Shown here piece by piece: positions 1 through 64,000 of a DNA stretch of 64,000 bases (within the stretch, counting starts at the first letter, position 1; the number at the start of each line of letters is the position of its first letter). The notes under the pieces are model-generated. The model had not been told where the DNA came from. It saw only the letters and a program-made list of their open reading frames with translations, and made no database searches. This DNA comes from Betaproteobacteria bacterium (lineage in GTDB: Bacteria; Pseudomonadota; Gammaproteobacteria; Burkholderiales; Burkholderiaceae_C): contig JANNFE010000166.1 of NCBI GenBank assembly GCA_031379415.1, forward strand, positions 156-64,155, read 5' to 3'. The position numbers and the translations under genes are program-made.

Positions 1-386
1 TCGACGACCTGGCGCTGGCGCAGAGCGACATGCAGAACCTGCTCAACAGCACCGACATCGCGACGCTGTTTCTCGACAATTCGCTCAACGTCAGGCGCTA
101 CACCGAGCAGATCGCGCGCATCATCCATTTGCGCGAAGGCGACGTCGGGCGGCCGCTGACCGACCTGACGAGTACCTTGCTCTACCCCGAGTTGAACGAA
201 GACGCGCGACTCAGTCTGCGCACACTGAGCTTCACGCAAAAGGAGGTCACCACCACCGACGGCCTCTGGTTCCAGGTGCGCATCAAGCCCTATCGCACAC
301 TGGCCGATGTCATTCAGGGCGTGGTCATCACATTTTTCGACATCACGGCCGCCAAACAACTGGAGTCGCGCTTGCGCAACCCCTAG
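1..386 (+). CDS. C-terminal end of CheB/CheR methyltransferase-PAS fusion protein (partial, starts upstream of window)
   Basis: NLLNSTDIATLFLD..L.VRRYT...GDVGRPL.D...W..VRIKPYRT..VIQGVVITFFDIT is the typical C-terminal PAS (PAS_10) segment of CheB/CheR fusions. Confidence 0.8.
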   Translation, partial: DDLALAQSDMQNLLNSTDIATLFLDNSLNVRRYTEQIARIIHLREGDVGRPLTDLTSTLLYPELNEDARLSLRTLSFTQKEVTTTDGLWFQVRIKPYRTLADVIQGVVITFFDITAAKQLESRLRNP

Positions 387-420
387 GCACGCGCCCACTC
401 TCGCCCCGAAAGGTCCTGCC

Positions 421-1002
421 ATGCTGACACCCGCCACCCCCACGCCCCTGCCCTTGCGCGAGCGCGCGGCAGCACGCCTGTCGTCGGGCCGAGTTGAAGG
501 CCACGCTCAGTTGGGCGGCGCCCTGGCCGTGCTGCATCAATTGGCCTCCTCACCCGCGACGGCCGCCGACGCGCTGGCCATGCTGCATGAGTTGCAGGTC
601 CACCAGATCGAAATCGAATTGCAGTCCGAGGAGTTGCGCAGTGCGCGCGCTGAACTGGAAGGGGCGCTGGCGCACCAGCTGGCCCGCATCGACGCGGCCC
701 CGGTGGGCCTGTTCACCGTCGACCCCGGCACCGTGGTGCATGAGGTGAACGCGCCGGGCGCACGGCTGCTGGGCCTTGGCGCAGACGAACTGCTGGGGCT
801 GGCGCTGACGCAGTTCCTGTCGGCCCAGGATGCCGACGCCCTGGCCACGCTGCTGTCGCTGGCCCGCGATCGCAGCAGCCATGAAGGCTGCGCGCTGCGC
901 CTGCAGCCGCCGGTCGGCGCGCCGGTGGCGGTGCGTGCCACGGCCGCGCGCCTGAGCGACGACGGCCAGTGCCAGCTGGCCCTGATGCGCGTAGCCGCGT
1001 AG
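421..1002 (+). CDS. PAS domain protein, usual partner of CheB/CheR fusions
   Basis: LHELQVHQIEIELQSEELR coiled-coil followed by D.APVGLFTVD..TVVHEVN PAS motif; ATG at 421 within ORF 307..1002. Confidence 0.75.
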   Translation: MLTPATPTPLPLRERAAARLSSGRVEGHAQLGGALAVLHQLASSPATAADALAMLHELQVHQIEIELQSEELRSARAELEGALAHQLARIDAAPVGLFTVDPGTVVHEVNAPGARLLGLGADELLGLALTQFLSAQDADALATLLSLARDRSSHEGCALRLQPPVGAPVAVRATAARLSDDGQCQLALMRVAA

Positions 1003-1018
1003 CCGCGTAGTCGGCTGA

Positions 1019-1567
1019 TCAGCTCTTGCCGAACTTCGCCTTGGCCGCTGTCATGCAGCTGGTCTTGGCGTCGCCGGCCATGGCGTCGCACTTCTCGGCC
1101 GCCACCTTGTAGTCGGCATCGACTTTGGTCTGCGTGGCATCGGTGCGTGCTTCGCTGACCTTCTTGACCATCTTGGCGTCGGCGGTGGCCTTGGCCTGCA
1201 CGGCCTTGGCTTCCTTCACGCACACGTCCTTGTCGTTGCCCTTGAGGTCATCGCACTTTTCCTTGGCCACGCCATAGGCCGCATCAGAGCGGACCAGTTG
1301 CAGCTTGGTGCCGTCGGCGGCCTTGCCGGTGTAGCGGAATTCCAGGTCGGCGAAGGCAATCATTTCCTTGCCTTTGGCTTCTGCGATGCAGATGTCCTTG
1401 GCGTTGGCTGTCATCGAAGCGCAGGCCGCCTTGGCTGTCTTGTAGTCGGCGCTGATGCGCGACTTCTCGGCGCTGTAGTCGGCCTTGGGCATGGTGGCGG
1501 CCTGGGCCGAGAAGCCCAGCGTGGCGATGGTGATGGCCAGCAGCGAGGCGTGGAGGCTTTGGGTCAT
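1019..1567 (-). CDS. Exported Lys/Ala-rich protein with three C-x10-C repeats, function unknown
   Basis: Signal peptide MTQSLHASLLAITIATLGFSAQA; repeats YKTAKAAC..KDIC, YGVAKEKC..KDVC, YKVAAEKC..KTSC; AAGGAA SD before ATG at 1567. Confidence 0.8.
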   Translation of the reverse strand: MTQSLHASLLAITIATLGFSAQAATMPKADYSAEKSRISADYKTAKAACASMTANAKDICIAEAKGKEMIAFADLEFRYTGKAADGTKLQLVRSDAAYGVAKEKCDDLKGNDKDVCVKEAKAVQAKATADAKMVKKVSEARTDATQTKVDADYKVAAEKCDAMAGDAKTSCMTAAKAKFGKS

Positions 1568-1629
1568 GGGGTGTTCCTTTCGGGTGGCGAGTAGAGAGCA
1601 ACAGTCTGCGGCGCGGGCTGAGCGCCGTC

Positions 1630-1645
1630 TGTGCGATGACATACA
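1630..1645. promoter_or_regulatory. CRP-like 16-bp box TGTGCG-ATGA-CATACA
   Basis: Matches the TGTGCG-N4-CGCACA pattern also seen at 4861, 5974 and 9676; 63 bp upstream of the 1567 start. Confidence 0.4.
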
Positions 1646-1649
1646 GCCC

Positions 1650-2831
1650 TCAGCGCGTGCCAACCACCTCGATCTCGACGCGACGGTCCGGCTGCAGGCA
1701 GGTGATGAGCTTGGGCGTCGGCTTGTTGCCGGTGCAGGTTCCCGGCTGCGTGGTCGGGCTGGTCTCGCCCTTGCCGACGGCGTTCACCTTGGCGGCCGCA
1801 AAGCCGCCCGCTGACACCAGGTAGTTCTTCACCGCCTCGGCGCGCTGCGCCGAGAGCTTCTGGTTGTAGGCCGGCGTGCCCAGGCGGTCGGTATGCCCTT
1901 CGACGGTGATGACCTCGAATTGCGCGCCCTGCAGTTCGGCGGCAAAACGGTCCAGCGCGGCGCGGCCTTCGGGCTTCACGGCCGACTGGTCGAAGCCGAA
2001 CAGCGACTCGGCCGAGAAGCTGACGCGCCGGCGTTCCGGCACCACGGCCTTGGGCACCGGCGGCGGTGCCACCACCACGGGTGGCGGCGGCGGTGGCGGG
2101 GGCGGCACCACCACCGGCTTGGGCGGCGGCGGGGGCGGGGGCGGCACATAGACCGGCGCCTGTGCGACACGCGGCGCCGGCGTGCGCCCGAACGGGAACA
2201 CCAGGCTGATCGAGTAGACGTCGACATCGCCACGGCGGCCCACGGCGTCGTTCACGCGGTAGCGCTCGGCTTCGCCGCGGATCAGGAAGGACGGGCTGAA
2301 CGCGTACTGCAGCCCGGCGCCGAGCTTGGGGTTGATCTGGCGCTTGCTCGGGTTCGGGTTGAGCACGGCCACCGCGCCGGTGCCGCTGAAGCTGTCGCGT
2401 GTCCGCGCTGCCTGCGCGCCGACGCGGCCGATGAGCGAAAAGCTCTCGCTCAGCGGCAGCGTGCCCACCAGGTCGAGGCTGCCGCCCTGCAGCTTGATCT
2501 GCCCGGCCAGCGTGCCGGCGGGCGTGGTGGTCGCATCGAAGCCGAACTTGCCAAGGTCGAAGGCGCCGAGTTCCAGCGCGAAGTTGCGGTTCAGCTGCAG
2601 GCCGCCGAACAGGCGCCACGCGGCGGCGCGCTGGTCACGCGCGAACGACGTGGTCGTCAGGCCCGCACCCAGCAGATTGGCCGCGATGCGTTCCTGGTCG
2701 ATGCGGGCGCGCGACTCGCCCAGCGACAGGCCGCCGTAGAAGTAGCTGCTTTCCTGGGCCAGCGCGCTGGACGCCAGCGCGGGCGCAAGCCCGGCGAGCA
2801 CCAGCAGGCGCAGCGTGGGTGTGAAGATCAT
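1650..2831 (-). CDS. OmpA family protein: N-terminal outer-membrane beta-barrel, Pro-rich linker, C-terminal peptidoglycan-binding domain
   Basis: Signal peptide MIFTPTLRLLVLAGLAPALASSALAQ; barrel motifs (FGGLQLNRNFALELG, GAGLQYAF); PPPP linker; LFGFDQS, VEGHTDRLG..YNQKLS.QRA, DRRVEIEV. Confidence 0.92.
   Translation of the reverse strand: MIFTPTLRLLVLAGLAPALASSALAQESSYFYGGLSLGESRARIDQERIAANLLGAGLTTTSFARDQRAAAWRLFGGLQLNRNFALELGAFDLGKFGFDATTTPAGTLAGQIKLQGGSLDLVGTLPLSESFSLIGRVGAQAARTRDSFSGTGAVAVLNPNPSKRQINPKLGAGLQYAFSPSFLIRGEAERYRVNDAVGRRGDVDVYSISLVFPFGRTPAPRVAQAPVYVPPPPPPPPKPVVVPPPPPPPPPVVVAPPPVPKAVVPERRRVSFSAESLFGFDQSAVKPEGRAALDRFAAELQGAQFEVITVEGHTDRLGTPAYNQKLSAQRAEAVKNYLVSAGGFAAAKVNAVGKGETSPTTQPGTCTGNKPTPKLITCLQPDRRVEIEVVGTR
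2058..2146. repeat. Low-complexity GGC/GGT repeat encoding the poly-Pro linker of OmpA
   Basis: ggcggcggtggcggggggcggc runs translate to PPPPPPPKPVVVPPPPPPPPPVVVAPPP on the minus strand. Confidence 0.8.
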
Positions 2832-2899
2832 GGTGGGCTTTCTGGCGGCGCGCCGTGGGGCGGCCGCGGGATGGGCTGCGGGGTGGGCTGCGGCGGCCT

Positions 2900-4783
2900 T
2901 CATGGCGCGACGATCGTGGTGTTGACCATCGTCACCGAAGCCGTCAGGCCGATGGCACGGCCGATCAGCGTGGTCTGCACGGTCTGGCCGGGGGTGGAGA
3001 AGGTCACGCCGGCCGGCGCGATGATGGTGCCGACCATGGTGCTGCCGTCTTCGACACGGCCGGCGCTGCCGACCTGCCAATAGACGTTGCGGGCCTGCGC
3101 GCCATTGATCAGCAGCACACGCCGCGGCGTGGCCGGCAGGCCGACGGTCAGTGCCGACGCGCTCTGGAACACCCACACCGCATTGGCGTCGCCTTGCGCG
3201 TCGAGCGTGAGGTTGCCACTGGTGACGGCGAAGGTGCCGCCGGCCGCGGTGTAGACACCTGGTGCCAGCACCAGGCCACCCAACTGGCCGGCGCCAGGGT
3301 CGCTGCCAGGGGGCAAGGCGGCCAGCGCGTTGTAGGCCGTCTGCGCATCGGCCCGTGCCTGCGTGGCCACCGCCAGGCTGGCCGTGGTGCCCGGTGCCGG
3401 CGGGCCGCAGCTGACGTTGCCGTTCACGACGCCGACGTTCAGCGGTGTCTCGGTGTAGACGTTGGCAGCATCGTGCAGGCCGGTCACCAGCGTGCAGGCG
3501 GCGGTGGTACCGATGTTGCCGCCGATCAACGTGTTGATGCCCTGGTTGGTGATGCCCGCGCCGCCACCGAAAGCGCCGAAGGAAGCTGCTGCGCCCAAGG
3601 GCACGGCGCCCACGCAAGCCTGCGTGCCGGTGCTGAAGCCCCATGTGCGCGGTGCGGCCAGCGCATTGCCGGCCAGGTCCCTGACGCCCGTGCTCACGGT
3701 GACGACGAAGCTGCGGCTGGCCATGAAGCCGGCGGCGGCCGTGGGCGTAAAGCTCGCCACCTGAGCCACGGCGTCGTAGCTCACGCTGCCGGCGACGGCC
3801 ACGCCGCCGTCGGTGACCGTGAAGGTCGTGGTCGTGATGGTGGCCGGGTCCATCGGCTCGCTGAAGGTGGCGCTGGCGCCCTTCGTCAGGCACTGGCCGG
3901 TGCTGGCGTCGGCGGGGCTGACGGCCGTCACCGTGGGCGGCGTGGTGTCACCGGCGGCGCCGGTGGTGAAGGTCCACACATGCGCGCCGGCCGCCGGCAG
4001 CAGCGCGGTATTGCCAGCCAGGCCATTGCCTGCCGGGTCGGCCGCAGCGGCCGTGATGGTGGCGCTGTAGACGTTGCCGCTGGCCAGCGTGGCCGGCGTG
4101 GTGGGCGTGAACAGCACCGTGCGCGAGGCCGCGCTGTAACTCACGGTGCCGACCACCGGCGTGCCCAGCGTCGTGTTGGTGACGGTGAAGCTGGTGGCGG
4201 TGAGCGTGGCCGCGTTCATGGCTTCGCTGAAGGTGGCGCTGATACGGGTGTTGGTGGCCACGCCGGCCGCAAGGGCTGCAGGCACGGTGAGCACCACCGT
4301 GGGCCGCGTGGTGTCGGCAGCGCTGGCCAGGCCGGTGACGAAGCTCCAGCTGTAGGCCGCCGCCAGCGCGATGCCGCCGCTGTCGCGCACGGTGGGGCTG
4401 ATGGTGGCCACGCAGTTGGTGGACGGCGGCAGCGCTGCGGCCGGTGTCAGCGTGGCCGTCTGCGTGGCGGCGTCGTAGCTGACGGCAGCCGTCACCGCGC
4501 TGGCGGCCGGGCAGGCCAGGGTGAAGCTGGTGCTGGTGATGGAGCTCGCCAGCATCGGCTTGCTGAAGGTGGCGCGCACGGTGGCGCGGGTGTCCACGCC
4601 GGTAACGGCGGGCGTGGCCGTGGCGGGCGAGGTGACGGTGACCGTGGGCACGCGGCCGACTTCGGGGCCGCCGAGCAAGGGGTCGAGATCGCCACTGCAG
4701 GCAGCGAGGACCAAGCCAGCGCACAGCGCGGCAAGGCGTGACCCGATGCGCAGTGCCGCCGGGTACGAACGGATCGGGTTCAT
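2900..4783 (-). CDS. Lipoprotein with three bacterial Ig-like (Big_5/SbsA-type) domains and a C-terminal DUF3494 ice-binding-like beta-solenoid
   Basis: Lipobox LAAC; three PTV..SP..ATFS.PM...F.L..VSY..FTP..W.F.TG repeats; DUF3494 motifs LG.A.SF..F.G.GITN, A.ADAQTAYN.L, L.PGVY, LTLDAQGDANAVWVFQ, L.NGAQA.NVYWQVG; AAGGAA SD. Confidence 0.88.
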   Translation of the reverse strand: MNPIRSYPAALRIGSRLAALCAGLVLAACSGDLDPLLGGPEVGRVPTVTVTSPATATPAVTGVDTRATVRATFSKPMLASSITSTSFTLACPAASAVTAAVSYDAATQTATLTPAAALPPSTNCVATISPTVRDSGGIALAAAYSWSFVTGLASAADTTRPTVVLTVPAALAAGVATNTRISATFSEAMNAATLTATSFTVTNTTLGTPVVGTVSYSAASRTVLFTPTTPATLASGNVYSATITAAAADPAGNGLAGNTALLPAAGAHVWTFTTGAAGDTTPPTVTAVSPADASTGQCLTKGASATFSEPMDPATITTTTFTVTDGGVAVAGSVSYDAVAQVASFTPTAAAGFMASRSFVVTVSTGVRDLAGNALAAPRTWGFSTGTQACVGAVPLGAAASFGAFGGGAGITNQGINTLIGGNIGTTAACTLVTGLHDAANVYTETPLNVGVVNGNVSCGPPAPGTTASLAVATQARADAQTAYNALAALPPGSDPGAGQLGGLVLAPGVYTAAGGTFAVTSGNLTLDAQGDANAVWVFQSASALTVGLPATPRRVLLINGAQARNVYWQVGSAGRVEDGSTMVGTIIAPAGVTFSTPGQTVQTTLIGRAIGLTASVTMVNTTIVAP

Positions 4784-4860
4784 GAGGTTTTCCTTGTGCC
4801 GCGCGGGGCGGGTCACTGTCCGTTGGAGCAACGGTTGTAGTGAGCGCCGGGCCGACTGTC

Positions 4861-4876
4861 GGTACGCTATCGCACC
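4861..4876. promoter_or_regulatory. CRP-like 16-bp box GGTACG-CTAT-CGCACC
   Basis: Near-palindrome of the same family as 1630, 5974 and 9676; 78 bp upstream of the DUF3494 gene start. Confidence 0.45.
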
Positions 4877-4993
4877 CACCGACACGCAGCCGCCCGTTGG
4901 CAAAGGGCGCTGCAGCCATCAGCACCCACCACCGCGGCGCCGCGGCGCCGCCGTCAGTACCGCCGGGCCCGCCAAAGGGCCCGCGTGGCGCGC

Positions 4994-5746
4994 TCAGCTC
5001 TTCTGGGGGTGCGTGCCGTCCACCACCTGCTGCAGACCCACCGGGTCGGTGATGCGGATCTGCCGGTTGCGCACGAACAGCAGGCCGTCGTGCTGGAACT
5101 TCGAGAAGGTGCGGCTCACCGTCTCCAGCGTCAGCCCCAGGTAGCTGCCGATCTCTTCGCGCGTCATGCGCAACAGCACCGACGACGCGCTAAAGCCACG
5201 CGCCTGCAGCCGGTGTGTCAGGTTCAGCAGGAAGGCGGCCAGCCGCTCTTCGGCGTACATGCTGCCCAGCAGCAGCATGACGCCCTGGTTGCGCACGATC
5301 TCCAGGCTCATGATGCGGTGGAATTGCGCCTGCAGCGAAGGCACCTGGTGGGTCAGGCTCTCCAGCGCTTCGAAGGGGATGACACAGACCTGCGAGTCTT
5401 CCAGCGCGACGGCGTCCACTTCGTGGCGGCGCGTGCCGATGCCGTCCAGGCCGATGAGTTCGCCGCCCATCTGGAAGCCGGTGACCTGGTCGCGGCCGTC
5501 CTTGGAGGCCACGCAGGTCTTGAAGAAGCCGGTCCACACGGCGTAGACACAATCGAAACGGTCACCGGCGCGATAGAGGGTCTCGCCGCGCTGCACGCGG
5601 CGCCGCGTGGCCACCATGCTCTTGTCGATGAACTCCAGCTCCATCTTGCTGAGGCCGACCGGCAGGCAGATCTCGCGCAGGTTGCAGGAGGAACACACCA
5701 CCTCGCACGAAGACAGGTGCAGGGGCTTGAAGACGGCGTTGTCCAT
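4994..5746 (-). CDS. fnr: O2-sensing FNR regulator with [4Fe-4S] cysteines
   Basis: N-terminal C-x3-C-x2-C-x5-C (CEVVCSSCNLREIC) as in E. coli FNR, internal QVCVIPF Cys, recognition helix LTLETVSR. Confidence 0.92.
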   Translation of the reverse strand: MDNAVFKPLHLSSCEVVCSSCNLREICLPVGLSKMELEFIDKSMVATRRRVQRGETLYRAGDRFDCVYAVWTGFFKTCVASKDGRDQVTGFQMGGELIGLDGIGTRRHEVDAVALEDSQVCVIPFEALESLTHQVPSLQAQFHRIMSLEIVRNQGVMLLLGSMYAEERLAAFLLNLTHRLQARGFSASSVLLRMTREEIGSYLGLTLETVSRTFSKFQHDGLLFVRNRQIRITDPVGLQQVVDGTHPQKS

Positions 5747-5849
5747 GGTGGGGCTGGCTCCGGGTGCGCCAGTGATGGTGGCGGTGCGCGAACAGGCGGA
5801 ACAACGACAGCGCTTCATCATAAGCCGCCGTTGCAGGCAGCCCGGCGCG

Positions 5850-5863
5850 CTGATCCAGATCAA
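5850..5863. promoter_or_regulatory. FNR box CTGAT-CCAG-ATCAA
   Basis: One mismatch to TTGAT-N4-ATCAA in the divergent fnr/dld intergenic region. Confidence 0.7.
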
Positions 5864-5973
5864 TCCGCGGCTGACCTGCGTGCATAGAGTGCTTCATCGG
5901 GTTGTGTTGTCGGCCGCTGTCGACTGTCTGCCCGGAAGCTGACAACACGCCCGGCCCGCGCGCGCACTGTCTC

Positions 5974-5989
5974 TGTTCGGCAACGCACG
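5974..5989. promoter_or_regulatory. CRP-like 16-bp box TGTTCG-GCAA-CGCACG
   Basis: Same motif family; 42 bp upstream of the dld ATG. Confidence 0.5.
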
Positions 5990-6031
5990 AAACCGGCAAC
6001 AGTGGCCCTGCACGGCCCCACAAGGAGACAC

Positions 6032-8859
<2,828 letters not shown>

Positions 8860-8872
<13 letters not shown>

Positions 8873-9618
8873 TCGGCGGCCAGCGCCAGGGCCCGGCTGC
8901 AAGCCTGCAGGGCGCGCAGGTCGGGAATGAGGATGACCCGTCGGCCGCGTTCACCAAAGCCGATGACGCCGCAGCGCACCAGCGCGGCCAGCGCCCGGCT
9001 CACCGATTCAAGCCGCATGCCCAGATGGTTGCCGATGTCGGCGCGTGTCAGCGGCAGGCGCACGCGGTCGGTTCGCTGGCCGCTGCCGGCCAGGGCCTCG
9101 GCCCAGCCGCACAGGAATTCGGCCACGCGTGCCGGCGCCGGCAAGGTGCAGCGCGACAGCATGGCGTCACGCCCGACGCGGATGGCGCGGCTCATCTCGT
9201 GCTGCACGCTGGCCGTGAGCGCGGCGCTGGACGTGCAGGCCGCCAGCAGGTCGTCGTGGCGCAGCGCCCAGACCTCGCCGACGTCCAGCGCCACGGCCTC
9301 GCAGCCGTAGCGGCCGGTGGCGATGCCGTCGAAGCCCAGCCAGTCACCGCGCACCTGCACACCCACCAGCTGCTGGCGGCCGTCGGCCGTGGTGTTGACG
9401 AGCTTGAAGGCGCCGGCATGGATGATGTAGAGCTGCACGAAGGGCAAACCGGCGCCGCACAGCACGTCGCCGGCGTGCACACGCTGCACGCGCACACGCA
9501 GCGCGCCGGCCAGCAGCCGCAGCATGTCACCGATGCGGTCGACGCCGAAGGCCGGCACGAAAGGCTCGCAAGGCGCCGCCGCGACGAGATGCAGTGCGAC
9601 AGCATTCGTTCGTGGCAT
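8860..9618 (-). CDS. Crp/Fnr family regulator lacking the N-terminal Fe-S cysteine cluster (FixK/DNR-like)
   Basis: cNMP-binding fold (G.FKLV..DGRQQLVG...GDWLGFDGI), HTH LTRADIGNHLGMRLESVSR; only one N-terminal Cys; alternative start at 9636. Confidence 0.85.
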
Positions 9619-9675
9619 GGATGTCCTTGGCTGCACGGGCGAAGCCGCATCTTGGGCGACACGCCGCAGCGAATC

Positions 9676-9691
9676 TGTGCGCCAACGAACA
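9676..9691. promoter_or_regulatory. CRP-like 16-bp box TGTGCG-CCAA-CGAACA
   Basis: Best match of the motif family; upstream of the second Crp/Fnr gene. Confidence 0.55.
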
Positions 9692-9719
9692 GACCCAGCA
9701 GTGGTGATTCAGCAGCGGT

Positions 9720-10328
9720 TCAGCGACGCTCGGGCAGCGCGAAGCGTGCGCGCTGCTCGGCGCGTTCGACGGCGGCTGCGAGCGCCGCGCGACGCACGTC
9801 ACCGGGCGCCAGCTGCGCCAGCAGGCGCTGCCAGTGGCGCGCCGCGGTGGCCGGATCCTGGCGCTCCCAGGCGGCGCTGCCGGCCAGGTCAAGCGCGCGC
9901 GCATGGTCGGGCGCGAGCGCGAGGGCCCGGCCCACCAGCGCTGCGGCTTCGCCGCGCAGCGTGCCGCCATCGGCCAGGCCGCGGGCCTCTGCATAGTCCA
10001 GCCACACCTCGGGGTCGCCGGCCACCCGGGGGCTGGCGGCCACGGCACGCTGGAAAGCCGCCGCCGCAGCCTGGTGGCGTTCGGCGCGCAGTTCCAGACG
10101 GGCCTTCAACACCAGGGCGCGCGCATCGTCGGGCTGGCGTCTCAGGTGCGCGTCGAGCCCCGCCAGGGCCTCAGGGCTGGCGGCGGCACCACCGTCGGCG
10201 GCGGCCTGCAGCAGCTCGGCGCTCAGCGCCAGGCGGTCGCCGCGTGCGGCATCGGGCTCACCCTGCAGGGCGTACAGGCCGCCGGCCGCGGCCAGCACAC
10301 CGGCAGCCAATGCAGCTTGCAGTCTCAC
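9720..10328 (-). CDS. CcmI/CycH/NrfG-like TPR protein for cytochrome c maturation
   Basis: N-terminal TM (AALAAGVLAAAGGLYALQG), TPR helices L..HL...PDDARA.VL.AR, W.DYAEA...G.L.GEA..L..RAL.L.P.H.RAL.LAG.AA.E; GTG start overlaps the nrfA stop (GTGA). Confidence 0.8.
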   Translation of the reverse strand: MRLQAALAAGVLAAAGGLYALQGEPDAARGDRLALSAELLQAAADGGAAASPEALAGLDAHLRRQPDDARALVLKARLELRAERHQAAAAAFQRAVAASPRVAGDPEVWLDYAEARGLADGGTLRGEAAALVGRALALAPDHARALDLAGSAAWERQDPATAARHWQRLLAQLAPGDVRRAALAAAVERAEQRARFALPERR

Positions 10329-11953
10329 TTGACCGGCCGCCGCTTGGCCATGGCGTCGTCCAGCAGCTTGATGCCGGCCTGCGCGGCCACCATGCTCTTG
10401 TTCAGCGATTCCTCGGCCTGCTGCGGGTTGTGGAAGTAGCTGCCGTTGGAGGCCGACCACCATTCCCAGTTGACATGCGCTTCCTGGTGGCGGCTGCGCA
10501 CCGCGTCGAGCTCGCCGCCGTCCACGCCCAGGTTCTGCGCCGCCTCGAACTTGTCGATCAGCCGCACCAGCCAGTACTCCGCCTTGCGCATCTTGCCGAC
10601 CCACTTGTTCTTCAGCGAGTCGATGCTGTAGACGGCCTGCTTCTCGGTCCAGCCCTTGTGGCAGGTGAGGCAGGTCTCCTGAATGTAGTGGCGCGGCGAG
10701 GTCTGCCAGTGCGAGGTGTAGGTCTTGCCGGTCTTGGCGTCCTTCATCTTCGGCATGTGGCAGCCGCTGCACTCCACGCCCTGCTTCTGGTGCGTGCTGT
10801 TGTAGAAGACCTCGGCGTCGGGGTGCTGGCCCTTCCACAGCATGGCGTCGGTGATGGCGTGCTTGAAGTCGCCGAACTTCAGGTCCTTGTAGTGCTGCTG
10901 CACCTGCGTCACGTCCTTCAGCGGGAAGTGGTTGGTGCGGCCGTCGGCCATGCCGATGGGCTGGCCGGTGGCGGTGTCGGTGCCGGGGTTGCAGTTGTAT
11001 TCCACATGGCACTGCGCGCACTGCAGCTTCACGTCGTAGCGGCTGAGCATGGCGATCTTGCGCGTGTAGCCGCGTTCGCCCATGTCCTTGACCTCGATCT
11101 TCGCGCCCTTCGGGTCCTGGTGCCACAGCGTGTCGGCCTCGGGGCGCGTCAACGCCTGGATCAGCGCGTCACGGATGATGCGCGGCCGCGCCGAGTGCGG
11201 GTCGTGGCAGAAAATGCAGTTCAACGAGTGGTTGGTGTCCTTGACGAACTCGTTGACCTTGGACAGCCGGCTCCATTTCGCCTTGGGCTCGGGGTCGCCC
11301 AGGTAGGCCCAGTCGAGGATGTGGTCGGCCGACTTGCACGACATGCACACCGGGTTGGCGGCCGCCGCGGTGCCGGGCTTGAAGGCCTTGTGCGGCTCGC
11401 CGGGGTACTGGTCGTCCAGCACGTCCCAGATCCTGAACTCGCCGCCCATGCGCGTCAGCCCGGCCTTGCCCTGGCGGTTCTGGAAGCGGCCGCCGAAGGC
11501 GCGGTCCACCACCACCTGGTCATACAGCGCGAAGGCGTGCGAGCGCGGCTCGTTGTGTTCGCGCGTGAAGCCGTGCGGGGCCAGCAGCTTGTCGAAGGCA
11601 CCGCCGGTGGCCACCGCCTTTTCCTTGTGCGCGGTCTTGTCGGTGTTCATCGTGTACAGCGTGCGGAACTGGTTCTCGTGGCAGCCGCCGCAGTTGCCGG
11701 AGTCGGTCTTCGTCGTCGGCCGGCCCTTGCCCTTGGGCTTGTGCGTGTCCAGGCCGCCGTGGCAGGCATCGCAACCCACGGTCTTGTGCGCGCTGCCGGC
11801 GTGGAAGGCCTTGACCTCCTGGTGGCAGTCGTAGCAGTCGGTGGCGTCGTAAGGCTTCGCCTTGTTCTGCGCGGCAGCCGGAGCGCCCGCCAGCAGCAGG
11901 GCGCAGGCGGCAAGCAGGCACGCCAGTGCCGTCCTCACGATGGGGTGGATCAT
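10325..11953 (-). CDS. nrfA: Octaheme cytochrome c nitrite reductase (ONR/TvNiR type, NrfA superfamily)
   Basis: Seven CxxCH (CYDCH, CDACH, CGGCH, CIFCH, CAQCH, CSGCH, CLTCH) plus catalytic CMSCK; EPRSH Arg, HVEYNC Tyr/Cys, KGQHPD His, HGS-equivalent SNGSYFHNP; signal peptide; AGGAG SD. Confidence 0.9.
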   Translation of the reverse strand: MIHPIVRTALACLLAACALLLAGAPAAAQNKAKPYDATDCYDCHQEVKAFHAGSAHKTVGCDACHGGLDTHKPKGKGRPTTKTDSGNCGGCHENQFRTLYTMNTDKTAHKEKAVATGGAFDKLLAPHGFTREHNEPRSHAFALYDQVVVDRAFGGRFQNRQGKAGLTRMGGEFRIWDVLDDQYPGEPHKAFKPGTAAAANPVCMSCKSADHILDWAYLGDPEPKAKWSRLSKVNEFVKDTNHSLNCIFCHDPHSARPRIIRDALIQALTRPEADTLWHQDPKGAKIEVKDMGERGYTRKIAMLSRYDVKLQCAQCHVEYNCNPGTDTATGQPIGMADGRTNHFPLKDVTQVQQHYKDLKFGDFKHAITDAMLWKGQHPDAEVFYNSTHQKQGVECSGCHMPKMKDAKTGKTYTSHWQTSPRHYIQETCLTCHKGWTEKQAVYSIDSLKNKWVGKMRKAEYWLVRLIDKFEAAQNLGVDGGELDAVRSRHQEAHVNWEWWSASNGSYFHNPQQAEESLNKSMVAAQAGIKLLDDAMAKRRPVK

Positions 11954-12066
11954 GGTCTTGTCTCCTCCAGGGCCGGCCAGTGCGCGCCACCCTGACGATG
12001 AAAGTGCAGGTCAGCCCGATGCTGCCCAAGCCTGGCGCCCGGGCGTCGCTGCAAGCTGAGCAGCGC

Positions 12067-12080
12067 TTGATGCATGTCAA
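12067..12080. promoter_or_regulatory. FNR box TTGAT-GCAT-GTCAA
   Basis: One mismatch to consensus, upstream of nrfA and overlapping the ccmF stop codon. Confidence 0.7.
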
Positions 12081-14014
12081 GCCGGCGATGTGTGACGGGC
12101 GGCCACGGGCTGCAGGCCGCGCCGCTGCGCGCGGCGGCCGGCCACGGCCAGCAGGCCGCCACCGGCCATCAGGGCGCAGCCGCCCCAGATCCAGCCCACC
12201 AGCGGCTTGTGCTGCAGGCGCAGCGTCCAGACGCCCTGGCCAAGGTCATCACCCAGCGTGACGTAGAGGTCGCCGAGCCAGCCGCTGGCGATGGCGGCTT
12301 CGGTCATGGCCAGTTGGGGCGTGGCGTAGTAGCGGCGCTTCTCGGGCTGCAGCGGCGGCAGGTGGCGGCCGTCGCGCGCCACGGCCACGGTGGCTCGGGT
12401 GGCCTGGTAGTTGGGCCCGGCATGCTGCATCACGCCTTGGAAGGTGAAGGCATGCCCGGCCAGCCAGGCGGTGTCGCCTGGGGCCATGCGCACGTCGGCT
12501 TCGCTCTGATGGCTGCGCACCCAGGTCACGCCCGTCACGAACACGGCCACACCCAGGTGGGCCAGCAGCATGCCCCACGCCCCCACGCCGCGGCGCGGCC
12601 GCTGGCGCACGGCCACGCCGGCCACCAACGCCACCCAGGCCGCCAGCGCCAGGCCCAGCGCCGTCATCGCTGACCCGCCAACGCCAGGCACCGCCAGCGC
12701 CACGCCCAGCACCACCGCCAGGGCCAGCGCCCAGCGCAGGCGTGTCCACAGCCCTGGCAGCGTCGCACCCTGCCACTGCGCCAGCGGTGCCGCGCCCATC
12801 AGAAACAGCACCGCCACCAGCAGCGGCACGATCACCGCTTCGAAGTAGGGCGGCCCCACCGACAGGCGGCCGAGACCCATCACTTCGAACAGCAGCGGGT
12901 ACAGCGTGCCCAGCAGCACGCTGGCTGCCGCCACCGACAGCAGCGCGGTGTGCACGAGCAGCAGCCGCTCGCGCAGGGCCGGTGCCGGCGCGCGGTGCGG
13001 TGACACGAGAGCCGGCGCTCGCAGCGCGAAGAGCACCAGCGCCGCACCCACCACCAGTGCCAGGAGAACCAGGATCAGCACGCCGCGCCGCGGGTCCAGT
13101 GCAAAGGCGTGCACCGAGCTGAGCACGCCAGAGCGCACGAGGAAGGTGCCCAGCAGCGACAGCGCGAAGCAGCCGATCGCCAGCAGCACCGCCCAAACCG
13201 AGAAGGCGCCGCGGCGCGCGCTCACGGCCAAGGCGTGCACGAGCGCCGTACCCACCAGCCACGGCATGAAGGCGGCGTTTTCCACCGGGTCCCAGAACCA
13301 CCAGCCGCCCCAGCCCAGTTCACCGTAGGCCCACCAGCTGCCCAGCGCCACGCCCGCGGTGAGGCAACACCAGGCCAGCGTGGCCCAGGGCCGCGCCGCC
13401 ACGGCCCAGCCGCGGCCGGCAGCGCCGCCCAGCAAGGCGGCCATCGCGAAGGCAAAGACCACGCCGAAGCCGACATACCCCATGTAGAGCAGCGGCGGGT
13501 GCAGGACCATGCCGGGGTCCTGCAGCAGCGGGTTGAGGTCGCGCCCCTGCGCCGGCACCGGAAAGACACGCAGGAAGGGGTTGGACGCCACCAGCACGAA
13601 GCTCAGGAAGCCCGCCGCCAGCAGACCCAGCACGCCCAGCACGCGGGCGCGCATCACCGTGTCGAGGCCCGCGTTCCAGCGCAGCAAGGCCAGGGTCCAC
13701 GCCGACTGCAGCACGGCCCACAGCAGCAGCGAGCCTTCGTGCGAACCCCAGCTGGCCGCGAAGCGATAGGCCACCGGCAGCTGCGAGTTGGAGTTCTCGG
13801 CCACGTTGCGCACCGAGAAGTCGTTGTGCAGGAAAGCCAGCACCAGGCTGGCCCACGCCAGCAGCACGCACAGCGCCTGCGCGGCGGCCAGCGGCGTGGC
13901 CATCGCCATCCAATCCGCGCGGCCACGGCTGGCGCCGGCCAAGGCCAGCGTGCCCTGGCACAGCGCCAGCAGCGCGGCCAGGATGAGGACGAAGTGACCT
14001 GCCTCGGCAATCAT
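12077..14014 (-). CDS. ccmF: Heme lyase CcmF/NrfE family
   Basis: WGSHEGSLLLW, GRDLNPLLQDPGMVLHPP.LY.GY, WWD motif WGGWWFWDPVEN, GTFLVRSGVL.SVHAFA, LL.H.G; start MIAEAGHF at 14014. Confidence 0.92.
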   Translation of the reverse strand: MIAEAGHFVLILAALLALCQGTLALAGASRGRADWMAMATPLAAAQALCVLLAWASLVLAFLHNDFSVRNVAENSNSQLPVAYRFAASWGSHEGSLLLWAVLQSAWTLALLRWNAGLDTVMRARVLGVLGLLAAGFLSFVLVASNPFLRVFPVPAQGRDLNPLLQDPGMVLHPPLLYMGYVGFGVVFAFAMAALLGGAAGRGWAVAARPWATLAWCCLTAGVALGSWWAYGELGWGGWWFWDPVENAAFMPWLVGTALVHALAVSARRGAFSVWAVLLAIGCFALSLLGTFLVRSGVLSSVHAFALDPRRGVLILVLLALVVGAALVLFALRAPALVSPHRAPAPALRERLLLVHTALLSVAAASVLLGTLYPLLFEVMGLGRLSVGPPYFEAVIVPLLVAVLFLMGAAPLAQWQGATLPGLWTRLRWALALAVVLGVALAVPGVGGSAMTALGLALAAWVALVAGVAVRQRPRRGVGAWGMLLAHLGVAVFVTGVTWVRSHQSEADVRMAPGDTAWLAGHAFTFQGVMQHAGPNYQATRATVAVARDGRHLPPLQPEKRRYYATPQLAMTEAAIASGWLGDLYVTLGDDLGQGVWTLRLQHKPLVGWIWGGCALMAGGGLLAVAGRRAQRRGLQPVAARHTSPA

Positions 14015-14113
14015 GCCGGCAGGGTGGAAAGCTTCATGTCCTTGCTCCTGAAGCGGGCGCCTTCGCTTCGCAAGGCCGCAGGCGGACAATGCACATGCAT
14101 CCCGCGGTGTGAT

Positions 14114-14127
14114 TTGACTCACGTCAA
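14114..14127. promoter_or_regulatory. FNR-type box TTGAC-TCAC-GTCAA
   Basis: Perfect palindromic arms in the divergent ccmF/hemerythrin intergenic region. Confidence 0.72.
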
Positions 14128-14179
14128 CGCAGCGCCCCTCTGTGGCCGAAGAATCACAGCCCGACCTCCATCACCCACC

Positions 14180-14665
14180 ATGGCCAACACCAAGTTGCCT
14201 GCCACCCGCCCGCCGCACGCGGCGCGCCCTGCCCTGCCTTCGGCGCACACGCTGGACAAGACACACCACGAGGTGCTGCACCACCTGGAGCAACTGGCCG
14301 CGCTCGTGGCGCAGCTGGACGAAGCCGGCAGCACCGAGCCGCTGCGCGCGCTGGCCGCCGACATCTGCCGCTACTTCGACGGCCCGGCCCGCACCCACCA
14401 CGAAGCCGAGGAGCAGCGCCTGTTCCCGCGTCTGCAGGACCACCCCGACACCACGCTGGTGGACCATGTGCGCCGCCTGCAGCAGGAGCATGGCTGGCTG
14501 GAAGACGAGTGGCTGGAACTCGGCCCGCAGCTGCAGGCCGTGGCGCGCGGCTTCACCTGGGCCGATGCCGAAGCGCTGCGCCTGGCGGTGCCGGCCTTCA
14601 CGCAGCTCTACCGCGAGCACATTGCGCTGGAAGAGGCCATCGTCTACCCCGCCGGCAAGGCCTGA
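14180..14665 (+). CDS. Hemerythrin-like (HHE) domain protein
   Basis: H..(THHEV), HH..EE..LFP.L, L.QEH, Y.EHI.LEE..VYP diiron-binding pattern; ATG at 14180. Confidence 0.85.
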   Translation: MANTKLPATRPPHAARPALPSAHTLDKTHHEVLHHLEQLAALVAQLDEAGSTEPLRALAADICRYFDGPARTHHEAEEQRLFPRLQDHPDTTLVDHVRRLQQEHGWLEDEWLELGPQLQAVARGFTWADAEALRLAVPAFTQLYREHIALEEAIVYPAGKA

Positions 14666-16647
14666 GCCACCAGCTCGGCGATGTCGCGTGACTGTGCGCT
14701 GGCGCCTTCGATGGCGCCCAGGCCGTCGGCCATCATCACCGCGCAATAGGGGCAGGCGGTGGCGATGATGGCCGGTGCAGCCGTCAGCGCCTGCTGCACA
14801 CGGGCCACGTTGATGCGCGTGCCGATGTTCTCTTCCAGCCACATGCGCCCGCCGCCGGCGCCGCAGCACATGGCCTTCTCGCGCGACAGCGCGAACTCCA
14901 GCGGCGCGTCGCTGCACAAGCGCTGCAGCACGGCGCGCGGCGCGTCGAACTCGCCGTTGTGGCGGCCCAGATAACAGGGGTCGTGAAAGATCACGCGCTG
15001 CAACCGCCGCTGAACCTGGATGCGACCCTGCGCCATGAGCTCGGCGATGAGCTGCGTGTGGTGCAACACCTCGTAGTGGCCGCCGAACTCGGGGTACTCG
15101 TTGCGCAGCGTGTTGAAGGCATGCGGGTCGCAGGTGACGATGCGCTTCACGCCCAGCTCGTTCAAGGTCTGCACCAGGCCGCCCGCCAATTGCTGGAACA
15201 GCAGCTCGTTGCCCAGCCGCCGCACACATTCGCCGGTAGAACCTTCACGCGGCCCCAGCACGCCGAAGCGCAGCCCGGCGTGCTGCAGGATGCTGACGAA
15301 GGCGCGCGCGATCTTCTGGCCGCGCGGGTCGAAGGACATCGCCGAGCCGACGTAGAACAGCAGCTCCAGGCCCTCGGCATCGGCCTTCGTGCGCACCACC
15401 GGCACGCCCAGGCCTTGCGCCCAGTCGCCGCGCTGCGATGACTGCAGGCCCCAGGGGTTGCCCTGGGCTTCGTAGGCCTCGAAGAGCTTCTTCAGCTCGT
15501 GCGGAAACTGGCCCTCGATCATCACCTGGTGCTGGCGCAGGCGGAAGAACTTGTCCAGGTGCTCCAGCTCGATGGGGCAGGCCGCTTCGCAATAGCCGCA
15601 GGTGGTGCAGGCCCACAAGGTCTCGGGCGCGATGACCGTGCCCACCAGCGCCGGCAACTCGCCCTGGGGATCGTGCGCGACGATGCGTGCGCGCTCGGCC
15701 AGCAGGTGGTGCTTCAGGCTGTCGTTGACCATCTTCAGCGACAGCGGCTTGCCCGTCAGGTGCGTGGGGCAGGCGTCCTTGCAGCGGCCGCACTCGGTGC
15801 AGGTGAAGGCGTCCAGGCCCTCCTTCCAGTTCAGGTCGAGCGCGGTGCGCGCACCGGCGCGCATCTCGGCCTCGTCGGTGGCGGCCATGAGCTGCTCGAT
15901 ATCGACACGCGGCACCCGGTGGGCCGGCCGGCCGCGCCGGAAGAAGAGCGCCGGCAGGGCGGTGACGATGTGGAAGTGCTCGCCTGCCGGCAGCAGCACC
16001 AGGAAGCTGAACACGGTGAGCATCTGCAGCCAGTAGGCCAGCACCATGCCGGTGGCCTGCGCGCCCGGCGACAACCCCTGCAGCGCCTGCGCCACCGCCG
16101 CACCGGCAAAGGCCCAGTCGCGTTCATGCGCGATGCCCGGCACGCTGCCGGCCCGCTGCAGGAAGCGCAGGCCGTCGAAGGCCAGGTCGGTGAGCATGAT
16201 GGCCAGGATCAGGCCCAGCACCCCCAGCGCCTCGCGGTTGCGCTCCAGCCGCGCCGGGTGCTGCACCAAACGGCGGTGCAGGGCGTAGAGCACGGCGGCC
16301 GTGACGGCCAGCTCCACGGCATCCTTGAAGGCCGCGAAGGGCCCACCGAAGGCCGGCGGGAAGACGAAGTCGACATCCCAGCCGATGGCGATGAGCTGGA
16401 TCTTGCGCAGCAGCAGTGACAGGAAGCCGATGAAGATCACCGTGTGCATGAGCCCCGGCCGCCACTCGCGCCGCAGCATGCGCTGCTGCAACAGGCCGTT
16501 GAGCAGCACGCTCTGCAGGCGCGCGCCCGGGTGGTCGGTGCGCTGCACCGGCTGCAGCGCACGCACGATGCCCAGCTTGCGCCAGGCCAGGGCGCAAAAG
16601 CCCGCCAGGGCCAGCAGCATCAGCAGCGTGAGCGCGGCGGGTCCCAT
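14644..16647 (-). CDS. Membrane-bound Fe-S oxidoreductase, FadF/heterodisulfide reductase (HdrE/D)-like
   Basis: NarI-like TM part (G.MH..IF.GF, H...A), CTECGRCKDACP and CTTCGYCEAACP clusters, C-terminal CCG domain (HDPCYLGR, MCCGAGGG, TACPYC). Confidence 0.85.
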   Translation of the reverse strand: MGPAALTLLMLLALAGFCALAWRKLGIVRALQPVQRTDHPGARLQSVLLNGLLQQRMLRREWRPGLMHTVIFIGFLSLLLRKIQLIAIGWDVDFVFPPAFGGPFAAFKDAVELAVTAAVLYALHRRLVQHPARLERNREALGVLGLILAIMLTDLAFDGLRFLQRAGSVPGIAHERDWAFAGAAVAQALQGLSPGAQATGMVLAYWLQMLTVFSFLVLLPAGEHFHIVTALPALFFRRGRPAHRVPRVDIEQLMAATDEAEMRAGARTALDLNWKEGLDAFTCTECGRCKDACPTHLTGKPLSLKMVNDSLKHHLLAERARIVAHDPQGELPALVGTVIAPETLWACTTCGYCEAACPIELEHLDKFFRLRQHQVMIEGQFPHELKKLFEAYEAQGNPWGLQSSQRGDWAQGLGVPVVRTKADAEGLELLFYVGSAMSFDPRGQKIARAFVSILQHAGLRFGVLGPREGSTGECVRRLGNELLFQQLAGGLVQTLNELGVKRIVTCDPHAFNTLRNEYPEFGGHYEVLHHTQLIAELMAQGRIQVQRRLQRVIFHDPCYLGRHNGEFDAPRAVLQRLCSDAPLEFALSREKAMCCGAGGGRMWLEENIGTRINVARVQQALTAAPAIIATACPYCAVMMADGLGAIEGASAQSRDIAELVAQALPAG

Positions 16648-16665
16648 GGCCGGCGACCGCGCGCT

Positions 16666-17655
16666 TCAGTACCGGCCGTGCGTCTTGTAGACGTAGTTGG
16701 CCAGCTCGGTGGCCTGCACCGACAGCCGCTTCTGCACCTGGTGAACGGCACGCACGATGGCGCACATCACGCGGTAGAGGATGCGCGGCTCGGTGTCGAG
16801 CAGGCTCTCGAGCCGATCGCGTTCCAGCAGCAGCACGCGTGCGTCGGTGGTGGCCACGAGCGAGGCATAACGCGGCGCGCCATCGAGGAAGCCGAGCTCG
16901 TGTGCCAGGTCACCCGCCACCAGCGTGGCCAGCAGGCTCTCTTCCGGCTGGCCGCGCGACTTCACCACACCCAGCGTGCCTTCCAGCACCACATACAGGC
17001 GCTGGTCGGCCGTGCCTTCCAGCGCCAGCAGGTGGCCGGCGGGCAGCACCTGCAACTGCATCAGGCCGGCCAGCGTGGCCGCCTGCTCGGGCGTGAGCTG
17101 CTCGGCCAGGCGGCAGCCGCGCACGGCGTCGAGCAGGGCGGTGTCAGGGGTGGGCATGGCAGTCTCCCTTGGAGTGATGGGTCTGGGCGCGGCTGCGGCC
17201 ACCGCCACCGGCAGCTTGCGGTCGCAGGGCAGCAGCGTCTCTTCGGCGCGCCGGATGAAGGACGCCACGATGGCGCGCGACACCGCTTCCACCGCCGGCA
17301 GCGCCAGGCGGTCGAGCAGGCCGTCGGCCATCTCGTAGGCCATCTCGAAAGTGATCTTGCAGCCCTGGTCGCCCAGCTGGCGCAACTGCCAGTCGCCCTG
17401 GAAGCGCTTGAACGGCCCTTCCACCAGACGCACCTGCAGCCATTCGGGCCGGCGCTTGGGGTTGCGCGTGGAAAAGGCGAAACGCAGCTGGTGGTAGCTG
17501 AAGTCCAGCCGCGCGGCCACCCACTCGTCGCTGCGCTCCAGGATGCGCGCGCCGCTGCAGAAGGGCAGGAAATGCGGGTAGTGCTCGGCGCCCTCGATGA
17601 GGTCGAACATGTCCTCCGCCGAGTAGGGCACGAGCAGACTGCGCTTGAACTCCAA
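16666..17655 (-). CDS. In-frame fusion of Coq10/RatA-type START domain and a cNMP-binding domain
   Basis: TTG start with AAGGAG SD; RS.LVPYSAE.MFDL....E.YP.FLP.C and GPFK...G.W START motifs; second half LYVVLEG.L.V...G.L..E.GFLDG.PR.A cNMP motif; a second SD plus ATG at 17157. Confidence 0.75.
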   Translation of the reverse strand: MEFKRSLLVPYSAEDMFDLIEGAEHYPHFLPFCSGARILERSDEWVAARLDFSYHQLRFAFSTRNPKRRPEWLQVRLVEGPFKRFQGDWQLRQLGDQGCKITFEMAYEMADGLLDRLALPAVEAVSRAIVASFIRRAEETLLPCDRKLPVAVAAAAPRPITPRETAMPTPDTALLDAVRGCRLAEQLTPEQAATLAGLMQLQVLPAGHLLALEGTADQRLYVVLEGTLGVVKSRGQPEESLLATLVAGDLAHELGFLDGAPRYASLVATTDARVLLLERDRLESLLDTEPRILYRVMCAIVRAVHQVQKRLSVQATELANYVYKTHGRY

Positions 17656-17736
17656 GCCTCACTCCTTGCAGCGCCAGGCCAGGCGACCACGGCGCCCGGT
17701 GTGTGCGCATGATCGGAGCGGCGCGCTGGGCGCAGG

Positions 17737-17750
17737 ACGATCTGGATCAA
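17737..17750. promoter_or_regulatory. FNR-like box ACGAT-CTGG-ATCAA
   Basis: One perfect half-site in a divergent intergenic region. Confidence 0.35.
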
Positions 17751-17790
17751 GCTCCTCGCAGCGTGCGCAGGCCCGCATGGCGCCACGACC

Positions 17791-17804
17791 TTGACATGGA
17801 TCAG
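17791..17804. promoter_or_regulatory. FNR box TTGAC-ATGG-ATCAG
   Basis: Two mismatches; in the divergent region between the Coq10-cNMP gene and the HyaE-like gene. Confidence 0.55.
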
Positions 17805-17867
17805 CCGGCCTGCGGGCAGCCCGCTCAGACTGCACGTCCACCCAGGCCACCGTCGAAAGGATGCGCG

Positions 17868-18299
17868 ATCAGCACGCCCGATCTGCCATCCGACCTGCAC
17901 CCGCTGCTGGCGCGGCTGGTGGCGGAAACCGGCGCCTCGGTGCTGGACGCCGAGGCCTTCGACGCCTGGGCGGCGCGGCCCGGTCCCGCCATGGCCTTGT
18001 TCGCCGAGGACGCCGACCGCTACAAGGAAGCGCTGGACCTCGCGGCCATCGTGCCCGAACTGCACGCCACCGCCGGCATGCGCTTCCGTGTCGCGCTGCT
18101 GCGGCCCGCCGCCGCGCACGTGCTGGCCGCACGCTACGGCTTCGAACGCTGGCCGGCCTTCGTCATCCTGCGCGACGGCCACTACCTCGGCGCCGTGAAC
18201 GCCTTCCGTGACCGCGGCGCCTACGTAGGCGAACTGCAGCGCCTGCTGAACGCAGCGGCCGGTACGAGCAGCCGGGCTGATGCAGGTCAAGGTCGATAG
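17868..18299 (+). CDS. HyaE/HupG-like thioredoxin-fold chaperone (start codon uncertain)
   Basis: HPLLARLV...G..VLD...FD.W.A..G.A.ALF.ED..RYKE.LDLA.IVPEL, A.RYGF.RWPA.V.LRDG.YLG pattern of HyaE; the best-placed in-frame start behind the AAAGGA SD is ATC at 17868. Confidence 0.7.
   Translation: MSTPDLPSDLHPLLARLVAETGASVLDAEAFDAWAARPGPAMALFAEDADRYKEALDLAAIVPELHATAGMRFRVALLRPAAAHVLAARYGFERWPAFVILRDGHYLGAVNAFRDRGAYVGELQRLLNAAAGTSSRADAGQGR
18277..18290. promoter_or_regulatory. FNR box CTGAT-GCAG-GTCAA
   Basis: Two mismatches; about 100 bp upstream of the monoheme cytochrome gene. Confidence 0.55.
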
Positions 18300-18391
18300 C
18301 GCACGGGCTCACCAGAATGCCTGCAGTTCCGCCAAGGGTTGGTCCATGACGATCCCGTGCCGGCCCAAGTCCGACAGCAGGAGGATCCCTG

Positions 18392-18697
18392 ATGAAACTG
18401 CATACCGCCCTTGCCCTTGCCTCGCTGCTGCTCGCCGGCCCCGTTCTCGCCGGCCCTGCCGAAGACATCGTGGCCAAGGAAAAGTGCAGCAAGTGCCACA
18501 CCGCCAGCACCACCAAGAAGGGGCCCTCGTGGGCTTCGGTGGCCGAGAAGTACAAGGGCAAGGCCGACGCGCCCGACAAGCTCGTCACCTACCTGAAGGT
18601 CGGCGGCAAGCAGAGCGACGGCGACGAACACAAGAAGGTCGAGGCCAGCGACGCTGACCTGAAGGCCATCGTGGCCATCGTGCTGTCGTCCAAGTAG
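18392..18697 (+). CDS. mtoD: Periplasmic class I monoheme cytochrome c, MtoD-like (predicted bis-His)
   Basis: Signal peptide, CSKCH, GPSW..VAEKYKGKADA..KL, DG.EHK; no Met in the mature chain; AGGAGG SD. Confidence 0.75.
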   Translation: MKLHTALALASLLLAGPVLAGPAEDIVAKEKCSKCHTASTTKKGPSWASVAEKYKGKADAPDKLVTYLKVGGKQSDGDEHKKVEASDADLKAIVAIVLSSK

Positions 18698-18734
18698 GCC
18701 TGCGGCCTGGCGCCGCACCCGCGGAAGCATCAGG

Positions 18735-19358
18735 ATGAACGAGCCGCAGAACCCAGGTGCCCTGCGCCGCTTCATGCGCTGGCTGTTCACGCCGTCGGCG
18801 CGCTGGTCGCTGTTCACGCTGTTGCTGGTGGGTGGCGTGGCTGGCGCGGTGGCGGTCATCGGCACGCAGGTGGCGGTGCATATCACCGGCACCGACGAGT
18901 TCTGCGGCAACGCCTGCCACTCGCACGCCAAGTTCGTGTTCCCTGAGCACAAGACCTCGGCGCACTACAACAACCGCACCGGCGTGCGTGCCCTCTGCGT
19001 GGACTGCCACCTGCCGCACACCTACCCGGCCAAGCTCTTTGCCAAGGCCAAGGCCGGCATCAAGGACGGGCTGGCCGAGCTGCGCGGCACCATCGCCACG
19101 CAGGAGAAGTTCGAGCGTGAGCGCTGGCGCATGGCCAACATCGTGTGGGACGAGATGAAGGAGAACAACTCCGCCAACTGCCGCAGCTGCCACGACCCCG
19201 CCGCCTGGGACGCCAAGAAGCAGAGCGAAGACGCCACCAAGGCGCACAGGAAGTTCAGCGCGGGCAAGGCCACGTGCATCGAGTGCCACACCGGCGTGGC
19301 CCACAAGGAACCCGAAGAACCCAAGGCGCCTGCCATGGCAGCGTCTGCACCGGGCTGA
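18735..19358 (+). CDS. napC: NapC/NirT/CymA family tetraheme quinol dehydrogenase
   Basis: N-terminal TM, T.TDEFCGNACH, H..NRTGVRA.CVDCHLPH, NSANCRSCH, TCIECH.GVAH. Confidence 0.9.
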   Translation: MNEPQNPGALRRFMRWLFTPSARWSLFTLLLVGGVAGAVAVIGTQVAVHITGTDEFCGNACHSHAKFVFPEHKTSAHYNNRTGVRALCVDCHLPHTYPAKLFAKAKAGIKDGLAELRGTIATQEKFERERWRMANIVWDEMKENNSANCRSCHDPAAWDAKKQSEDATKAHRKFSAGKATCIECHTGVAHKEPEEPKAPAMAASAPG

Positions 19359-19489
19359 GTGCACCGCGAAGCGCAGGTCCGCCGTGCCTGCAGGGGACCG
19401 GTGGCGCAGCCATCTGCAGATCTTCTTGTGTCAGCACGTGTTGCGCGTTATTTTTGTGATTGGTGACTTCCCTTGGCCCACCAGCAACA

Positions 19490-19503
19490 CTGATGTGAAT
19501 CAA
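19490..19503. promoter_or_regulatory. FNR box CTGAT-GTGA-ATCAA
   Basis: One mismatch; in an AT-rich promoter patch upstream of mtrC. Confidence 0.7.
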
Positions 19504-19624
19504 CTTTTGCAGCAGGCTCGCTTGTAGATTGGCCTGCCGAAGACGAGACGTCCCGCGGGAATGCGTGCACCGCATCACCGCCGAAGCGCGCCGCGTCGGG
19601 CCGCACACATCGAGGAGAACATTC

Positions 19625-22402
19625 ATGAAGCAACGCCGCTGGATGGGATGTATCGCCTCGGGCCTGATGGCCGCCGTGCTGGCGGCCTGCGGCGGCAGCG
19701 GCGACACCGGCCCCGCCGGGCCCAACGGGCCTGCCGGCCCGGCCGGACCTGCCGGACCTGCGGGCCCGTCAGGACCTGCGGGCCCCGCAGGCCCTTCCGG
19801 TTCCGGCGGCGGCGCGACATTCGCCGTGGGCAGCAATGCGCTCACCAACACCAGCGCCATCACCGCCAATGCGGCGGCCTGGTCGGCGCTGGAGCCCGTG
19901 GTCACCATCACCAGCGTCACCATCACCGACAAGCCGGTGGTCAACTTCATGGTCAAGGACGGCTTCGGCCGCGCCGTCACCGGCCTGGGCAATACCAGCA
20001 AGTCGGCCACGGCGACGGCGGCCAGTCTGCCCAACCTGGCCTTCGCGCTGGCCAAGCTGCTGCCCGGCAGCAACGGCAGCCCCAGCAAGTGGGTGAGCTA
20101 CATCGTCACCACGGTGCCCAGCACCACCACGGCAGCGGCTCCCACGCGGCCCAGCACCGACAGCACGGGCACGCTGGTGGACAACGGCGACGGCAGCTAC
20201 CGCTACACCTTCTACCGCGACATCACGCAGGTCAAGACGCAGGTCGACGGCATGACGGTGAGCGGCACCAACAACAAGGCCGATCTCGGCGATCTCAGCT
20301 ACAACGCCAACCTCACGCACCGCTTGACGCTGCAGCTGTCCGGCAACGCACCCGCCACGGGCAGCAACACGCCCACCGGCGCCGCCTCGGCCGTGGCCGC
20401 GGTGCCGATGAAGAAGCCGGTGGACGTGATCTACGACTTCATCCCCTCCGCGGGCCGCGCGGTGACCAGCGCCGATGCCCAGCGCGACATCGTGGCCAAC
20501 GCCAAGTGCGAGGAATGCCACCGCAAGCTGGGCGGCATACCGGGCCTGAGCGAGGAGGCGGCCGCTGCCGGCTTCCACGGCGGCAGCCGCAACAACGTGC
20601 AGTACTGCACCGTCTGCCACACCGAGCAGCGCCGCTATGGCCGCGCCGAAGCCACGGCCACCACCAACGGTGCCATCAAGACCTTCACGAGCAGCTCCTA
20701 CGTGCTGGACAACCGCACCATCGGCGACCTGCCCAACTACATCCACAAGGTGCACGCCGGCCCGCTGCTGGCCCACAAGAACTACGACTACGGCGGCGTG
20801 GGCTTCAACGAGACCACCTATCCGCAGGACCTGCGCAACTGCACCAAGTGCCACGACGGCTCCACCACGTCCACTGCGAAGACGCTGCAGGGCGACAACT
20901 GGAAGAATGCGCCCAGCGCCAAGGCCTGCGGCTCCTGCCACGACGGCATCAACTTCGCCACCGGCACCGGCGTGCGCATGGCCGACGCCGTCAAGGGTCT
21001 GACCACCAGCGCCTTCGCCCACCCGGCCGGCCCGCAGGCCGACGACGCGCTGTGCGCGCTGTGCCACAAGCCCGACGTCATCGACGTCACCCACCTGCCG
21101 GTGACGCCGCCCAACCTGGCCAGTGCGCTGCACGTGGCCGGCGGCAACGCCAACAGCAACGCGGCCTGGATCGCTTCCAACGTGGCGCGCCTGCCCGCGG
21201 GTGCCATCGTCGTCACCTACGACGTGAAGACCGTCTCGCGCAACGCCGGCAAGCAGCCGGTGATGGTCTTCCGCATGCTGCAGAACGGCGCGCGCAAGGA
21301 CCTCAACGCCAACACCGCGGCAGAGCTGTGGGACGGCTACACCGGCGCGCCGAGCGTGTACTTCGTGTTCGCGGTGCCGCAGGACGGCATCGTCGCACCG
21401 GCCGACTTCAACGCCACCGCCTCGGTCTACCTGAAGACACTGTGGAAAGGCACGGGCACCGGCACCGCCGCCGGCACGCTGACCGGCCCCGACGCCGACG
21501 GCTACTACACCGCCACGCTGACCGGCGTGCAGGTGCCCGACAGCGCGAAGATGCTGACCGGCGGTCTGGGCTACTCCTACAACGTATCGAGCGCCCTGCC
21601 ACTGACGCAGACCAACCTGGCCGACTACCCCCTCACCGCCACCACGGTGCCCGGGCAGAGCAACCCGACCGGCGGCCTGATCGTCATTGCGCCCAACGTG
21701 CAGAAGGTGGCCACCGGCTACACGGGCCGGCGCGCCATCGTCACCGACGCCCGCTGCAACGCCTGCCACCAGGAGCTGGGCGCCTTCACCGAGGAAGCGT
21801 TCCATGGCGGCCAGCGCAACGACGCCACCACCTGCAGCTGGTGCCACACGCCCAACCGCGCCAGCAGCGGCTGGTCGGCCGACTCCACCAGCTTCATCCA
21901 CGCCACGCACGCGGCGGCCAAGCGCACGGTGGACTACAACTGGCATGCCGTGTCGGCCACCGAGGGCTTCTGGAAGATCGGCTACCCCGGCATCCTGAAC
22001 CAGTGCGAAACCTGCCACCTGCCGGGCACCTACGACTTCAGCGCCACGGCGTCGGCGGCAGCCATGGACAACCGGCCCTACCGCACGGTAGCCAGCGGCA
22101 CCTTGAGTCCATCGGTGTCGACCTCGCCCTACGTCAACACCGGCGTGAACTACGGCAGCGGCTACAGCTTCAATGCGGGCACCGGCGTCATTGCCGATGC
22201 CGCCGCCACGACGCTGGTGACCTCGCCCACGGCCACGGCCTGCTTCGCCTGCCACGACAGCAACCAAGCGGTGTCGCACTACAGGATCAACGGTGGTTCG
22301 ATCTACGCACCGCGCAGCACGGCGCTCGGCACCACCGAGACCTGCATGGTCTGCCACGGCCCCGGGCGCGTGGCCGAGATCAAGGCCTCGCACGCGAAGT
22401 GA
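19625..22402 (+). CDS. mtrC: OmcA/MtrC family decaheme outer-membrane lipoprotein cytochrome
   Basis: Lipobox LAAC; ten CxxCH in two groups of five separated by beta domains (GTLVDNGDGSY.YTF, RDIVA..KC, YPQD.RNCTKCH, RR.IV...RCNACH); GAGGAG SD. Confidence 0.92.
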   Translation: MKQRRWMGCIASGLMAAVLAACGGSGDTGPAGPNGPAGPAGPAGPAGPSGPAGPAGPSGSGGGATFAVGSNALTNTSAITANAAAWSALEPVVTITSVTITDKPVVNFMVKDGFGRAVTGLGNTSKSATATAASLPNLAFALAKLLPGSNGSPSKWVSYIVTTVPSTTTAAAPTRPSTDSTGTLVDNGDGSYRYTFYRDITQVKTQVDGMTVSGTNNKADLGDLSYNANLTHRLTLQLSGNAPATGSNTPTGAASAVAAVPMKKPVDVIYDFIPSAGRAVTSADAQRDIVANAKCEECHRKLGGIPGLSEEAAAAGFHGGSRNNVQYCTVCHTEQRRYGRAEATATTNGAIKTFTSSSYVLDNRTIGDLPNYIHKVHAGPLLAHKNYDYGGVGFNETTYPQDLRNCTKCHDGSTTSTAKTLQGDNWKNAPSAKACGSCHDGINFATGTGVRMADAVKGLTTSAFAHPAGPQADDALCALCHKPDVIDVTHLPVTPPNLASALHVAGGNANSNAAWIASNVARLPAGAIVVTYDVKTVSRNAGKQPVMVFRMLQNGARKDLNANTAAELWDGYTGAPSVYFVFAVPQDGIVAPADFNATASVYLKTLWKGTGTGTAAGTLTGPDADGYYTATLTGVQVPDSAKMLTGGLGYSYNVSSALPLTQTNLADYPLTATTVPGQSNPTGGLIVIAPNVQKVATGYTGRRAIVTDARCNACHQELGAFTEEAFHGGQRNDATTCSWCHTPNRASSGWSADSTSFIHATHAAAKRTVDYNWHAVSATEGFWKIGYPGILNQCETCHLPGTYDFSATASAAAMDNRPYRTVASGTLSPSVSTSPYVNTGVNYGSGYSFNAGTGVIADAAATTLVTSPTATACFACHDSNQAVSHYRINGGSIYAPRSTALGTTETCMVCHGPGRVAEIKASHAK
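19699..19800 (+). repeat. 9-bp-period repeat encoding collagen-like Gly-X-Y linker (GDT GPA GPN GPA GPA GPA GPA GPS GPA GPA GPS)
   Basis: ggccccgccgggcccaacgggcctgccggcccggccggacctgcc... directly after the lipidated Cys of MtrC. Confidence 0.85.
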
Positions 22403-22404
22403 CG

Positions 22405-22707
22405 ATGCGACACCGGCGCTTCTATGGACTGGCCCTGACATGGCTTGCCTTTGCAGCCGCGCAGGGCGCGGCCTGGGCTGCCCCGCAGGCATCAGCGACG
22501 CTGGTCGACATCAACAGCGCCAGCCGCCAGCAACTGCAGACGCTGCCCGGCGTCGGCGCGGCCGAGGCCGCCCGCATGGTTGCCGGCCGGCCCTACCTGA
22601 GCAAGGCTGAACTGGTGACCCGGCGGGTGCTGGCCACCGGGCCCTACCTGTCGCTGAAGAACCGTATCGTGGCCCTGCAGCCGGCTGCACCCCCGCGGCG
22701 GAAGTGA
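22405..22707 (+). CDS. Exported ComEA-like helix-hairpin-helix protein
   Basis: Signal peptide; LVDINSAS..QLQTLPGVG.A.A.R.VA.RPY.SK.ELV.R.VL HhH motif; 2 bp after the mtrC stop, stop abuts the mtrA ATG. Confidence 0.85.
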   Translation: MRHRRFYGLALTWLAFAAAQGAAWAAPQASATLVDINSASRQQLQTLPGVGAAEAARMVAGRPYLSKAELVTRRVLATGPYLSLKNRIVALQPAAPPRRK

Positions 22708-23667
22708 ATGGACATCCGCCATGCCTTCTGTGTCGGTCTGGTGCTGCTGGGCAGCCTGGCGGGATGCACACCCGCCGCGGCGCAGACCCCGGCCGCCGAC
22801 AGCGGCCCCGGCACTGAATACAGTGAGAAAGGTGCCGACACCTGCCTGGAGTGCCACGACGACGAGACGCCGGGCTACTCAGGCTCGGCCCTCTTCAAGG
22901 GCCGCCACGCCCACCGCGCCGACCCGCGTGCGCCCTTCGGCGCGGGCGGCCTGCAGTGCGAGGCCTGCCACGGCCCCGGCGGCCGCCACGCCGCCAAAGG
23001 CAGCAAGAAGAAGCTGACCATCAACAGCCTGAAGGCCGACTCCTTCCTGCCCGTGGCCGCGCGCAACCAGAGTTGCCTGGCCTGCCACCAGAACCAGGCC
23101 CGCAGCGCCTGGCACGCGGGTGCGCATGAACGCGGCAAGCTGGCCTGCACCGACTGCCACAAGATGCACGTGGAGAGCGACGCCGTACTCGTCAAGGCCA
23201 GCGAAGCCGCCGTGTGCTTTGCCTGCCACAAGCAGCAGCGCGCCGACTTCCACAAGACCTCGTCGCACCCGGTGCAGGGCGGCCGCATGAGCTGCAGCGA
23301 CTGCCACAACGCCCATGGCACGGTGGCCGCGGCCAGCCTGGTCAAGCCGACGCTGAACCAGACCTGCACCACCTGCCACGCCGACAAACGCGGCCCCAAG
23401 CTGTGGGAGCACGCGCCGGTGGCCGAAGACTGCGCGCTGTGCCACACGCCGCATGGTTCGGTGCGCCAGGCCATGCTCACCAAGAGCCCGCCGCAGCTGT
23501 GCCAGCAGTGCCACACGGCAGCGGGCCATCCTTCGGTGGCGCGCGGCGGCAACTCGCTGCCGGGTGGCAGCGGCAGCGCCATCTTTGCCGTGGCCGGCGG
23601 CTGCAGCAACTGCCACTCGGCGGTGCACGGCTCCAACCATCCCTCGGGCGCCAAGCTCATGCGCTGA
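22708..23667 (+). CDS. mtrA: DmsE/MtrA/MtoA family periplasmic decaheme cytochrome
   Basis: Ten CxxCH; YS.KGADTCL.CHD, LQCEACHGPG..H, S.HPV..G.MSCSDCHN.HG, KRGP.LWEHAPV.EDC..CH.PHGS, HGSNHPSG. Confidence 0.93.
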   Translation: MDIRHAFCVGLVLLGSLAGCTPAAAQTPAADSGPGTEYSEKGADTCLECHDDETPGYSGSALFKGRHAHRADPRAPFGAGGLQCEACHGPGGRHAAKGSKKKLTINSLKADSFLPVAARNQSCLACHQNQARSAWHAGAHERGKLACTDCHKMHVESDAVLVKASEAAVCFACHKQQRADFHKTSSHPVQGGRMSCSDCHNAHGTVAAASLVKPTLNQTCTTCHADKRGPKLWEHAPVAEDCALCHTPHGSVRQAMLTKSPPQLCQQCHTAAGHPSVARGGNSLPGGSGSAIFAVAGGCSNCHSAVHGSNHPSGAKLMR

Positions 23668-23696
23668 AGCGCAGCACCCCGCACCCGGACGCCACC

Positions 23697-25790
23697 ATGA
23701 GCCACACCACGCCCTTGCTGATCTTGGCCGCCTGCGGACTGTTGTCCGCAGCCGCCACGCAGGCCGTGGCAGCCGCGGACACCTCGAAGTGGACCTGCTC
23801 GGCCTGCCCCTACGAGAAGGCCGGTGTCAGCGGCAGTGTCGAAGCCGGCGCGGGTGCGGTGACGGGCGAGCGCGCGCGCTACGGTGCCGATAACGGCCTG
23901 AACGGCAAGCGCGGGTTCGGGGTGCTGGGTGGCACGCTGCGCTACCGAGATGGCACGGACCTCTACGGCAGTGGGGTGGCCGAGGACATCGGCCTCGACA
24001 TGCGGGCGCTGGCCGCCGAACTGGGGCGCGAAGGCAGCTGGCGCTTGAACCTCGGCGTCAGCCAGTGGCCGCATCAGCTGGAAGGCGCCGGCCGTTCGCC
24101 CTTCATCGGCGCCGGCAGCGGCGTGCAGACCCTGCCCTTCCCAGCCGCTGCATCACCGGCGCAGATGCCGCTGGCGAGCAGCCTGCAGCCGGTGGACCTG
24201 GGCACGCAGCGCACGCGCAGCGAATTGTCGGCACTGTGGATCGTCGGCCCCGAATGGACGCACCGCGTGAGCCTGCGCCATGACGTGCGCGACGGCACGC
24301 AGCGCCTGGGTGCTTCCTTCTTCTCCACCAGCAGCCTGCTGGCCGCGCCGGTGGACCAGACCACCGACCAGCTGGAACTGTCCACCAGCTACGCCGGCCG
24401 CGGCATCAACGCCACGCTGGCCTACCAAGCGTCGATCTTTCGCAACGCCGAAGGCTCGGTGACCTGGTCCAACCCCTACAACCCCGTGGTGGCCGGCGCC
24501 AGCCGCGGGCAGCTGGCGCTGGCACCGTCCAACCAGTTCCACCAGCTGATGGCCAGCGGAGGCATCGAACTCGCGCCGCGCATGCGGCTGAGCGGCGACG
24601 TGGCCATCGGCCGCATGACGCAGGACGAAGCCTTCCTGGCGCCGACGCTCAACCCGACGCTGGCCGCCGCGGCCAGCGCGGCCATGCCGGCAGCTTCGCT
24701 CGACGGCCGCGCCGACACTTTCAACGCCAGCGTGCAGCTGTCGGCCGCACCGGCCGAGGGCCTGCGCCTGAACGCCAGCGTGGCGCGCAACGTGCGCGAC
24801 AACCAGACCACCAGCCGGCTGTACCCGGCGCTGTCGACCGACACGTTCCTGGACCCTGGCGCGCGGCGCGCACCGGCTTTCAGCTTCAAGCAGAACCGCT
24901 TCAAGGCCGGTGCCGACTACCGCATCGGCCGCACCGCCACCGTGGCTGCAGGCGTGGAGCGCGACGAGCGCATCCGTTCCTGGCAGGACGTGGTGTCGAC
25001 GCGCGAGACCACGCTGTGGGCACGCGGCAGCGTGCAGCCCACGGAAGAACTGGCGCTGTCGCTGAAAGTCTCGCGTGCCGAGCGTGACCCCAGCAGCTAC
25101 GGCAGCGCCACCTGGGTCACGTCGCCGCAGAACCCGCTGCTGCGCAAGTTCAACCTGGCCGAGCGCAACCGCGAGACGGCCGCGCTGCGCGCCGACCTCA
25201 CGCTGAGCGAGGCGCTCAGCATCGGCCTGCACGTCGACCTGTCGCGCGACACCTTCCCCGACGCCGTGCTCGGCATGACGCTGGCGCGCAACCTGAGTGG
25301 TGGCGCCGACATCGCCTACACCGTGTCGGAGCAGACCCAGCTGCATGCCTTTGCGCAGGCCGAGCGCATGCGCTCGATGCAGGCCGGCAGCGAAGCCTTT
25401 GGCGCGCCCGACTGGTGGAGCCGCAGCCACGACACCGCGCACGTGCTGGGCTTCGGCGTCAAGCACAGCGCGCTGAAGGGGCGGCTCGAAGTTGGCGGTG
25501 ATGTCGTGATGTCGCGCTCGCGCGCCAACGTTGGCGTGGTTACCCGGGTGGCCGAAACACCCTACCCCACCGCCACGCAGCAGCGCGACAGCCTGCGACT
25601 GCACGCCACCTGGAAGCTGAAGGACGGCATGTCCATCGTCGGCCGCTACGCCTTCGAACGCCAGGCGCAGGCCGACTGGCGGCTCGACGGCCTACAGCCC
25701 GACACGCTGGTCAACCTGCTGGCCCTGGGTGAGACGCCGCCCAACTACCGCGTCAACGTCTTCAGCGTGGCGCTGCGCTACAGCTTCTGA
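23697..25790 (+). CDS. mtrB: MtrB/PioB family beta-barrel porin
   Basis: Signal peptide, N-terminal W.CSAC motif, P.D.TT, LAP.NQFHQ, G...QDE.FL, NPLLRKFNLA.R.R, C-terminal YSF. Confidence 0.92.
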   Translation: MSHTTPLLILAACGLLSAAATQAVAAADTSKWTCSACPYEKAGVSGSVEAGAGAVTGERARYGADNGLNGKRGFGVLGGTLRYRDGTDLYGSGVAEDIGLDMRALAAELGREGSWRLNLGVSQWPHQLEGAGRSPFIGAGSGVQTLPFPAAASPAQMPLASSLQPVDLGTQRTRSELSALWIVGPEWTHRVSLRHDVRDGTQRLGASFFSTSSLLAAPVDQTTDQLELSTSYAGRGINATLAYQASIFRNAEGSVTWSNPYNPVVAGASRGQLALAPSNQFHQLMASGGIELAPRMRLSGDVAIGRMTQDEAFLAPTLNPTLAAAASAAMPAASLDGRADTFNASVQLSAAPAEGLRLNASVARNVRDNQTTSRLYPALSTDTFLDPGARRAPAFSFKQNRFKAGADYRIGRTATVAAGVERDERIRSWQDVVSTRETTLWARGSVQPTEELALSLKVSRAERDPSSYGSATWVTSPQNPLLRKFNLAERNRETAALRADLTLSEALSIGLHVDLSRDTFPDAVLGMTLARNLSGGADIAYTVSEQTQLHAFAQAERMRSMQAGSEAFGAPDWWSRSHDTAHVLGFGVKHSALKGRLEVGGDVVMSRSRANVGVVTRVAETPYPTATQQRDSLRLHATWKLKDGMSIVGRYAFERQAQADWRLDGLQPDTLVNLLALGETPPNYRVNVFSVALRYSF

Positions 25791-25830
25791 GCCCCAGGCC
25801 CCAGGGCAGATACGCCCTGTTCGGGGCTGC

Positions 25831-25844
25831 TTGATCCACCGCAA
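25831..25844. promoter_or_regulatory. FNR-like box TTGAT-CCAC-CGCAA upstream of nuoA
   Basis: Perfect left half-site, two mismatches on the right; follows a CAGGGC-N6-GCCCTG hairpin after the mtrB stop. Confidence 0.45.
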
Positions 25845-25938
25845 CACCGCAAGGCCCGCCTCGCGTTCTGATGCGTCCCGACGAGGGCGACATCGGTGCC
25901 GTGCGCAGCCCCTCGAGTGATCACCACCGGCCCGTGCG

Positions 25939-26304
25939 ATGAATGCCTACGCGATCTTCCTGCTCTACCTGCTGCTCATCCTGGGCGTGGTGGCGCTCGT
26001 GCTGGCGCTCAACCGCGTGCTGGGCCCCAAACCCGTGGCCACGGCAACGAAGCTGGAGCCCTTCGAATGCGGCGCCACGCCGGTGAGCACGCTCAACGTG
26101 AAGGCCGTGCCCATCAAGTACTACGCGGTGGCCATCGTCTTCGTGCTCTTCGACCTGGAGACGGTCTTCCTCTTCATCTGGGCGCTGGCGGCACAGCCGC
26201 TCACCGGCTTCATGCTGGGCACGCTGTTCGCCTTCCTGTTCCTGCTGGTGCTGATCCTGCTGGTCGTCTACAAGGCGCGGCTGCTCGAGGCGGTGACCGA
26301 ATGA
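25939..26304 (+). CDS. nuoA: NADH-quinone oxidoreductase subunit A
   Basis: K.EPFECG, KYY.VAI.F.LFD.E..FL..W. Confidence 0.92.
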   Translation: MNAYAIFLLYLLLILGVVALVLALNRVLGPKPVATATKLEPFECGATPVSTLNVKAVPIKYYAVAIVFVLFDLETVFLFIWALAAQPLTGFMLGTLFAFLFLLVLILLVVYKARLLEAVTE

Positions 26305-26825
26305 GCAGCTACGGCCGCAGCATCCCCATCGTGCCCGCCGACCACACGAAGGACGGCGCCTTCGAGATACTCACCACGCGCAAGGACGAACTCATCGGCT
26401 GGGCGCGCAAGTTCTCGATCTTTCCCTACCCCTTCGTCACGGCCTGCTGCGCCATGGAGTTCATGGCCGTCAGCGCCACGCCCTACGACACCGACCGCTT
26501 CGGCGCCGCCCTGCCCCGCTTCAGCCCGCGCCAGGCCGACCTGCTGATGGTGGTGGGCACCGTCACGCACAAGCAGGCGCCCATCCTGCTGAAGGTGTAC
26601 GAACAGATGTGCGAGCCCAAGTGGGTGATGGCCTTCGGCGTCTGTGCCAGCAGCGGCGGCTTCTACCAGAACTACGCGGCGCTGCCGGGCATCGACCGCA
26701 TCATTCCGGTGGACGTGTATGTCCCGGGCTGCCCACCGCGGCCCGAGATGGTGATCGACGGGATCATGCAGCTGCAGGACAAGATCGCGCGCGCCAGCCA
26801 CGTCATCCTGACGAAGACCTTCTGA
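26301..26825 (+). CDS. nuoB: NADH-quinone oxidoreductase subunit B
   Basis: ACCAMEF, SPRQADL..V.GT, G.CASSGG, VDVYVPGCPPRPE (cluster N2 ligands). Confidence 0.95.
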   Translation: MSSYGRSIPIVPADHTKDGAFEILTTRKDELIGWARKFSIFPYPFVTACCAMEFMAVSATPYDTDRFGAALPRFSPRQADLLMVVGTVTHKQAPILLKVYEQMCEPKWVMAFGVCASSGGFYQNYAALPGIDRIIPVDVYVPGCPPRPEMVIDGIMQLQDKIARASHVILTKTF

Positions 26826-26827
26826 GC

Positions 26828-27301
26828 ATGGCGGCCGACATCTTCGACACCTTGCAGGACACGCTCTCGCCGCTGGCTGGGCCGGGTGTCGTGCAGCATG
26901 GCGTGCTCGTGTTCCAGCCGCCGGCGGCCGAGTTGCTGCCCGTGGTGCGCCGGCTGAAGGACCTCTACGCCTTCGACATCTTCCTCGACGTCACCGCCAT
27001 CGACTGGCCCGCCGATGCGCTGCGCTTCGAGGTCGTGCACCACTTCTACAGCAGCATGCACAAGCAACGTGTGCGCCTGAAGACGCGGGTGGCCGAAGCC
27101 GACCCCTGCGTCGATACGCTCATCACGCTCTACCGCTCGGCCGCCTACATGGAGCGCGAGTGCCACGACATGTACGGCATCGTCTTCCGCGGCAATGCCG
27201 ACCTGCGCCCCATCCTGCTCTACGAAGGCTTCGTCGGCCACCCGCTGCGCAAGGACTACCCCAAGCAGGCCGAGCAGCCGCTCGTGCCCTACCGGAACTG
27301 A
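26828..27301 (+). CDS. nuoC: NADH-quinone oxidoreductase subunit C
   Basis: DVTAIDW, RFEVV.H, ERE.HDMYGI.F.G..DLRPILL...F.GHPLRKDYP. Confidence 0.93.
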   Translation: MAADIFDTLQDTLSPLAGPGVVQHGVLVFQPPAAELLPVVRRLKDLYAFDIFLDVTAIDWPADALRFEVVHHFYSSMHKQRVRLKTRVAEADPCVDTLITLYRSAAYMERECHDMYGIVFRGNADLRPILLYEGFVGHPLRKDYPKQAEQPLVPYRN

Positions 27302-27305
27302 CGCC

Positions 27306-28544
27306 GTGGACGCGCGCACCCGCCCCATTGCCAACCCCGTGCTCAGCAGCCTGCAGACGCCGCTGCACGAAGACTCGGTCATCGTCAGCATCGGCCCTTC
27401 GCACCCGGCCACGCACGGCACGGTGCAGATCTTCGTCGAGCTGGACGGCGAACGCGTGTTGCGCAGCGACGTGCATTGCGGCTACCTGCACCGCGGCTTC
27501 GAGAAGGAGTGCGAGGACCACACCTGGCACAACCTCATTCCCTATGTCGACCGCCTGAACTACGTCTCGGCACTGGTCAATGACTTCGCCTACTGCGGCG
27601 CCGTGGAGACGCTGATGGGGGTGCAGATCACGCCGCGCTGCACGCTGCTGCGCACGCTGCTGTCGGAGTACTCGCGCCTGGTGGACCACCTGACCTGCAC
27701 CGCGGCCGGCCTGATGGAGCTGGGCGCGATGACGGCCTTCCTGTATCTCGTGATGATTCGCGACTACATGTACGAGCACCTGGCCGCGCTCACCGGCGCG
27801 CGGGTCACCTACACCTACGGCCGCATCGGCGGCCTGGCGCGCGACCTGCCCGAAGGCTGGCTGGTGCGCATGGAAGAGATCCTGGTCCAGTACGAGGACT
27901 TCATCGCCCGCGTGCACACGCTGGTGGACCGCAACCGCATCTTCGTCGACCGCATGCGCAAGACTGGCGCCATCAGCACCGCCGACGCGCTGAACCTGGG
28001 CTGCACCGGCCCCATCCTGCGCAGCACCGGCGTGCCGCGCGACCTGCGCAAGGACACTCCCTACCTGGCCTATGCCGAGCTCGACTTCGAGGTGCCGGTG
28101 GGCATCCAGGGCGACAACTACGATCGCTACTTCGTGCGCATGCGCGAGATGGACGAGTCGGTCTACATGATGCGGCAACTGGCCGAAATGCTGCAGCAGC
28201 CGCAGCACCAGGGGCCCATCAACGTGGACGACAGGCGCTGCACTTTTCCCGAAAAGGCGCTGATCTACACGCAGATCGAGTCGCTCATCAACCACTTCAA
28301 GCTGGTGATGGAAGGCCCGGTGGTGCCGGCCGGAGACGCCTACGTGGCGCACGAGGCGCCCAACGGCGAGCTGGGCTTCTACATCGTCAGCACCGGCAGC
28401 GGCACGCCGCACAAGGTGCACGTGCGCTCACCCAGCTTCGTGCACATGGGCGCAGCCTCGCGCATGCTGGACGGCGGCCAGCTCGCAGACATCGTGCCCA
28501 CCTTCGGCTCGATCAACATGATCGGCGGGGAGTGTGATCGGTGA
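27306..28544 (+). CDS. nuoD: NADH-quinone oxidoreductase subunit D
   Basis: GPSHPATHG, GYLHRGFEK, DRLNY, IGGL..DLP, GP.LRSTGV..DLRK, EAPNGELG.Y, G.CDR; no NiFe CxxC motifs. Confidence 0.93.
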   Translation: MDARTRPIANPVLSSLQTPLHEDSVIVSIGPSHPATHGTVQIFVELDGERVLRSDVHCGYLHRGFEKECEDHTWHNLIPYVDRLNYVSALVNDFAYCGAVETLMGVQITPRCTLLRTLLSEYSRLVDHLTCTAAGLMELGAMTAFLYLVMIRDYMYEHLAALTGARVTYTYGRIGGLARDLPEGWLVRMEEILVQYEDFIARVHTLVDRNRIFVDRMRKTGAISTADALNLGCTGPILRSTGVPRDLRKDTPYLAYAELDFEVPVGIQGDNYDRYFVRMREMDESVYMMRQLAEMLQQPQHQGPINVDDRRCTFPEKALIYTQIESLINHFKLVMEGPVVPAGDAYVAHEAPNGELGFYIVSTGSGTPHKVHVRSPSFVHMGAASRMLDGGQLADIVPTFGSINMIGGECDR

Positions 28545-29008
28545 AGCATCTCGTCGGCGAACTCGACACCCTGCGCCGGCGCTACCCGCCGGGCAGCGAC
28601 TCGTCGATGGTCATCCCCTGCCTGCACCGCATCCAGGAAGACCGCGGCTTCGTGGCCGACAGCGACATCACCGAGCTGCAGGCCTACCTGGGTGTGCCGC
28701 GCATCCAGATCGAGGAGGTGCTGGCGCACTACTCGATGTTCCGCCGTGCGCCCATCGGCCGCTGGCACCTGCAGGTCTGCCGCAACGTGAGCTGCTCAAT
28801 GCGCGGCGCCGAGGGCGTCATCGATCATTTGTGCGAACGCCTGGGCATAGCGCCCGGCCAGACCACGCCCGACGGCCGCTTCACGCTGGGCACCGTCGAA
28901 TGCCTGGGTTCCTGCGGCACGGCGCCGGTGGTGATGGTCAATCAGGCCTACCACGAGAACATGAGCGCACCGAAGCTCGACGCCCTCATCGCGGAGCTGC
29001 GCAAGTGA
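28541..29008 (+). CDS. nuoE: NADH-quinone oxidoreductase subunit E
   Basis: L.RIQE..GFV, QVCRNVSC..RG, ECLGSC..APV.MVN (cluster N1a). Confidence 0.93.
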   Translation: MKHLVGELDTLRRRYPPGSDSSMVIPCLHRIQEDRGFVADSDITELQAYLGVPRIQIEEVLAHYSMFRRAPIGRWHLQVCRNVSCSMRGAEGVIDHLCERLGIAPGQTTPDGRFTLGTVECLGSCGTAPVVMVNQAYHENMSAPKLDALIAELRK

Positions 29009-30321
29009 CGGGCCGCAAGCTCATCATGAACTTCCCGGTCACGGCCACGTCGCACGGGCTGGCCGACGTGCAGGCGCGCGGCGGCTACCAGACGCTGGCA
29101 AAGGTGCTGCGCGACATGCGGCCCGAGCAGGTGACCAAGGAAGTGGCGTCCAGCGGCATCCTGGGCCACGGCGGCGCGGCCTTCCCGGCCGGGCGCAAGT
29201 GGGGCGTGATCAAGCTCAACGATCAGCAGCCGCACTACCTGTGCGCCAACGCCGACGAAGGCGAGCCCGGCACGTTCAAGGACCGCTGGATCCTGGAGCA
29301 CGCGCCGCACCTGCTCATCGAGTCCATGCTCATCGCGGCCTACGCGCTGCAGGTGCGCCACGCCTTCGTCTACATGCGCGGCGAGTTCGACCTGCCCTAT
29401 CGGCGCCTGCAGGCCGCCATCGAGGAGGCCTACTCCGCCGGGCTGCTGGGCGACAACATCCTCGACACCGGCTTTGCCTGCGACCTGGTGATCTATCGCG
29501 GCGCCGGCTCCTATGTCTGCGGCGAGGCTTCTGCGCTCATCACGTCCATCGAAGGCAAGAAGGGCTACCCGCGCAACCGGCCGCCACGGCTGACGGTGCG
29601 CGGCCTCTACCAGAAGCCCACCGTCATCAACAACGTCGAGACCCTGGCCAATGTGGCAGGCATCGTGGCCATGGGCGGCGAGGCCTTCAGGCAGATCGGT
29701 GCGCCCAAGAGCCCGGGCACGCAACTGGTCTCGGTCTCGGGCCACATCCAGCGGCCCGGCGTCTACGAAGTCGAATACGGCACCCCGCTGGCGAAGTTCC
29801 TGGACGAGGACTGCGGCGGCGGCCTGGACGGCGTGCCCATCAAGTGCATCGTGCCCGGCGGCATCTCGACCAAGGTGCTCACCGCGGCCGAGTTGCAGCA
29901 CGTCACCTACGACCACGCCAGCCTCGCGGCCGCAGGCTCTGGCGTGGGCTCGGGCGGCATGATCGTCATCGGTGAGGGCACCTGCATGGTCCGCCTGTTG
30001 CAGGTGATGCTGCGCTTCTATCACCACGAAAGCTGCGGCCAGTGCACGCCCTGCCGCGAGGGCATGGGCTGGATGCACCGCATCATCGACCGCATCGTCG
30101 GCGGCCAGGGCCAGCCCGGCGACATCCAGATGCTGGAGCGCATTTCGCGCGCCAACGACGGCACCACCATCTGCGGCATGGGCGACGCCGCGGGTTACGC
30201 CACGCTCGGCATCCTGGCCAAGTACCGCCGCGAGTTCGAGCACTTCATCCAGCACAAGCACTCGCTGATGCAGGGCCGCCTGGACCTCACCGCTGCCCTG
30301 CCGGAGGCCGCCCATGCCTGA
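29005..30321 (+). CDS. nuoF: NADH(P)H-quinone oxidoreductase subunit F with altered nucleotide pocket
   Basis: GHGGAAFP.G.KW, NADEGEPGTFKDR, GAGSYVCGEASAL, NNVETL, ESCGQCTPCREG, TICGMG; GTG start overlaps the nuoE stop (alternative ATG 29026). Confidence 0.93.
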   Translation: MTGRKLIMNFPVTATSHGLADVQARGGYQTLAKVLRDMRPEQVTKEVASSGILGHGGAAFPAGRKWGVIKLNDQQPHYLCANADEGEPGTFKDRWILEHAPHLLIESMLIAAYALQVRHAFVYMRGEFDLPYRRLQAAIEEAYSAGLLGDNILDTGFACDLVIYRGAGSYVCGEASALITSIEGKKGYPRNRPPRLTVRGLYQKPTVINNVETLANVAGIVAMGGEAFRQIGAPKSPGTQLVSVSGHIQRPGVYEVEYGTPLAKFLDEDCGGGLDGVPIKCIVPGGISTKVLTAAELQHVTYDHASLAAAGSGVGSGGMIVIGEGTCMVRLLQVMLRFYHHESCGQCTPCREGMGWMHRIIDRIVGGQGQPGDIQMLERISRANDGTTICGMGDAAGYATLGILAKYRREFEHFIQHKHSLMQGRLDLTAALPEAAHA

Positions 30322-31768
30322 GATCTTCATCGACGGCCGGCCGCTGATGGCCGAGGACAACCAGACCGTGATGCAGGCGGCGCGCGCACACGGCATCGAG
30401 ATCCCCGCCTTCTGCTGGCACCCTGCGCTGTCGGTGCCGGGCAACTGCCGCATCTGCGTGGTGGAAGTGGAAGCTGATGGCAGTGGCTGGGTCGACATCG
30501 CCTGCAACATGCCGGTGACGCCCGGCATGCGCGTGCTGACCGACTCGCCCAGGGTGCGCCAGCGCCGCCAGGAGACGATGCAGTTCATCACGCTGAACCA
30601 CCCGGTGGACTGCGGCATCTGCGACAAGGCCGGCGAATGCACGCTGCAGGACCATCACTACGCCTACAACGGCGAGGCCTCGATCTCGCGCGAGCCCAAG
30701 GTCCACGCCACCAAGCACTTCGACCTGTCGTCGCGCATCGTGCTCGACAACGAGCGCTGCATCCTGTGCACGCGCTGCGTGCGCTTCACGCGCGAGGTCT
30801 CCAAGACCCACGCTCTGGGCGTCATCTCCCGCGGCGACCACTCGCTCATCCGGCCCACGGAAGACGGCGCTTTCGAGCACGACGCCTATTCCGACAACGT
30901 CATCGACCTCTGCCCAGTGGGCGCGCTGCTGTCCAAGGCCACGCTGCACCGCACGCGCGTGTGGTACCTGAAGGCCACGCCCTCGGTGTGCCCGGGCTGC
31001 GAGCGCGGCTGCGCGGTGCAGGTGTGGCACCGCCGGCCCGAATGGAAGCTGAAGGCCGTGGCCCTGGCCGCCAACACGCGCATCGAACGCGTCACGCCGC
31101 GCGACGACCCCGCGATCAACGGGCCGTGGATCTGCAACAAGGGCCGCGACCTGGCCAGCTTCTACGGCCGCGCCCGCGCCGAAACGCCAATGCTGCGCGG
31201 CCGGCCCACCGACCTGGACAGCGCGCTGGAGCGTGCCCGCGAGCTCATCGCCGCGGCGCAGCGACCGGTGGCGCTGGTGTCGAACTGGGCCTCGAACGAG
31301 GAACTGGCCGCCTTCAAGCAGGCGCTGGGCGGCCGCTTCACGAGCTGGGTCAAGACCGACTGCGAAGTCGCGCGTGGCGAGGTGGTGGCCGACGAACTGC
31401 TCATCCGCGCCGACAAGAACCCGAACACCGCCGGCGCCCGGGCCCTGTTCCCCGAACTGCCGGAGGACGCGAGCCACGCCTTTCCCCTCGACACCGATCT
31501 CGTGCTGGTGTGGGGCGAAGGTTTCCCCTTCGCCGAGCTACCGCCCCAGGCGAGCGTGATCCTGCTGAACGCCTGGCTGCAACCCGAAAACCAGCAGGCC
31601 GAGGTCTTCCTGCCCATCAGCACCATGCTCGAGCGGCGCGGCCACTACACCAACTTCGAAGGCGTGCTCAGCGCCTTCGAGCCCTGCTTCCCCGTGCCCG
31701 CCGAAGTGGCCCACGCCGCAGACATCTTTGCTGCGCTGGCCGTGCACGCCGAGGTCGCCCTGCCATGA
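30314..31768 (+). CDS. nuoG: NADH-quinone oxidoreductase subunit G, short form (484 aa)
   Basis: N1b (FCWHP.LS..GNCRICVV..AC), N5 (HP.DC.ICDKAGEC.LQD), N4 (RCILCTRCVRF..CPVGAL), N7-type CPGCERGC..CNKGR; C-terminal domain reduced. Confidence 0.9.
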   Translation: MPEIFIDGRPLMAEDNQTVMQAARAHGIEIPAFCWHPALSVPGNCRICVVEVEADGSGWVDIACNMPVTPGMRVLTDSPRVRQRRQETMQFITLNHPVDCGICDKAGECTLQDHHYAYNGEASISREPKVHATKHFDLSSRIVLDNERCILCTRCVRFTREVSKTHALGVISRGDHSLIRPTEDGAFEHDAYSDNVIDLCPVGALLSKATLHRTRVWYLKATPSVCPGCERGCAVQVWHRRPEWKLKAVALAANTRIERVTPRDDPAINGPWICNKGRDLASFYGRARAETPMLRGRPTDLDSALERARELIAAAQRPVALVSNWASNEELAAFKQALGGRFTSWVKTDCEVARGEVVADELLIRADKNPNTAGARALFPELPEDASHAFPLDTDLVLVWGEGFPFAELPPQASVILLNAWLQPENQQAEVFLPISTMLERRGHYTNFEGVLSAFEPCFPVPAEVAHAADIFAALAVHAEVALP

Positions 31769-32913
31769 AGCAGGACCTGGTCGTCGCCCTGGTCTTCATG
31801 CTCTACGCCGTGGGCATGCTGATGAGCTTCGGCACCGTGCTGACCTGGGTCGAACGCAAGCAGGCGGCGGTGATGTCCGACCGCATCGGCGCCAACCGTG
31901 CCTACATCCGGCTGCCGTACACGCAGATCAAGCTCGTGTGGTGGGGCCTCTTCCACGGCATCGCCGACGGCATCAAGATGCTGGTGAAGGAAGACTTCCA
32001 CCCGCGCACCCACGACGCCGTGGCCTATGCCGTGGCGCCCTGGGTGGTGTTCACGCCGGTGCTGCTGGTCTTTGCCGTGCTGCCCTTCGGCGGCCAGATC
32101 GACCCCGGCCGCCTGTTCCCGGCGCTGGCCGACTGGTTCGGCGGCAAGACCTACCCGATGCAGATCGCGTCGCTCGACGCCGGGCTGCTCATCGTCTTCG
32201 CGTTCAGCGGCATGACCATCATCGGCGCCATGCTGGCCGGCTGGTCGTCGGACAACAAGTTCTCGCTGCTCGGCGGCCTGCGCGCCGGCTCGCAGATGAT
32301 CAGCTACGAGCTGGTGATGGGCCTCACGGTGCTGGGCCTGATCCTGGTCTACGGCACCGTCGACCTGGGGGCCATGGTGCGCCAGCAGTCGGGCACGGTG
32401 TGGGGCTTCCTGCCGGCCTGGGGCGTGGTCTACCAGCCCTTCGCGGCCGTGCTGTTCATGACCGCGGCTATCGCCGAGAACAAGCGCATCCCCTTCGACC
32501 TGCCCGAAGCCGAAAGCGAGCTCATTGCCGGCTACTACACCGAATACAGCGCCATGAAGATGGGCCTCTTCATGTTCGCCGAGTTCATCGAGATCGCGAT
32601 CATCGGCGCGCTCTTCACCACGCTCTTCCTGGGCGGCTACAACCTGCCCTACATGAACGACAGCGGCTTCGCCTTCCCCGGCGGCGCCACGCTGGCCATG
32701 AGCCACGGCGCGGTGGTGGTGACGCAGCTGGTGGTGTTCCTGCTCAAGGTGATGCTGGTCTGCAGCTTCCAGATCCTGGTGCGCTGGACGCTGCCGCGCT
32801 TCCGCTACGACCAGGTGCTGAGCTTCGCCTGGAAGTTCATGCTGCCGCTGGCGCTGGCCAACCTGGCCCTCACCGCGGTGCTGCTGTGGTTGCACCAGGG
32901 AGCACCGTCATGA
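31765..32913 (+). CDS. nuoH: NADH-quinone oxidoreductase subunit H
   Basis: ERK......DRIG.NR, IADGIKM..KED, GW.S.NK.S.LG.LR..SQ.ISYE, AE.KR.PFDLPEAE.EL..GY.TEYS, RW.LPR.RYDQ. Confidence 0.95.
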   Translation: MKQDLVVALVFMLYAVGMLMSFGTVLTWVERKQAAVMSDRIGANRAYIRLPYTQIKLVWWGLFHGIADGIKMLVKEDFHPRTHDAVAYAVAPWVVFTPVLLVFAVLPFGGQIDPGRLFPALADWFGGKTYPMQIASLDAGLLIVFAFSGMTIIGAMLAGWSSDNKFSLLGGLRAGSQMISYELVMGLTVLGLILVYGTVDLGAMVRQQSGTVWGFLPAWGVVYQPFAAVLFMTAAIAENKRIPFDLPEAESELIAGYYTEYSAMKMGLFMFAEFIEIAIIGALFTTLFLGGYNLPYMNDSGFAFPGGATLAMSHGAVVVTQLVVFLLKVMLVCSFQILVRWTLPRFRYDQVLSFAWKFMLPLALANLALTAVLLWLHQGAPS

Positions 32914-33485
32914 CAGTGCGCTACAAGCGCAAGGTCTACTGGAACGAGCCCGAACTGCAGGGCTGGGACCGCGCCTACCTGCCCGAGATCCTGCGTGGGC
33001 TTGCTCTCACCAGCGGCATCTTCCTGCGCAACATGGGCCGCTGGATGAGTGGCCGCAAGGGCGCGCTCACCACCTACTACCCGGAAGAGACGCGCTGGGA
33101 CTACGCGCCCGCCAACCGCGGCAAGCACGTGCTGACGCAGCGCCCCGACGGCAAGCCGCAGTGCGTGGCGTGCAACCTGTGCGCCACGGTCTGCCCGGCG
33201 AAGGTCATCGAGATCGAAGCCGGCTACGACCCCGGCGACACCGCGCACCCCAAGTTCCCCATCCGCTTCGAGATCGACTACTCGCGCTGCGTGTTCTGCG
33301 GTCTGTGCGTCGAGGCCTGCCCCGAAGACGCCATCCGCATGGCCAAGGAGACGCCGGGCCTCACCTCGGATGACCGCCACCAGATGTGGCTGACGATGGA
33401 AGAGATGCTGACCTGGCAGCCGCAGCACGACGTGGCCAAGCCCTATCCGCCGGCACCCGCGGCCAGGCATGAGGCCGCCCCATGA
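32910..33485 (+). CDS. nuoI: NADH-quinone oxidoreductase subunit I
   Basis: T.YYPEE, CVACNLCATVCP, FEIDYSRCVFCGLCVEACP.DAI. Confidence 0.95.
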   Translation: MTVRYKRKVYWNEPELQGWDRAYLPEILRGLALTSGIFLRNMGRWMSGRKGALTTYYPEETRWDYAPANRGKHVLTQRPDGKPQCVACNLCATVCPAKVIEIEAGYDPGDTAHPKFPIRFEIDYSRCVFCGLCVEACPEDAIRMAKETPGLTSDDRHQMWLTMEEMLTWQPQHDVAKPYPPAPAARHEAAP

Positions 33486-34021
33486 TCGACGCGCTGCTGC
33501 TCAACCTGGAAACGCTGCTGCTGCTGGCCTTCAGCGCCGGTGCCTTGCTGTGCGCCACGCTGATGATGGTGCTGCGCCAGCCCATGCGCTTGGCCATGTC
33601 GCTCATTGCCTGCATGTTCTTCCTGGCCGGCATCTACGGCCTGCTGGGCGTGCACTTCATCGCCGCCTTCCAGGTGCTGATCTACGTTGGCGCGGTGATG
33701 GTCTTCATGGTCTACGTGATCATGCTGCTGGAGGTGCGCGAGCACACCGGCGTCCGCTACTCCGCGCTGCTGGTGCCAGGCGTGATCGGCTTCTTCCTAC
33801 TGCTGGGCGCCATCGTCGGCAGCATTTGGCAGGCGCTGCCATCACCCACGGTGGACATCGGCAGCGCCAGCTTCGGCATTGGCGCCTTCTCGGTGGCTTT
33901 CCTGCGCGACCACTGGCTGCACTTCGAGCTGACCTCGGTGCTGCTGCTGGCCGCGGTGGTGGCGGCGCTGGCGGTCATCAAGGTCAGCCGCGCCGCCGAC
34001 CTGCGGCGGCGACATGGATAG
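33482..34021 (+). CDS. nuoJ: NADH-quinone oxidoreductase subunit J
   Basis: P...A.SL, F.AA.QVLIY.GA.MV...YVIMLL, FE..S.LLL.A.V.A. Confidence 0.92.
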   Translation: MIDALLLNLETLLLLAFSAGALLCATLMMVLRQPMRLAMSLIACMFFLAGIYGLLGVHFIAAFQVLIYVGAVMVFMVYVIMLLEVREHTGVRYSALLVPGVIGFFLLLGAIVGSIWQALPSPTVDIGSASFGIGAFSVAFLRDHWLHFELTSVLLLAAVVAALAVIKVSRAADLRRRHG

Positions 34022-34316
34022 GACGCAGCTGCTGCTGGGCGTGGCCGTGGCGCTGTTCGCTCTGGGCCTGCTGGGCGTCATCGTGCGCCGCAACGTGCTG
34101 GTGATGCTGATGTGCATGGAACTCATGCTCAACGGCGTCAACCTGAGCCTCGTCACCTTCGCGCAGCAGCATGGCAACGCCGCGGGCGCGGTGCTGGTGT
34201 TCCTGGTTTTCGTGGTGGCCACGGCCGAGATCGCGCTGGCCATTCCCATCGTGCTGCTGCTGGCGCGCCGCAAGGCCACGCTCGACGTGGCGCAGTTCGA
34301 CGAGCTGAAGGGCTGA
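34014..34316 (+). CDS. nuoK: NADH-quinone oxidoreductase subunit K
   Basis: G..RRNVL..LM..ELMLN.VNL, VA.AE.A.A. Confidence 0.93.
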   Translation: MDRTQLLLGVAVALFALGLLGVIVRRNVLVMLMCMELMLNGVNLSLVTFAQQHGNAAGAVLVFLVFVVATAEIALAIPIVLLLARRKATLDVAQFDELKG

Positions 34317-34320
34317 CGGT

Positions 34321-36214
34321 GTGAGCATGGTGCCGCATGCGCTGACGCTCATCGTGCTGCTGCCGCTGCTGGGCTTCGTGCTCAACGGCGTGTTCGCCAC
34401 CCGGCTGGGCGGCAACGTGGCGGGCAAGGCCTTCGTCACGGTGGTGGGCTGCGGGCTGCCGCTGGCCGCCTTCGCGCTCACCGTGCAGACGGTCATGGCG
34501 CTGCAGGCCGGCGCTTGGGCGCCTCTCATCGAGCCCGTCTACCGCTGGGCACTGATCGGCGGCAGCGCCTTCGAGATCAGCTTCTACTTCGACCGCCTGA
34601 GCGCGGTGATGGCGCTCATCGTCACCGGCGTGGGCTCGGCCATCCACGTCTATTCCGTCGGCTACATGGCCCACGACAAGAGCTACGGCCGCTTCTTCGC
34701 CTACCTCAACCTGTTCCTCTTCTTCATGCTGTTGCTGGTGCTGGGGCGTTCGCTGCTGGTGCTCTTCGTCGGCTGGGAAGGCGTGGGGCTGGCGAGCTAC
34801 CTGCTCATCGGCTTCTGGTTCGACGACGGGGCCAATGCGCGCGCCGGCAAGAAGGCCTTCGTCACCAACCGCGTGGGCGACGCCGGCTTCCTGCTGGGCA
34901 TGTTCCTGCTCTACCAGGCCACAGGCACGCTGGACATGGACCGCATCAACGCCGCCTTCACCGGCGCCAGCGCGCCGGCGGTGTCGGCCAGCCTGGTGGG
35001 TGTGCTGCTGTTCATCGGCGCGACGGGCAAGTCGGCACAGATTCCGCTGCACGTCTGGCTGCCCGACGCCATGGCCGGCCCGACGCCGGTGTCGGCGCTG
35101 ATCCACGCCGCCACCATCGTCCCCGCCGGCGTGTACCTGGTGGCGCGTTTGTCGGGCGTCTACCTGCAGGCGCCCGAAGCCTCGATGCTGATCGCCATCG
35201 TCGGCGCAGCCACCGCCTTCTTCGCCGCCACCGTGGCGCTGGTACAGACCGACATCAAGAAGGTGCTGGCCTACAGCACGGTGTCGCAGCTGGGCTTCAT
35301 GTTCCTGGCGCTCGGCGTCGGTGCCTACGGCGTGGCGGTGTTCCACCTCATGACGCATGCCTTCTTCAAGGCCTGCCTGTTCCTGGGCGCCGGCAGCGTG
35401 ATCCACGCGCTGGGCGGCGAGCAGGACCTGCGCAAGATGGGCGGCCTGGCGCGCCGCATCCCCATCACCTTCGTCACCTTCGCGGTGGCCACGGCGGCCA
35501 TTGCCGGGCTGCCGCCGCTGGCCGGCTTCTTCTCCAAGGACGAGATCCTGTGGTTCGCCTTCGCCAGCGAGCGCGGTTCGCCGCTGCTGTGGTTCGTCGC
35601 TGCGGCCACGGCGCTGATGACGGCCTTCTACATGTTCCGGCTGCTGTGGCTGGCCTTCCTGGGCACGTCCCGCATGACGCTTGAGGTCGAACAACACGTG
35701 CACGAATCACCCTGGAGCATGACTGGCGTGTTGTGCCTGCTGGCACTGCTGTCGGCGGTGGGCGGTTTCATCGCCGTGCCGCACTTCCTGGAGCCGCAGT
35801 GGCCGCTGCCGCCGGTGCACGCGCACCTGCACGCTTTCGAGACGCCGCTGCTGGTGTTCTCGGTGCTGCTGGCGCTGGCCGGGCTGGCCACGGCCTGGTG
35901 GATGTTCGGCGGCAAGCCGGGCCGCGCCGACGCCCTGCAGCAGCGCTTTGCCGGCGCGCACCGCGTGTTGCTCGCCAAGTACCAGGTCGACGAGCTCTAC
36001 GAAGCCACCATCGGCCGGCCGCTGGTGTGGCTGTCCGACCGCATCTTCCTGCGCATCGGTGACCGCATGCTGCTCGACGGCACGCTCAACGGCCTGGGCG
36101 CCCTGGGCCGCCTGGGCGGGCGCCTGCTCGGCGCCGTGCAGACCGGCAACCTGCAGCTCTACCTGTGGTTCGTGCTGGCGGGCCTGGCGGGCGCCGTGCT
36201 GTGGAGCTGGCCGC

Positions 36215-36222
<8 letters not shown>
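34321..36222 (+). CDS. nuoL: NADH-quinone oxidoreductase subunit L
   Basis: D.LS..M, YS.GYM.HD..Y.RFF.YLNLF, GWEGVGL.SY.LIGFW, KAF..NR.GD, GKSAQ.PL..WLPDAMAGPTPVSALIHAAT, DIKKVLAYST.SQLG, H..THAFFKA.LF. Confidence 0.95.
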
Positions 36223-37761
<1,539 letters not shown>

Positions 37762-37765
<4 letters not shown>

Positions 37766-39168
37766 ACGGCCAGACCGTCTTCACCGCCATGCTGCCCGAG
37801 CACCTGCTGCTGCTGGGCATTGTGGTGATGCTGGTGCTGGACCTGCTGGACCGCGGGCCGCGCTACGCGCTGGCGGTGGCCCTGGTCTCGGTGGGCGCTG
37901 CAGCCGTGGCCGCCGCGGGCCTGGCGCTGTCGGGCTTCAGCGCCGCGCCGTTTGCCGGCCAGTTCTCGGTCGACCCCGCCGGCCTGATGGCCAAGGCCAT
38001 GGTGCTGGCGCTGGCGCTGCCGGTGCTGCTGATGTCGCGCGACGACTTCGGGCCCCAGGTCGGCGCCGGCATGGGCAGCGAGTTCACCGCCCTGCTGCTG
38101 TCGGCCCTGTACGGCGTGTGCCTGGTGCAGTCGGCCGACAGCTTCCTGACCCTGTTCCTGGGCATCGAGCTGATGTCGCTGCCCGTCTACGTGCTGGTGC
38201 TGCTGGCGCAGCGCCGGCCGCAGAGCGCCGAGGCGGCACTCAAGTACCTGGTGCTGGGCGGTGCGGCCAGCGCCATGCTGCTGATGGGCGCTTCGCTGAT
38301 TTACGGTGCCACCGGATCGCTGGCCACCGCCACCTTTGCCAGCGCCGTGAGTTCGCCCGACCCGCTGCTGCGCGCCGCCGTGGTGCTGGTGATCGGGGCC
38401 TTCTTCGTGAAGGCCGCCATCGTGCCCTTCCACGCCTGGGCGCCCGACGCCTACGAAGCCGCCAGCGTGCCCGTCACCGCCTTCATGGCCGTGGTGGTGA
38501 AGGCCGGCGTGCTGCTGGCCGCGGTGCGCCTGTTCGGCAACGCGGTGATCGCCACGCCGGTGCTGGAACTGCTGGCCGTGCTGCCACTGGCCAGCATCGT
38601 GTGGGGCAACCTGGCGGCCATGCGACAGGACAGCCTGCGGCGTTTGCTGGCCTACAGCTCCATCGCGCATGCCGGCTACCTGTTCTTCGCGCTGCTCGGC
38701 GCGCCAGCCGGGCGCCTGGCATCGGTGGCCTTCTACCTGCTGGCCTATGGCCTGCTGAACCTGCTGGCGCTGGCCGCGCTGCCCAGTGCTGCCGACGACA
38801 CGCAGCGCGACAAGCTGGAGCACCTGCGCGGCCTCTACCAGCGCTCGCCGGCCGCCGCCGTGATGATCGCCATCGCCATGCTCTCGCTGGCCGGCATTCC
38901 GCCACTGCCAGGCTTCGTGGCCAAGTTCCTGATCTTCAGCAACGTCGTTGCCGCCGGTCACGTGACGCTGGCCGTGCTGGGCCTGGTGGGCAGCTTCCTG
39001 GGCATCTACTTCTACCTGCGCGTGATCCAGCTGATGTTCATGAGCCCGCAGGCCGCCGCTGCCGAAACAGGCCCCGTGCGGGGGCTGGCGCTGGGTGCCT
39101 GCGTGGCCTGCCTGGCGCTCACCGCGCTGGTGGCGGTGTTCCCGGGCTGGGTGCTGGCGCGCTTCTGA
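37762..39168 (+). CDS. nuoN: NADH-quinone oxidoreductase subunit N
   Basis: F.G.ELMSLP.Y.L, EAALKY..LG, K....PFH.W.PDAYE.A, N..A..Q....R.LAYSSIAH.GY, SLAGIPP..GF..K. Confidence 0.94.
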
Positions 39169-39183
39169 GGCTTGCGACCTGAT

Positions 39184-39684
39184 TCAGGTCCCGGCGCGCC
39201 TGGCCTCTGGCGAGTACAGGTCCAGCAGCTGCACGCGCGTGGCACGCAGCCGCTCCGACACCACGCCCATCAGCCGCAGCATGAAGACCAGGCCGAACTC
39301 GGGCGCGGCCTTGAAGCTGGCCAGCAGCTGTTCACCTTCGAAGGCCAGCGCGGTGACGGGTTCCAGCGCGCGCGCCTGGAAGTGCTTGCCGGCATGCGGC
39401 AGCAGCGCCGACCAGTCGAAGGCGTCGCCGGCATAGACCGTCTGCACCCGCAGCACCTGGCCGGGGACTTCGAGCTCCAGCGCCACCATGCCTACACCCA
39501 GCAGGTAGAACACCGAGTAGTCGTCGCCCTCGTGGAAGATGATCTGCCCGGCATCGAAGTGCACCTGCTGCGCCATCTCGGCCAGGCGGGCCACGTGTTC
39601 CGGCTGGAACTCGGCCACGAAGGGGTGCTGTTGCAGCACGGGCAGGAGCGTGGGCAGGAGCGTGGGCAAGAGCGTGGGCGTCAT
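39184..39684 (-). CDS. Stand-alone cyclic-nucleotide-binding (Crp-type effector) domain protein
   Basis: F.AGQ.IF.EG.....FYL...G.V.LE, G..F.WSAL, F.A.A; no HTH. Confidence 0.82.
   Translation of the reverse strand: MTPTLLPTLLPTLLPVLQQHPFVAEFQPEHVARLAEMAQQVHFDAGQIIFHEGDDYSVFYLLGVGMVALELEVPGQVLRVQTVYAGDAFDWSALLPHAGKHFQARALEPVTALAFEGEQLLASFKAAPEFGLVFMLRLMGVVSERLRATRVQLLDLYSPEARRAGT
39640..39679. repeat. 3 x 12-bp tandem repeat GGGCA(G/A)GAGCGT (encodes TLLP x3)
   Basis: Direct reading at the 5' end of the cNMP gene: MTPTLLPTLLPTLLPV. Confidence 0.85.
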
Positions 39685-39738
39685 GGCAGGGCTCCCGAAG
39701 GCGGTCGGGCGATTCTGCGGCGCAGGCGGGCGCGCGGC

Positions 39739-39752
39739 TTGACCTTGCGCAA
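39739..39752. promoter_or_regulatory. FNR-like box TTGAC-CTTG-CGCAA
   Basis: Identical 14-mer also at 42988; 54 bp upstream of the cNMP gene. Confidence 0.5.
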
Positions 39753-39759
39753 GGCGCCG

Positions 39760-41106
39760 TCAGCCCGCCGCGGCCACCACGCGCTGCAGCTTGCCGCTGC
39801 GGCCCAGCGGCAGTGCAGCGGCCACGCGCGTGGTGATGTGCAGGCCCACCACGCCCTGCTGTCGCGCGAAGTCGACCAGCAGCTCGCGGCACCGCTCGCG
39901 CACGGCCGGCGTGTGCGGCACGCCGGGGCCCAGCGTCAGGCACCAGCGCTGCGCGGCCTGCTGGCGCAGCTGGAAATCGAAGACACCGGCGCCGTCTTCC
40001 AGCACCGTGGTCAGCGCCAGCGGCAGCAGCATCAGCGGCCGGCCGTCGCGGCCGGGCGCCACCAGCACGTCGTCGCGGCGCCCCTGCACCTGCAGCGTGG
40101 GCAGCGGCGAGCCGCAGGGGCAGCGCACGACGTCGAAGGCGATGCGGTCGCCGATGTCGAAGCGGATCAGCGGCTGCACATGGTTGGCCAGGTTGGTGAG
40201 CAGCGTGGTGTGCGAGACCTGGCCCGCCGGCAGCGGCCGGTGCCGCGCGTCCACCGCTTCCAGGATCACCCAGTCGCTGTTCACGTGCAGGCGCTGCTGC
40301 GCACATTCCCAGGCGATGGGCAGGAACTCCGAAGCGCCGTAGCTGTTGCGCACCGTGCAGCCGAAGGCGCGCTCGATGTGCGTGCGCATGGCCGGCGTCA
40401 GTGTCTCGCCGCCGGTCCACAGCTCGGTCGGGCGGATGTGCAGCGTGCCGCGCTGCTGTTCTTCGGCCAGCAGCACCGCCGCCGTGGGGTAGGTGGCCAG
40501 CACGCTGGGCGCCCAGGCGTTGAGCTGCTCCACCAGGGCCGGCGTCGGCTGCAGGATCGAGAAGCTGCGCAAGCCGTGGGCCAGCCAGGGGTTGAGCACG
40601 CGCAGGCGCTGCACCGTCACCTGGCTGGCAAAGTGGCCGCCGACGGCGCCGACGAAGGCATAACGCTCGAACAGGCCGAAAGGATCGAACAGCCGGGCCC
40701 ATGGCCGCGTGCTGCTGCGTCGTGTGGCCTCCAGCGCGTCGTACACGGCCATGGCCTGCGGATCCTGCACGAAGATGCCGGGCTGCCCGGTGCTGCCGGA
40801 ACTTTCCCAGACGTGGTGACGGCCGAGGAAGCGGTCGCCGATGCGCTGCGCATCGGCGCAGAAGGCGCGCAGTGCCGGCAGCGTGACCTCAGGGTCGGCC
40901 AGGTGGTCGGCGAAGTGGGCCATCAGCTGCGGCTTGCCGCTCACCGGCAGCGCCGACAGGGGCGTGGCGCCGGGGTCGCGGCCGGCCAGCAGGCGGCGGT
41001 AATGCGGCGTGCATTGCGCCGCCGTCAGCAGATCTGCCAGCCGCTGCGCCTGCCGGTCTGCGATGCCCTGGGGCGTCGCGTGGCTTGCCTCGGCGATGTC
41101 GAGCAT
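39760..41106 (-). CDS. Phenylacetate-CoA ligase (PaaK)-like adenylate-forming enzyme
   Basis: L..LP...K..LM..F, ESSGSTGQP, YPT, GGE.L, YG.SE, LTNL.N..QPLIR.D.GD, C.CGSP, GR.DD, SGK. Confidence 0.85.
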   Translation of the reverse strand: MLDIAEASHATPQGIADRQAQRLADLLTAAQCTPHYRRLLAGRDPGATPLSALPVSGKPQLMAHFADHLADPEVTLPALRAFCADAQRIGDRFLGRHHVWESSGSTGQPGIFVQDPQAMAVYDALEATRRSSTRPWARLFDPFGLFERYAFVGAVGGHFASQVTVQRLRVLNPWLAHGLRSFSILQPTPALVEQLNAWAPSVLATYPTAAVLLAEEQQRGTLHIRPTELWTGGETLTPAMRTHIERAFGCTVRNSYGASEFLPIAWECAQQRLHVNSDWVILEAVDARHRPLPAGQVSHTTLLTNLANHVQPLIRFDIGDRIAFDVVRCPCGSPLPTLQVQGRRDDVLVAPGRDGRPLMLLPLALTTVLEDGAGVFDFQLRQQAAQRWCLTLGPGVPHTPAVRERCRELLVDFARQQGVVGLHITTRVAAALPLGRSGKLQRVVAAAG

Positions 41107-41123
41107 GACCGCGGCCAGCGCCT

Positions 41124-42899
41124 TCAGTCGGTGTAGCACTGGCGCACGTAGGCGCCCGGCGCCGCACCCAGCCCCAACACCGCCGACACCGCCGGCAACC
41201 GCCGGCCGCGCCGCAGCGGCGACGAGTGCGCCGCCAGCCAGCGCTGCCAGGCCGGCCACCACGAGCCTTCGTGGCGCGCTGCGGCGGCCTGCCATTCGTC
41301 GGAGCTGCTCCACGGCCCCTGCGCTGGCCGCAGGGCGATGCGATAGCTGCGCCCGGCATGCCCCGGCTCGCTGACGATGCCGGCGTTGTGGCCACCGCTG
41401 GCCAGCACGAAGGTGATCTCGGCGTCGCACAGGCGGTGCAGCTGGTAGACCGAGGGCCAGGGCGAGACATGGTCGCGCTCGGTGCCGACCAGGAAGACGG
41501 GCCTGCGGATGTCGCCCAGCGACACCGCACGACCGTCGACGCGGTAGCTGCCGATGGCGAGCTGGTTCTCCAGGTACAGCGTCTGCAGGTATTCGCGGTG
41601 CATGCGCGCCGGCATGCGCGTGGTGTCGGCGTTCCAGGCCATCAGGTCGTTCGGCTGCTCACGTTCGCCCAGCAGGACCTCGCGCATGCGCCGCGTCCAC
41701 ACCAGGTCGCGCGAGTGCAGGAACTGGAAGGAACCGGCCATCTGCCGGCCCGTCAGGTAACCGGGGCCGCGCGTCACCTCGTCCAGGAAGTGGAGCTGGC
41801 TCTCGTCGATGAAGAGGCCCAGCTCGCCGGGCTGCGAGAAGTCGGTCTGCGCGGCCAGCAGCGTCAGCGTGGCCAGCGGCGGCAGGCCGTCGGCGCTGGC
41901 GTCACCGGCGAGCGCCGCTGCGGCGATGGCCAGCAGCGTGCCACCCAGGCAGTAGCCCATCGCGTGCACCGGGCGGCTTCGACCATCATCCAGCCTGCCG
42001 ATGGCACGCAGGGCGTCGAACACGCCCAGGCGCAGGTAGTCATCCATCGTCAGCTCGCGGTCCTCGGCGCCGGGGTTGCGCCACGACAGCATGTACACGG
42101 TGTGGCCCTGGCGCACGAGGTAGCGCACCAGGCTGTTGTGCGGCGACAGGTCGAGGATGTAGTACTTCATGATCCACGACGGCACGATGAACACCGGCTC
42201 GGGATGCACTTTCGCCGTCTGCGCGTCGTAGCGTATGAGCTCGACGAGGTGGTTGCGGTACACCACCTGCCCGGGTGTCACCGCCACGTCGCGCCCGACC
42301 TCGAAGTGCGGCGCCGGCCCTTGGTCGGCCACGTCGGGCAGCCCGGCCACGTCGGCCAGCCAGTGGCGTGCGCCGCGCAGCAGGTGCGTGCCGCCCGAAG
42401 CCACGGCGTCGTTCAGCGCCACCGGATTGGTGGGCAGCCAGTTGGCCGGCGCCGCCATGCCCAGCCACTGGCGCGCAAAGAACTGCGTCAGCGCGGCGTG
42501 GTGCGCGGTCATGCCGGGCACGCTGGCAGCTTCGCGCCAGTAGGCCTCGCTGTTCCTGAAGCCGCGGCGCACCAGGTTCCAGGGCCACTCGGCCCAGGCC
42601 GGATCGCGGAAGCGCGGGTCGTCGTCGACGGCGCCGCTCGGTGCCTCGTCGTGGCCGGCGCCGGGACGCCACATGTCGGTGGCCAACTGCCGGGCCCGCG
42701 CCGCCAATGCCAGCTGGCGGCCAGGCGACAGCGCCAGGTGCCAGCCCCAGTCGGCCCAGGCCAGCGCCAGCGACACCGGCGACAGCCCGCCGGTCCACTG
42801 CGCCGCCTGGGCATGCAGCAGGCGGTCGAGCCGGTCGGTGAGCGCTTCGGCGACGGCAGACGCTTCCCCGGCAGGCAGGCGGACAGTTCTTGGTTTCAT
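41124..42899 (-). CDS. phaC: Polyhydroxyalkanoate synthase (class I-like, with PhbC_N domain)
   Basis: T.GLSP.SL.LA..DW..HL..SPG.Q, DDPRF.DP.W..WP, F.VGRDVAVTPG.VV, P.WIMKYYILDL, lipase box GYCLGG, D(H), SGGHNAG. Confidence 0.92.
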   Translation of the reverse strand: MKPRTVRLPAGEASAVAEALTDRLDRLLHAQAAQWTGGLSPVSLALAWADWGWHLALSPGRQLALAARARQLATDMWRPGAGHDEAPSGAVDDDPRFRDPAWAEWPWNLVRRGFRNSEAYWREAASVPGMTAHHAALTQFFARQWLGMAAPANWLPTNPVALNDAVASGGTHLLRGARHWLADVAGLPDVADQGPAPHFEVGRDVAVTPGQVVYRNHLVELIRYDAQTAKVHPEPVFIVPSWIMKYYILDLSPHNSLVRYLVRQGHTVYMLSWRNPGAEDRELTMDDYLRLGVFDALRAIGRLDDGRSRPVHAMGYCLGGTLLAIAAAALAGDASADGLPPLATLTLLAAQTDFSQPGELGLFIDESQLHFLDEVTRGPGYLTGRQMAGSFQFLHSRDLVWTRRMREVLLGEREQPNDLMAWNADTTRMPARMHREYLQTLYLENQLAIGSYRVDGRAVSLGDIRRPVFLVGTERDHVSPWPSVYQLHRLCDAEITFVLASGGHNAGIVSEPGHAGRSYRIALRPAQGPWSSSDEWQAAAARHEGSWWPAWQRWLAAHSSPLRRGRRLPAVSAVLGLGAAPGAYVRQCYTD

Positions 42900-42987
42900 G
42901 GCAGCTACCTCGTCCGCTGGCCGGGCCCGATCGCACAGGCGAGCGGCGGCATGAATGCCATCTTGTGGCGCCGCGCGGCGGCCCGAG

Positions 42988-43001
42988 TTGACCTTGCGCA
43001 A
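42988..43001. promoter_or_regulatory. FNR-like box TTGAC-CTTG-CGCAA
   Basis: In the divergent phaC/cfa intergenic region; identical to the 39739 site. Confidence 0.5.
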
Positions 43002-43055
43002 CGCCGCGCGCACGCTGCGCCTTATGTTGGCGGCTCTGCAAGGAGATGCGCGGCC

Positions 43056-44306
43056 ATGCCTGCACTCACCGCATTGCTCGACACCCGGCTGGCGCAGCTG
43101 CCGCGCAGCCTGTCGCTGGTCTGGCCCGGCGGGCACCTCGGCGCCGCTGCGGGCGCCGTGCGCCTGACGCTGCGCCACCGCCGCGCCCTGGCCTGGCTGG
43201 CGCGCGGGCGCATCGGCGCCCTGGCCGACGCCTACGTCAACGGCGAGCTCGAGATCGACGGCGAGATGCGCGACGTGATGGCCGTGGCTGCCGCGCTGGT
43301 GGGCGACCCCGTGGCCCTGGGCTCGGCCACCACCTGGCCGCGCTGGCTGCAGACCTGGCGCTCGCGCTGGTTGCACGCGAGCCGGCGCGACGCCGAGCAG
43401 GTGCGCTTCCACTACGACGTCGGCGACCGCTTCTACGCGCTGTGGCTGGACCCGCGGCGCGTCTACTCCTGCGCCTACTGGGCCAGCGAGGCGCTGACGC
43501 TGGCGCAGGCCCAGGAAGCCAAGCTCGAACACGTCTGCCGCAAGCTGCGGCTGGCGCCGGGGCTGCGCCTGCTGGACATCGGCTGCGGCTGGGGCGCGCT
43601 GCTGCTGTGGGCCGCCGAACATCATGGCGTGAACGCGGTCGGCATCACGCTGTCGCGCAACCAGCACGCGCACGTGAGCCGGCTGATCGAGGAACGCGGC
43701 CTCGGTGGCCGCGTGGAAGTACGACTGGCCGACTACCGCGAGCTGCCGCCCGGGGGCGACTTCGACGCCATCGCCTCCATCGGCATGTTCGAGCATGTGG
43801 GCCGCGCAAGGCTGCCGGCCTACTTTGCCGGCCTGCATGGCCTGCTGAAGCCGGGCGGCCTGGTGCTGAACCACGGCATCACGGCTGGTGGCCTGCACAA
43901 CCGCCAGCTGGGTGCGGGCATGGGCGACTTCATCGAGAAGCACATCTTCCCCGGCGGTGAGCTGGAGCACGTGTCCTGCGTCACCGAAAGCCTGGCGCGC
44001 GGCGGCCTGGAACTGCTGGACAGCGAGAACCTGCGCCCGCACTACGCGCGCACGCTGTGGGCCTGGTCAGGCGCACTGGAGCGCCAGCTGGCGGCAGCGC
44101 GCGCGCTCACCAGCGAACGCACGGTGCGCGCCTACCGCCTGTACCTGGCCGGCTGCGCGATGTGCTTCGAACAGGGCTGGCTGTCGCTGCACCAGCTGCT
44201 GGCCAGCCGGCCGGACGCGATAGGCGACCATGGACAGATGCGCGGGGCGCAGTCGGTGTATCCATTCAGGCGCGGGTACATGTACGGCTCGTGTCGGGTG
44301 GGGTAG
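43056..44306 (+). CDS. cfa: Cyclopropane-fatty-acyl-phospholipid synthase family methyltransferase
   Basis: HYDVG..FY.LWLD.R.VYSCAY, LAQAQ.AKL..VCRKL.L.PG.RLLDIGCGWG, S.GMFEHVG, IFP.GEL, ENLR.HYA.TL..W; AAGGAG SD. Confidence 0.9.
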   Translation: MPALTALLDTRLAQLPRSLSLVWPGGHLGAAAGAVRLTLRHRRALAWLARGRIGALADAYVNGELEIDGEMRDVMAVAAALVGDPVALGSATTWPRWLQTWRSRWLHASRRDAEQVRFHYDVGDRFYALWLDPRRVYSCAYWASEALTLAQAQEAKLEHVCRKLRLAPGLRLLDIGCGWGALLLWAAEHHGVNAVGITLSRNQHAHVSRLIEERGLGGRVEVRLADYRELPPGGDFDAIASIGMFEHVGRARLPAYFAGLHGLLKPGGLVLNHGITAGGLHNRQLGAGMGDFIEKHIFPGGELEHVSCVTESLARGGLELLDSENLRPHYARTLWAWSGALERQLAAARALTSERTVRAYRLYLAGCAMCFEQGWLSLHQLLASRPDAIGDHGQMRGAQSVYPFRRGYMYGSCRVG

Positions 44307-44377
44307 GCGTGCTGCGCACCACCATGAAGGCCGCACAGGCGCCCGCTCACGCCCCGGCGAGGGCGGCGCTCGTCCCG

Positions 44378-45289
44378 TCAGCCGGTGATGATCGGTCGCA
44401 GCGTCTCAATCTCGCTGACGATGAAGTCGAAGAAGGCCGACACGCGCGGTGTCTGGCGCAGTTCCGGCGTCGTCAGCAGGCGCCAGATGCGGGTGAGCTC
44501 CGGCACCGGCCCGATCACCTGCACCAGGTCCGGTTCGGCGTCGCCCAGCGCGACGGGCAAGGGTGCGACGCCGACACCGGCCTTGACCGAGTAGACGAGC
44601 CCCAGCACGCTGTTGCTGCGCGCGGCGAAACGGGCCTCGGGCGCCACCTTCTGCATCCAGGCGGCGATGCGGTGGCGGGCCATGGTGTCGTCGAAGCCGA
44701 CCAGCGCGTGCCGCGCCAGGTCCTCGATCTGCTCGGGCCGGCCGTGAGCCTGGATGTAGCCCTGGCTCGCGTAGATGGCCCAGATGGAGTCGCCGATCTT
44801 GCGGCCCACGAGTTCACCGTCATCGGTGTCACCGGAACGCAGCGCCACGTCGGCCTCGCCCTTCGTGAGATCGACATACTTGTCGCTCATGACGAAATGC
44901 ACCTCCAGGGCCGGATGGCGCGCGCGGAAACGGTCCAGCAAGCCCGACCGCGTGATGCGCAAGACGATGGGTTCGGGGCATGTGACGCGGATGACGCCGG
45001 CCACGGCGGCAGCCGCCGTGGCCACCTGCTGTTCGAACGCCGTCACGGCCTGTTCCACGCGCTGGGCGTGCGGCAGCAGGGCCTGCCCGAACTCGGTCAG
45101 CCGGTAGCCGCTGGGCAGGCGCTGCACCAGCGCCTGGCCGATGCGCCGTTCCAGTTCGGCCAGCCGCCGCTGCACGGTGGACTGGTCGACACCCAAGGCG
45201 CGGCCAGCGGCCAGCGTGCTGCCATGGCGTGCAACGGCCAGCAGGTGCTTGAGGTCGTCCCAGTCGAAGCCGTGGGGGGTATGCGCCAT
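44378..45289 (-). CDS. LysR family transcriptional regulator
   Basis: DWDDL..LLAVAR.GS..AA.R.LGVDQSTV.RR..ELE, G.IRVT.P, DL..GEADVALR. Confidence 0.93.
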   Translation of the reverse strand: MAHTPHGFDWDDLKHLLAVARHGSTLAAGRALGVDQSTVQRRLAELERRIGQALVQRLPSGYRLTEFGQALLPHAQRVEQAVTAFEQQVATAAAAVAGVIRVTCPEPIVLRITRSGLLDRFRARHPALEVHFVMSDKYVDLTKGEADVALRSGDTDDGELVGRKIGDSIWAIYASQGYIQAHGRPEQIEDLARHALVGFDDTMARHRIAAWMQKVAPEARFAARSNSVLGLVYSVKAGVGVAPLPVALGDAEPDLVQVIGPVPELTRIWRLLTTPELRQTPRVSAFFDFIVSEIETLRPIITG

Positions 45290-45351
45290 TGCGGCCCCAT
45301 TCTGCAGTCTTGCGCCTTACGGCGCGCGGCCTGGCCACCTAGGCTCAGCCC

Positions 45352-46227
45352 ATGAACACATCCATCACCCCAGCGCAGGCCTTCAAGTCCGCCATGCGCG
45401 CCCAGTGGGACACGGCAGCGCCGGGTTGGAACGCCCACACCGCGGACATCCGGGCCTGGCTGAGGCGGCCGACCGAAGCCATGTGCCTGATGGCCGGTGT
45501 GACCGCGGGCTCGCGTGTGCTCGACGTGGCCGCCGGGGCGGGCGACCAGACGCTGACCGTGGCCGAACTGGTGGGGCCGCGCGGCCATGTGCTGGCCACC
45601 GACCTGTCGCCCGCCATCGTGGCGCTGGCACAGCAGAACGCGGCCCGCGCCGGCTTCAGCCAGGTCCAGACGCGGGTCGCCGATGGTGAAGACCTGGGCG
45701 TCGCCGAGGCCTCGTTTGATGCCGCGATCTGCCGCCTGGGGCTGATGTTCTTCGCCGATCCCTTGCAGGGCTTGCGCGAGATGCACCGTGCGCTGCGGCC
45801 CGGCGGCGGCCTGTGCACGATGGTGTTCTCACGCCCCGAGAAGAACCCGTGCCTGACGATCCTGATGTCGACGGCGCTCCGGCATGCCGGCCTGCCGGCC
45901 CGCGACCCTGCCCTGCCCGGTGGCCTGCTCAGCCTGGGCCAGCCGGGGCGCATCGACGGGCTCTTCAGGGACGCCGGCTTCCACGACGTGGCCACTACGG
46001 CGATCGAGGCCGTGTTCCGCGCGCCGTCGGTCGATCACTACCTCGCCTTCGTGCGCAGCTCGGCCGGCCCCGTCATGGACATCCTCGGGCGTCTCGACGC
46101 GGCCGTGGCCGAAGCGGCCTGGTCCGAGATACGGGAGCGCCTGGACACCTACACGCGCCCCGCAGGCTGGGAAGGCCCCAACGAGTTGTTGCTGACGGCC
46201 GGACGGCGGCCCCGGGAGCCGTCATGA
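45352..46227 (+). CDS. Class I SAM-dependent methyltransferase (UbiE-like)
   Basis: GSRVLDVAAGAGD, V.A.DLS, DGE.L....SFD...CRLGLMFF.DP. Confidence 0.88.
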   Translation: MNTSITPAQAFKSAMRAQWDTAAPGWNAHTADIRAWLRRPTEAMCLMAGVTAGSRVLDVAAGAGDQTLTVAELVGPRGHVLATDLSPAIVALAQQNAARAGFSQVQTRVADGEDLGVAEASFDAAICRLGLMFFADPLQGLREMHRALRPGGGLCTMVFSRPEKNPCLTILMSTALRHAGLPARDPALPGGLLSLGQPGRIDGLFRDAGFHDVATTAIEAVFRAPSVDHYLAFVRSSAGPVMDILGRLDAAVAEAAWSEIRERLDTYTRPAGWEGPNELLLTAGRRPREPS

Positions 46228-47258
46228 AGCATGCGATGCACGATGAGCGCACGGCGCAGCGCCGGCAGCTCTTGCGCGCCGCAGCTGCAGGGCTCGCCGG
46301 CGGGGCCGCCCTGCTCTTCGGCCGCGCAGCCGCCGCGGCCACCGGGGCCAGCGGGGCCAGCAGCGACGTGATGCGCCTGTTGTGCAGCGGGCCGGCCGGC
46401 AGCATTCCCGACCTCATCGCCCGCGCCGTTGGCGACCAGTTGTTCAGCAGCAGCGGCCGGCGTGCCGTGATCGACAACCGGCCCGGTGCTGCCGGGCAGA
46501 TCAGTGTCGGCGCCTTGAAGGCGGCCCCGGCCGATGGGGCAACCCTGCTGCTGGCACAGGGCGCCATCGCCACGGTCTATCCCGCGCTCTACGCCAGGCT
46601 GGCTTACGACCCCGCCGTCGACCTGCAGCCGGTGTCACTGGCCGGCGAGATGACGCTCGCTCTGGCGGTGGGCCCGGCGGTGCCGGCCGAGGTCACGACG
46701 CTGGCCGACTTCATCGCCTGGCTGCGCAAGCATCCCGGCAGCGCCAACATCGGCTCGCCGGGCACCGGCACCCTGCCTCATCTTCTGGAGGCCATGCTGT
46801 TCCGCGAGGCCGGAGTCGCATGGCAGCACGTGGCCTACTCCGGCGGCCCGCCGGCGGTGACCGACCTGCTGGGTGGCCAGATTGCCGCCTTGGCGCTGCC
46901 CGAGGGCCTGCTGCGGCAGCACCACGCCAGCCGGCGCGTGCGCGTGCTGGCGACCTCGGGATCGGTGCGCAGCGCCTACCTGCCCGAGGTGCCTTCGTTC
47001 GCCGAGCAGGGACACCCCGAGCTCGTGGTCAAGGAATGGTTCGCCTTCTTTGCTTCGGGCCGCGTGCCGAAGGCCGCCGTCGCCGCGGCCTCGTCGCTGC
47101 TGCAGGACGCCATCGCGCGGCCCGAGCTGGCGGCCATCTTTGCGCTGGCCGGCATGACGCCCGCGTCGAGTTCGCCCGCCGCGCTGGCGGCCCGCATCGC
47201 CCGTGAACAGCCCTACTGGCAGGCGGTGCTGCGCAGTCATCACATCCAGGCCGACTGA
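46224..47258 (+). CDS. Bug/TctC tripartite tricarboxylate transporter substrate-binding protein with Tat-like signal
   Basis: RRQLL signal; G..G..D..AR, V.DNRPGA.G.I, APADG.TLL, N.GSPG.G..PHL, HV.Y.GG.PA.TDLLGGQI, R.LA.SG..RS..LP.VP.F.E.G. Confidence 0.88.
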   Translation: MKHAMHDERTAQRRQLLRAAAAGLAGGAALLFGRAAAAATGASGASSDVMRLLCSGPAGSIPDLIARAVGDQLFSSSGRRAVIDNRPGAAGQISVGALKAAPADGATLLLAQGAIATVYPALYARLAYDPAVDLQPVSLAGEMTLALAVGPAVPAEVTTLADFIAWLRKHPGSANIGSPGTGTLPHLLEAMLFREAGVAWQHVAYSGGPPAVTDLLGGQIAALALPEGLLRQHHASRRVRVLATSGSVRSAYLPEVPSFAEQGHPELVVKEWFAFFASGRVPKAAVAAASSLLQDAIARPELAAIFALAGMTPASSSPAALAARIAREQPYWQAVLRSHHIQAD

Positions 47259-47280
47259 AGCGCTCGGGACAGGGCCTTCA

Positions 47281-47718
47281 TCACCCTTCGGCGGCAGCCG
47301 GCTGCAGTGCGGCGGAGGGAACTTCGTTCACGGCGGTGCTCGGCGCCGTCTTGTGCAACTGCCCGCGCACCGACGCACCCACATCCATCTGCAGATGCTC
47401 GTAGTGGATGACGCCGGTGACCTGCGCGTTCGACTTCAGCTCGAGGAAGTGCTCGATGTGCAGCTCGCCGACGATGGTGCCGTTGATGACGGCGTCACCG
47501 CAGCTGACATGGCCCTCGATGCGGCCCTTGTCCGACAGCACCAGCAAGGCACGCGCCGGGCCCGTGCCGGCGCGGCCGATGACCTTGCCCTTGATGCGGC
47601 CGTCGATGCGGATGCCGTGCGTGAAGCAGATGTCGCCAGTGATCTCGACGTCCTCGGCGATCAGGCTGGACAGCTTGTTCACGTCGATGAAAGGCGCCTT
47701 CTTGGGCTTGGCGAACAT
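47281..47718 (-). CDS. Bactofilin (polymer-forming cytoskeletal protein)
   Basis: SLIA...I.GDI.F..G.RIDG.I.G.V, G.I.G.V....VI.GT.VG, ELK..A.V.G.I.Y..L.M..GA.V.G.L. Confidence 0.9.
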   Translation of the reverse strand: MFAKPKKAPFIDVNKLSSLIAEDVEITGDICFTHGIRIDGRIKGKVIGRAGTGPARALLVLSDKGRIEGHVSCGDAVINGTIVGELHIEHFLELKSNAQVTGVIHYEHLQMDVGASVRGQLHKTAPSTAVNEVPSAALQPAAAEG

Positions 47719-47746
47719 GGTGGGGGCTCGTGGGGGTGCAGGTTGG

Positions 47747-48100
47747 CTAGCGCGCGGTGTCGCGGCCCTTGCGGAAGAAGGTCACTTCGTCCAGGCAGGT
47801 GCGCAAGCGCTGGTTGAGGCCGTCGATCTGGTGCTCCAGTTCACGGCCGTGGGCTTCGGACATCTGCAGCTGCAGGCGCGTCTGGGCCAGCGCCTGCTCG
47901 GCCTGGTGCAAGTCCTTCATCGGCGCGGCGTCCTGGCGCCACGGCGCCTGCTGGCCGCGCCAGTAGACGTGGCTGCCGGCAGCGCCGACGAGCAGCGCCA
48001 CCACCAGGGCCGCAGCGTGCACCCACCGACGCCGACGCCGGCCCCCGGGTTCCAGCACCAGCTGCACGCGGGCAAGGTCTTGCGCGCGGGTCGGCCACAC
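47747..48100 (-). CDS. Single-TM coiled-coil hypothetical protein between M23 peptidase and bactofilin
   Basis: GTG start with GAGAAG SD, TM WVHAAALVVALLVGAAG, heptads ending EV.FF. Confidence 0.65.
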   Translation of the reverse strand: MWPTRAQDLARVQLVLEPGGRRRRRWVHAAALVVALLVGAAGSHVYWRGQQAPWRQDAAPMKDLHQAEQALAQTRLQLQMSEAHGRELEHQIDGLNQRLRTCLDEVTFFRKGRDTAR

Positions 48101-48104
48101 CTTC

Positions 48105-48977
48105 TCAAAGGCCGGCGAGGTAGCGCCGCGGGTCGACGGCCTCACCGTGGCGCAGCACCTCGAAGTGCAGGTGCGCGCCGGTGGAGCGGCCGGTGGAGCC
48201 GACAGCGGCAATGGTGTCGCCGGGCGCCACCAGATCGCCGGTCTTGACCCACAACGCCGAGGCGTGCGCGTAGCGCGTGATGAGGCCCTGGCCATGGTCG
48301 ATCTCGACCACCTGGCCGTAGTCGGGCCTGAGGCCGGCGAAGGCCACGGTGCCGCCCGCGGCAGCGCGGATGGCCGTGCCCGGTGCGGCGGCGAAGTCGA
48401 GCCCGGCGTGAAAGGCCCGGCGGCCGGTGAAGGGGTCGTCGCGGTTGCCGAAGACCGACACCAGGTCGGCATCGGCCAGCGGCAGCCGCGTCGGCAGGCG
48501 CATCAGCGCCAGGTTGTGCAGCGAGGCCGCGTCGCCGACGCGCTCGATCTGCTGCTCCAGGCTGGCCAGGCGCGCCTGCAGCGCACCCAGCCCATCGGCT
48601 TCCTGCCGCGGTGGCAGCACGGGCCCGCCGCTGTCGGCGCGCGTGCCACGTGCAGCACGCACGGCCGGCAAGGGCCGGGCTGCATCGCCCTGCAGCAGGC
48701 CGATGCGCTGGCTCAGCTGGCCGGCCTGGCTCTCCAGCTTGAACAGGCGGCCGGACAAAGCGCCCAGCTGCTCGACCGCGAAGGGCCGCGCCGACAGCGA
48801 GGCCGGGTTCGGCGCCAGCACCGGCGCCACACGCTGCGAGGCCCAGAAGCCCAGGCTGCCACCGGCCAGCAGCAAAGCCAGCGCGGCCACGACGCCGGCC
48901 CCGAGCACGACCCGCAGCGGCAGCGTGCGGACGCGCGATGAACTGGACGGGCCAGCGGCAATCATGACGAACGACAT
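48105..48977 (-). CDS. M23 family metallopeptidase with N-terminal TM and coiled coil
   Basis: S.FG.R.DPF.G....HAGLD, A.A.G.V, YG..V.IDH..G..TRYAH, G.TGRSTG.HLHFEV. Confidence 0.92.
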   Translation of the reverse strand: MSFVMIAAGPSSSSRVRTLPLRVVLGAGVVAALALLLAGGSLGFWASQRVAPVLAPNPASLSARPFAVEQLGALSGRLFKLESQAGQLSQRIGLLQGDAARPLPAVRAARGTRADSGGPVLPPRQEADGLGALQARLASLEQQIERVGDAASLHNLALMRLPTRLPLADADLVSVFGNRDDPFTGRRAFHAGLDFAAAPGTAIRAAAGGTVAFAGLRPDYGQVVEIDHGQGLITRYAHASALWVKTGDLVAPGDTIAAVGSTGRSTGAHLHFEVLRHGEAVDPRRYLAGL

Positions 48978-49163
48978 CGGGGCACCTCGGCAATGGTCTC
49001 GGTTCAGGCACGCAGCGAAAGGGAGAGAAGGTGGCCCCGGCCCTTGAACCCTGGCGCCCGCATGCTAGGGGCGGGCGCAGCCTGTGGCTGTGTGGAGGCG
49101 CAACGGAGTGTGTGTCGGCCGACACCGACAATGCGCCCACGCACCCACTCCGGAGACCCCCGC

Positions 49164-49400
49164 GTGAAGCCCTACGACATCGAAGTGCAGCGCCTGAAGT
49201 CGATGAAACACGACAAGGGGCTGATCGAGATCAGCATCGATGCCCTGGTGATGTCCCGCGTGGTGCGCGACGACGCCTCCGCCACCAGTTGCCTGCGCCT
49301 GCCCGTGGAACACGCGCGCACCTTGCTGATCCTGCTGAAGCAGCAGTTTGCCGAACTCGACAAGTTGCAACCGCGCAGCCGCCGCTCAGGCCGGTGCTGA
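49164..49400 (+). CDS. Small hypothetical protein
   Basis: GGAG SD then GTG; KPYDIEVQRLKSM...LL.LLKQQFAELDK.Q.RSRR; codon pattern consistent with coding. Confidence 0.6.
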   Translation: MKPYDIEVQRLKSMKHDKGLIEISIDALVMSRVVRDDASATSCLRLPVEHARTLLILLKQQFAELDKLQPRSRRSGRC

Positions 49401-49413
49401 TGCGGCAGCGCCG

Positions 49414-50937
49414 CTAGCGCCAGCGCGCGGCGATGGCGGGCAGGTCCGGCGCCTGGTCGGTGTCGATGCGCATCGCGGCTTCGTCGGGCGCCAGGGGCTC
49501 GTCGATGCCGAGCTGGAAGTCCAGCACCGACAGATCGGCTTCCGAGGCGTCGTCGCCGCGCTGCTGGCGCGCCTGGATGCGCTGGCGCAGGGTGGCTATG
49601 GCGGCCTGGCAATCGAGGATGAGAAAGGGCACGCCAGCCTCTAGTGCCAGGCCGCGCATCTGCGCGCGTTCGCTGCGCCGCAGGCAGGCCGCGTCGATGA
49701 TCACCGGGTGCCCGGCGGCCAGCAGCCCGCGCGCCAGTTCGGCCAGACGGCCGTAGGTGCGCGTGTTGGCGTCCTGTCCGTAGATGCCACCCGCCACGTG
49801 CGCGCCCGAAGCCTGCAGGGCCGACAAGCCGTGCAGCCGCTTGCGCTCGACATCCGAGCGCAGCCGCACCGCACCGGTGAGTTCCAGCAAGCCCTGGGTG
49901 ACGAAGGTCTTGCCCGAACCGGACAAGCCATGCGTCACCAGCAGGCGCGGTGGCGCGGGCTGGAAGGCGACCCGGCGCGCCAGCGCAAGGTAGTGCTCGG
50001 CTGCAGACCCCGCAGCCGCACCCTGCGCAGCCTCGATGCGCGCCACCATCGCCCGCACCAGCGCGCGGTGCACGAGGTAGGGCCGCAACACCGGCACGCC
50101 GGCATGGTCGCCACTGGCGTCGAGCCAGGCGTTGACGAAGCGCCAGGCCAGCGCCGGCCGGCCATGAGCCAGCAGGTCCATGGTCATGAAGGCGATGTCG
50201 CTCTGCATGTCGATCCAGCGCAGCGCGGGGTCGAATTCCAGGCAGTCGAAGGCCGTGACACCATCGTCCAGCACCACGGCATTGCGCAGATGCAGGTCAC
50301 CATGGCATTCGCGCACGGCACCGTCCTGCTGGCGCCGCTGCCACAGCGGGCGCAGCGCAGGCACCACGCCGTCGAACCCGCGCTGCAGGTCGGCCACATC
50401 CGCACCGCGCTGCTGCAGGCGGCGCAGCACGGCGCGGGTCTCTTCGGCCACCTCGTCGGCACTGCCCCAGCGGCTGCCTGGCGGCGCTACGGGCGCGTCG
50501 CGGTGCACGGCCGCCACGCGTGCGGCCAGGGCGTCCAGATGCGCCGGCTGCAGCGTGCCGTCGGTCAGTTTCTCGCTCAGCAGCGCGCGGGGCGGGAAGC
50601 GGCGCATCTTCAGCGCAAACTCGATGGCCGGGCCTTCGCCGCCGATTCGTGGCGCGTCCACGCTGCCGGTGATGGCCACGACCTCGAGGTAGATCGAAGG
50701 CGCCCAGGGCCGGTTGAGTCTGAGTTCCTCGTCGCAGAAATGGCGCCGCGCGGCCAGCTTGGAGAAGTCCAGGAAGCCCAGATTGACCGGCTTCTTGATC
50801 TTCCAGGCGGTGTCGCCCACCAGCAGCACCCAGGAGATGTGGGTCTCGATGCGCTGCACGCTGGCGCCGCCCCACTGCGCCTGCAGCGCATCCACCAGCG
50901 CGCCACCCGGCTCTTCGATCAGCATGCGCTCGAGCAT
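49414..50937 (-). CDS. Bifunctional aminoglycoside-phosphotransferase-like / AAA_33 kinase protein
   Basis: ETHISWV.L.G..A.KIKKPV..GFLDFS, RECHGDLHL.N, FDC.EF...LRWID..D.AF..MDL, Walker A GLSGSGKT, LRSD.ERKRL; start 50937 or 50925. Confidence 0.88.
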   Translation of the reverse strand: MLERMLIEEPGGALVDALQAQWGGASVQRIETHISWVLLVGDTAWKIKKPVNLGFLDFSKLAARRHFCDEELRLNRPWAPSIYLEVVAITGSVDAPRIGGEGPAIEFALKMRRFPPRALLSEKLTDGTLQPAHLDALAARVAAVHRDAPVAPPGSRWGSADEVAEETRAVLRRLQQRGADVADLQRGFDGVVPALRPLWQRRQQDGAVRECHGDLHLRNAVVLDDGVTAFDCLEFDPALRWIDMQSDIAFMTMDLLAHGRPALAWRFVNAWLDASGDHAGVPVLRPYLVHRALVRAMVARIEAAQGAAAGSAAEHYLALARRVAFQPAPPRLLVTHGLSGSGKTFVTQGLLELTGAVRLRSDVERKRLHGLSALQASGAHVAGGIYGQDANTRTYGRLAELARGLLAAGHPVIIDAACLRRSERAQMRGLALEAGVPFLILDCQAAIATLRQRIQARQQRGDDASEADLSVLDFQLGIDEPLAPDEAAMRIDTDQAPDLPAIAARWR

Positions 50938-50971
50938 GGCACGGCGCCCGAACGCACCGTTGAGCACAGGT

Positions 50972-50985
50972 TTCATCCAGATCAA
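50972..50985. promoter_or_regulatory. FNR box TTCAT-CCAG-ATCAA
   Basis: One mismatch; in the divergent kinase/korC intergenic region. Confidence 0.6.
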
Positions 50986-51094
50986 GGCCAGCCGCAATTG
51001 AGGGTCAGTGCGCAGCCCGTGGCGCCTGCCCTGTGCTTAGACTCGCGCGACACCCGCACGCCAGCCCAGGACGAATGCGGGGCAGGAGACGACA

Positions 51095-52936
51095 TTGCAG
51101 CTGACCAACACAGCGGGCGCGGCCTACTTTCACCAGGTCGTCGATTGCCAATGGGCCTGCCCGGCCCACACCCCGGTGCCGGAGTACATCCGGCTCATCG
51201 GCCAGGGGCGTTACGACGACGCCTACATGATCAACTGGGTGTCCAACGTCTTTCCCGGCGTGTTGGGCCGAACGTGTGACCGGCCCTGTGAACCGGCCTG
51301 CCGGCGCGTGCGTGTCGAAGAGAACAACGGCGCGACGGCGGAACCGGTCGCCATCTGCCGCCTGAAGCGCGTGGCCGCCGACCACAAGAGCGACGTGCGG
51401 GCACGCATGCCCGAGCTCATGCCGGCCAATGGCAGGCGCGTGGCCTGCGTCGGCGCCGGGCCGTCTTCGCTGACGGTGGCGCGCGACCTCGCGCCGCTGG
51501 GCTACGAGGTCACGGTGTTCGACGGCGAAGCCCAGGCCGGCGGCTTCATCCGCACGCAGATCCCGCGCTTCCGGCTGCCCGAATCGGTCATCGACGAGGA
51601 AACCGGCTACATCCTCGACCTGGGTGTGAAGTTCCGCGGCGGCGAACGTGTCGACTCGATGAAGGCACTGCTGGCCCAGGGCTACGATGCCATCTTCGTC
51701 GGCTGCGGTGCGCCGCGCGGGCGCGACCTGCAGGTCCCCGGCCGCCAGGAGGCGGCGGCCAACATCCACATCGGCATCGACTGGCTGGCCTCGGTGTCCT
51801 TCGGCCACATCACGAGCGTCGGCCGGCGCGTCATCGTGCTGGGTGGTGGCAACACGGCAATGGACTGCTGCCGCTCTGCGCGCCGGCTGGGCGGCCAGCA
51901 GGTGTCGGTGATCGTGCGCAGCGGCTTCGACGAGATGAAGGCCTCGCCCTGGGAGAAGGAAGACGCGCTGCACGAAGGCATCCCCATCCTCAACTTCCAC
52001 GTGCCCAGGCGCTTCGAGCACGAAGGCGGCAGGCTCACCGGCATGAGCTTCGAGATCGTGCGCGCCGAGGTCGACACCCAAGGCCTGCGCCAGCTGGTGC
52101 CCACGGGCGAACCCGATGTGCTCGTGCCCTGCGACACCGTGCTGGTGGCCGTGGGCCAGGAGAACGCCTTCCCCTGGATCGAGGCCGACTGCGGCATCGC
52201 CTTCGACCAGTCGGGCCTGCCAGTGCTGGATGCCGGCACGCACCAGGCGACGCTGCCGCAGGTCTTCTTCGGCGGTGATGCGGCCTTCGGCCCGAAGAAC
52301 ATCATCACCGCGGTGGCCCACGGCCACGAGGCCGCGGTGTCCATCGACCGCCTGCTGAATCGCGAGGACGTGAAGCGCCGTCCGGCGCCGTTTGCCAACC
52401 TGATGTCGCAGAAGATGGGCATCCACGAGTGGAGCTACGACAACGACGTGTCGAACGACGTGCGCTCCAAGGTGCCCTGGGCGGCGGCCGAGAAGGCGCT
52501 GGCCAGCATCCGCGTCGAGGTGGAACTCGGCTTCGACGCCGCGACCGCCTTCAAGGAAGCGCAGCGCTGCCTGAACTGCGACGTGCAGACGGTGTTCAAC
52601 CGCGACACCTGCATCGAGTGCGACGCCTGCGTCGACATCTGCCCCATGGACTGCATCACCTTCACCGAAGGCGGCGAAGAGGCCGAGTTGCGCACGCGCC
52701 TGAAGGCCCCGGCGCGCCACGCCTACCAGGCCCTGTATGTCAGCACCGACCTGAAGAGCGGCCGCGTCATGGTCAAGGACGAGGATGTCTGCCTGCACTG
52801 CGGCCTGTGCGCCGAGCGCTGCCCCACCGGCGCCTGGGACATGCAGAAGTTCCTGCTGCACACCACGCAGGCCGGGCCGCTCTGCCGCGACAAGGCAGCC
52901 GGGCACGGCAGCGCACTCAGCAGGGAGCTGGCATGA
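51095..52936 (+). CDS. GltD/NfnB-like flavo-Fe-S NADP(H) oxidoreductase with C-terminal 2x[4Fe-4S] ferredoxin (KorC-like)
   Basis: TTG start with AGGAG SD; CQ.ACPAH, GRTC.RPCE.AC.R, VG.GP..L..A, GGGNTAMD..R.ARRLG, FFGGD..FGP..I..A, CIECDACVDICP, CLHCGLCAERCP. Confidence 0.85.
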   Translation: MQLTNTAGAAYFHQVVDCQWACPAHTPVPEYIRLIGQGRYDDAYMINWVSNVFPGVLGRTCDRPCEPACRRVRVEENNGATAEPVAICRLKRVAADHKSDVRARMPELMPANGRRVACVGAGPSSLTVARDLAPLGYEVTVFDGEAQAGGFIRTQIPRFRLPESVIDEETGYILDLGVKFRGGERVDSMKALLAQGYDAIFVGCGAPRGRDLQVPGRQEAAANIHIGIDWLASVSFGHITSVGRRVIVLGGGNTAMDCCRSARRLGGQQVSVIVRSGFDEMKASPWEKEDALHEGIPILNFHVPRRFEHEGGRLTGMSFEIVRAEVDTQGLRQLVPTGEPDVLVPCDTVLVAVGQENAFPWIEADCGIAFDQSGLPVLDAGTHQATLPQVFFGGDAAFGPKNIITAVAHGHEAAVSIDRLLNREDVKRRPAPFANLMSQKMGIHEWSYDNDVSNDVRSKVPWAAAEKALASIRVEVELGFDAATAFKEAQRCLNCDVQTVFNRDTCIECDACVDICPMDCITFTEGGEEAELRTRLKAPARHAYQALYVSTDLKSGRVMVKDEDVCLHCGLCAERCPTGAWDMQKFLLHTTQAGPLCRDKAAGHGSALSRELA

Positions 52937-54756
52937 AACGCATCGAGGGCGTCAACGACTTCGTCATCAAGTTCGCCAACGTCAACGGCTCGGGTTCGGC
53001 CTCGGCCAACGAACTCTTCGCCAAGGCCATCCTGCGCATGGGCGTGCCGGTGAGCCCGCGCAACATCTTTCCCAGCAACATCCAGGGCATGCCCACCTGG
53101 TACGAAGCGCGGGTGTGCGAGCAGGGCTACCACGGCCGCCGCGGCGGCGTGGACATGATGGTGGCCATGAACCCGCAGACCTGGGCGGCCGACCTGGCCG
53201 AGATCGAGCCCGGCGGCTACCTCTTCTACGACAGCACGCGGCCGATGCCGGCATCGGCCTTCAGGCCCGATGTCAACGTCATCGGCGTGCCGCTGACAGC
53301 GATCACCAACGCCGCCTACACCGACGCGCGCCAGCGCCAGCTGTTCAAGAACATCATCTATGTCGGCGCGCTGTCGGTGCTGCTGGATGTCGACGCCGAG
53401 GTCTTCGAGAAGCTCTTCGCCGAGCAGTACAAGGGCAAGGAAAGGCTGCTCGACAGCAACCTCCAGGCCTTGCATCTGGGCCGCGACCACGTGAAGCAGC
53501 ACCTGCAGGCGCCGCTGGGCATCCGCGTGCGGCGCGCCGACAAGGTGGGTGAGCAGATCTTCACCGACGGCAACAGCGCCATCGCGCTGGGTTGCCTCTA
53601 CGGCGGCGCCACGGTGGCGGCGTGGTATCCGATCACGCCCTCGTCGTCGGTGCCCGAGGCCTTCCAGAAGTACTGCGAGAAGTTCCGCGTCGACCCGGCG
53701 ACGGGACAGAACCGCTACGCCATCGTGCAGGCCGAGGACGAGCTGGCCAGCATCGGCATGGTGGTGGGCGCGGGCTGGAACGGCGCGCGCGCCTTCACGG
53801 CCACCTCGGGCCCCGGCATCAGCCTGATGCAGGAATTCATCGGCCTGGCCTACTTTGCGGAAATCCCGGTGACCATCGTCGACGTGCAGCGCGGCGGGCC
53901 TTCCACCGGCATGCCCACGCGCACGCAGCAGAGCGACCTGACGATCTGCGCCTACGCCTCGCACGGCGACACCAAGCATGTGCTGCTGCTGCCGCAGGAC
54001 CCGCATGAATGCTTCGAGTTCGCCGCCGCCTCGCTGGACCTCGCCGACCGCCTGCAGACGCCGGTGTTCCTGATGACCGACCTGGACATCGGCATGAACC
54101 AGCGCCTGTGCAAGCCCTTCGTGTGGGACGACGCGCGCGGCTTCGACCGCGGCAAGGTCATGAGCGCCGAGGAACTGGAGGCGGGCAAGGACTTCGGCCG
54201 CTACAAGGACGTGGACGGCGACGGCATCCCCTGGCGCACCCTGCCCGGCACGCACCCCACCAAGGGCAGCTTCTTCACGCGCGGCACCACGCGCGACCCC
54301 TATGCGCGCTACAGCGAGCGCGGGCCCGACTACATCTACAACATGGAAAGGCTGCTGAAGAAGTTCAAGACCGCGGCCACGCTGGTGCCGCAGCCACTGC
54401 AGCGCCGGGCCGCCGAGGCCACGCGCTTTGGCGTCATCTACTTCGGCAGCACCACGCCGGCCATGCGCGAGGCGCTCGACGTGCTGGAAGCTGAAGACAT
54501 CCACGTCGACGCGCTGCGCCTGCGCGCCTTCCCCTTCCCCGACAGCGTGGCCGCCTTCATCAACGCGCACGAGCATGTCTTCGTGGTGGAGCAGAACCGC
54601 GACGGCCAGATGCAGCAGATGCTGGTCAACGAGCTGCAGATCGCCCCGGCGCGCCTGCAGCGCGTGCTGCACTACGACGGCACGCCGATCACGGCACGCT
54701 TCATCGCCGGCGCCATCCGCAAGAGCCTGGCTAACCGCGTGAAGGAAACGGCATGA
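52933..54756 (+). CDS. korA: 2-oxoacid:acceptor oxidoreductase alpha subunit (gamma-alpha fusion)
   Basis: N.NGSGS.SAN, FPSNIQG.PT, GN.A.A.G...GG.T..AWYPITPS, QAEDE.ASI....GA.WNG.R.FT.TSGPG.SLM.E, .VQR.GPSTG.PTR.QQ.D. Confidence 0.9.
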   Translation: MKRIEGVNDFVIKFANVNGSGSASANELFAKAILRMGVPVSPRNIFPSNIQGMPTWYEARVCEQGYHGRRGGVDMMVAMNPQTWAADLAEIEPGGYLFYDSTRPMPASAFRPDVNVIGVPLTAITNAAYTDARQRQLFKNIIYVGALSVLLDVDAEVFEKLFAEQYKGKERLLDSNLQALHLGRDHVKQHLQAPLGIRVRRADKVGEQIFTDGNSAIALGCLYGGATVAAWYPITPSSSVPEAFQKYCEKFRVDPATGQNRYAIVQAEDELASIGMVVGAGWNGARAFTATSGPGISLMQEFIGLAYFAEIPVTIVDVQRGGPSTGMPTRTQQSDLTICAYASHGDTKHVLLLPQDPHECFEFAAASLDLADRLQTPVFLMTDLDIGMNQRLCKPFVWDDARGFDRGKVMSAEELEAGKDFGRYKDVDGDGIPWRTLPGTHPTKGSFFTRGTTRDPYARYSERGPDYIYNMERLLKKFKTAATLVPQPLQRRAAEATRFGVIYFGSTTPAMREALDVLEAEDIHVDALRLRAFPFPDSVAAFINAHEHVFVVEQNRDGQMQQMLVNELQIAPARLQRVLHYDGTPITARFIAGAIRKSLANRVKETA

Positions 54757-55808
54757 CCTACATCACCAAGCCGCGGCTGCACCACCCCACGCTGCAGACC
54801 AACAAGGTCGGCTACACGCGGCGCGACTACGAAGGCCGCATCAGCACGCTGTGCGCCGGCTGCGGCCACGACAGCATCTCGGCGGCCATCATCCAGGCGG
54901 CCTGGGAACTGGACATCGAACCGCACCGCGTGGCCAAGCTCTCGGGCATCGGCTGCAGCTCCAAGACGCCCGACTACTTCCTGGGTGCCAGCCACGGCTT
55001 CAACACCGTGCACGGCCGCATGCCGAGCGTGCTGACCGGCGCCAACCTGGCCAACCGCTCGCTCATCTACCTGGGTGTCAGCGGCGACGGCGACAGCGCC
55101 AGCATCGGCCTGGGCCAGTTCGCCAACGCCATGCGGCGCGGCGTGCGCATGGCCTACATCGTCGAGAACAACGGCGTCTACGGCCTCACCAAGGGCCAGT
55201 TCAGCGCCACCGCCGACCGCGGCAGCAAGAGCAAGAAGGGCGTGGTCAACAGCGACAGCCCGGTCGACCTGGTGGGCATCGCTTTGCAGCTCGGTGCCAC
55301 GTTTGTTGCGCGCAGCTTCTCGGGCGACAAGGCGCAGCTGGTGCCGCTGATCAAGGGCGCGCTGGCCCTTGGCGGCGCCGCCTTCATCGACGTCATCAGC
55401 CCCTGCGTGACCTTCAACAATCACGGCGGCAGCACCAAGAGCTATGACTACATCCGCCAGCACAACGAAGCGGTGAGCCGCGTCGACTTCATGACGCCGG
55501 GCGAAGAGATCACCGCCGACTACGCCGCGGGCGAAGTCATCGACGTGCCGCAGCACGGTGGTGAGTTCCTGCGCCTGCGCAAGCTGCACGCCGACTACGA
55601 CCCCACCGACCGCTACGCCGCGCTGGCCTACATGAACGAACATGCCAAACATGGCGAAGTGGTCACCGGGCTGCTGTATCTTGACCCGCTCGCCACCGAC
55701 CTGCACACCGCGATGAACACCTGCGCCGCGCCGCTGGCCAGCCTGGCCGAACGGCAGTTGTGCCCGGGCAGCAGCGCGCTGCAGAAGATCAACGCCTCGC
55801 TGCGCTGA
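54753..55808 (+). CDS. korB: 2-oxoacid:ferredoxin oxidoreductase beta subunit
   Basis: LCAGCGHD, SGIGCSS, HGR, TPP motif GDGDSASIG, NNG.YGLTKGQ.S.T, SPCVTFN. Confidence 0.92.
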   Translation: MTYITKPRLHHPTLQTNKVGYTRRDYEGRISTLCAGCGHDSISAAIIQAAWELDIEPHRVAKLSGIGCSSKTPDYFLGASHGFNTVHGRMPSVLTGANLANRSLIYLGVSGDGDSASIGLGQFANAMRRGVRMAYIVENNGVYGLTKGQFSATADRGSKSKKGVVNSDSPVDLVGIALQLGATFVARSFSGDKAQLVPLIKGALALGGAAFIDVISPCVTFNNHGGSTKSYDYIRQHNEAVSRVDFMTPGEEITADYAAGEVIDVPQHGGEFLRLRKLHADYDPTDRYAALAYMNEHAKHGEVVTGLLYLDPLATDLHTAMNTCAAPLASLAERQLCPGSSALQKINASLR

Positions 55809-55819
55809 AGGAGTTAGCC

Positions 55820-56256
55820 ATGCCCGAACGTTCGGTCTTCCAGGCCATGTCGCGCCGCCACGTCATCAGCCTGGGCCCGCAAGCCACGGTGCACGAGGCG
55901 GCCTGCGTCATGACGCGCGCCAACTGCGGCAGCGTGCTCATCATCGACACCACCAGCACGCTGCTCGGCATCCTGACCGAGCGCGATCTCATGACGCGCG
56001 TGCTGGCCAAGGCACTGGATCCGGCCACCACGCTGGTGACCCGGGTGATGACGCCGCACCCGCACTGCATCGGCCCCGAGTTCAAGGTGGCCGACGCCGT
56101 GCTCATCATGATCGAGCGCGGCTTCCGACACCTGCCGGTGGTGGCCGAAGGCGGCCGCATCCTGGGCGTGTTCTCGGCGCGCGACGCGCTGCCGCGCGAA
56201 TTGAACACCGCCGTCACGCTGGCCGAGTTCAACGAGCAGGTGAACGACGCGCTGGG

Positions 56257-56260
<4 letters not shown>
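55820..56260 (+). CDS. Tandem CBS domain protein
   Basis: V.EAA..M......S.LI, LLGILTERDL..RV.A, V..VMT..P, RHLPVV....G.LGV.S.RD; AAGGAG SD. Confidence 0.9.
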
Positions 56261-58859
<2,599 letters not shown>

Positions 58860-58863
<4 letters not shown>

Positions 58864-61800
58864 GCCGCCTGAGCCCGCCGCCGCAGCAGCGCGTAGACCG
58901 CCGGCACCACCAGCAGCGACAGCAGCGGTGCCGTGACCATGCCGCCGAGCATGGGCGCGGCGATGCGGCTCATGACCTCTGAACCGGTGCCGCTGCCCCA
59001 GACGATGGGCACCAGGCCGGCCAGGATCACCGCCACCGTCATGGCCTTGGGCCGCACGCGCAGCACGGCGCCTTCGCGGATGGCGTCGTCCACCAGGGCG
59101 GGGCTGTGCACGGCGCCCGCGTTCAGCCGGTCCTGCAGTGCGTGTTTCAGGTAGATGAGCATGACGACCCCGAACTCCGCGCTGACCCCGGCCAGCGCGA
59201 TGAAGCCCACGCCGGTGGCGATGGACAGGTGGTAACCCAGTGCGTAGAGGAACCACACGCCGCCGGTCAGCGCGAAGGGCAGCGTGGCCATGATCAGCAC
59301 GGCCTCGTCGACCCGGCGGAAGGTCAGGTAGAGCAGCACGAAGATGATGCCCAGGGTGGCCGGCACCACCACCTGCAGCCGCGCGTTGGCGCGCTCCATG
59401 AACTCGAACTGGCCCGAGTAGGCGATGCTCACGCCAGGCTCCAGCTTCACGCCTGCGGCCACAGCGCGTTTCAGGTCGGCGGCCACCGCGGCCAGGTCGC
59501 GCCCGCGCACGTCCACGTAGACCCAGCTCGCCAGGCGCGCGTTCTCGCTCTTCAGCATCGGCGGGCCTTCGCTCAGCGTGATGGCGGCCACCGTGCCCAG
59601 CGTGATCTGCGCGCCCAGCGGCGTGACGAAGGGCAGCTCGCGCAGCTTCTGCGGCGTGTCGCGCAGTTCACGCGGGTAGCGCAGGTTGATGGGGAAACGC
59701 GCCAGCCCCTCGACGGTTTCACCGGCCATCTGGCCGCCCACCGCGCCGGCCACAATGGCCTGCACGTCGGCGATGTTCAGGCCGTAGCGCGCCGCGGCGG
59801 CGCGGTCGATCTGCACGTCGACGTAGCGCCCGCCGGTGAACCGTTCGGCCAGCGACGAACTGACGCCCGGTACGCCCTTCGCCACCTGTTCCACGGCGGC
59901 GGCCACGCGGTCCAGGGCCCGCAGGTCGGTGCCCGAGACCTTCACGCCGATGGGGCTCTTGATGCCGGTGGCCAGCATGTCGATGCGGTTGCGGATGGGC
60001 GGTACCCAGATGTTGGCCAGGCCAGGGATCTTCACCGCGGCGTCGAGCTCCTCCACCAGCTTCTCAGGCGTCATGCCGGGCCGCCACTGCTCGCGCGGCT
60101 TCAGCTGGATGGTGGTCTCGAACATCTCCATCGGCGCCGGGTCGGTGGCCGTCTCGGCGCGGCCGGCCTTGCCGAAGACACGCGCCACTTCGGGCACCGT
60201 CTTGATCATGCGGTCGGTCTGCTGCAGCAGTTCACCCGCCTTGGCGGCCGACAGGCCCGGCAGCGCCGTGGGCATGTAGAGCAGGTCGCCTTCGTCCAGC
60301 GCCGGCAGGAACTCGCCGCCCAGGTGCAGCAGCGGCCAGGCCGTGGTGGCCAGCAGCAGCACCGCCACGCCCAGCGTGGCCTTGGGGAAGCGCAGCACAC
60401 CGTCGAGCACCGGCCGGTAGGCCTTGATCAGCACGCGGCTGATGGGGTTGCGGCTTTCGTCGGGAATGCGGCCGCGGACCCAGTAGCCCATCAGCACAGG
60501 CACCAGCGTGGCCGACAGCAGCGCCGCCGCCGCCATCGCATAGGTCTTGGTGTAGGCCAGCGGCCCGAAGAGCCGCCCTTCCTGGGCCTGCAGCGTGAAC
60601 ACCGGTATGAAGCTCAGCGTGATGATGAGCAGGCTGAAGAAGAGCGCCGGGCCCACTTCCACTGCGGCTGCGGTGACCACGCGCCAGTGCTCGTCGCCTT
60701 GCAGCTGCTGATCAGGATGCGCGTGCTGCCAGGCTTCCATCTTCTTGTGCGCGTTTTCGATCATCACCACCGCCGCATCCACCATCGCCCCGATGGCGAT
60801 GGCGATGCCGCCCAGCGACATGATGTTGGCGTTGATGCCCTGCAGGTGCATCACCCCGAAGGCCGCGCCCACGCCCAGCGGCAGCGAGACGATGGCCACC
60901 AGCGACGAGCGCAGGTGCCACAGGAAGAGCACGCAGACCAGCGCCACCACGGCAAATTCTTCCAGCAGCTTGATGGCCAGGTTGCGCACCGCACGTTCGA
61001 TGAGCTGGCTGCGGTCGTAGGTGGTGATCAGCTCCACGCCGGCCGGCAAGCTTTTCTGCAGCTCCGCCAGCCGCGCCTTCACGGCGGTGATGGCGGCCTG
61101 CGCGTCGGCACCCGAGCGCAGGATGATGACGCCGCCCGTCACTTCGCCCTGCCCGTCCAGTTCGGCGATGCCGCGGCGCATCTCAGGGCCGGTCTGCACG
61201 AAGGCCACGTCGGCGAGCCGCACGGGCACGCCGTCGCGCGACTTCAGCGGGATGGCGCGAAAGTCGTCCAGCGTCCGGAGGTAGCCGCTGGCGCGCACCA
61301 TGTATTCGGCCTCGGCCAGTTCCAGCACCGAGCCGCCGGCCTCCTGGTTGGCCGCCATCAGCGCCATGCGCACCTGCTCGAAGGTGATGCCGTAGGCGGC
61401 CAGCTTCTGGGGGTCGGCCACCACCTGGTACTGCTTCACCATGCCGCCGACCGTGGCCACCTCGGCCACGCCGGGCACGCTCTTCAGTTCGTACTTCAGG
61501 AACCAGTCCTGCAAGGCGCGCAGCTGCGACAGGTCCTGCCGGCCGGTCTTGTCGACCAGCGCGTACTGGAAGATCCAACCCACGCCGGTGGCGTCGGGGC
61601 CGAGCGCGGTCTTCGCCGTGGCCGGCAGCCGACCCTGCACCTGGTTGAGGTACTCGAGCACGCGCGAACGCGCCCAGTAGAGGTCGGTGCCGTCCTCGAA
61701 CAGCACGTAGACGAAGCTGTCGCCGAAGAAGGAATAGCCGCGCACCGTCTTCGCGCCGGGCACCGAGAGCATGGTGGTGGCAAGCGGATACGTCACCTGG

Positions 61801-61988
61801 TTCTCGACGATCTGCGGCGCCTGCCCGGGCAGCGTGGTGCGGATGATGACCTGCACGTCCGACAGGTCCGGCAGCGCGTCGATGGGCGTGGCGCGCACCG
61901 CCCACACGCCCCAGGCGGCGATGAACAGCGTGCACAGCAGCACCAGTAAGCGGTTGGCCACCGAGGCGCGAATGAGCGCGGCGATCAC
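58860..61988 (-). CDS. cusA: CusA family Cu(I)/Ag(I) RND efflux pump
   Basis: [42 protein letters not shown]; Met triad [21 protein letters not shown]. Confidence 0.95.
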
Positions 61989-63229
61989 TTACCCATCTCC
62001 ATGGCCGGCGCCGAGGCGGCAGGCGATGAAGTACGACCCACCACGCCGCCCAGGCTGGCCTCGGAGTCGATGAGGAACTGCCCCGAAGCCACCACCTGCT
62101 GGCCTTCCTGCAGGCCCTGGGTGATGACCATCCGGCCGCCCGCTTCGCGGCCGAGCTGCACATTCACCGGACGGTAGCGCCCGCCCTCGTCGACCACGAA
62201 GACCAGCGCGCGCTGCCCGGTGCGGATGACGGCTTCGCTGGGCACCAGCAGCGCCTCTTCGGCCGGTGCGCCCAGCGAGGCCACGCCGGCCATGCCGGCC
62301 TTCAGGCGCGCGCCGGGGTTGGGCAGTTCGATGCGCGCGCGCAAGGTCCGCGTCTCGCGGCTGATGTCGGGCAGCACGGCTGCGATGCGGCCCTGCAGCG
62401 GCGTGCCGGGGTAGGCGGTGAGCGTCACGGCCACCGTGCGCCCCACTGCAAGCTGCCCGGCTTGCGCTTCGGGCACCGCCACTTCCAGCCACATCGTGGC
62501 CAGGCCGTTGATGCGCGCCAGCGTCGCGCCCATGGGCAAGGACATGCCGGCCCGCACGCCCAGCTCCATGATCACGCCGCCCACCGGGCTGGTGATGGCC
62601 AGCAGCGGCTGCGCGCGGCCCTGGCGTTCGACATCGGCGATCAGCGCTTCGGGCATGCCCAGCAGCACCAGCCGCTGGCGCGCCGCGGCCGCAAGGCCGG
62701 CTTCGCTGCTGCGCAGCGCCAGGTACTCCATCTGCGCGCCGGCCCATTCGGGTACGCGCAGCTCGGCCAGCAGCGCACCCGCGCCCACCACGTCGCCCAC
62801 GGCGTGTGGCATCACGCGTTCGACAAAGCCGGCCGTGCGCGTCTGCACCACCACCACGTCGCGCTCGTTGAAGCCGATGGTGCCCACGGCCTCGAAGCTG
62901 CTGGCCACACGCTCGCGTGTTACGACCGCCAAGCGCAGGCCCAGGCTCTGCGCCACGCGCGGGTCCACGGCCACACCACCGCTGGACATCTGATCGGCGT
63001 ACTTGGGCACGAGGTCCATGTCCATGAAAGGCGAGCGGCCGGGTTTGTCGAAACGCGCCTCGGGCTTCATGGGGTCGTACCAATACAAGGCCTTGCGTTC
63101 GGCCTCGACAGGCGCCGAGACGGCCACGGCGGCGTGTTCCGCGCCAGCGTTCAGGCGCCCCAGGCCGTAGCCGGCGGCCACCGCGGCCGCCAGCGCCAGG
63201 GCGGCGATCAAGAGGGTTCGGGTGTTCAT
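61985..63229 (-). CDS. cusB: CusB family membrane fusion protein
   Basis: [25 protein letters not shown] Met-rich metal site, [27 protein letters not shown]. Confidence 0.93.
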
Positions 63230-64000
63230 GGACGTGTCTCCGTGGAGAGAAAGCTCAGCCTGGCCAACAGCGCGGCCATGCGGGCTTCGAGTTCGATGGC
63301 GCGCAGCGCCAGTTCGACCTGCTCGCGCCGCGCCGTCAGCACCGCGGCGAGCTCGCCGCGACCGGCCTCGTAGGCGGCCATCGCCAGGCTCACGCGCTGG
63401 CGCGCCAGCGGCGCCGCGCTGTCCTGCAGGCGTTGCCGCTTGTGCGCCAGTTCGTCGGCCTCGGCGCGCTGCAGGTCCAGCTCTTCGCGGCGGCGGCGCA
63501 TGAAGTCCTCGCGTTCGGCGGCGATGCGCTCGGCGTCCTTGCGGCGTGCCGTGATCTGCGGGTTCTGGCGCTGCTCACGCCACAGCGGCAGCTCGAAGCT
63601 GATGGCGAAGCTCACCATGTCGCCATAGGCCGAGTTGCGCTTGGCGTAGCCGACCTGCCAGCCCCAGTCGCCGCGGGCCATGGCCATCGCCTCGGCGATG
63701 TCGGCCTGGGCCATTTGCGCCATCGGTGCGTAGACCTGGGCGTCGGTGTGCTGCGCCAGGTCGACCGCGGGTGGCGCAAAGGTCGGCGGGCCGCCGGACA
63801 GCGGCCAGGTTGCGGCGTCCCCCAGCCAGCGCAGCAGCGAGGCCATGGCCTTGGCGCGTTCGCGCTGCAGCTCGTCGCGGCGGTCGGCCAGCATCAGCGT
63901 GTCCTGCGCCGCCATGGTGGCATCGGCCGGCATGGCCTTGCCGCTGGCGATGCGCGCATCGAGCGTGCTGCGCAGCAGCTGGTTTTCGTCTTCCAGCGCC
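63226..64000 (-). CDS. cusC: TolC/CusC family outer-membrane efflux protein (3' part, start beyond window)
   Basis: DWGWQVGY.KR...YGDMVS..IS.ELPLW...RQ, A..AYEAG.G.L..VL.AR helical repeats; first gene of the cus operon. Confidence 0.8.
   Translation of the reverse strand, partial: ALEDENQLLRSTLDARIASGKAMPADATMAAQDTLMLADRRDELQRERAKAMASLLRWLGDAATWPLSGGPPTFAPPAVDLAQHTDAQVYAPMAQMAQADIAEAMAMARGDWGWQVGYAKRNSAYGDMVSFAISFELPLWREQRQNPQITARRKDAERIAAEREDFMRRRREELDLQRAEADELAHKRQRLQDSAAPLARQRVSLAMAAYEAGRGELAAVLTARREQVELALRAIELEARMAALLARLSFLSTETRP

Follow-up and report, generated by a model that had tools for sequence, protein, structure and literature searches.

FNR-type boxes at the promoters of an anaerobic Mtr gene island in a Rubrivivax/Rhizobacter-like bacterium, and a predicted regulon that includes a second complex I operon

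The island, its boxes and its regulators

The window analyzed here, a stretch of 64,000 nucleotides from a Rubrivivax/Rhizobacter-like uncultured bacterium, carries an anaerobic gene cluster with metal-reducing Mtr cytochromes, a second complex I, a nitrite reductase and a PHA synthase. A first-pass annotation had listed eleven TTGA(T/C)-N4-(A/G)TCAA-like 14-mers in the intergenic gaps of this island, and each of them is present where it had been placed. Ten are indeed intergenic; the eleventh, at 18277, falls within the last codons of the hyaE-like gene (its final 23 nt) and precedes mtoD by 115 nt. Of the promoter-bearing gaps between 5.7 and 43 kb only that at 9559-9719 lacks a box inside it or just upstream; the gap at 18300-18391 is covered by the box at 18277. 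Gene boundaries are those of our own gene calls. The gene names given earlier were essentially right, except that the "kinase" is an AAA_33 protein, and the MtrC start lies at 19625 rather than 19826. The features are as follows, where "hybrid" denotes the form TTGAY-N4-CGCAA and the -10 hexamers are assigned by sequence.

4994-5746, minus strand: island fnr, encoding an O2-sensing [4Fe-4S] Crp/Fnr regulator, probably the reader of the boxes (from family model, Cys ligands and helix)
5850-5863, plus strand: box CTGATCCAGATCAA between fnr (minus) and the dld-like gene (plus); -10 TAGAGT at 5885-5890, class II geometry to dld
8860-9558, minus strand: P0002, a second Crp/Fnr-family regulator with no Cys cluster and an ESVSR helix (from its sequence)
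12067-12080, minus strand: exact box TTGACATGCATCAA (read towards onr); -10 CAGCAT at 12019-12024 (minus), box centre near -61.5 (class I)
14114-14127, plus strand: exact box TTGACTCACGTCAA between ccmF/nrfE (minus) and the hemerythrin gene (plus); -10 AAGAAT at 14149-14154, class II to hemerythrin
17737-17750, minus strand: weak box TTGATCCAGATCGT towards coq10-cNMP, two mismatches and one good half-site; GATCAT 22 nt past the box at 17709-17714 (minus)
17791-17804, plus strand: box TTGACATGGATCAG; -10 CAGACT at 17826-17831, class II geometry to the hyaE-like gene
18277-18290, plus strand: box CTGATGCAGGTCAA; -10 CAGAAT at 18313-18318, predicted class II promoter for mtoD-cymA
19490-19503, plus strand: box CTGATGTGAATCAA; -10 TAGATT at 19525-19530, predicted class II promoter for mtrC-(HhH)-mtrA-mtrB
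25831-25844, plus strand: hybrid box TTGATCCACCGCAA; -10-like TCTGAT at 25867-25872, predicted class II-type promoter for the second nuoA-N operon (25939-39168)
39739-39752, minus strand: hybrid box TTGCGCAAGGTCAA towards the cNMP-binding gene (39184-39684); -10 CAGAAT at 39712-39717 (minus), class II
42988-43001, no single strand: hybrid box common to divergent phaC (minus) and cfa (plus); -10 CAAGAT at 42960-42965 (minus) and TATGTT at 43023-43028 (plus), both at class II spacing
50972-50985, plus strand: doubtful box TTCATCCAGATCAA (G3 to C; TTCAT) upstream of the korC-like/korAB operon; conserved -10 TAGACT at 51038-51043, box near -71.5 (class I-like)

Membership of the FNR group was judged by an N-terminal Cys-X3-Cys-X2-Cys-X5-Cys region and a central Cys, which together ligate the [4Fe-4S] cluster. 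The island regulator has Cys14/18/21/27 and Cys121, with all four Cys ligands present. When it is aligned with the solved Aliivibrio FNR (PDB 5CVR), against which it scores 197 bits, its segments SSCEVVCSSCNLREIC and SQVCVIP coincide with the Cys positions; its next PDB relative is FixK2 (4I2O) at 79.8 bits. It passes the NF008365 Fnr model (NCBIfam) narrowly, with 229.8 bits against a cut-off of 228. The recognition helix LETVSRTFSKF (ETVSR, of the E--SR type that specifies TTGA) aligns with ETISRLLGRF of the solved FNR. Judged by these features the protein is a bona fide FNR, and O2-lability of its cluster is predicted.

A housekeeping FNR paralogue, 67% identical to the island protein, is encoded beside hemN/cco and has a nearly identical helix (ETVSRAFSKF vs. 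ETVSRTFSKF). The genome holds three E--SR-type Crp/Fnr proteins in all, with specificities that are inseparable by sequence, and we therefore infer which protein binds the boxes. P0002 is a possible co-regulator on the strength of its helix; no box was found upstream of it (8860-9558) in the survey of gaps in the window.

Enrichment of exact and hybrid boxes

None of the eleven sites is a perfect TTGAT-N4-ATCAA at its 10 defined positions. With Y and R admitted at positions 5 and 10 they resolve into two exact sites, five one-mismatch sites, three TTGAY-N4-CGCAA hybrids and one two-mismatch site. The box at ccoN, a classical target, reads TTGAC-N4-GTCAA in this genome, which means that positions 5 and 10 are Y/R and that the degenerate consensus proposed earlier is the right one; TTGAT-N4-ATCAA was dropped as consensus, and two-mismatch sites occur at background density. 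Both classical targets, ccoN and hemN, bear the same box type. A 22-bp PWM trained without the window had 6-12 training sites and over-fitted flanks and spacer, and in its place we adopted mismatch classes scored together with intergenic/coding density ratios.

The exact motif is confined to non-coding DNA. TTGAY-N4-RTCAA occurs eight times in the 5.16 Mb assembly, and all eight occurrences are intergenic with none in coding DNA, yet intergenic DNA makes up only 8% of the genome. Two of them (12067 and 14114) fall in the window, where 0.03 would be expected. At one mismatch or fewer the window has 9 matches vs. 1.15 expected, comprising the two exact boxes, the five one-mismatch sites at 5850, 17791, 18277, 19490 and 50972, and two coding matches at 2922 and 3516. 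Genome-wide this class has 42 intergenic matches; the window, whose intergenic DNA totals 3,074 nt, accounts for 6 (expected 0.27-0.31; Poisson P ~1e-6). One-mismatch classes are only about 2-fold enriched across the genome, and so the sites at 5850, 17791 and 50972 rest on their context and not on their own score.

The hybrids, which account for the sites at 25831, 39739 and 42988, are not classical FNR boxes and constitute a second box class that is enriched equally to the classical one. There are 12 intergenic hybrids genome-wide (approximately 0.5-0.8 expected) and 6 coding ones, while the intergenic DNA of the window has 3 vs. 0.07 expected (P ~5e-5); the hybrids at 39739 and 42988 are identical 14-mers. 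Sites of the TTCAT type, as found at 50972, are not enriched genome-wide (4 intergenic vs. 3.3 expected), nor is a TGTGCG-N4-CGCACA operator (6 matches vs. 15 expected).

Promoter geometry and conservation of the boxes

The first-pass annotation expected the boxes to be centred near -41.5. A -10-like hexamer (NANNNT) follows 21-22 nt past the box at 7 of the 11 window sites, as compared with 10.7% for random intergenic positions and 13.5% for look-alikes in coding regions. Judged from such hexamers, the spacing would fit the class II position at these seven sites (and at nuoA, with a poor hexamer), about -61.5 for the onr box and about -71.5 for the korC box. Boxes are conserved at the orthologous promoters of onr, hemerythrin, mtoD, mtrC, nuoA, phaC and fnr/dld, relative to a phylogenetic-footprint null of 2.8% per upstream region, and the -10 is conserved in the anchored orthologue stacks. 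Conservation in genomes of the same genus, promoter geometry or both back 9 of the 11 sites, three of these nine being of the hybrid form; the sites at 17737 and 50972 are weak. Equivalent islands in three other genomes contain 7, 8 and 17 intergenic boxes (0.4-0.9 expected), and each has its own fnr.

The box next to fnr recurs with its 21 nt spacer and TAGAGT in L185, L188, G272 and G207. At onr the box is kept in 11 of 11 orthologues, 10 of them exact (the counts are not phylogenetically independent), with a hexamer CA(G/C)CAT conserved 40-43 nt past it. A possible sigma-54 promoter at the conserved GGCAGCAT before onr was rejected, as the GG-N10-GC spacing fails across orthologues. The hemerythrin promoter shows a box, 21 nt and GAA(C/G)AAT in 25 of 29 homologues that are not phylogenetically independent, mostly as TTGATCNNGCGCAA, and canonical and hybrid boxes swap at this same orthologous promoter. 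A second -10, CATTGT, possibly directs the box at 14114 to ccmF as well.

The site at 17737 is not significant individually. Read in reverse, the 17791 box is the CTGATCCATGTCAA conserved upstream of coq10-cNMP, and CTGATCCA(G/T)(A/G)TCAA precedes coq10-cNMP in L027, L028, L029 and L031. A clean assignment of 17737 and 17791 to coq10 by synteny footprinting was abandoned, since the genes are rearranged and lie at varying distances from the boxes.

All 11 orthologous mtoD loci, which are not phylogenetically independent, have an upstream box, of the form CTGAY-N4-RTCAA in 10 and with GTGAC in L089. A conserved nA(G/C/A)AAT -10 stands at class II spacing in 8 of the 11; in L085, L086 and L090 it is displaced downstream by approximately 18-20 nt. 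Upstream of the mtrC ATG (19625) the box is kept in 5 of 5 genus orthologues (again not phylogenetically independent), with CTGAY-N4-ATCAA, 21 nt and TAGA(T/C)T in L083-L086 and a box with GACACT at that spacing in L090; mtrC upstream boxes are also present in G017, G002, G010 and G020.

A family-wide search found the island nuoA in 1 of 150 genera only, and the footprinting of this promoter was moved to the genus level. In 12 of 18 genus nuoA orthologues the promoter has TTGATC-N3-(A/C)GCAA, always in the same orientation and usually followed after 21-22 nt by TAGCCT; with other box types included, 13-15 of the 18 carry a box (the orthologues are not phylogenetically independent). L070 has the identical nuoA box and TCTGATGC, and the hexamer in the window (TCTGAT) is without the usual A2. 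The boxes at mtoD, mtrC and nuoA are conserved across genomes whose proteins are only 45-85% identical and whose flanking DNA is not conserved. Facing phaC, TTG(G/C)N-N4-ATCAA is found in 5 of 6 close orthologues (not phylogenetically independent). The korC box is partially conserved, in only about 7 of 29 orthologues, and the cNMP-binding gene (39184-39684) is absent from the relatives fetched.

A predicted anoxia regulon and its alternatives

The FNR-type boxes of the island are, on this sequence evidence, real and evolutionarily conserved, and they stand before almost every operon. We consider it likely that the eleven sites are operator/activator sites of an FNR-type transcription factor (Crp/Fnr family, E--SR helix), probably the island FNR (4994-5746), its housekeeping paralogue, or both. 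In anoxia the holo-dimer would bind TTGAY-N4-RTCAA together with the tolerated variants CTGAY-N4-RTCAA and TTGAY-N4-CGCAA, at boxes approximately 41.5 bp (class II) or 61.5-71.5 bp (class I) upstream of the transcription start, and would recruit sigma-70 RNA polymerase to promoters whose -10 is only a weak nAGAnT-type hexamer and which lack a good -35. The operons predicted to be co-induced are those of the dld-like dehydrogenase, the octahaem nitrite reductase with haem lyase, hemerythrin, the hyaE-like gene, mtoD-cymA, mtrC-mtrAB, the second complex I, the cNMP-binding protein, and phaC with cfa. The boxes thus described appear to form a genuine and dense FNR-type regulon, with the whole island very probably co-induced at oxygen depletion. 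The earlier proposal of one anoxia regulon embracing nuo and Mtr remains the best-supported reading in silico, as the boxes at mtoD, mtrC and nuoA are conserved with -10-like hexamers at class II distance; activation as the sign of regulation and oxygen as the signal are, like the reader itself, presumed.

If the sites were AT-containing palindromes that had arisen by chance in the short, AT-richer gaps between genes, with no regulatory meaning, one would expect what is indeed seen for one- and two-mismatch look-alikes, namely near-background density genome-wide, and the sites at 17737 and 50972 would suit such an account. As an explanation of the set, however, we give it almost no weight, since it is already refuted for 9 of the 11 sites by the enrichment, conservation and spacing tests: the exact motif never occurs in coding DNA, the window enrichment reaches P ~1e-6, boxes recur at orthologous promoters (up to 25 of 29, as compared with the 2.8% null), and a -10 follows at fixed spacing. 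It also seems very unlikely that FNR is a repressor or mere anti-activator at some sites, with the second nuo operon, for example, off anaerobically and no uniform set of genes switched on in anoxia. The nuo operon of E. coli is negatively affected by FNR and ArcA, the nuoA -10 candidate in the window is poor, and the box at 5850 may autoregulate fnr negatively, as in E. coli. Yet in most orthologues the nuoA box lies 21-22 nt upstream of a good TAGCCT, which is an activating class II position and does not overlap the -10/+1 region, and the same class II geometry is seen at mtoD, mtrC, hemerythrin, the cNMP gene and phaC.

A division into two or more overlapping regulons carries somewhat more weight but is still improbable. 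FNR would then read palindromic TTGAY-N4-RTCAA and another Crp/Fnr paralogue the asymmetric boxes (TTGAY-N4-CGCAA, perhaps CTGAY-N4-RTCAA), in the manner of an ANR-to-DNR-style cascade with a second signal such as NO or nitrite; the candidates are the Cys-less P0002 (Dnr/NnrR-like) and an FNR copy with altered preference. P0002 has the ESVSR helix and adjoins the onr/ccm genes, the TTGCG half-site resembles half-sites reported for FixK2- and NnrR-type boxes, and the orientation of the asymmetry is conserved at nuoA, phaC, mtoD and mtrC, which suggests function and not drift. The distribution of P0002 nevertheless disfavors it as the hybrid-box reader: only 22 of the 120 genus genomes have an orthologue, 17 of the 20 with a hybrid hemerythrin box are without it, and hybrid boxes occur in the absence of P0002 in the islands of G231, G272 and G207. 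Asymmetric sites also occur outside the island, and the recognition helices of the two FNR paralogues are almost identical. The interchange of forms at the hemerythrin promoter, together with the 17 genomes without P0002, argues instead for one reader of hybrid and canonical boxes.

The proposed system resembles class II activation by E. coli/Aliivibrio FNR (TTGAT-N4-ATCAA at -41.5) in its Cys ligands, E--SR helix, box core and 14-bp geometry; the 21-22 nt between box and -10 match as well, and the classical targets ccoN and hemN bear the box here too. It differs in having Y/R rather than T/A at positions 5 and 10, in the many conserved sites that are asymmetric (CTGA or TTGCG in one half), and in predicted targets that are not E. 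coli FNR targets (MtrCAB, MtoD/CymA, the second complex I and PHA synthase). For nuo, activation is predicted here, the opposite of the lowering effect that FNR has in E. coli. The FixK2, FnrL and ANR-DNR systems of alpha- and gammaproteobacteria likewise use TTGA-N6-TCAA-type boxes that tolerate TTGC/GCAA half-sites, and have paralogue cascades with indistinguishable boxes. FixK2 and DNR are without the FNR Cys cluster that the island regulator has, and the second-tier candidate, P0002, is missing from most genomes with variant boxes.

In Shewanella oneidensis, omcA-mtrCAB is under cAMP-CRP with a minor role for EtrA/FNR (Kasai et al. 2015, PMC4417206; review PMC4468914). The likeness is that a Crp/Fnr-family activator ties Mtr expression to oxygen limitation (a prediction in our case); the Shewanella regulator is CRP with a TGTGA-type site, whereas here the sites are TTGA-type and accompany an island-borne FNR gene, and a CRP-type box was not found. 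In their survey of Mtr clusters, Baker et al. (2022, PMC8805035) describe Group 4 (Burkholderiales, with mtoC/mtoD) but give no regulatory analysis and do not mention FNR. No model of MtrCAB/MtoD regulation is known for this group, the CRP-based Shewanella model being the sole one. The conserved, putative class II FNR promoters before mtoD-cymA and mtrCAB predict extracellular electron transfer specifically under anoxia, with the rare second complex I, the octahaem nitrite reductase and PHA synthesis predicted to be induced alongside.

The second nuo operon would accordingly belong functionally with the Mtr conduit. More speculatively, the island may be a horizontally shuffled and self-contained unit, an "anaerobic electron-disposal module" that travels together with an FNR paralogue of its own, in which the conserved asymmetric boxes (distal CTGA at mtoD, mtrC and coq10; proximal GCAA at nuoA) tune a private induction hierarchy; a phylogenetically rare, dedicated complex I co-activated with MtoD-CymA-MtrCAB might then link NAD(P)H and an extracellular acceptor in a single FNR-switched chain, running either towards the acceptor or back from it. 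A box, a -10 and a predicted transcription start are now given for approximately ten operons, and annotation in this lineage should count TTGAY-N4-CGCAA and CTGAY-N4-RTCAA among the FNR-type sites.

Boxes in the window and their genomic background

All eleven 14-mers that the first-pass annotation had listed as FNR-like boxes (TTGAY-N4-RTCAA or a variant) are present at its positions, and its gene names are essentially right, as judged from our own gene calls, for which a model of codon usage was trained on this genome, with names assigned by NCBIfam and Pfam. The source assembly comprises 5.16 Mb in 430 contigs at approximately 70% GC, with the window at C23:156-64155, and its closest named relatives are Rhizobacter/Rubrivivax-type Burkholderiales MAGs.

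Genes of the window (position, strand, name)
4994-5746, -, fnr
6032-8872, +, dld-like FAD/Fe-S dehydrogenase
8860-9558, -, second Crp/Fnr protein (P0002)
9720-10298, -, ccmH-like
10325-11953, -, NrfA-like multihaem nitrite reductase (onr)
12077-14014, -, ccmF/nrfE
14180-14665, +, hemerythrin
14644-16647, -, HdrD-like
16666-17655, -, Coq10-START and cNMP fusion
17919-18299, +, hyaE-like
18392-18697, +, monohaem cytochrome (mtoD-like)
18735-19358, +, NapC/CymA
19625-22402, +, mtrC
22399-22707, +, small HhH protein
22708-23667, +, mtrA
23697-25790, +, mtrB
25939-39168, +, nuoA-N
39184-39684, -, cNMP-binding protein
39760-41106, -, F390-synthetase-like ligase
41124-42899, -, phaC
43056-44306, +, cfa
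49414-50967, -, AAA_33 protein
51095-55808, +, korC-like/korA/korB

The mtrC start is ATG 19625 (RBS GAGGAG, lipobox LAAC), and within 19625-19800 a collagen-like linker, GPAGPNGPAGPAGPAGPAGPSGPAGPAGPSG, joins the lipid anchor of MtrC to its decahaem domain. A paralogue of the hemerythrin-domain gene (14180-14665) is present outside the window, at C327:6744-7223. The nuo operon at 25939-39168, which follows mtrB, encodes a rare second isozyme; the NuoA product scores 58.8 bits, far under the NuoA equivalog cut-offs (163), and only 1 of the 150 family genera sampled and 18 of the 120 genus species have an orthologue.

The window contains two exact copies of the motif where 0.03 would be expected, and allowing one mismatch gives 9 matches against 1.15, seven of them first-pass sites and two coding. 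In the whole assembly all 8 exact sites are intergenic (8% of the genome), with none in 4.74 Mb of coding DNA, while 6 of the 42 intergenic sites with at most one mismatch fall within the 3,074 nt of intergenic DNA in the window (approximately 0.3 expected; Poisson P ~1e-6). Taken singly, the one-mismatch classes are only about 2-fold enriched (CTGAY, 8 vs. 3.2 expected), and TTCAY shows no enrichment genome-wide (4 vs. 3.3). With TTGAY fixed, intergenic DNA is enriched in GTCAA and ATCAA as the partner half and, more surprisingly, in CGCAA; the resulting hybrid box TTGAY-N4-CGCAA is found 12 times against approximately 0.5-0.8 expected, 3 of these in the window. Since CGCAA, the right half common to sites 25831, 39739 and 42988 (the latter two being the same 14-mer), is enriched in this way, these sites form a real second class rather than sloppy matches. 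Site 17737 has a single good half-site.

Between 5.7 and 43 kb a box lies in, or just upstream of, each promoter-bearing gap except 9559-9719, the gap at 18300-18391 being served by the box at 18277; outside this interval the gaps of the window hold no box, save 50968-51094. The putative operator TGTGCG-N4-CGCACA (1630, 5974 and 9676) is not enriched, with 6 matches at up to two mismatches against 15 from shuffles.

Promoter geometry and conservation

Seven of the window boxes are followed, after 21-22 nt, by a -10-like hexamer, assigned by sequence only as A at position 2 and T at position 6, so that the box centre lies 28.5-29.5 nt before it, equivalent to -40.5 to -41.5 if the hexamer starts at -12.

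-10-like hexamers by box
5850: TAGAGT
14114: AAGAAT
17791: CAGACT
18277: CAGAAT
19490: TAGATT
39739: CAGAAT
42988: CAAGAT and TATGTT, one per direction

A hexamer at this spacing follows 43% of all intergenic sites genome-wide, vs. 10.7% of positions drawn at random from intergenic DNA and 13.5% of look-alikes in coding DNA, and 7 of 11 corresponds to a binomial P of ~4e-5. The class II placement near -41.5 expected in the first-pass annotation is thus predicted for these seven sites, but not for onr, where a conserved CA(G/C)CAT 40-43 nt after the box puts its centre near -61.5 (predicted class I), nor for korC, where a very strongly conserved TAGACT 52 nt downstream would put the box at approximately -71.5. 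Hexamers are also conserved after the mtrC box (TAGA(T/C)T), after the mtoD box (nA(G/C/A)AAT), after the hemerythrin box (GAA(C/G)AAT) and beside fnr (TAGAGT), and the nuoA box is followed by TAGCCT in most orthologues and by a poorer TCTGAT in the window and locus L070. At korC-like/korAB (window 50986-51094; L155-L183), TAGACT and an AGGAGAC RBS are conserved in ~25 of 29 orthologues, with a variable leader of ~50-90 nt between them.

Orthologous loci from ~120 congeneric genomes at species level were oriented and scanned; the counts below are of genomes with shared ancestry, and the null rate is the 2.8% of genes in this genome with a site at -400 to +30.

Boxes at orthologous promoters
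onr: 11/11, ten exact
mtoD: 11/11, CTGAY-N4-RTCAA in 10, GTGAC in L089
mtrC: 5/5 syntenic loci, CTGAY-N4-ATCAA
nuoA: 13-15/18, TTGATC-N3-(A/C)GCAA in 12/18, one orientation throughout
hemerythrin: 25/29, mostly TTGATCNNGCGCAA
phaC: 5/6, TTG(G/C)N-N4-ATCAA
fnr-adjacent: L185, L188, G272, G207
korC: ~7/29

Boxes also precede mtrC in four further genomes. In stacks anchored on the box, the box itself and a single hexamer downstream of it can be aligned and the flanking DNA cannot, the pattern of a footprint rather than of recent common descent. The hemerythrin gene is the best-conserved predicted target of the variant box, with a near-invariant promoter in 25 of 29 genus homologues (TTGATCNNGCGCAA, 21 nt, then GAACAAT). 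Four loci (L082, L085, L086, L090) carry an additional hybrid box (TTGACCTAACGCAA or TTGACGCAGCGCAA) between mtoD and cymA, ~70 nt before cymA; in the window these two genes are just 37 nt apart and this box is missing. Several NapC/CymA homologues in relatives (G209, G229, G019, G205, G010, G221) have one in-frame TAG/TGA within the match, which may reflect a pseudogene, an assembly error or a match past the stop.

The genes fnr, dld, onr, mtoD-cymA-mtrCAB, nuo2 and hemerythrin are found together again, within 55-90 kb, in three other genomes (G231:C2:318-392 kb, G272:C3:165-225 kb, G207:C11:35-130 kb). These islands (74, 60 and 95 kb) hold 7, 8 and 17 intergenic boxes against 0.4-0.9 expected, and every one of them includes an fnr of its own that shares 73-79% identity with the window copy. 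Gene order and orientation are shuffled among them, suggesting an accessory island that is mobile or plastic rather than a fixed operon array.

Candidate regulators and the variant boxes

The protein at 4994-5746 has every sequence feature by which an FNR is recognized, scoring 229.8 bits against the curated family model (cut-off 228) and 197 bits against the solved Aliivibrio FNR, with Cys ligands and ETVSR helix aligned. A second Cys-cluster FNR (C101:1640-2377; helix ETVSRAFSKF), 67% identical and one residue apart in the recognition helix, is the housekeeping copy, encoded between hemN and the ccoNOQP/ccoGHIS cluster (C101:99-9137, outside the window). Since ccoN carries the box TTGACCGGGGTCAA and hemN/fnr two one-mismatch boxes, the same Y/R-degenerate box seems to serve the classical FNR regulon of the organism.

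Box asymmetry keeps its orientation across orthologues, with a distal half CTGA at mtoD, mtrC, coq10 and dld, a distal TTGC or TTGG at phaC and a proximal GCAA at nuoA. This made a specialized second regulator worth testing, the obvious candidate being P0002, the third E--SR protein, which has no Cys cluster. P0002 is disfavored as reader of the hybrid boxes, since its orthologues (at least 43% identity) occur in only 22 of 120 genomes, it is absent from 17 of the 20 genomes with a hybrid hemerythrin box and from the G231, G272 and G207 islands, where hybrid boxes are present, and the box types interchange at hemerythrin (palindromic in the window and L231, hybrid in ~20 other genomes). The most economical interpretation is that variant half-sites would be tolerated by FNR itself, as either paralogue, half-sites whose asymmetry may tune affinity.

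Site by site, the predictions are strong for 12067, 14114, 18277, 19490, 25831 and 42988, and good for 5850, 17791 and 39739, on geometry and partial conservation where relatives are comparable. They are weak for 17737, which has two mismatches and is not clearly conserved, and for 50972, whose key half-site has C in place of G3 and so belongs to a class that is not enriched; only a quarter of its orthologues have a box, yet this is above the null rate.

Comparison with known systems

FNR regulons with class II promoters are long established, and the distinctive point here is which genes belong to the predicted regulon, itself well supported in silico. Shewanella omcA-mtrCAB is cAMP-CRP-dependent (PMC4417206, PMC4468914). 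A survey of Mtr clusters describes a Burkholderiales-dominated Group 4 with mtoC/mtoD; it neither analyses regulation nor mentions FNR (PMC8805035). Our literature search found no paper joining “FNR box” with “mtrCAB”. The effect of FNR on nuo in E. coli is negative, whereas the box of the island nuo operon lies at a putatively activating position.

What the first reader, a model, noticed from the sequence alone, without database searches (positions are those of the whole stretch)
10325..11953. Octaheme (not pentaheme) nitrite reductase with the Tyr-x-Cys crosslink motif in a betaproteobacterium
Seen: 7 CxxCH plus CMSCK (11333-11347), three extra N-terminal hemes ahead of the NrfA-like core, and QCHVEYNCNPG (10991-11020) where pentaheme NrfA has HVEYY. 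Known: Thioalkalivibrio TvNiR is an octaheme enzyme with a thioether bond between the catalytic Tyr and the Cys two residues later, and reduces nitrite and sulfite. Inference: DNRA (possibly also sulfite or NO reduction) via an ONR in a lineage where this is rarely reported; standard pipelines would label it plain nrfA.
Basis: partly seen in the sequence, partly recalled or inferred. Interest (0 to 1): 0.7.

Follow-up and report, generated by a model that had tools for sequence, protein, structure and literature searches.

The report
Octaheme nitrite reductase, ordinary family member
The gene encodes a textbook member of the known eight-heme nitrite-to-ammonium reductase family (the TvNiR type); it sits with its own heme-attachment helper genes in a Rubrivivax-like freshwater-sediment bacterium, and hundreds of related betaproteobacterial genomes carry close copies that pipelines label as plain NrfA.

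Summary
Window 10325-11953 (-) encodes a 542-aa secreted cytochrome with seven CxxCH motifs, one CMSCK and CHVEYNC. It aligns end to end with solved octaheme nitrite reductases (8RV0 1.5e-149, TvNiR 2.7e-146). Pentaheme NrfA matches only its C-terminal part (~1e-23). All TvNiR active-site and Ca-site residues are present and invariant in 122 relatives. In a tree it falls inside the ONR clade.

It is flanked by a second CcmF paralog (NrfE-like) and a translationally coupled CcmI/NrfG-like TPR gene. An FNR-type box lies 120 bp upstream, and 43 of 74 related loci have such a box. A Crp/Fnr regulator follows.

The genome has NarG and NirB but no NapA, NirS, NirK or pentaheme NrfA. The best reading is periplasmic nitrite ammonification, giving NarG + ONR DNRA.

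It is not rare genomically. At least 594 species genomes hold relatives, and the 80 nearest are almost all Burkholderiales. The family was defined by 2016 and already included a betaproteobacterium. Verdict: new member of a known kind, low interest. Activity, the Tyr-Cys bond, the hexamer and the electron donor remain untested; a CymA gene 6.8 kb away is only a candidate donor.

The parts
10325..11953 (-). onr: octaheme cytochrome c nitrite reductase (542 aa), TvNiR/ONR family
   Evidence: A GGAGGAG Shine-Dalgarno lies 7 nt before the ATG at 11953.
11870..11953 (-). Sec-type signal peptide (residues 1-28, predicted AAA|QN cleavage), so the protein is periplasmic
   Evidence: By inspection of the translation. 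Relatives have an equivalent hydrophobic N-terminus ending in AQA/AQT. No signal-peptide predictor was run.
11369..11869 (-). N-terminal triheme domain (hemes 1-3: CYDCH 11822-11836, CDACH 11759-11773, CGGCH 11678-11692); it also holds catalytic Arg151 (11501-11503)
   Evidence: Pfam c3/c554-type hits are at residues 32-97. This part is absent from the NrfA alignments.
11333..11347 (-). CMSCK: binding motif of catalytic heme 4 with the Lys207 proximal ligand (= TvNiR Lys188)
   Evidence: The residue is invariant in 122 sequences.
10658..11218 (-). Hemes 5-8 of the NrfA-like core: CIFCH 11204-11218, CAQCH 11006-11020, CSGCH 10757-10771, CLTCH 10658-10672
   Evidence: Pfam PF02335 covers residues 179-537.
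10991..11002 (-). Glu318-Tyr319-Asn320-Cys321: Ca-site Glu, catalytic Tyr and the Cys that forms the thioether with it in TvNiR (E302/Y303/C305)
   Evidence: aligned to the TvNiR residues and invariant in 122 sequences. The bond itself was not tested.
10823..10834 (-). Lys374-Gly-Gln376-His377: Ca-site Lys and Gln and catalytic His (TvNiR K358/Q360/H361)
12067..12080 (.). FNR/Dnr-type box TTGATGCATGTCAA, centred 120 bp upstream of the onr ATG and overlapping the nrfE stop codon
   Evidence: An equivalent box (at most 1 mismatch) lies upstream of onr in 43 of 74 related loci, against 0.0085 expected per 450 bp.
12077..14014 (-). nrfE-like gene: second CcmF-family heme lyase subunit, likely dedicated to the CxxCK heme. 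The true start is probably the ATG at 14014, not the GTG at 14122.
   Evidence: NCBIfam TIGR00353 scores 652 bits (cut-off 569) and TIGR03145 NrfE scores 675 bits (below its 927 cut-off); Pfam finds CcmF_C. The family match starts at residue 37, and relatives start MIPEIGHF. The housekeeping CcmF is elsewhere on contig C81, at 52% identity.
9720..10328 (-). CcmI/CycH/NrfG-like TPR protein (202 aa, N-terminal membrane helix). Its GTG start overlaps the onr stop (GTGA), which indicates translational coupling.
   Evidence: Pfam TPR_CcmH_CycH scores 50 bits (cut-off 42). The NrfG hit is weak. The sequence was read. A homolog lies directly downstream of onr in 72 of the 80 related loci.
8860..9636 (-). 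Crp/Fnr-family regulator without the FNR N-terminal Cys cluster, but with an E-x-x-S-R (ESVSR) recognition helix
   Evidence: Pfam cNMP_binding plus HTH_Crp_2; NCBIfam Fnr scores 77.7 bits, below its 228 cut-off. The helix motif was read from the translation. Binding to the boxes is inferred.
14114..14127 (.). Second FNR-type palindrome TTGACTCACGTCAA, in the divergent region between nrfE and the hemerythrin-like gene
14180..14665 (+). Hemerythrin (HHE) domain protein, 161 aa, divergent from nrfE
   Evidence: Pfam PF01814, 4.9e-16. A homolog is in the same position in L002, L008, L020 and L022.
18735..19358 (+). CymA-like NapC/NirT tetraheme quinol dehydrogenase at the head of an mtrCAB cluster. 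It is a candidate electron donor to ONR, not a demonstrated one.
   Evidence: Pfam PF03264, 3.5e-55; NCBIfam napC_nirT/TorC. It is the only NapC/NirT-type protein found in the multiheme scan of the genome. Only 5 of 25 ONR genomes have a close ortholog, and 14 have no family member at all.

Best explanation
The gene encodes a periplasmic octaheme cytochrome c nitrite reductase of the TvNiR/ONR family.

Shown. It has a Sec signal peptide. Three N-terminal bis-His-type heme motifs precede an NrfA-like five-heme core. The first heme of that core is bound by CMSCK, so Lys207 is its proximal ligand. The full TvNiR active site and Ca site are present: Arg151, Tyr319, Cys321, His377, Glu318, Lys374 and Gln376.

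Inferred by homology to TvNiR and to the T. ammonificans enzyme. Nitrite binds the Lys-ligated heme 4 and is reduced by six electrons to ammonium. Tyr319 is thioether-linked to Cys321 and acts as proton donor. The other seven hemes serve as a wire and electron store. The protein probably forms a hexamer.

Maturation (inferred from context). The general Ccm system on another contig attaches the seven CxxCH hemes. The adjacent second CcmF paralog (NrfE-like) and the translationally coupled CcmI/NrfG-like TPR protein attach heme to CxxCK, as NrfEFG does in E. coli.

Regulation (inferred). FNR-type boxes upstream of onr and of nrfE are read by an FNR-family regulator, perhaps the Cys-less one encoded downstream. 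This would switch the genes on under low oxygen or N-oxide conditions.

Physiology (inferred from gene inventory). NarG makes nitrite, and no NirS, NirK, NapA or pentaheme NrfA is present. ONR is therefore the only periplasmic nitrite reductase, and NarG + ONR constitutes DNRA. The electron donor is unknown. The nearby CymA-type quinol dehydrogenase is one candidate and a bc1/soluble cytochrome c route is another.
For: Full-length phmmer matches to solved ONRs are 8rv0 1.5e-149 and 2ot4 2.7e-146, whereas NrfA chains reach only 1e-15 to 1e-24 over residues ~304-535. Identity is 46% to TvNiR and 48% to 8RV0. All eight catalytic and Ca-site residues align and are invariant in 122 sequences. All 120 nearest database homologs have 7 CxxCH plus 1 CxxCK. 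The ML tree places it inside an ONR clade with SH-aLRT 100, together with TvNiR and 8RV0 and apart from pentaheme NrfA.

The NrfA equivalog models are far below cut-off: 122.8 against 595 bits and 104.9 against 692.5 bits. The NrfE-like, TPR and Crp/Fnr neighbours are identified. The TPR gene is downstream in 72 of 80 related loci, and NrfE or a whole ccm operon lies upstream in many. The housekeeping ccmF/G/I genes are on contig C81.

The FNR box lies 120 bp upstream of onr and is conserved in 43 of 74 loci, against a background of 0.0085. In the own genome NarG is present (1064 bits, split by contig ends) and NirB is present. There is no NapA, NirS or NirK, and only one ONR/NrfA-like gene. 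18 of 25 ONR-bearing relatives also lack both NirS and NirK.

Metatranscriptome contigs 85-95% identical cover the onr gene in four independent environments. ONR is a proven in vivo ammonifying nitrite reductase in T. ammonificans, according to PMC12142623 and PMC11972089.
Against: No biochemical or expression data exist for this organism, which is a 430-contig metagenome-assembled genome from freshwater sediment. Absence of NirS, NirK or NapA could reflect the ~3% of the genome that is missing. NarG is itself split over contig ends.

There is no NrfF/CcmH-like gene in the operon. The NrfE match is below the NrfE-specific cut-off and the NrfG match is weak, so the dedicated CxxCK-lyase role is an analogy.

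No conserved redox partner was found. CymA-type genes are missing from 14 of 25 ONR genomes. In some organisms NrfA-type enzymes detoxify rather than respire (PMC12285233). The transcript contigs come from relatives, not from this organism, and may contain DNA.
Confidence: 0.8

Rival explanations
1. The enzyme is the same ONR, but its role is detoxification. It would scavenge nitrite, NO or hydroxylamine leaking from NarG activity or from neighbouring organisms, without supporting growth by DNRA.
For: A hemerythrin-domain gene is divergently adjacent and shares an FNR-type box. The local Crp/Fnr regulator lacks the O2-sensing Cys cluster and so could be a Dnr/NnrR-like N-oxide sensor. No dedicated quinol-oxidising partner is in the operon. 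Cytoplasmic NirB is also present and can dispose of nitrite. NrfA is a detoxifier in some bacteria (PMC12285233).
Against: ONR alone sustains respiratory DNRA in T. ammonificans. The organism has respiratory NarG and no other periplasmic nitrite reductase. 18 of 25 relatives show the same ONR-without-NirS/NirK pattern. The two roles are not mutually exclusive.
Confidence: 0.15
2. The physiological substrate is sulfite (to sulfide) rather than nitrite.
For: TvNiR and TvPaR also reduce sulfite, hydroxylamine and peroxide in vitro (PMC5433712).
Against: Sulfite is a side activity in the characterised ONRs. The active site here is identical to that of the nitrite-reducing enzymes. The context is NarG, FNR boxes and heme lyase genes, with no sulfur genes seen in the 6-18 kb region. 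Dedicated octaheme sulfite reductases (MccA) belong to a different clade (PMC9250108).
Confidence: 0.03
3. It is an ordinary pentaheme NrfA, as pipelines label its relatives, and the extra CxxCH motifs are non-functional or the product of a mis-called fusion.
For: Pfam Cytochrom_C552 matches, and database names of relatives read 'cytochrome c-552'.
Against: The N-terminal triheme part aligns residue by residue with solved ONRs. All 120 homologs keep the 7+1 motifs. NrfA equivalog models score 5-6 fold below their cut-offs. The tree separates it from NrfA with SH-aLRT 99-100.
Confidence: 0.01

Closest known systems
TvNiR / TvPaR, octaheme nitrite reductases of Thioalkalivibrio nitratireducens and T. 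paradoxus (PDB 2OT4, 3SXQ and others)
   Same: It has the same 7 CxxCH + 1 CxxCK order. Arg, Tyr-x-Cys, His, the Lys ligand and the Ca-site residues sit in aligned positions. The alignment is full length at 46% identity (E 2.7e-146). Both lie in the same tree clade.
   Different: The host is a neutrophilic freshwater-sediment Burkholderiales bacterium, not a haloalkaliphilic gammaproteobacterium. The protein is Lys-rich (46 Lys), like the non-halophilic ONRs described in PMC5433712. The hexamer and the Tyr-Cys bond were not verified here.
Octaheme nitrite reductase PDB 8RV0/8RVM/8RXU (I believe this is TaNiR of Trichlorobacter ammonificans; the organism was not given by the tool) and GsNiR of Geobacter
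   Same: It is the best PDB match (E 1.5e-149, 48% identity) and has the identical CAQCHVEYNCNPGT active-site stretch. TaNiR is the only ONR with a shown in vivo DNRA role, in an organism that, like this one, has no pentaheme NrfA.
   Different: In Trichlorobacter the ONR gene lies next to nap genes and works with periplasmic Nap. Here there is no NapA. The nitrate reductase is NarG, and the gene neighbours are heme-lyase genes.
E. coli NrfA with NrfEFG
   Same: Both have a CxxCK catalytic heme, the C-terminal four hemes and the HVEY / QH active-site elements. Both have a dedicated CcmF paralog (NrfE) plus a TPR protein (NrfG) next to the reductase, and both are under FNR-type control.
   Different: This protein has three extra N-terminal hemes and a Cys two residues after the catalytic Tyr. 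There are no NrfB/C/D or NrfH partner genes and no NrfF. NrfA equivalog models are not met.
Shewanella CymA-to-NrfA electron route (from my own knowledge, not tested here)
   Same: A CymA-type NapC/NirT quinol dehydrogenase is encoded 6.8 kb away, at the head of mtrCAB. The genome has no NrfH.
   Different: The linkage is loose and not conserved: 14 of 25 ONR genomes have no NapC/NirT homolog. This is a hypothesis only.

Membership tests
ONR (octaheme nitrite reductase, TvNiR family; defined in PMC5433712) | [quoted passage not shown] | tested here: met
   All 120 nearest homologs have the same count.
ONR (octaheme nitrite reductase, TvNiR family; defined in PMC5433712) | Active-site Tyr, Arg and Cys (plus His) at the TvNiR positions | tested here: met
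   R151, Y319, C321 and H377 align with TvNiR R131, Y303, C305 and H361 and are invariant in 122 sequences.
ONR (octaheme nitrite reductase, TvNiR family; defined in PMC5433712) | More than 40% identity and a full-length alignment to TvNiR | tested here: met
   46% identity over 502 columns. phmmer aligns query 32-535 to chain 6-518, E 2.7e-146.
ONR (octaheme nitrite reductase, TvNiR family; defined in PMC5433712) | Placement inside the ONR clade, apart from pentaheme NrfA | tested here: met
   The ONR clade has SH-aLRT 100 and includes 2OT4 and 8RV0; NrfA-like rows fall outside. This was a quick search with several long branches among the outgroups.
ONR (octaheme nitrite reductase, TvNiR family; defined in PMC5433712) | Ca2+ site near the active site (Glu, Lys and Gln ligands) | tested here: met
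   E318, K374 and Q376 align with TvNiR E302, K358 and Q360. Assigning these residues to the Ca site rests on my knowledge of the TvNiR structure.
ONR (octaheme nitrite reductase, TvNiR family; defined in PMC5433712) | Covalent Tyr-Cys thioether actually formed | not testable with these tools
   Only the two residues can be seen. Testing needs mass spectrometry or a crystal structure.
ONR (octaheme nitrite reductase, TvNiR family; defined in PMC5433712) | Stable homohexamer | not testable with these tools
   No multimer modelling was done, and interface residues were not analysed.
ONR (octaheme nitrite reductase, TvNiR family; defined in PMC5433712) | [quoted passage not shown] | not testable with these tools
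   Needs an enzyme assay or 15N tracing.
Pentaheme NrfA (NCBIfam NF008339 / TIGR03152 equivalogs) | Score above the curated cut-off, with a five-heme architecture | tested here: not met
   122.8 bits against a 595 cut-off and 104.9 against 692.5. The protein has eight heme motifs.
NrfEFG-type CxxCK heme lyase | NrfE: a CcmF paralog dedicated to the reductase | tested here: inconclusive
   The CcmF/NrfE family model is met (652 against 569). The NrfE-specific TIGR03145 scores 675, below its 927 cut-off. It is a second copy beside the housekeeping CcmF on C81 and is adjacent to onr.
NrfEFG-type CxxCK heme lyase | NrfF (CcmH-like thiol-redox subunit) in the cluster | tested here: not met
   No such ORF lies between 8860 and 14665. 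A CcmI/H-like hit lies in the general ccm cluster on C81, beside ccmF and ccmG.
NrfEFG-type CxxCK heme lyase | NrfG: TPR protein | tested here: inconclusive
   Pfam TPR_CcmH_CycH scores 50 bits against a 42 cut-off. The NrfG equivalog scores only 22.6 against 306. Its position downstream of onr is conserved in 72 of 80 loci.

The most novel reading that the evidence does not exclude
The ONR may be wired through the neighbouring CymA-type quinol dehydrogenase into the same electron network as the adjacent MtrCAB outer-membrane conduit. A Rubrivivax-like phototroph could then couple extracellular electron uptake, from Fe(II), minerals or a cathode, or quinol oxidation to nitrite ammonification. 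That would be an iron-linked DNRA module inside an FNR-controlled 'anaerobic respiration island'.
Probability: 0.1. Interest if true: 0.6.

Novelty: new member of a known kind. Interest (0 to 1): 0.25.

Why it matters
The value is modest and mostly practical.

(1) ONRs are annotated as plain NrfA or 'cytochrome c-552'. Surveys of DNRA potential therefore cannot tell eight-heme from five-heme enzymes, and genome papers can miss the gene altogether, as happened for the cultured Rubrivivax sp. A210.

(2) In this genome, and in 18 of 25 related ONR carriers, no NO-forming nitrite reductase is present. A sizeable set of Burkholderiales from sediment, soil and wastewater are therefore probably nitrate ammonifiers that retain nitrogen, not denitrifiers.

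(3) The conserved onr-TPR pair, the frequent NrfE/ccm linkage and the conserved FNR box give a recognisable gene-cluster signature for ONR loci.

None of this changes what is known about the enzyme family.

Tried and rejected
Pentaheme NrfA was rejected.

A lipoprotein reading of the signal peptide (LAAC at residues 14-17) was rejected. The Cys is not conserved in relatives, which end in AQA/AQT.

The longer GTG start of nrfE at 14122 was rejected in favour of the ATG at 14014.

CymA as a general ONR partner was not supported: no CymA or Mtr gene lies within 6 kb of onr in the 80 loci, and 14 of 25 ONR genomes have no NapC/NirT homolog.

A HemY-like FAD oxidoreductase lies next to the onr-TPR pair in 23 loci but has no homolog in this genome, so it is not part of the system here.

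Literature searches for ONR in Burkholderiales, Rubrivivax, Rhodoferax or Ramlibacter found no paper that holds the enzyme term together with one of these taxa. The T. ammonificans paper (PMC10504241) is not held, and nothing cites 8RV0, so the organism of that PDB entry is stated from memory.

RNA runs hold only 5-8% of the gene's words. They show transcripts of relatives, not of this organism.

Structure prediction was not run. With 46-48% identity to solved structures over the full length it would add nothing, and it cannot show hemes or the crosslink.
Full report
**Observation**

The minus-strand ORF 10325-11953 translates to 542 aa without stops. A motif scan finds seven CxxCH motifs at residues 40, 61, 88, 246, 312, 395 and 428, and one CMSCK at residues 203-207. 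CHVEYNC lies at 10991-11011. Everything else holds. Of 19 cysteines, 16 are in heme motifs, one is the Cys of Tyr-Asn-Cys, and two are in the signal peptide. A GGAGGAG ribosome-binding site precedes the ATG.

**What it is**

phmmer against all PDB chains aligns the protein from residue ~32 to ~536 with solved octaheme nitrite reductases. 8RV0 gives E 1.5e-149. TvNiR 2OT4 and its many other entries give ~3e-146, and TvPaR 3SXQ gives 3.8e-145. Pentaheme NrfA structures match only residues ~304-535, with E between 1e-15 and 1e-24. Pfam sees the NrfA domain only over residues 179-537, with c3/c554-type hits in the N-terminal 100 residues. NCBI's NrfA equivalog models score 5-6 fold below their cut-offs.

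A three-way alignment gives 46% identity to TvNiR and 48% to 8RV0. TvNiR Arg131, Lys188, Glu302, Tyr303, Cys305, Lys358, Gln360 and His361 map onto Arg151, Lys207, Glu318, Tyr319, Cys321, Lys374, Gln376 and His377. All eight are invariant across 120 database homologs plus the two structures. All 120 homologs have the 7+1 motif count.

I built a maximum-likelihood tree from 40 ONRs taken from named genomes, diverse 50%-cluster representatives, the two PDB sequences and pentaheme NrfA-like outgroups. It puts the window protein inside an ONR clade with SH-aLRT 100. Within that clade it sits in a large clade made up almost entirely of Burkholderiales. Its nearest neighbours are Rubrivivax, Aquabacterium and Ramlibacter MAGs, at up to 82% identity.

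The features that PMC5433712 uses to define the ONR family are all met. These are seven CXXCH plus one CXXCK, the active-site Tyr, Arg and Cys, and more than 40% identity.

**Surroundings**

*Heme lyase paralog.* Directly upstream lies a CcmF-family gene. It scores 652 bits on the CcmF/NrfE model and 675 bits on the NrfE model, the latter below that model's 927 cut-off. Its real start is most likely the ATG at 14014. It is a second copy: the housekeeping ccmF, ccmG and ccmI/H genes are on contig C81.

*TPR gene.* Directly downstream lies a 202-aa membrane-anchored TPR protein of the CcmH/CycH/NrfG type. Its GTG start overlaps the onr stop codon (GTGA).

*Regulator and hemerythrin.* A Crp/Fnr-family regulator follows. 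It has no FNR cysteine cluster but does have an ESVSR recognition helix. A hemerythrin-domain gene is divergent from nrfE.

*Conservation across loci.* In 80 related loci, a TPR homolog lies directly downstream of onr in 72. An NrfE-like gene is directly upstream in the nearest relatives. In a second group of loci, ccm genes (ccmC, E, F, G and I seen in L031) precede onr.

By analogy with E. coli NrfEFG, the paralog pair most likely attaches heme to the CxxCK site. No NrfF is present, so membership in 'NrfEFG' is only partial.

**Regulation**

An FNR-type box, TTGATGCATGTCAA, is centred 120 bp upstream of the onr ATG. It overlaps the nrfE stop codon. A second palindrome, TTGACTCACGTCAA, lies in the divergent nrfE/hemerythrin region. 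Such boxes are enriched in the window: 17 matches against 3.4 expected. More tellingly, 43 of 74 related loci have a box with at most one mismatch within 450 bp upstream of the start of the onr match. The background expectation is 0.0085 per 450 bp. Control by an FNR-family regulator is therefore a conserved trait of this ONR clade. Which regulator binds is inferred, not shown.

**Physiology**

The window belongs to a 5.16-Mb assembly of 430 contigs, 97% complete. The same DNA is found in freshwater-sediment metagenomes. The genome has one ONR gene and no pentaheme NrfA.

- NarG is present: 1064 bits on a contig end and 240 bits on another.
- There is no true NapA (best 149 bits against a 930 cut-off).
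- There is no NirS and no NirK.
- NirB is present next to a NasA-like gene.

ONR is thus the only periplasmic nitrite reductase found, and NarG + ONR makes a DNRA pathway. The same pattern holds more widely. Of 25 ONR-bearing relatives, 4 have NirS, 3 have NirK and 18 have neither.

ONR as the sole DNRA nitrite reductase has a precedent in Trichlorobacter ammonificans, as reported in PMC12142623 and PMC11972089. Metatranscriptome contigs 85-95% identical to onr occur in ice, wastewater and sediment samples and cover the onr gene preferentially. They come from relatives and are weak evidence.

**Electron donor**

No partner gene lies in the operon. A scan of the genome for multiheme ORFs found a CymA-type NapC/NirT cytochrome at 18735-19358. 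It heads an mtrC-mtrA-mtrB cluster and is followed by a nuo operon. This agrees with earlier notes of this scan on the same genome.

CymA feeding a periplasmic nitrite reductase is known from Shewanella (my own knowledge), so it is a reasonable candidate. However, only 5 of 25 ONR genomes have a close CymA ortholog and 14 have no family member at all. It cannot be the general ONR donor. The donor remains open.

**Rarity and novelty**

A back-translated pattern scan of one genome per GTDB species found at least 594 genomes with a relative. The 80 best hits (61-82% identity) are nearly all Burkholderiales/Betaproteobacteria. Even sampling finds the gene in 4 of 301 genomes of the same family and 14 of 401 of the same order, spread over 9 of 168 genera. 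The distribution is patchy, but the family is large.

In a 1.84-billion-protein representative library the whole NrfA/ONR superfamily is compact, with 79 clusters at E below 1e-30. The 2016 census already listed 64 ONRs, including the betaproteobacterium Propionivibrio.

Relatives are named 'ammonia-forming cytochrome c nitrite reductase subunit c552' or 'Cytochrome c-552'. The genome paper on the cultured Rubrivivax sp. A210, whose ONR is 75% identical, discusses narGHI and nirBD but never mentions this gene.

**Verdict**

This is a genuine, intact and probably functional ONR with a coherent maturation and regulation context. It is a new member of a well-described family, not a new kind of system. 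The in vitro side activities (sulfite, hydroxylamine), the Tyr-Cys bond, the hexamer and the in vivo role all need experiments. A cultured relative exists in which to do them.

Noticed in passing
window 18735-25787: A complete cymA-mtrC-mtrA-mtrB extracellular electron-transfer cluster lies 6.8 kb from onr and is followed by a nuo operon from ~25896. It comprises a NapC/NirT tetraheme, an OmcA/MtrC decaheme of 957 aa, a DmsE-family decaheme of 319 aa and an MtrB/PioB porin. Earlier notes of this scan already treat it.
   Followed up: partly
window, whole (e.g. 5850, 12067, 14114, 19490, 50972): FNR-type boxes (TTGAT-N4-ATCAA, up to 2 mismatches) are five-fold enriched in the window: 17 found against 3.4 expected, and no shuffle reached 17. 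The window looks like an FNR-controlled anaerobic-respiration island.
   Followed up: partly
window 14011-14037 (-): An 8-codon upstream ORF (MKLSTLPA) has a good AGGAG Shine-Dalgarno. Its TGA stop overlaps the nrfE ATG (ATGA), and nrfE itself has no obvious Shine-Dalgarno. This could be translational coupling through a leader peptide, or chance.
   Followed up: no
L031 8640-10037; also L008, L009, L010, L020, L022, L026, L027, L033, L035, L037 and others (23 loci): A HemY/protoporphyrinogen-oxidase-like FAD oxidoreductase gene lies next to the onr-TPR pair in 23 of 80 related loci. It has no homolog (E 1e-8) in this genome. It may be a heme-supply gene linked to ONR in other lineages.
   Followed up: partly
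proteins P0132, P0137, P0162, P0164 (tree): A long-branched clade nests inside the ONR clade. It keeps CxxCK but has lost the Tyr-x-Cys motif (CGQCHFGGN, CGQCHSAPN and similar) and one or two CxxCH motifs. It may be a functionally diverged ONR offshoot.
   Followed up: no
protein P0121 (713 aa): This ONR homolog (52% identity) has an extra N-terminal CxxCH, a Thr/Pro-rich linker and a ~100-aa extra domain ahead of the ONR body, giving nine heme motifs.
   Followed up: no
G469:C59:5004-8549: One genome of the same order carries two tandem ONR paralogs, 54-55% identical to the query.
   Followed up: no
window 14644-16647 (-) and 16666-17655 (-): A membrane-anchored Fe-S/CCG (HdrD/DsrK-like) protein and a RatA/Coq10 START-cNMP fusion lie upstream of the ONR cluster. 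The same two genes flank onr in L019 and L026 (Rubrivivax sp. A210), which shows conserved synteny in this subclade.
   Followed up: partly
L059, L067, L069, L043, L047 (tree): ONR contigs binned as Streptomycetaceae, Gemmatimonadota, Enterobacteriaceae or Lysobacter nest tightly among Burkholderiales sequences. These are more likely mis-binned contigs than gene transfers.
   Followed up: no

What the first reader, a model, noticed from the sequence alone, without database searches (positions are those of the whole stretch)
18392..25790. MtoD-like bis-His monoheme (oxidiser marker) in the same cluster as MtrC (reducer marker)
Seen: the mature monoheme has no Met at all, and a His (DGDEHKK) occupies the usual distal ligand position. 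The pattern CxKCH..GPS..VAEKY.GKADA..KL closely resembles Sideroxydans MtoD as recalled. Known: MtoD is a bis-His class I cytochrome from an Fe(II) oxidiser whose mtoAB lacks MtrC, while MtrC characterises Fe(III) reducers. Inference: a hybrid conduit that may be bidirectional, with MtoD as the periplasmic shuttle instead of STC/FccA.
Basis: partly seen in the sequence, partly recalled or inferred. Interest (0 to 1): 0.65.

Follow-up and report, generated by a model that had tools for sequence, protein, structure and literature searches.

The report
Known betaproteobacterial MtoD–CymA–MtrCAB electron conduit
The window carries a complete gene set for moving electrons between the cell's quinone pool and minerals outside the cell, and its small MtoD-like cytochrome is real, but this gene combination was already published for related bacteria, including a proven metal reducer.

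Summary
At 18392-25790 the + strand encodes six genes:
- a 101-aa class I monoheme cytochrome
- a NapC/NirT tetraheme ("CymA-beta")
- a decaheme MtrC lipoprotein
- a small HhH protein
- decaheme MtrA
- the porin MtrB

The mature monoheme has no Met. Its only other His (H80, DGDEHKK) aligns with His95, the distal ligand of Sideroxydans MtoD (PDB 4XXL; 41% identity). H80 is invariant in 120 close homologues.

MtoD is not an oxidiser marker. Baker et al. 2022 (mBio) already list MtoD and CymA-beta homologues, and a conserved HhH gene, in betaproteobacterial mtrCAB clusters. Their list includes the metal reducer Rhodoferax ferrireducens T118, which has three MtoD homologues. They state that the direction of electron flow cannot be inferred.

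I found the monoheme in 66 Rubrivivax/Aquabacterium/Caldimonas-type species genomes. It lies within 10 kb of mtr genes in 48 of the 53 informative loci.

New here:
- FNR-type boxes are conserved upstream of both transcription units.
- The genome has no PmcA homologue and no detectable menaquinone pathway, and it has RuBisCO.

Direction of flow stays unresolved; I mildly favour outward flow at low oxygen. This is a new member of a known kind and of low interest.

The parts
18277..18290 (.). FNR/Crp-type box (CTGATGCAGGTCAA, 2 mismatches to TTGAT-N4-ATCAA), about 100 bp upstream of the monoheme gene
   Evidence: A box with at most 2 mismatches lies within 250 bp upstream of the orthologous gene in 46/65 loci, against 8.5% of random 250-bp windows.
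18392..18697 (+). MtoD-like class I monoheme cytochrome c, 101 aa; C32/C35/H36 plus H80; predicted bis-His; Sec signal peptide
18735..19358 (+). NapC/NirT-family tetraheme inner-membrane quinol/quinone oxidoreductase ('CymA-beta'). The heme 1 motif is CX3CH (FCGNACHSH).
   Evidence: PF03264, 187 bits. 40% identical to ES-1 ImoA, E 3e-45. CX3CH is conserved in 35/38 NapC/NirT-type ORFs found in the loci. It is the only NapC/NirT gene in the genome.
19436..19458 (+). Weak terminator-like hairpin plus T-run in the 267-bp gap between cymA-beta and mtrC
   Evidence: This is a consensus match only.
19490..19503 (.). Second FNR/Crp-type box (CTGATGTGAATCAA, 1 mismatch), about 125 bp upstream of mtrC
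   Evidence: A box is conserved upstream of mtrC in 16/20 orthologous loci.
19625..22402 (+). MtrC/OmcA-family decaheme outer-surface lipoprotein, 925 aa. A lipobox (LAAC) is followed by 13 collagen-like G-X-Y triplets.
   Evidence: TIGR03507, 423 bits against 209. PF22113 matches twice. 10 CxxCH. MtrF 3PMQ, E 2e-20. G-X-Y runs of 30-42 aa occur in about 30 of the decaheme (MtrC-like) ORFs found in the loci.
22405..22707 (+). Secreted helix-hairpin-helix (ComEA-like) protein, 100 aa, packed tightly between mtrC and mtrA
   Evidence: PF12836 HHH_3, 29 bits. It is conserved between mtrC and mtrA in most loci. Baker et al. noted it.
22708..23667 (+). MtrA, periplasmic/porin-inserted decaheme cytochrome, 319 aa
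   Evidence: TIGR03508, 282 bits against 192. 10 CxxCH. 6R2Q chain A, E 1e-84. 38% identical to ES-1 MtoA.
23697..25790 (+). MtrB, outer-membrane beta-barrel porin, 697 aa, with an N-terminal CSAC motif
   Evidence: PF11854, 476 bits. TIGR03509, 421 bits against 240. 6R2Q chain B (695 aa), E 8e-75. It is the only MtrB in the genome.

Best explanation
This is an ordinary member of the published betaproteobacterial Mtr pathway (the Baker et al. 2022 type: MtoD + CymA-beta + MtrC + HhH + MtrAB). It sits in a Rubrivivax-like Burkholderiales genome from a metagenome.

Proposed mechanism:
- The NapC/NirT tetraheme CymA-beta exchanges electrons with the inner-membrane quinone pool. That pool is probably ubiquinone only.
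- The MtoD-like monoheme is a soluble periplasmic carrier between CymA-beta and MtrA. Its heme is ligated by H36 and H80 (bis-His).
- MtrA, threaded through MtrB, wires the outer membrane.
- MtrC, on a lipid anchor with a collagen-like tether, is the surface contact for minerals.
- Two transcription units (monoheme-cymA and mtrC-HhH-mtrA-mtrB) each sit behind a conserved FNR-type box, so the pathway is probably switched on at low oxygen.

The gene content does not fix the direction of flow. I mildly favour outward flow, that is, anaerobic reduction of high-potential extracellular acceptors such as Mn(IV) or chelated Fe(III), with reversal possible.

Shown: gene identities, ligand alignment, conservation, linkage and the conserved boxes. 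Inferred: bis-His ligation, the shuttle role, FNR control and direction. My confidence is about 0.9 for identity and family, and about 0.5 for the outward direction.
For: Identity:
- Pfam and NCBIfam matches are above the curated cut-offs for MtrC, MtrA and MtrB and for the NapC/NirT domain.
- PDB matches: 6R2Q chains A and B at 1e-84 and 8e-75, MtrF at 2e-20, and MtoD 4XXL at 3e-12 with His95 aligned to H80.
- H80 is invariant in 120 homologues, and 80 of 105 distant cluster representatives keep His at that column.

Linkage:
- 48 of 53 informative species-level loci have mtr genes within 10 kb of the monoheme, and 37 have the CymA-beta gene adjacent.
- In 151 genomes sampled about one per genus from the family, the monoheme and MtrB co-occur (10 with both, 4 and 3 with one only, 134 with neither; Fisher p 2e-10).
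- It is the sole candidate shuttle among those searched for. The genome has one MtoD-like gene, one NapC/NirT gene and no PmcA homologue.

Prior publication: Baker et al. text and Table S1.

Low-oxygen control: FNR-type boxes are conserved upstream of the monoheme gene (46/65 loci against 8.5% background) and of mtrC (16/20).

Outward direction:
- The CX3CH heme 1 motif is shared with the two CymA homologues of the reducer R. ferrireducens and not with ES-1 ImoA.
- MtrA and MtrB score higher against Shewanella MtrAB than against ES-1 MtoAB. The two sets of scores come from different programs.
- T118 carries three MtoD homologues and, per Baker Table S1, reduces Mn(IV) and chelated Fe(III) but not Fe(III) oxide. 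That fits a ubiquinol-fed, high-potential chain.
Against: - Ligation is inferred from sequence only.
- In ES-1, MtoD (+155 mV) did not bind MtoA or ImoA in NMR titrations, and PmcA was the real partner. The window protein is only 41% identical to MtoD and falls in a separate supported subclade, so properties may not carry over in either direction.
- Against outward flow: no MenD above the cut-off and no MqnA, so no menaquinone pathway was detected, as in the oxidiser ES-1. RuBisCO is present. A second complex I operon starts 148 bp after mtrB, an adjacency seen in 14 loci.
- FNR control is equally compatible with microaerobic or nitrate-dependent Fe(II) oxidation.
Confidence: 0.55

Rival explanations
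1. Electron uptake. The conduit mainly imports electrons from Fe(II), Mn(II) or a cathode. MtrCAB passes them to the MtoD-like cytochrome. From there they go partly to a high-potential sink (cbb3 oxidase or a nitrite/NO reductase) and partly through CymA-beta into ubiquinone. The adjacent second complex I then runs in reverse to make NAD(P)H for CO2 fixation.
For: - RuBisCO large subunit is present.
- No menaquinone pathway was detected, as in ES-1.
- The second nuo operon directly follows mtrB here, and nuoA lies near the mtr cluster in 14 related loci. Its NuoD paralogue is 39% identical.
- The 2026 work on ES-1 proposes that MtoD feeds a terminal oxidase.
- Ramlibacter lithotrophicus expresses mtrCAB on Mn(II), and Ideonella sp. 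A288 and JOSHI_001 deposit metal oxides.
Against: - The same gene set, including MtoD homologues and CX3CH CymA, occurs in the reducer R. ferrireducens T118.
- MtrAB is of the Shewanella type, and the genome has no PmcA-like low-potential carrier.
- RuBisCO and two complex I operons do not, on their own, point to iron oxidation.
- The three closest relatives (L002, L004, L005) lack nuoA within the fetched flank.
Confidence: 0.3
2. The monoheme is not the Mtr shuttle. As reported for MtoD in ES-1, it does not contact MtrA or CymA-beta. It serves a side branch, for example to an oxidase or a periplasmic reductase, while an unlinked cytochrome carries electrons across the periplasm.
For: - ES-1 MtoD showed no NMR interaction with MtoA or ImoA.
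- Five loci with full 10-kb flanks have the monoheme without mtr genes, and some follow hydrogenase-maturation-like genes (identified by eye).
- 4 of 14 sampled genomes with the monoheme lack MtrB.
Against: - It lies 37 bp upstream of cymA-beta behind a shared conserved box.
- 48 of 53 informative loci are linked to mtr genes, and co-occurrence has p 2e-10.
- The genome has no PmcA homologue and no second NapC/NirT gene.
- In Shewanella lacking FccA and STC, MtoD did carry electrons from CymA to MtrA in vivo.
- The octaheme nitrite reductase 6 kb upstream co-occurs with the monoheme in only 1 of 66 loci.
Confidence: 0.12
3. The heme is not bis-His. The sixth position is instead Lys (K81/K82), or the heme is five-coordinate.
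For: - Two Lys residues follow H80 (HKK).
- No spectroscopy exists for this subfamily.
- AlphaFold2 does not model heme.
Against: - H80 aligns with the crystallographic ligand His95 of MtoD.
- H80 is invariant, while K81 and K82 vary (HKS, HNK, HLK, HKQ).
- His/Met ligation is excluded, because the mature protein has no Met.
Confidence: 0.04

Closest known systems
Betaproteobacterial mtrCAB clusters with MtoD, CymA-beta and HhH (Baker et al. 2022 mBio, Groups 4 and 3-beta: e.g. Aquincola sp. S2, Niveibacterium sp. COAC-50, Burkholderiales bacterium RIFCSPHIGHO2_12_FULL_69_20, Albidoferax ferrireducens T118)
   Same: The parts list is the same: MtoD-like monoheme, NapC/NirT CymA-beta, MtrC, an HhH gene between mtrC and mtrAB, and MtrAB. 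One listed genome (RIFCSPHIGHO2_12_FULL_69_20) is my locus L003, whose monoheme is 70% identical. The CX3CH CymA motif matches that reported for T118.
   Different: This is a different genome (a MAG). It has a single MtoD and a single CymA, whereas T118 has three and two, and no CbcL-type MtoC was seen in the cluster. I did not test which Baker group it belongs to. The conserved FNR boxes, the nuo adjacency and the collagen-like MtrC tether are not mentioned in that paper.
Mto pathway of Sideroxydans lithotrophicus ES-1 (MtoD-MtoA-MtoB-ImoA-PmcA; PDB 4XXL)
   Same: The monoheme is 41% identical to MtoD, with both ligand residues aligned. CymA-beta is 40% identical to ImoA, and MtrA is 38% identical to MtoA. 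Both organisms appear to use ubiquinone only.
   Different: ES-1 has no MtrC and no HhH gene. ES-1 has PmcA (His/Met, -143 mV), which is its real ImoA/MtoA partner, and this genome has none. The loop before the distal His is about 4 residues shorter here. MtoB is 810 aa against 697 aa and only 25% identical. ImoA has CxxCH at heme 1, and here it is CX3CH. The gene order also differs.
Shewanella MtrCAB with CymA and STC/FccA (PDB 6R2Q, 3PMQ)
   Same: The outer-membrane module is of this type: MtrA E 1e-84, MtrB E 8e-75 with nearly the same length, and MtrC in the OmcA/MtrC family with 10 hemes and a lipobox.
   Different: The periplasmic carrier encoded in the cluster is a bis-His monoheme, not the tetraheme STC or FccA. 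No menaquinone pathway was detected. cymA lies inside the cluster. MtrC has a collagen-like tether, and there is an extra HhH gene.

Membership tests
MtoD (bis-His class I cytochrome c, Sideroxydans type) | Small soluble class I c-type cytochrome with one N-terminal CxxCH | tested here: met
   PF00034, 28 bits against a cut-off of 21. One CxxCH. The AlphaFold2 model (pLDDT 77) matches c551/c552 and 4XXL with TM-scores of 0.6-0.8. The fold alone does not separate MtoD from His/Met relatives.
MtoD (bis-His class I cytochrome c, Sideroxydans type) | Distal axial ligand is His (His95 in MtoD), with no Met ligand | tested here: met
   H80 aligns with His95. The mature protein has no Met. H80 is invariant in 120 homologues. 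This is sequence evidence only; the ligation itself was not measured.
MtoD (bis-His class I cytochrome c, Sideroxydans type) | Orthology: same subclade as ES-1 MtoD | tested here: not met
   41% identity over 80 aa. In a tree of 99 sequences, the window protein sits in a separate 12-member clade (SH-aLRT 98), and MtoD groups elsewhere among longer-loop forms. It is a homologue within the His-type group, not a demonstrated orthologue. The tree rests on few columns.
MtoD (bis-His class I cytochrome c, Sideroxydans type) | High potential (+155 mV) and unusually exposed heme | not testable with these tools
   This needs potentiometry and a structure with heme. The model predicts a short beta-hairpin (residues 72-73 and 79-80) before H80, like MtoD's beta-loop.
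MtoD (bis-His class I cytochrome c, Sideroxydans type) | Encoded next to an MtoA/MtrA-MtoB/MtrB porin-cytochrome pair and a NapC/NirT cytochrome | tested here: met
   The arrangement is conserved in 48 of 53 informative loci.
MtrCAB porin-cytochrome complex | Decaheme MtrA, MtrB/PioB barrel, and surface decaheme lipoprotein of the OmcA/MtrC family, encoded together | tested here: met
   TIGR03508 at 282 bits against 192, TIGR03509 at 421 against 240, and TIGR03507 at 423 against 209. MtrA and MtrC each have 10 CxxCH. The lipobox LAAC and the MtrB CSAC motif were read from the sequence.
CymA / NapC-NirT quinol dehydrogenases | N-terminal membrane helix plus four c-heme sites in the NapC/NirT fold | tested here: met
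   PF03264, 187 bits over 174 of 174 positions. There are three CxxCH and one CX3CH. It scores below the NapC and TorC equivalog cut-offs, so it is a family member but not NapC or TorC proper. The membrane helix was judged by eye.
PmcA (ES-1 low-potential His/Met monoheme, partner of ImoA and MtoA) | Sequence similarity to Slit_2494 and a Met distal ligand | tested here: not met
   The monoheme gives no BLAST hit to ES-1 PmcA. tblastn of PmcA against the genome at E up to 1e-4 finds nothing. The mature protein has no Met.

The most novel reading that the evidence does not exclude
In ubiquinone-only Burkholderiales, a conserved block works as one FNR-controlled 'high-potential Mtr' module. The block is: Coq10-like quinone binder, bis-His MtoD-like cytochrome, CX3CH CymA-beta, collagen-tethered MtrC, HhH, MtrAB, and often a second complex I. 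The module would link NAD(P)H to extracellular Mn/Fe chemistry in either direction. The bis-His monoheme, rather than a PmcA- or STC-type carrier, would tune the pathway to ubiquinone-level potentials. The link between mtr and the second complex I, and the conserved FNR boxes, are not described in the papers I read.
Probability: 0.2. Interest if true: 0.55.

Novelty: new member of a known kind. Interest (0 to 1): 0.22.

Why it matters
It is not new. The MtoD + MtrC combination is the standard betaproteobacterial layout and has been in print since 2012-2022.

What this case does add is modest:
- It shows how widespread and tightly linked the MtoD-like/CymA-beta pair is in Rubrivivax-type freshwater bacteria.
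- It shows that these genomes lack the PmcA carrier now thought to be the real shuttle in Sideroxydans.
- It shows that both promoters carry conserved low-oxygen regulator boxes.

This makes these organisms a cleaner system than ES-1 for asking what a bis-His MtoD-type cytochrome does, and which way betaproteobacterial Mtr pathways run.

Tried and rejected
- A diverse alignment (A2) could not be used to scan genome contigs, because it had no conserved 7-10-column stretch. I used the closer alignment A1 instead. The scan therefore reached only Burkholderiales relatives with at least about 50% identity.
- The Foldseek comparison does not discriminate. 4XXL ranks fifth, behind His/Met c551/c552, although it has the highest identity (37%). 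No model coordinates were available to measure the H36-H80 distance.
- I tested whether the octaheme nitrite reductase 6 kb upstream (10325-11953, minus strand) is a conserved partner of the monoheme/CymA pair. It co-occurs in only 1 of 66 loci, so I rejected this.
- I tested whether the monoheme could be PmcA-like, since it sits next to the NapC-type gene as PmcA does in ES-1. There is no similarity, so I rejected this.
- Searches of the genome for menaquinone genes (MenD, MqnA) found nothing above the cut-offs. The MAG is 97% complete, so absence is likely but not proven.
- The sigma-70 promoter scan found nothing.
- I did not assign the cluster to Baker's Group 3 or Group 4. Loci show two MtrA lineages next to the same monoheme (61-76% against about 41% identity).

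Full report
**Observation**

The + strand between 18392 and 25790 carries six tightly packed genes.

| Coordinates | Product | Key evidence |
|---|---|---|
| 18392-18697 | 101-aa monoheme cytochrome | see below |
| 18735-19358 | 207-aa NapC/NirT-family tetraheme | PF03264, 187 bits |
| 19625-22402 | 925-aa decaheme lipoprotein, OmcA/MtrC family | TIGR03507, 423 bits against cut-off 209 |
| 22405-22707 | 100-aa secreted helix-hairpin-helix protein | PF12836 |
| 22708-23667 | decaheme MtrA | TIGR03508, 282 bits against 192 |
| 23697-25790 | porin MtrB | TIGR03509, 421 bits against 240 |

The monoheme precursor has a Sec-type leader (…AGPVLA|GPAED) and one CxxCH (C32, C35, H36). No Met follows the initiator. 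H80, in DGDEHKK, is the only other mature His.

**Is it MtoD-like and bis-His?**

- A HMMER search of all PDB sequences gives Sideroxydans MtoD (4XXL) as the best single-domain match, E 3e-12. Ordinary His/Met c552/c551 follow at 2e-8 or worse.
- In that alignment, C32/C35/H36 fall on C43/C46/H47, and H80 falls on His95.
- The MtoD structure paper names His47 and His95 as the axial ligands (PMC4412085).
- I fetched the ES-1 mto locus (L068). The window protein is 41% identical to MtoD over 80 residues (E 2e-14). It has no similarity to PmcA, the second ES-1 monoheme.
- H80 is invariant in the 120 closest database homologues. About half of those carry one Met, but at column 74, which varies (Q/T/M/V/I or deleted).
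- Among 105 single-heme representatives of 50%-identity clusters, 80 keep His at this column. The canonical 'PMPP' Met types are the more distant ones.
- On a tree, the His/Met label needs only 5 changes, against 17.7 for shuffled labels.
- On that tree, the window protein lies in its own supported 12-member clade, apart from MtoD proper. Its loop before the His is about four residues shorter.
- It is therefore an MtoD-family homologue with the same predicted ligation, not a shown orthologue.
- An AlphaFold2 model (pLDDT 77) has the class I fold. Foldseek cannot separate MtoD from c551/c552.

**Is the combination with MtrC unusual? No.**

- Baker et al. 2022 (PMC8805035) state that mtoC and mtoD homologues occur next to mtrCAB almost exclusively in their Betaproteobacteria-dominated Group 4, plus betaproteobacterial members of Group 3. 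They draw these proteins into their pathway models, and they note a conserved HhH gene beside mtrC.
- Their Table S1 lists MtoD for Aquincola sp. S2, Niveibacterium sp. COAC-50, Ideonella sp. A288, JOSHI_001 and Polaromonas. It lists two for Ramlibacter lithotrophicus and three (MtoD-1, -2, -3) for the metal reducer Albidoferax (Rhodoferax) ferrireducens T118.
- The table also lists 'CymA-beta' for several of these genomes, and for Burkholderiales bacterium RIFCSPHIGHO2_12_FULL_69_20. That genome is one of the loci I retrieved (L003).
- MtoD is therefore not a marker of oxidisers, and the cluster is not a hybrid of two systems.

**My own survey agrees**

- A scan of one genome per species found the monoheme in 66 genomes. 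All are Burkholderiales labelled Rubrivivax, Aquabacterium, Caldimonas, Leptothrix, Ideonella or Rhizobacter.
- Of the 53 loci with enough flanking DNA to judge, 48 have mtr genes within 10 kb.
- Of those 48, 29 have the window's colinear layout: monoheme, then cymA in some, then mtrC-HhH-mtrA-mtrB.
- 37 loci have the CymA-beta gene adjacent, and 14 have nuoA within the fetched flank, in most cases just after mtrB.
- Two MtrA lineages (61-76% and about 41% identical to the window's) sit beside the same monoheme. This fits the modular evolution that Baker et al. describe.
- In 151 genomes sampled about one per genus from the window's family, the monoheme (E ≤ 1e-10) and MtrB co-occur. Ten genomes have both, four have the monoheme only, three have MtrB only, and 134 have neither (Fisher p 2e-10).

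**How it probably works**

- The outer-membrane module is of the Shewanella type. MtrA and MtrB match S. baltica 6R2Q chains A and B at 1e-84 and 8e-75. MtrB is 697 aa against 695 aa. ES-1 MtoB is 810 aa and only 25% identical.
- The inner-membrane cytochrome is 40% identical to ES-1 ImoA. Its first heme site is CX3CH (FCGNACHSH), and this is conserved in 35 of the 38 NapC/NirT-type ORFs found in the loci.
- The same atypical motif was reported for the two CymA homologues of R. ferrireducens (PMC6295460). ImoA has CIGCH.
- The genome is 5.16 Mb in 430 contigs and 97% complete. It has one MtrB, one MtrC, one MtrA, one NapC/NirT gene and one MtoD-like gene, and no PmcA homologue.
- The monoheme is thus the only candidate periplasmic carrier encoded in the cluster, and none of the homologues I searched for exists elsewhere in the genome. 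It lies 37 bp upstream of cymA-beta.
- This matters because 2026 work on ES-1 found that PmcA (His/Met, -143 mV), not MtoD (+155 mV), binds ImoA and MtoA. MtoD could nevertheless carry electrons from CymA to MtrA in Shewanella cells (PMC13390432).

**Regulation**

- FNR/Crp-type boxes lie about 100 bp upstream of the monoheme gene (18277) and about 125 bp upstream of mtrC (19490). The window holds 17 such matches, against 3.4 expected.
- The boxes are conserved. 46 of 65 orthologous loci have a box with at most 2 mismatches within 250 bp upstream of the monoheme gene, against 8.5% of random windows. 16 of 20 have one upstream of mtrC.
- A weak terminator-like hairpin lies between cymA-beta and mtrC.
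- I infer two transcription units, both induced at low oxygen. This was not tested experimentally.

**Direction of flow**

For outward flow:
- the Shewanella-type MtrCAB;
- the CX3CH CymA shared with a proven reducer;
- MtoD homologues in that same reducer;
- FNR-type control;
- T118's reported preference for Mn(IV) and chelated Fe(III) over Fe(III) oxide, which fits a ubiquinol-fed chain.

For uptake:
- no MenD above the cut-off and no MqnA, so probably ubiquinone only, as in ES-1;
- RuBisCO is present;
- a second complex I operon starts 148 bp after mtrB, and its NuoD is 39% identical to the copy on contig C214.

I put outward flow as the main mode at about 0.5, uptake at about 0.3, and leave the rest open. 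Bidirectionality is plausible but not shown.

**Verdict**

Its central premise, that oxidiser and reducer markers were combined, is wrong.
- The arrangement is already published.
- This is a new member of a known kind and of low interest.

Noticed in passing
window 18735-19358 (motif near residue 57): The CymA-beta/NapC-like cytochrome has CX3CH (FCGNACHSH) instead of CxxCH at heme 1, the heme nearest the membrane helix and presumed quinone site. It is conserved in 35 of the 38 NapC/NirT-type ORFs found in the loci. It was reported before only as a 'putative atypical motif' in the two R. ferrireducens CymA homologues. ES-1 ImoA has CIGCH.
   Followed up: partly
window 19625-19790 (MtrC N-terminus): Right after the lipobox Cys, MtrC has 13 collagen-like G-X-Y triplets (GPAGPNGPAGPAGP…). 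G-X-Y runs of 30-42 aa occur in about 30 of the decaheme (MtrC-like) ORFs found in related loci. Searches of the Baker paper and of the paper library for 'collagen' with MtrC turned up no paper on such a linker. It could be a stalk or an oligomerising tether.
   Followed up: partly
window 25939 onward (nuoA...), 148 bp after mtrB: A complete nuo operon directly follows mtrB. nuoA lies within the fetched flank in 14 related loci, in most cases just after mtrB, but not in the three closest relatives. The genome has a second complex I on contig C214, with NuoD 39% identical. Baker et al. do not mention nuo or NADH.
   Followed up: partly
window 16666-17655 (-) and 14644-16647 (-): A Coq10/START-domain protein fused to a cNMP-binding domain lies upstream of the monoheme gene on the opposite strand. 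A homologue lies close to the monoheme gene in 22 loci. A 667-aa membrane Fe-S/CCG-domain oxidoreductase next to it is conserved in 14 loci. Both suggest a quinone-related neighbourhood.
   Followed up: partly
window 17703-18299 (+); loci L047, L052, L063: The ORF just upstream of the monoheme has a HyaE (hydrogenase expression) domain. In three loci where the monoheme lacks mtr neighbours, the upstream genes look by eye like hydrogenase-maturation genes (hypA/F in L047, hypD/E in L052, hypD in L063). This may be the ancestral site of the monoheme-cymA pair.
   Followed up: no
window 22405-22707: A secreted HhH (ComEA-like) protein is built into the operon between mtrC and mtrA. It starts 2 bp after the mtrC stop and ends right at the mtrA ATG. 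It is conserved in most related loci. Baker et al. noted the gene but gave it no function.
   Followed up: partly
loci L013, L023, L024, L026, L032, L034, L039, L048, L058 and others: Many related loci also carry an 11-heme cytochrome of about 700-800 aa near the mtr genes. The window has no such gene.
   Followed up: no
PDB entry 6R2Q chain A: The local PDB name table labels the MtrA chain of 6R2Q 'Cystathionine beta-synthase' and the MtrB chain 'Uncharacterized protein'. These depositor names mislead; the match is to MtrA and MtrB.
   Followed up: no

What the first reader, a model, noticed from the sequence alone, without database searches (positions are those of the whole stretch)
29509..29592. 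NuoF carries a natural Glu183Ala substitution plus Phe to Arg: predicted NADPH-oxidising complex I
Seen: GAGSYVCGEASAL (Ala codon GCT at 29527) instead of the canonical GAG.YICGEETAL, and RNRPPRL (Arg codon at 29587) instead of KPPFP; the Gly-rich loop also differs (ILGHGGAAFP vs LRGRGGAGFP). Known: E. coli NuoF Glu183 (second Glu of GEET) discriminates against the 2'-phosphate, and E183A arose in laboratory evolution under NADPH stress and allows NADPH oxidation; the KPPF Phe stacks on the adenine, and Arg at such positions is typical of NADP pockets. Inference: a naturally NADPH-using, proton-pumping complex I, consistent with the NADP-type KorC in the same island. All Fe-S motifs and the quinone-site His/Tyr residues are retained, arguing against decay.
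Basis: partly seen in the sequence, partly recalled or inferred. Interest (0 to 1): 0.9.

Follow-up and report, generated by a model that had tools for sequence, protein, structure and literature searches.

The report
Second complex I with NADPH-type pocket
This bacterium and at least 80 related species carry, beside their normal respiratory complex I, a second one whose fuel-binding pocket has the changes that make related enzymes use NADPH instead of NADH. If confirmed, it would be a natural NADPH-burning proton pump, which I could not find described.

Summary
In nuoF (window 29005-30321), the Ala codon GCT at 29527 aligns without gaps to E. coli NuoF Glu183 (T. thermophilus Nqo1 Glu185). 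The Arg codon CGG at 29587 aligns to the adenine-stacking Phe (E. coli F203, T. thermophilus F205).

This is not a private mutation. All 119 closest database proteins and 80/80 related species loci, all Burkholderiales-type, have GEAS plus RPPR, encoded by all four synonymous Ala and Arg codons.

The gene lies in a complete, cofactor-intact 14-gene nuo operon. The operon coexists with a canonical GEET/KPPF complex I in the same genome and in at least 20 of 22 relatives.

Three published systems tie these two positions to NADP(H):
- T. kivui HydB is strictly NADP+-specific and has GEST/RPPR; its Arg340 contacts NADP+.
- Engineered R. capsulatus FdsB variants E259X and L279R gain NADP+ activity.
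- E. coli NuoF Glu183 variants gain NADPH affinity.

Across the NuoF family, a basic residue at the Phe site occurs only together with loss of the Glu.

Gene context agrees. FNR boxes precede nuoA in 38/67 loci. In 24/57 loci the upstream genes encode 2-oxoacid oxidoreductases, often with a GltD-type flavoprotein and an NADP-type malic enzyme.

The most likely reading is an oxygen-limitation isozyme that oxidises NADPH. No biochemistry exists, and I found no prior description.

The parts
29005..30321 (+). nuoF of the second complex I, the FMN / NAD(P)H-binding 51-kDa-type subunit. It is 438 aa from GTG 29005; an alternative ATG lies at 29026.
   Evidence: Pfam Complex1_51K, SLBB and NADH_4Fe-4S. 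NCBIfam NuoF model NF010120 scores 423.6 bits against a cut-off of 389. About 45-50% identical to solved NuoF/Nqo1 chains, E = 1e-107. Database call P0002 is 438 aa.
29524..29532 (+). Codons Glu-Ala-Ser (GAG GCT TCT) in place of the canonical Glu-Glu-Thr. Ala175 corresponds to E. coli NuoF Glu183 and T. thermophilus Glu185.
   Evidence: Ungapped alignments. GEAS is present in 119/119 close database relatives and in 80/80 species loci. The Ala is encoded by GCC, GCG, GCT and GCA across species.
29578..29589 (+). Codons Arg-Pro-Pro-Arg in place of Lys/Arg-Pro-Pro-Phe. Arg195 corresponds to E. coli Phe203, T. thermophilus Phe205 and T. kivui HydB Arg340.
   Evidence: PRNRPPR is invariant in the clade. 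The Arg is encoded by CGG, CGC, CGA and CGT. PMC10021017 (Fig. 4 legend) names Arg340 as an NADP+ contact.
29206..29208 (+). Val68 at the position of T. thermophilus Phe78, one of the adenine-pocket aromatics (KWGV in place of KWSF).
   Evidence: Val, or rarely Gly, occurs in all 80 loci where the loop was read. This position is variable in the family at large: E. coli has Leu, and it is not significantly linked to the Arg.
29164..29187 (+). Gly-rich FMN/nucleotide loop GHGGAAFP (canonical GRGGAGFP).
   Evidence: The AAFP part is fixed in the clade, while His varies with Arg. It is not specific to the Arg-bearing family members.
25939..39168 (+). Complete nuoA-N operon of the second complex I. 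Genes: nuoA 25939-26304, B 26301-26825, C 26828-27301, D to 28544, E 28541-29008, F 29005-30321, G 30314-31768, H to 32913, I to 33485, J 33482-34021, K 34014-34316, L 34321-36222, M 36212-37765, N 37762-39168.
   Evidence: Pfam hits for the subunits. The same gene order is found in 80 related loci. Subunits are only 31-55% identical to the canonical operon of the same genome on contigs C214 and C334.
30314..31768 (+). Short NuoG (484 aa). It keeps the N-terminal Fe-S domain, including an N7-type Cys motif, but most of the molybdopterin-like domain is deleted.
   Evidence: Pfam. The PDB alignment covers residues 3-340 and then jumps to the C-terminal roughly 100 residues. The clade C trait of a short NuoG is described in PMC4453560.
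25831..25844 (+). FNR-like box TTGATCCACCGCAA, with one mismatch to TTGA-N6-TCAA, 108 nt before the nuoA ATG.
   Evidence: Perfect TTGA-N6-TCAA boxes lie within 450 bp upstream of nuoA in 38 of 67 related loci. Shuffles of the window give 0.10 boxes per 64 kb.
18663..25790 (+). CymA/NapC-like, MtrC-like, small HhH protein, MtrA-like and MtrB/PioB-like outer-membrane cytochrome conduit. It lies directly upstream of nuoA on the same strand.
   Evidence: Pfam and NCBIfam DmsE-family decaheme and NapC/NirT models. The conduit is adjacent to the nuo operon in only 13 of 57 related loci with enough flank.
51095..55808 (+). korC-like GltD-type flavoprotein with a 2x[4Fe-4S] tail, followed by 2-oxoacid:ferredoxin oxidoreductase alpha and beta subunits (candidate 2-oxoacid:NADP+ oxidoreductase).
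   Evidence: Pfam and NCBIfam. It is present in 10/10 order-sample genomes that carry the variant nuoF and in 86/391 that do not.

Best explanation
The window encodes a second, complete, proton-pumping complex I. It is a short-NuoG type, separate from the genome's canonical betaproteobacterial enzyme. Its NuoF adenosine pocket has been rebuilt to accept the 2'-phosphate of NADP(H).

Proposed pocket mechanism:
- The carboxylate that hydrogen-bonds the adenosine-ribose 2'-OH and repels a phosphate (E. coli Glu183) is replaced by Ala.
- The adenine-stacking Phe (E. coli Phe203) is replaced by Arg, which can both stack on adenine and bind the phosphate.
- The rest of the enzyme is standard: FMN, N1a, N3, the NuoG/I/B cluster chain, the NuoD quinone site and three antiporter-like subunits.

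I therefore expect hydride transfer from NADPH to FMN, electron transfer to quinone, and proton pumping.

Most likely physiology: the isozyme is switched on by an FNR-type regulator when oxygen is scarce. It re-oxidises NADPH made by oxygen-sensitive, NADP-linked dehydrogenases encoded beside it in relatives (2-oxoacid oxidoreductase plus GltD-type flavoprotein, and NADP-type malic enzyme). The electrons enter the quinone pool. In this window and its closest relatives they can then leave through the adjacent CymA/MtrCAB conduit.

Shown here: the substitutions, their conservation, coexistence with a canonical enzyme, the match to characterised NADP-type relatives, and the gene context. Inferred: the nucleotide preference, the direction of operation and the regulation.
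For: 1. Position mapping is unambiguous.
2. GEAS plus RPPR is present in 119/119 nearest protein clusters (77-87% identity) and in 80/80 species-level loci. All four Ala and all four CGN Arg codons are used, which indicates purifying selection on the residues themselves.
3. A canonical GEET/KPPF NuoF is present in the same genome and in at least 20 of 22 relatives' genomes. The variant is therefore an added isozyme, not a replacement.
4. Natural anchor. T. kivui HydB (PDB 8A6T chain B) has GEST and RPPR at the same columns. The purified enzyme reduces NADP+ at 20.8 U/mg and NAD+ at <0.01 U/mg (PMC8578170, Table 4). The cryo-EM paper names Arg340, which is the Phe205 column, as an NADP+ contact (PMC10021017). 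The NAD+-dependent A. woodii and A. mobile HydB have GEET and RPPF.
5. Engineering anchor. In R. capsulatus FdsB, E259G/R/K/Q and L279R each give NADP+ activity that the wild type lacks. These are the same two columns, 17 residues apart as here (PMC10671435). That paper also cites the E. coli Glu183 to Gln/His result.
6. Family-wide coupling. Among about 140 full-length 50%-identity representatives, Arg or His at the Phe column occurs 12 times and always with a non-Glu at the Glu column. Glu pairs with F/Y/L/I/S 123 times. On a tree built without those columns the basic residue arose at least 9 times. In 6 independent well-supported contrasts the Glu column moved the same way in 5.4 on average and never the opposite way. 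Identical GEAS plus PPR also occurs in unrelated Dehalococcoidales-type HydB-like proteins.
7. All cofactor ligands and the quinone-site His and Tyr are kept.
8. Context. Perfect FNR-type boxes lie upstream of nuoA in 38/67 loci, against 0.10 expected per 64 kb. In 24/57 loci the genes directly upstream on the same strand encode pyruvate/2-oxoacid:ferredoxin oxidoreductases. Twelve of these also have a GltD-type NAD(P)H flavoprotein plus a malic enzyme. That malic enzyme matches NADP-dependent malic enzymes best in the PDB: 650-656 bits, against 606 for NAD-ME2 and 504 for E. coli MaeA.
9. The korC-like flavoprotein co-occurs with the variant nuoF in 10/10 genomes, against 86/391 without it (Fisher p = 4e-7, not corrected for phylogeny).
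Against: - No kinetic, structural or expression data exist for any member.
- Removing the Glu alone gives dual NADH/NADPH use in the engineered FdsB variants (PMC10671435), so NADH may still be a good substrate here.
- A third determinant proposed for HydB-type enzymes (NGDEGDPG for NADP versus NADEGDPG for NAD; PMC9431212) is not met: the window has NADEGEPG. In my sample, however, that Gly is not linked to the Arg.
- All 23 genomes tested also have the PntB transhydrogenase. An NADPH-specific pump is therefore not the only route between the NADPH pool and respiration.
- The korC co-occurrence may simply mark facultative anaerobes.
- 20 of 57 loci show none of the listed neighbours.
- The effect of the clade-specific Gly-loop change (GGAAFP) on FMN or nucleotide binding is unknown.
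Confidence: 0.65

Rival explanations
1. The enzyme is a relaxed, dual-specificity NAD(P)H complex I in which NADH remains the main physiological donor. On this view the substitutions only widen specificity or tune nucleotide affinity, for example faster NAD+ release or less inhibition at high NADH/NAD+ ratios under anoxia.
For: Engineered single substitutions of the equivalent Glu, or the equivalent Leu to Arg, in R. capsulatus FdsB give enzymes active with both NAD+ and NADP+, with similar kcat/Km (PMC10671435, Table 1). The window keeps NADEGEPG rather than the NGDEG loop of T. kivui. PntB is present in all 23 genomes tested.
Against: The natural enzyme with both changes, T. kivui HydB, is strictly NADP+-specific (PMC8578170). 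Every carrier examined already has a canonical NADH enzyme. Arg at the Phe column never occurs with the Glu retained, which fits a phosphate-binding role. The neighbours are NADP-type enzymes.
Confidence: 0.2
2. The pocket reads NADP(H) as above, but the enzyme works mainly in reverse. Quinol plus proton-motive force reduces NADP+ to supply NADPH for CO2-fixing or reductive reactions (pyruvate synthase, reverse malic enzyme, PHA synthesis). In the Mtr-linked loci the electrons would be taken up from outside the cell.
For: The operon lies next to an Mtr/Pio-type conduit. Earlier first-reader notes flag an MtoD-like oxidiser marker there (not tested here). 2-oxoacid oxidoreductases and malic enzyme are reversible. 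A PhaC gene lies nearby at 41124-44042. The literature discusses reverse-running complex I as an NAD(P)H supply (PMC4758237).
Against: Cellular NADP pools are kept more reduced than NAD pools (general knowledge), so uphill reduction of NADP+ costs more than reduction of NAD+ followed by PntAB, which all carriers have. MtrC-type cytochromes usually mark outward electron transfer. Only 13/57 loci have Mtr. No RuBisCO or similar link was examined.
Confidence: 0.12
3. The nucleotide site is not the working entry point. Electrons reach this complex I from ferredoxin or flavodoxin reduced by the neighbouring 2-oxoacid oxidoreductases, as in Campylobacter complex I (my own knowledge). The pocket changes would then reflect a different or regulatory ligand.
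For: PFOR/POR genes lie directly upstream in 24/57 loci. Ten of these have a large PFOR with a DHOD-like flavoprotein and no GltD-type subunit.
Against: NuoE, NuoF, the FMN loops, and the N1a and N3 ligands are all kept and conserved, unlike the Campylobacter case, where NuoE/F are replaced. The altered residues are invariant and match an NADP-binding precedent. Twelve loci pair the POR with a GltD-type NAD(P)H flavoprotein.
Confidence: 0.05

Closest known systems
E. coli complex I with NuoF Glu183 replaced (engineered E183A/H/Q and others, Morina et al. 2011 JBC; evolved E183A, Auriol et al. 2011 PNAS). Neither paper is held in the library. Morina 2011 is cited in PMC10671435; the rest is my own knowledge.
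   Same: The same subunit, the same column and, for E183A, the same residue. It is a full proton-pumping complex I that gains NADPH oxidation.
   Different: Those are laboratory single-site variants of a clade E enzyme. Here the change is natural, fixed in a clade of at least 80 species, accompanied by Phe to Arg and Phe78 to Val, and sits in a separate short-NuoG isozyme next to a canonical enzyme.
[quoted passage not shown]
   Same: The NuoF fold, with non-Glu (Ser320) and Arg (Arg340) at the same two columns and a non-aromatic residue at the Phe78 column. It has measured strict NADP+ specificity, and Arg340 is named as an NADP+ contact.
   Different: It is a soluble hydrogenase subunit with extra N- and C-terminal Fe-S domains, about 42% identical, and not part of a membrane proton pump. 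It has NGDEGDPG where the window has NADEGEPG.
FdsB of Rhodobacter capsulatus formate dehydrogenase, engineered E259X and L279R (PMC10671435)
   Same: A NuoF homologue. The two residues chosen to switch NAD+ to NADP+ are the same two columns as Ala175 and Arg195.
   Different: These are engineered single changes that give weak, dual activity (Km in the mM range). The enzyme is a soluble formate dehydrogenase.
Canonical NADH-specific complex I (T. thermophilus Nqo1-14, E. coli NuoA-N, and the clade B operon on contigs C214/C334 of this genome)
   Same: 14 subunits in the same order, all Fe-S ligands, the FMN site, the quinone-site His and Tyr, and the L/M/N antiporter-like subunits.
   Different: GEET/KPPF against GEAS/RPPR. 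NuoG is 484 aa rather than about 780-910 aa. Only 31-55% identical to the canonical subunits of the same genome. An FNR box is present in most relatives.
Clade C complex I of Spero et al. 2015 (PMC4453560)
   Same: Separate NuoC and NuoD and a short NuoG (clade mean 493 aa). The paper also develops the idea that second isozymes are horizontally acquired and used under different oxygen regimes.
   Different: Clade membership was not tested by phylogeny here. That survey listed only one betaproteobacterium with two isozymes (clades B and E) and does not discuss nucleotide specificity.

Membership tests
Respiratory complex I (NDH-1, NuoA-N) | All 14 core subunit genes present in one operon | tested here: met
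   Pfam hits for NuoB, C, D, E, F, G, H, I, J, L, M and N. NuoA and NuoK were identified by position and by conservation in 80 loci.
Respiratory complex I (NDH-1, NuoA-N) | Cofactor ligands: NuoE N1a, NuoF N3, NuoG N1b/N4/N5, NuoB N2, NuoI 2x[4Fe-4S], and the NuoD quinone-site His and Tyr | tested here: met
   Cys patterns and the alignment to E. coli NuoCD H224/Y273.
Respiratory complex I (NDH-1, NuoA-N) | NuoF recognised by curated NuoF equivalog models | tested here: inconclusive
   NF010120 scores 423.6 against a cut-off of 389 (met). TIGR01959 scores 502.7 against 558.65, and NF008436 scores 346.9 against 749 (both below cut-off).
Respiratory complex I (NDH-1, NuoA-N) | NADH-specific nucleotide pocket (GEET Glu and KPPF Phe) | tested here: not met
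   The window has GEAS and RPPR.
Respiratory complex I (NDH-1, NuoA-N) | Quinone reduction coupled to proton translocation | not testable with these tools
   Needs membranes or proteoliposomes.
NADP(H)-specific NuoF-fold flavoproteins (T. kivui HydB type) | No acidic residue at the column of T. thermophilus Glu185 / E. coli Glu183 | tested here: met
   The window has Ala175; T. kivui has Ser320.
NADP(H)-specific NuoF-fold flavoproteins (T. kivui HydB type) | Arg at the column of T. thermophilus Phe205 (T. kivui Arg340, an NADP+ contact) | tested here: met
   The window has Arg195 (PMC10021017).
NADP(H)-specific NuoF-fold flavoproteins (T. kivui HydB type) | NGDEGDPG loop, proposed in PMC9431212 as a specificity mark | tested here: not met
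   The window has NADEGEPG. The proposal is untested, and this Gly is not linked to the Arg among representatives.
NADP(H)-specific NuoF-fold flavoproteins (T. kivui HydB type) | Measured preference for NADP(H) over NAD(H) | not testable with these tools
   No biochemical data exist for any clade member. No paper was found.
Clade C complex I (Spero et al. 2015) | Short NuoG (about 490 aa) and unfused NuoC and NuoD | tested here: met
   NuoG is 484 aa, and NuoC and NuoD are separate (PMC4453560).
Clade C complex I (Spero et al. 2015) | Placement inside clade C in a concatenated Nuo phylogeny | not tested
   No reference clade C sequences were fetched. The nearest non-clade NuoF representatives are at most 50% identical.

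The most novel reading that the evidence does not exclude
A naturally and strictly NADPH-specific, proton-pumping complex I exists in a widespread group of freshwater, soil and wastewater Burkholderiales. Together with NADP-type malic enzyme and 2-oxoacid:NADP+ oxidoreductases it would form an FNR-controlled 'NADPH respiration' module. This would replace the NADH-based pyruvate and 2-oxoglutarate dehydrogenase route when oxygen is scarce. In this window's lineage the module is wired directly to an Mtr conduit, giving an energy-conserving chain from NADPH to extracellular electron acceptors. The same two-residue switch has evolved independently in other complex I operons, for example locus L115.
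Probability: 0.35. Interest if true: 0.85.

Novelty: new variant of a known kind. Interest (0 to 1): 0.75.

Why it matters
Complex I is taught as an NADH-specific enzyme. NADPH-driven versions are known only as laboratory mutants. A natural, conserved NADPH-type isozyme would show that bacteria can feed the anabolic nucleotide pool straight into an energy-conserving pump. That would change how redox balance is modelled in facultative anaerobes, in wastewater and sediment Burkholderiales, and in organisms with extracellular electron transfer.

It would also provide:
- an evolved template (Ala plus Arg, and perhaps Val) for engineering NADPH-respiring production strains;
- a simple two-column sequence rule for predicting NAD versus NADP use across the large NuoF/HydB/FdsB/HoxF family. 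That rule agrees with the characterised enzymes I could check.

The claim is directly testable, because a cultured carrier (Rubrivivax sp. A210, L005) and established NuoEF expression methods exist.

Tried and rejected
- Rhodoquinone idea. I asked whether a low-potential quinone might explain a need for a stronger donor. The local UbiE-like methyltransferase (45352-46227) is not RquA: 31 bits against a cut-off of 175. The RquA model hit none of 32 carrier genomes. No control genome rang either, so absence is not proven. I dropped the idea.
- Missing transhydrogenase idea. PntB is present in 23/23 genomes, so I rejected it.
- Phe78 column as a third coupled determinant. It is non-aromatic in many NAD-type members, and there is no significant link on the tree.
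- NGDEG versus NADEG loop as a determinant. It is not linked to the Arg in my sample.
- Origin of the operon. The nearest non-clade NuoF (P0123) sits on a 2-kb contig and was uninformative. Database names for Arg-bearing family members were generic.
- Primary papers. Morina 2011, Auriol 2011 and Berrisford & Sazanov 2009 are not held. Statements from them are marked as my own knowledge or taken from papers that cite them.
- Structure prediction was not run. The tool returns no coordinates, so pocket geometry could not have been measured.
- Literature searches for any natural NADPH-dependent complex I returned nothing.
Full report
**Observation.** The stretch 29509-29592 translates to SYVCGEASALITSIEGKKGYPRNRPPRL. 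It lies in a 438-aa gene (GTG 29005, overlapping the nuoE stop as GTGA; alternative ATG at 29026; stop at 30321). Pfam and NCBIfam recognise the product as NuoF. Alignment to T. thermophilus Nqo1 is ungapped across this region. A three-way alignment with E. coli K-12 NuoF and the genome's own canonical NuoF agrees. These alignments give the following mapping:
- Ala (GCT 29527-29529) corresponds to E. coli Glu183 and T. thermophilus Glu185.
- Arg (CGG 29587-29589) corresponds to E. coli Phe203 and T. thermophilus Phe205.
- The preceding Arg corresponds to T. thermophilus Lys202.
- In addition, T. thermophilus Phe78 is Val here (29206-29208).
- The Gly-rich loop reads GHGGAAFP (29164-29187).

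All Fe-S ligands of NuoE, F, G, B and I are present, as are the NuoD His and Tyr of the quinone site.

**What the gene belongs to.** nuoF is the sixth gene of a compact nuoA-N operon (25939-39168). The same genome, a 97%-complete 5.2-Mb assembly, also has a canonical betaproteobacterial nuo operon on contigs C214 and C334. Its NuoF reads GEETAL/KPPFP and its subunits are only 31-55% identical to those in the window. A third, FdsB-like homologue lies on contig C138. The window therefore encodes a second complex I isozyme. Its NuoG has only 484 residues: the N-terminal cluster domain is kept and most of the molybdopterin-like domain is missing. This trait, together with unfused NuoC and NuoD, is what Spero et al. 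describe for their clade C enzymes (PMC4453560). I did not test clade membership.

**A clade character under selection.**
- The 119 nearest protein clusters in the 5.8-billion-protein collection (77-87% identical, annotated from Burkholderiales, Caldimonas and Burkholderiaceae MAGs) all carry GAGSYVCGEAS[AG]L and PRNRPPRLT.
- A scan of one genome per species returned 80 loci, and more exist. They include Rubrivivax-labelled MAGs, the isolate Rubrivivax sp. A210, Casimicrobiaceae and many unnamed betaproteobacteria. All 80 have the whole operon in the same order, and all 80 have GEAS, RPPR and a non-aromatic residue at the Phe78 column.
- Ala is encoded by GCC, GCG, GCT and GCA, and the Arg by CGG, CGC, CGA and CGT. 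The residues, not the codons, are being conserved.
- In an even sample of the order, 10 of 401 genomes (8 of 168 genera, 4 families) carry the variant.
- A canonical GEET/KPPF NuoF was confirmed in 20 of 22 carrier genomes examined. The other two are not excluded.
- At 50% identity the clade has no close neighbours: the nearest other NuoF is at most 50% identical.

**Do these two columns decide NAD versus NADP?** Three independent published systems say they do.
- T. kivui HydABC. The purified enzyme reduces NADP+ at 20.8 U/mg and NAD+ at <0.01 U/mg (PMC8578170). Its HydB (PDB 8A6T chain B) aligns GESTAL...RPPRT with the canonical GEETAL...RPPFP of the NAD+-dependent A. woodii and A. mobile enzymes. 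Counting along that alignment, Arg340 is the Phe205 column and Phe205(Tk) is the T. thermophilus Phe70 column. The cryo-EM paper states that NADP+ is held by the Gly-rich loop, Phe205 and Arg340 (PMC10021017).
- R. capsulatus FdsB. The wild type has no NADP+ activity. E259G/R/K/Q and L279R each create it. Lys276, Leu279 and Glu259 have the same spacing as T. thermophilus Lys202, Phe205 and Glu185. The authors describe Glu259 as hydrogen-bonded to the ribose 2'-OH (PMC10671435).
- E. coli complex I. The same paper cites the result that replacing the equivalent Glu raises NADPH affinity. That E183A itself arose under NADPH stress is my recollection of Auriol et al. 2011, which I could not read here.

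**Family-wide coupling.** Among about 140 full-length representatives of the NuoF/HydB/FdsB family, Arg or His at the Phe column occurs 12 times, always with a non-Glu (A, S, G or D) at the Glu column. Glu pairs with F/Y/L/I/S 123 times, and five sequences have lost the Glu without gaining a base. On a tree built without the trait columns, the basic residue arose at least nine times. In six independent, well-supported contrasts the Glu column changed in the same direction in 5.4 on average and never in the opposite direction. The sign test gives a median p of 0.06, limited by the number of contrasts. The exact GEAS plus PPR pair also occurs in Dehalococcoidales-type HydB-like proteins. A His variant (GEAT/KPPH) sits in another full complex I operon. 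The Phe78 column and the NGDEG/NADEG loop proposed in PMC9431212 are not reliably coupled.

**Context.**
- In the window, the operon starts 148 bp after an MtrB/PioB gene. That gene closes a CymA-MtrC-HhH-MtrA-MtrB cluster on the same strand.
- This adjacency holds in only 13 of 57 related loci with enough flank.
- In 24 of the 57, the upstream co-directional genes encode 2-oxoacid:ferredoxin oxidoreductases. Fourteen have porG-porA-porB; 12 of these also have a GltD-type NAD(P)H flavoprotein and a malic enzyme. Ten have a large single-chain PFOR plus a DHOD-like flavoprotein.
- The malic enzyme scores best against NADP-dependent malic enzymes (human ME3, pigeon cytosolic ME). It keeps the VDSKG segment and a Lys aligned with theirs. 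Reading these as NADP determinants rests on my own knowledge.
- The window's genome has the porGAB-GltD set on contig C7 and a korC-like three-gene set at 51095-55808.
- The korC-like flavoprotein is present in 10/10 variant carriers of the order sample and in 86/391 non-carriers (p = 4e-7, not corrected for phylogeny).
- A perfect FNR-type palindrome TTGA-N6-TCAA lies within 450 bp upstream of nuoA in 38 of 67 loci, against 0.10 expected per 64 kb. The window has a one-mismatch version 108 nt before nuoA, and others before the mtr and korC-like clusters.
- PntB is present in all 23 genomes tested.

**Mechanism proposed.** The pocket loses the carboxylate that selects for a free 2'-OH and gains a guanidinium where the adenine-stacking Phe was. 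The enzyme should therefore bind NADPH productively on FMN. Everything downstream is standard complex I, so NADPH oxidation should drive quinone reduction and proton pumping. The regulatory boxes and neighbours suggest an isozyme for low-oxygen conditions. It would be fed by NADP-linked malate, pyruvate and 2-oxoacid oxidation. In this lineage the quinol would be drained by CymA/MtrCAB.

My estimates:
- about 0.8 that NADPH is a good substrate;
- about 0.65 that NADP(H) is the physiological partner;
- about 0.4 that the enzyme is strictly NADPH-specific.

Direction cannot be settled from sequence. Forward operation is favoured on thermodynamic grounds and by the MtrC-type conduit.

**Rivals.** The alternatives are a dual-specificity enzyme still run mainly on NADH, an enzyme run in reverse to make NADPH, and ferredoxin/flavodoxin input with a vestigial nucleotide site. 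They are weighed in the Rival explanations section. None is excluded without biochemistry.

**Novelty.** Full-text searches for natural NADPH-dependent complex I, for NuoF variants and for papers citing the engineering study found no description of this clade or of a natural Glu183 replacement in a complex I. Surveys of complex I diversity do not discuss it (PMC4453560, PMC4758237). Earlier notes of this scan record the same short-NuoG operon next to mtrB in other genomes, and a different GltD-based NADPH input module in Chloroflexota complex I. None of them examined the NuoF pocket. I class the finding as a new variant of a known kind.

**Limits.**
- Three primary papers were unavailable.
- The co-occurrence statistics are not corrected for phylogeny.
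- The family-wide covariation rests on the 150 representatives most similar to the query.

Noticed in passing
window 30314-31768: NuoG has only 484 aa. The N-terminal Fe-S domain, including an N7-type CxxCxxxC...C motif, is kept, but about 200 residues of the molybdopterin-like domain are deleted. The same length is implied in all 80 related loci.
   Followed up: partly
window 18663-25790: A CymA/NapC-like, MtrC-like, small HhH (ComEA-like), MtrA-like and MtrB/PioB cluster ends 148 bp before nuoA on the same strand. This adjacency is confined to the closest relatives (13 of 57 loci).
   Followed up: partly
L016:87-4633, L035:636-5346 and 8 further loci: A large single-chain PFOR (about 1180-1210 aa) is followed by a 335-aa DHOD-family flavoprotein, directly upstream of the variant nuo operon. 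This pairing is not familiar to me, and it may be another route from pyruvate to a pyridine nucleotide or to quinone.
   Followed up: no
L115:6297-21323 (JGI metagenome contig): Another complex I operon has a fused NuoBCD and a normal-length NuoG. Its NuoF reads GEAT...KPPH (Glu lost, His at the Phe column). Pentose-phosphate genes (transaldolase-PGI, RpiB, transketolase) lie just upstream on the other strand. This may be an independent NADPH-type complex I.
   Followed up: partly
L116/L117:10001-11875 (Nitrospirota MAGs): An orphan 624-aa NuoE-NuoF fusion reads GEDS...KPPRL and is not in a nuo operon. The cluster has 54 members.
   Followed up: no
window 51095-55808; genome contig C7:2202-6664: The genome has two separate 2-oxoacid oxidoreductase sets with GltD-type flavoprotein subunits. 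One is korC-like plus alpha and beta in the window. The other is porG-A-B plus a GltD-like gene on C7. In relatives, the counterpart of the C7 set lies directly upstream of the variant nuo operon.
   Followed up: partly
window 12067-12080 and 14114-14127: These are the only two perfect TTGA-N6-TCAA boxes in the window (0.10 expected). They flank the ccmF-like gene and lie next to the multihaem nitrite-reductase-like gene. This fits an FNR-controlled anaerobic respiration island.
   Followed up: no
genome handle G370, contig C1:693178-694443: The variant nuoF orthologue in this 99%-complete genome has one in-frame TGA. This could be a sequencing error, a pseudogene or a recoding event.
   Followed up: no
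window 39184-39684 (minus strand): A 166-aa protein consisting only of a cNMP-binding domain lies directly after nuoN on the opposite strand. It is conserved at that position in a dozen or more related loci.
   Followed up: no
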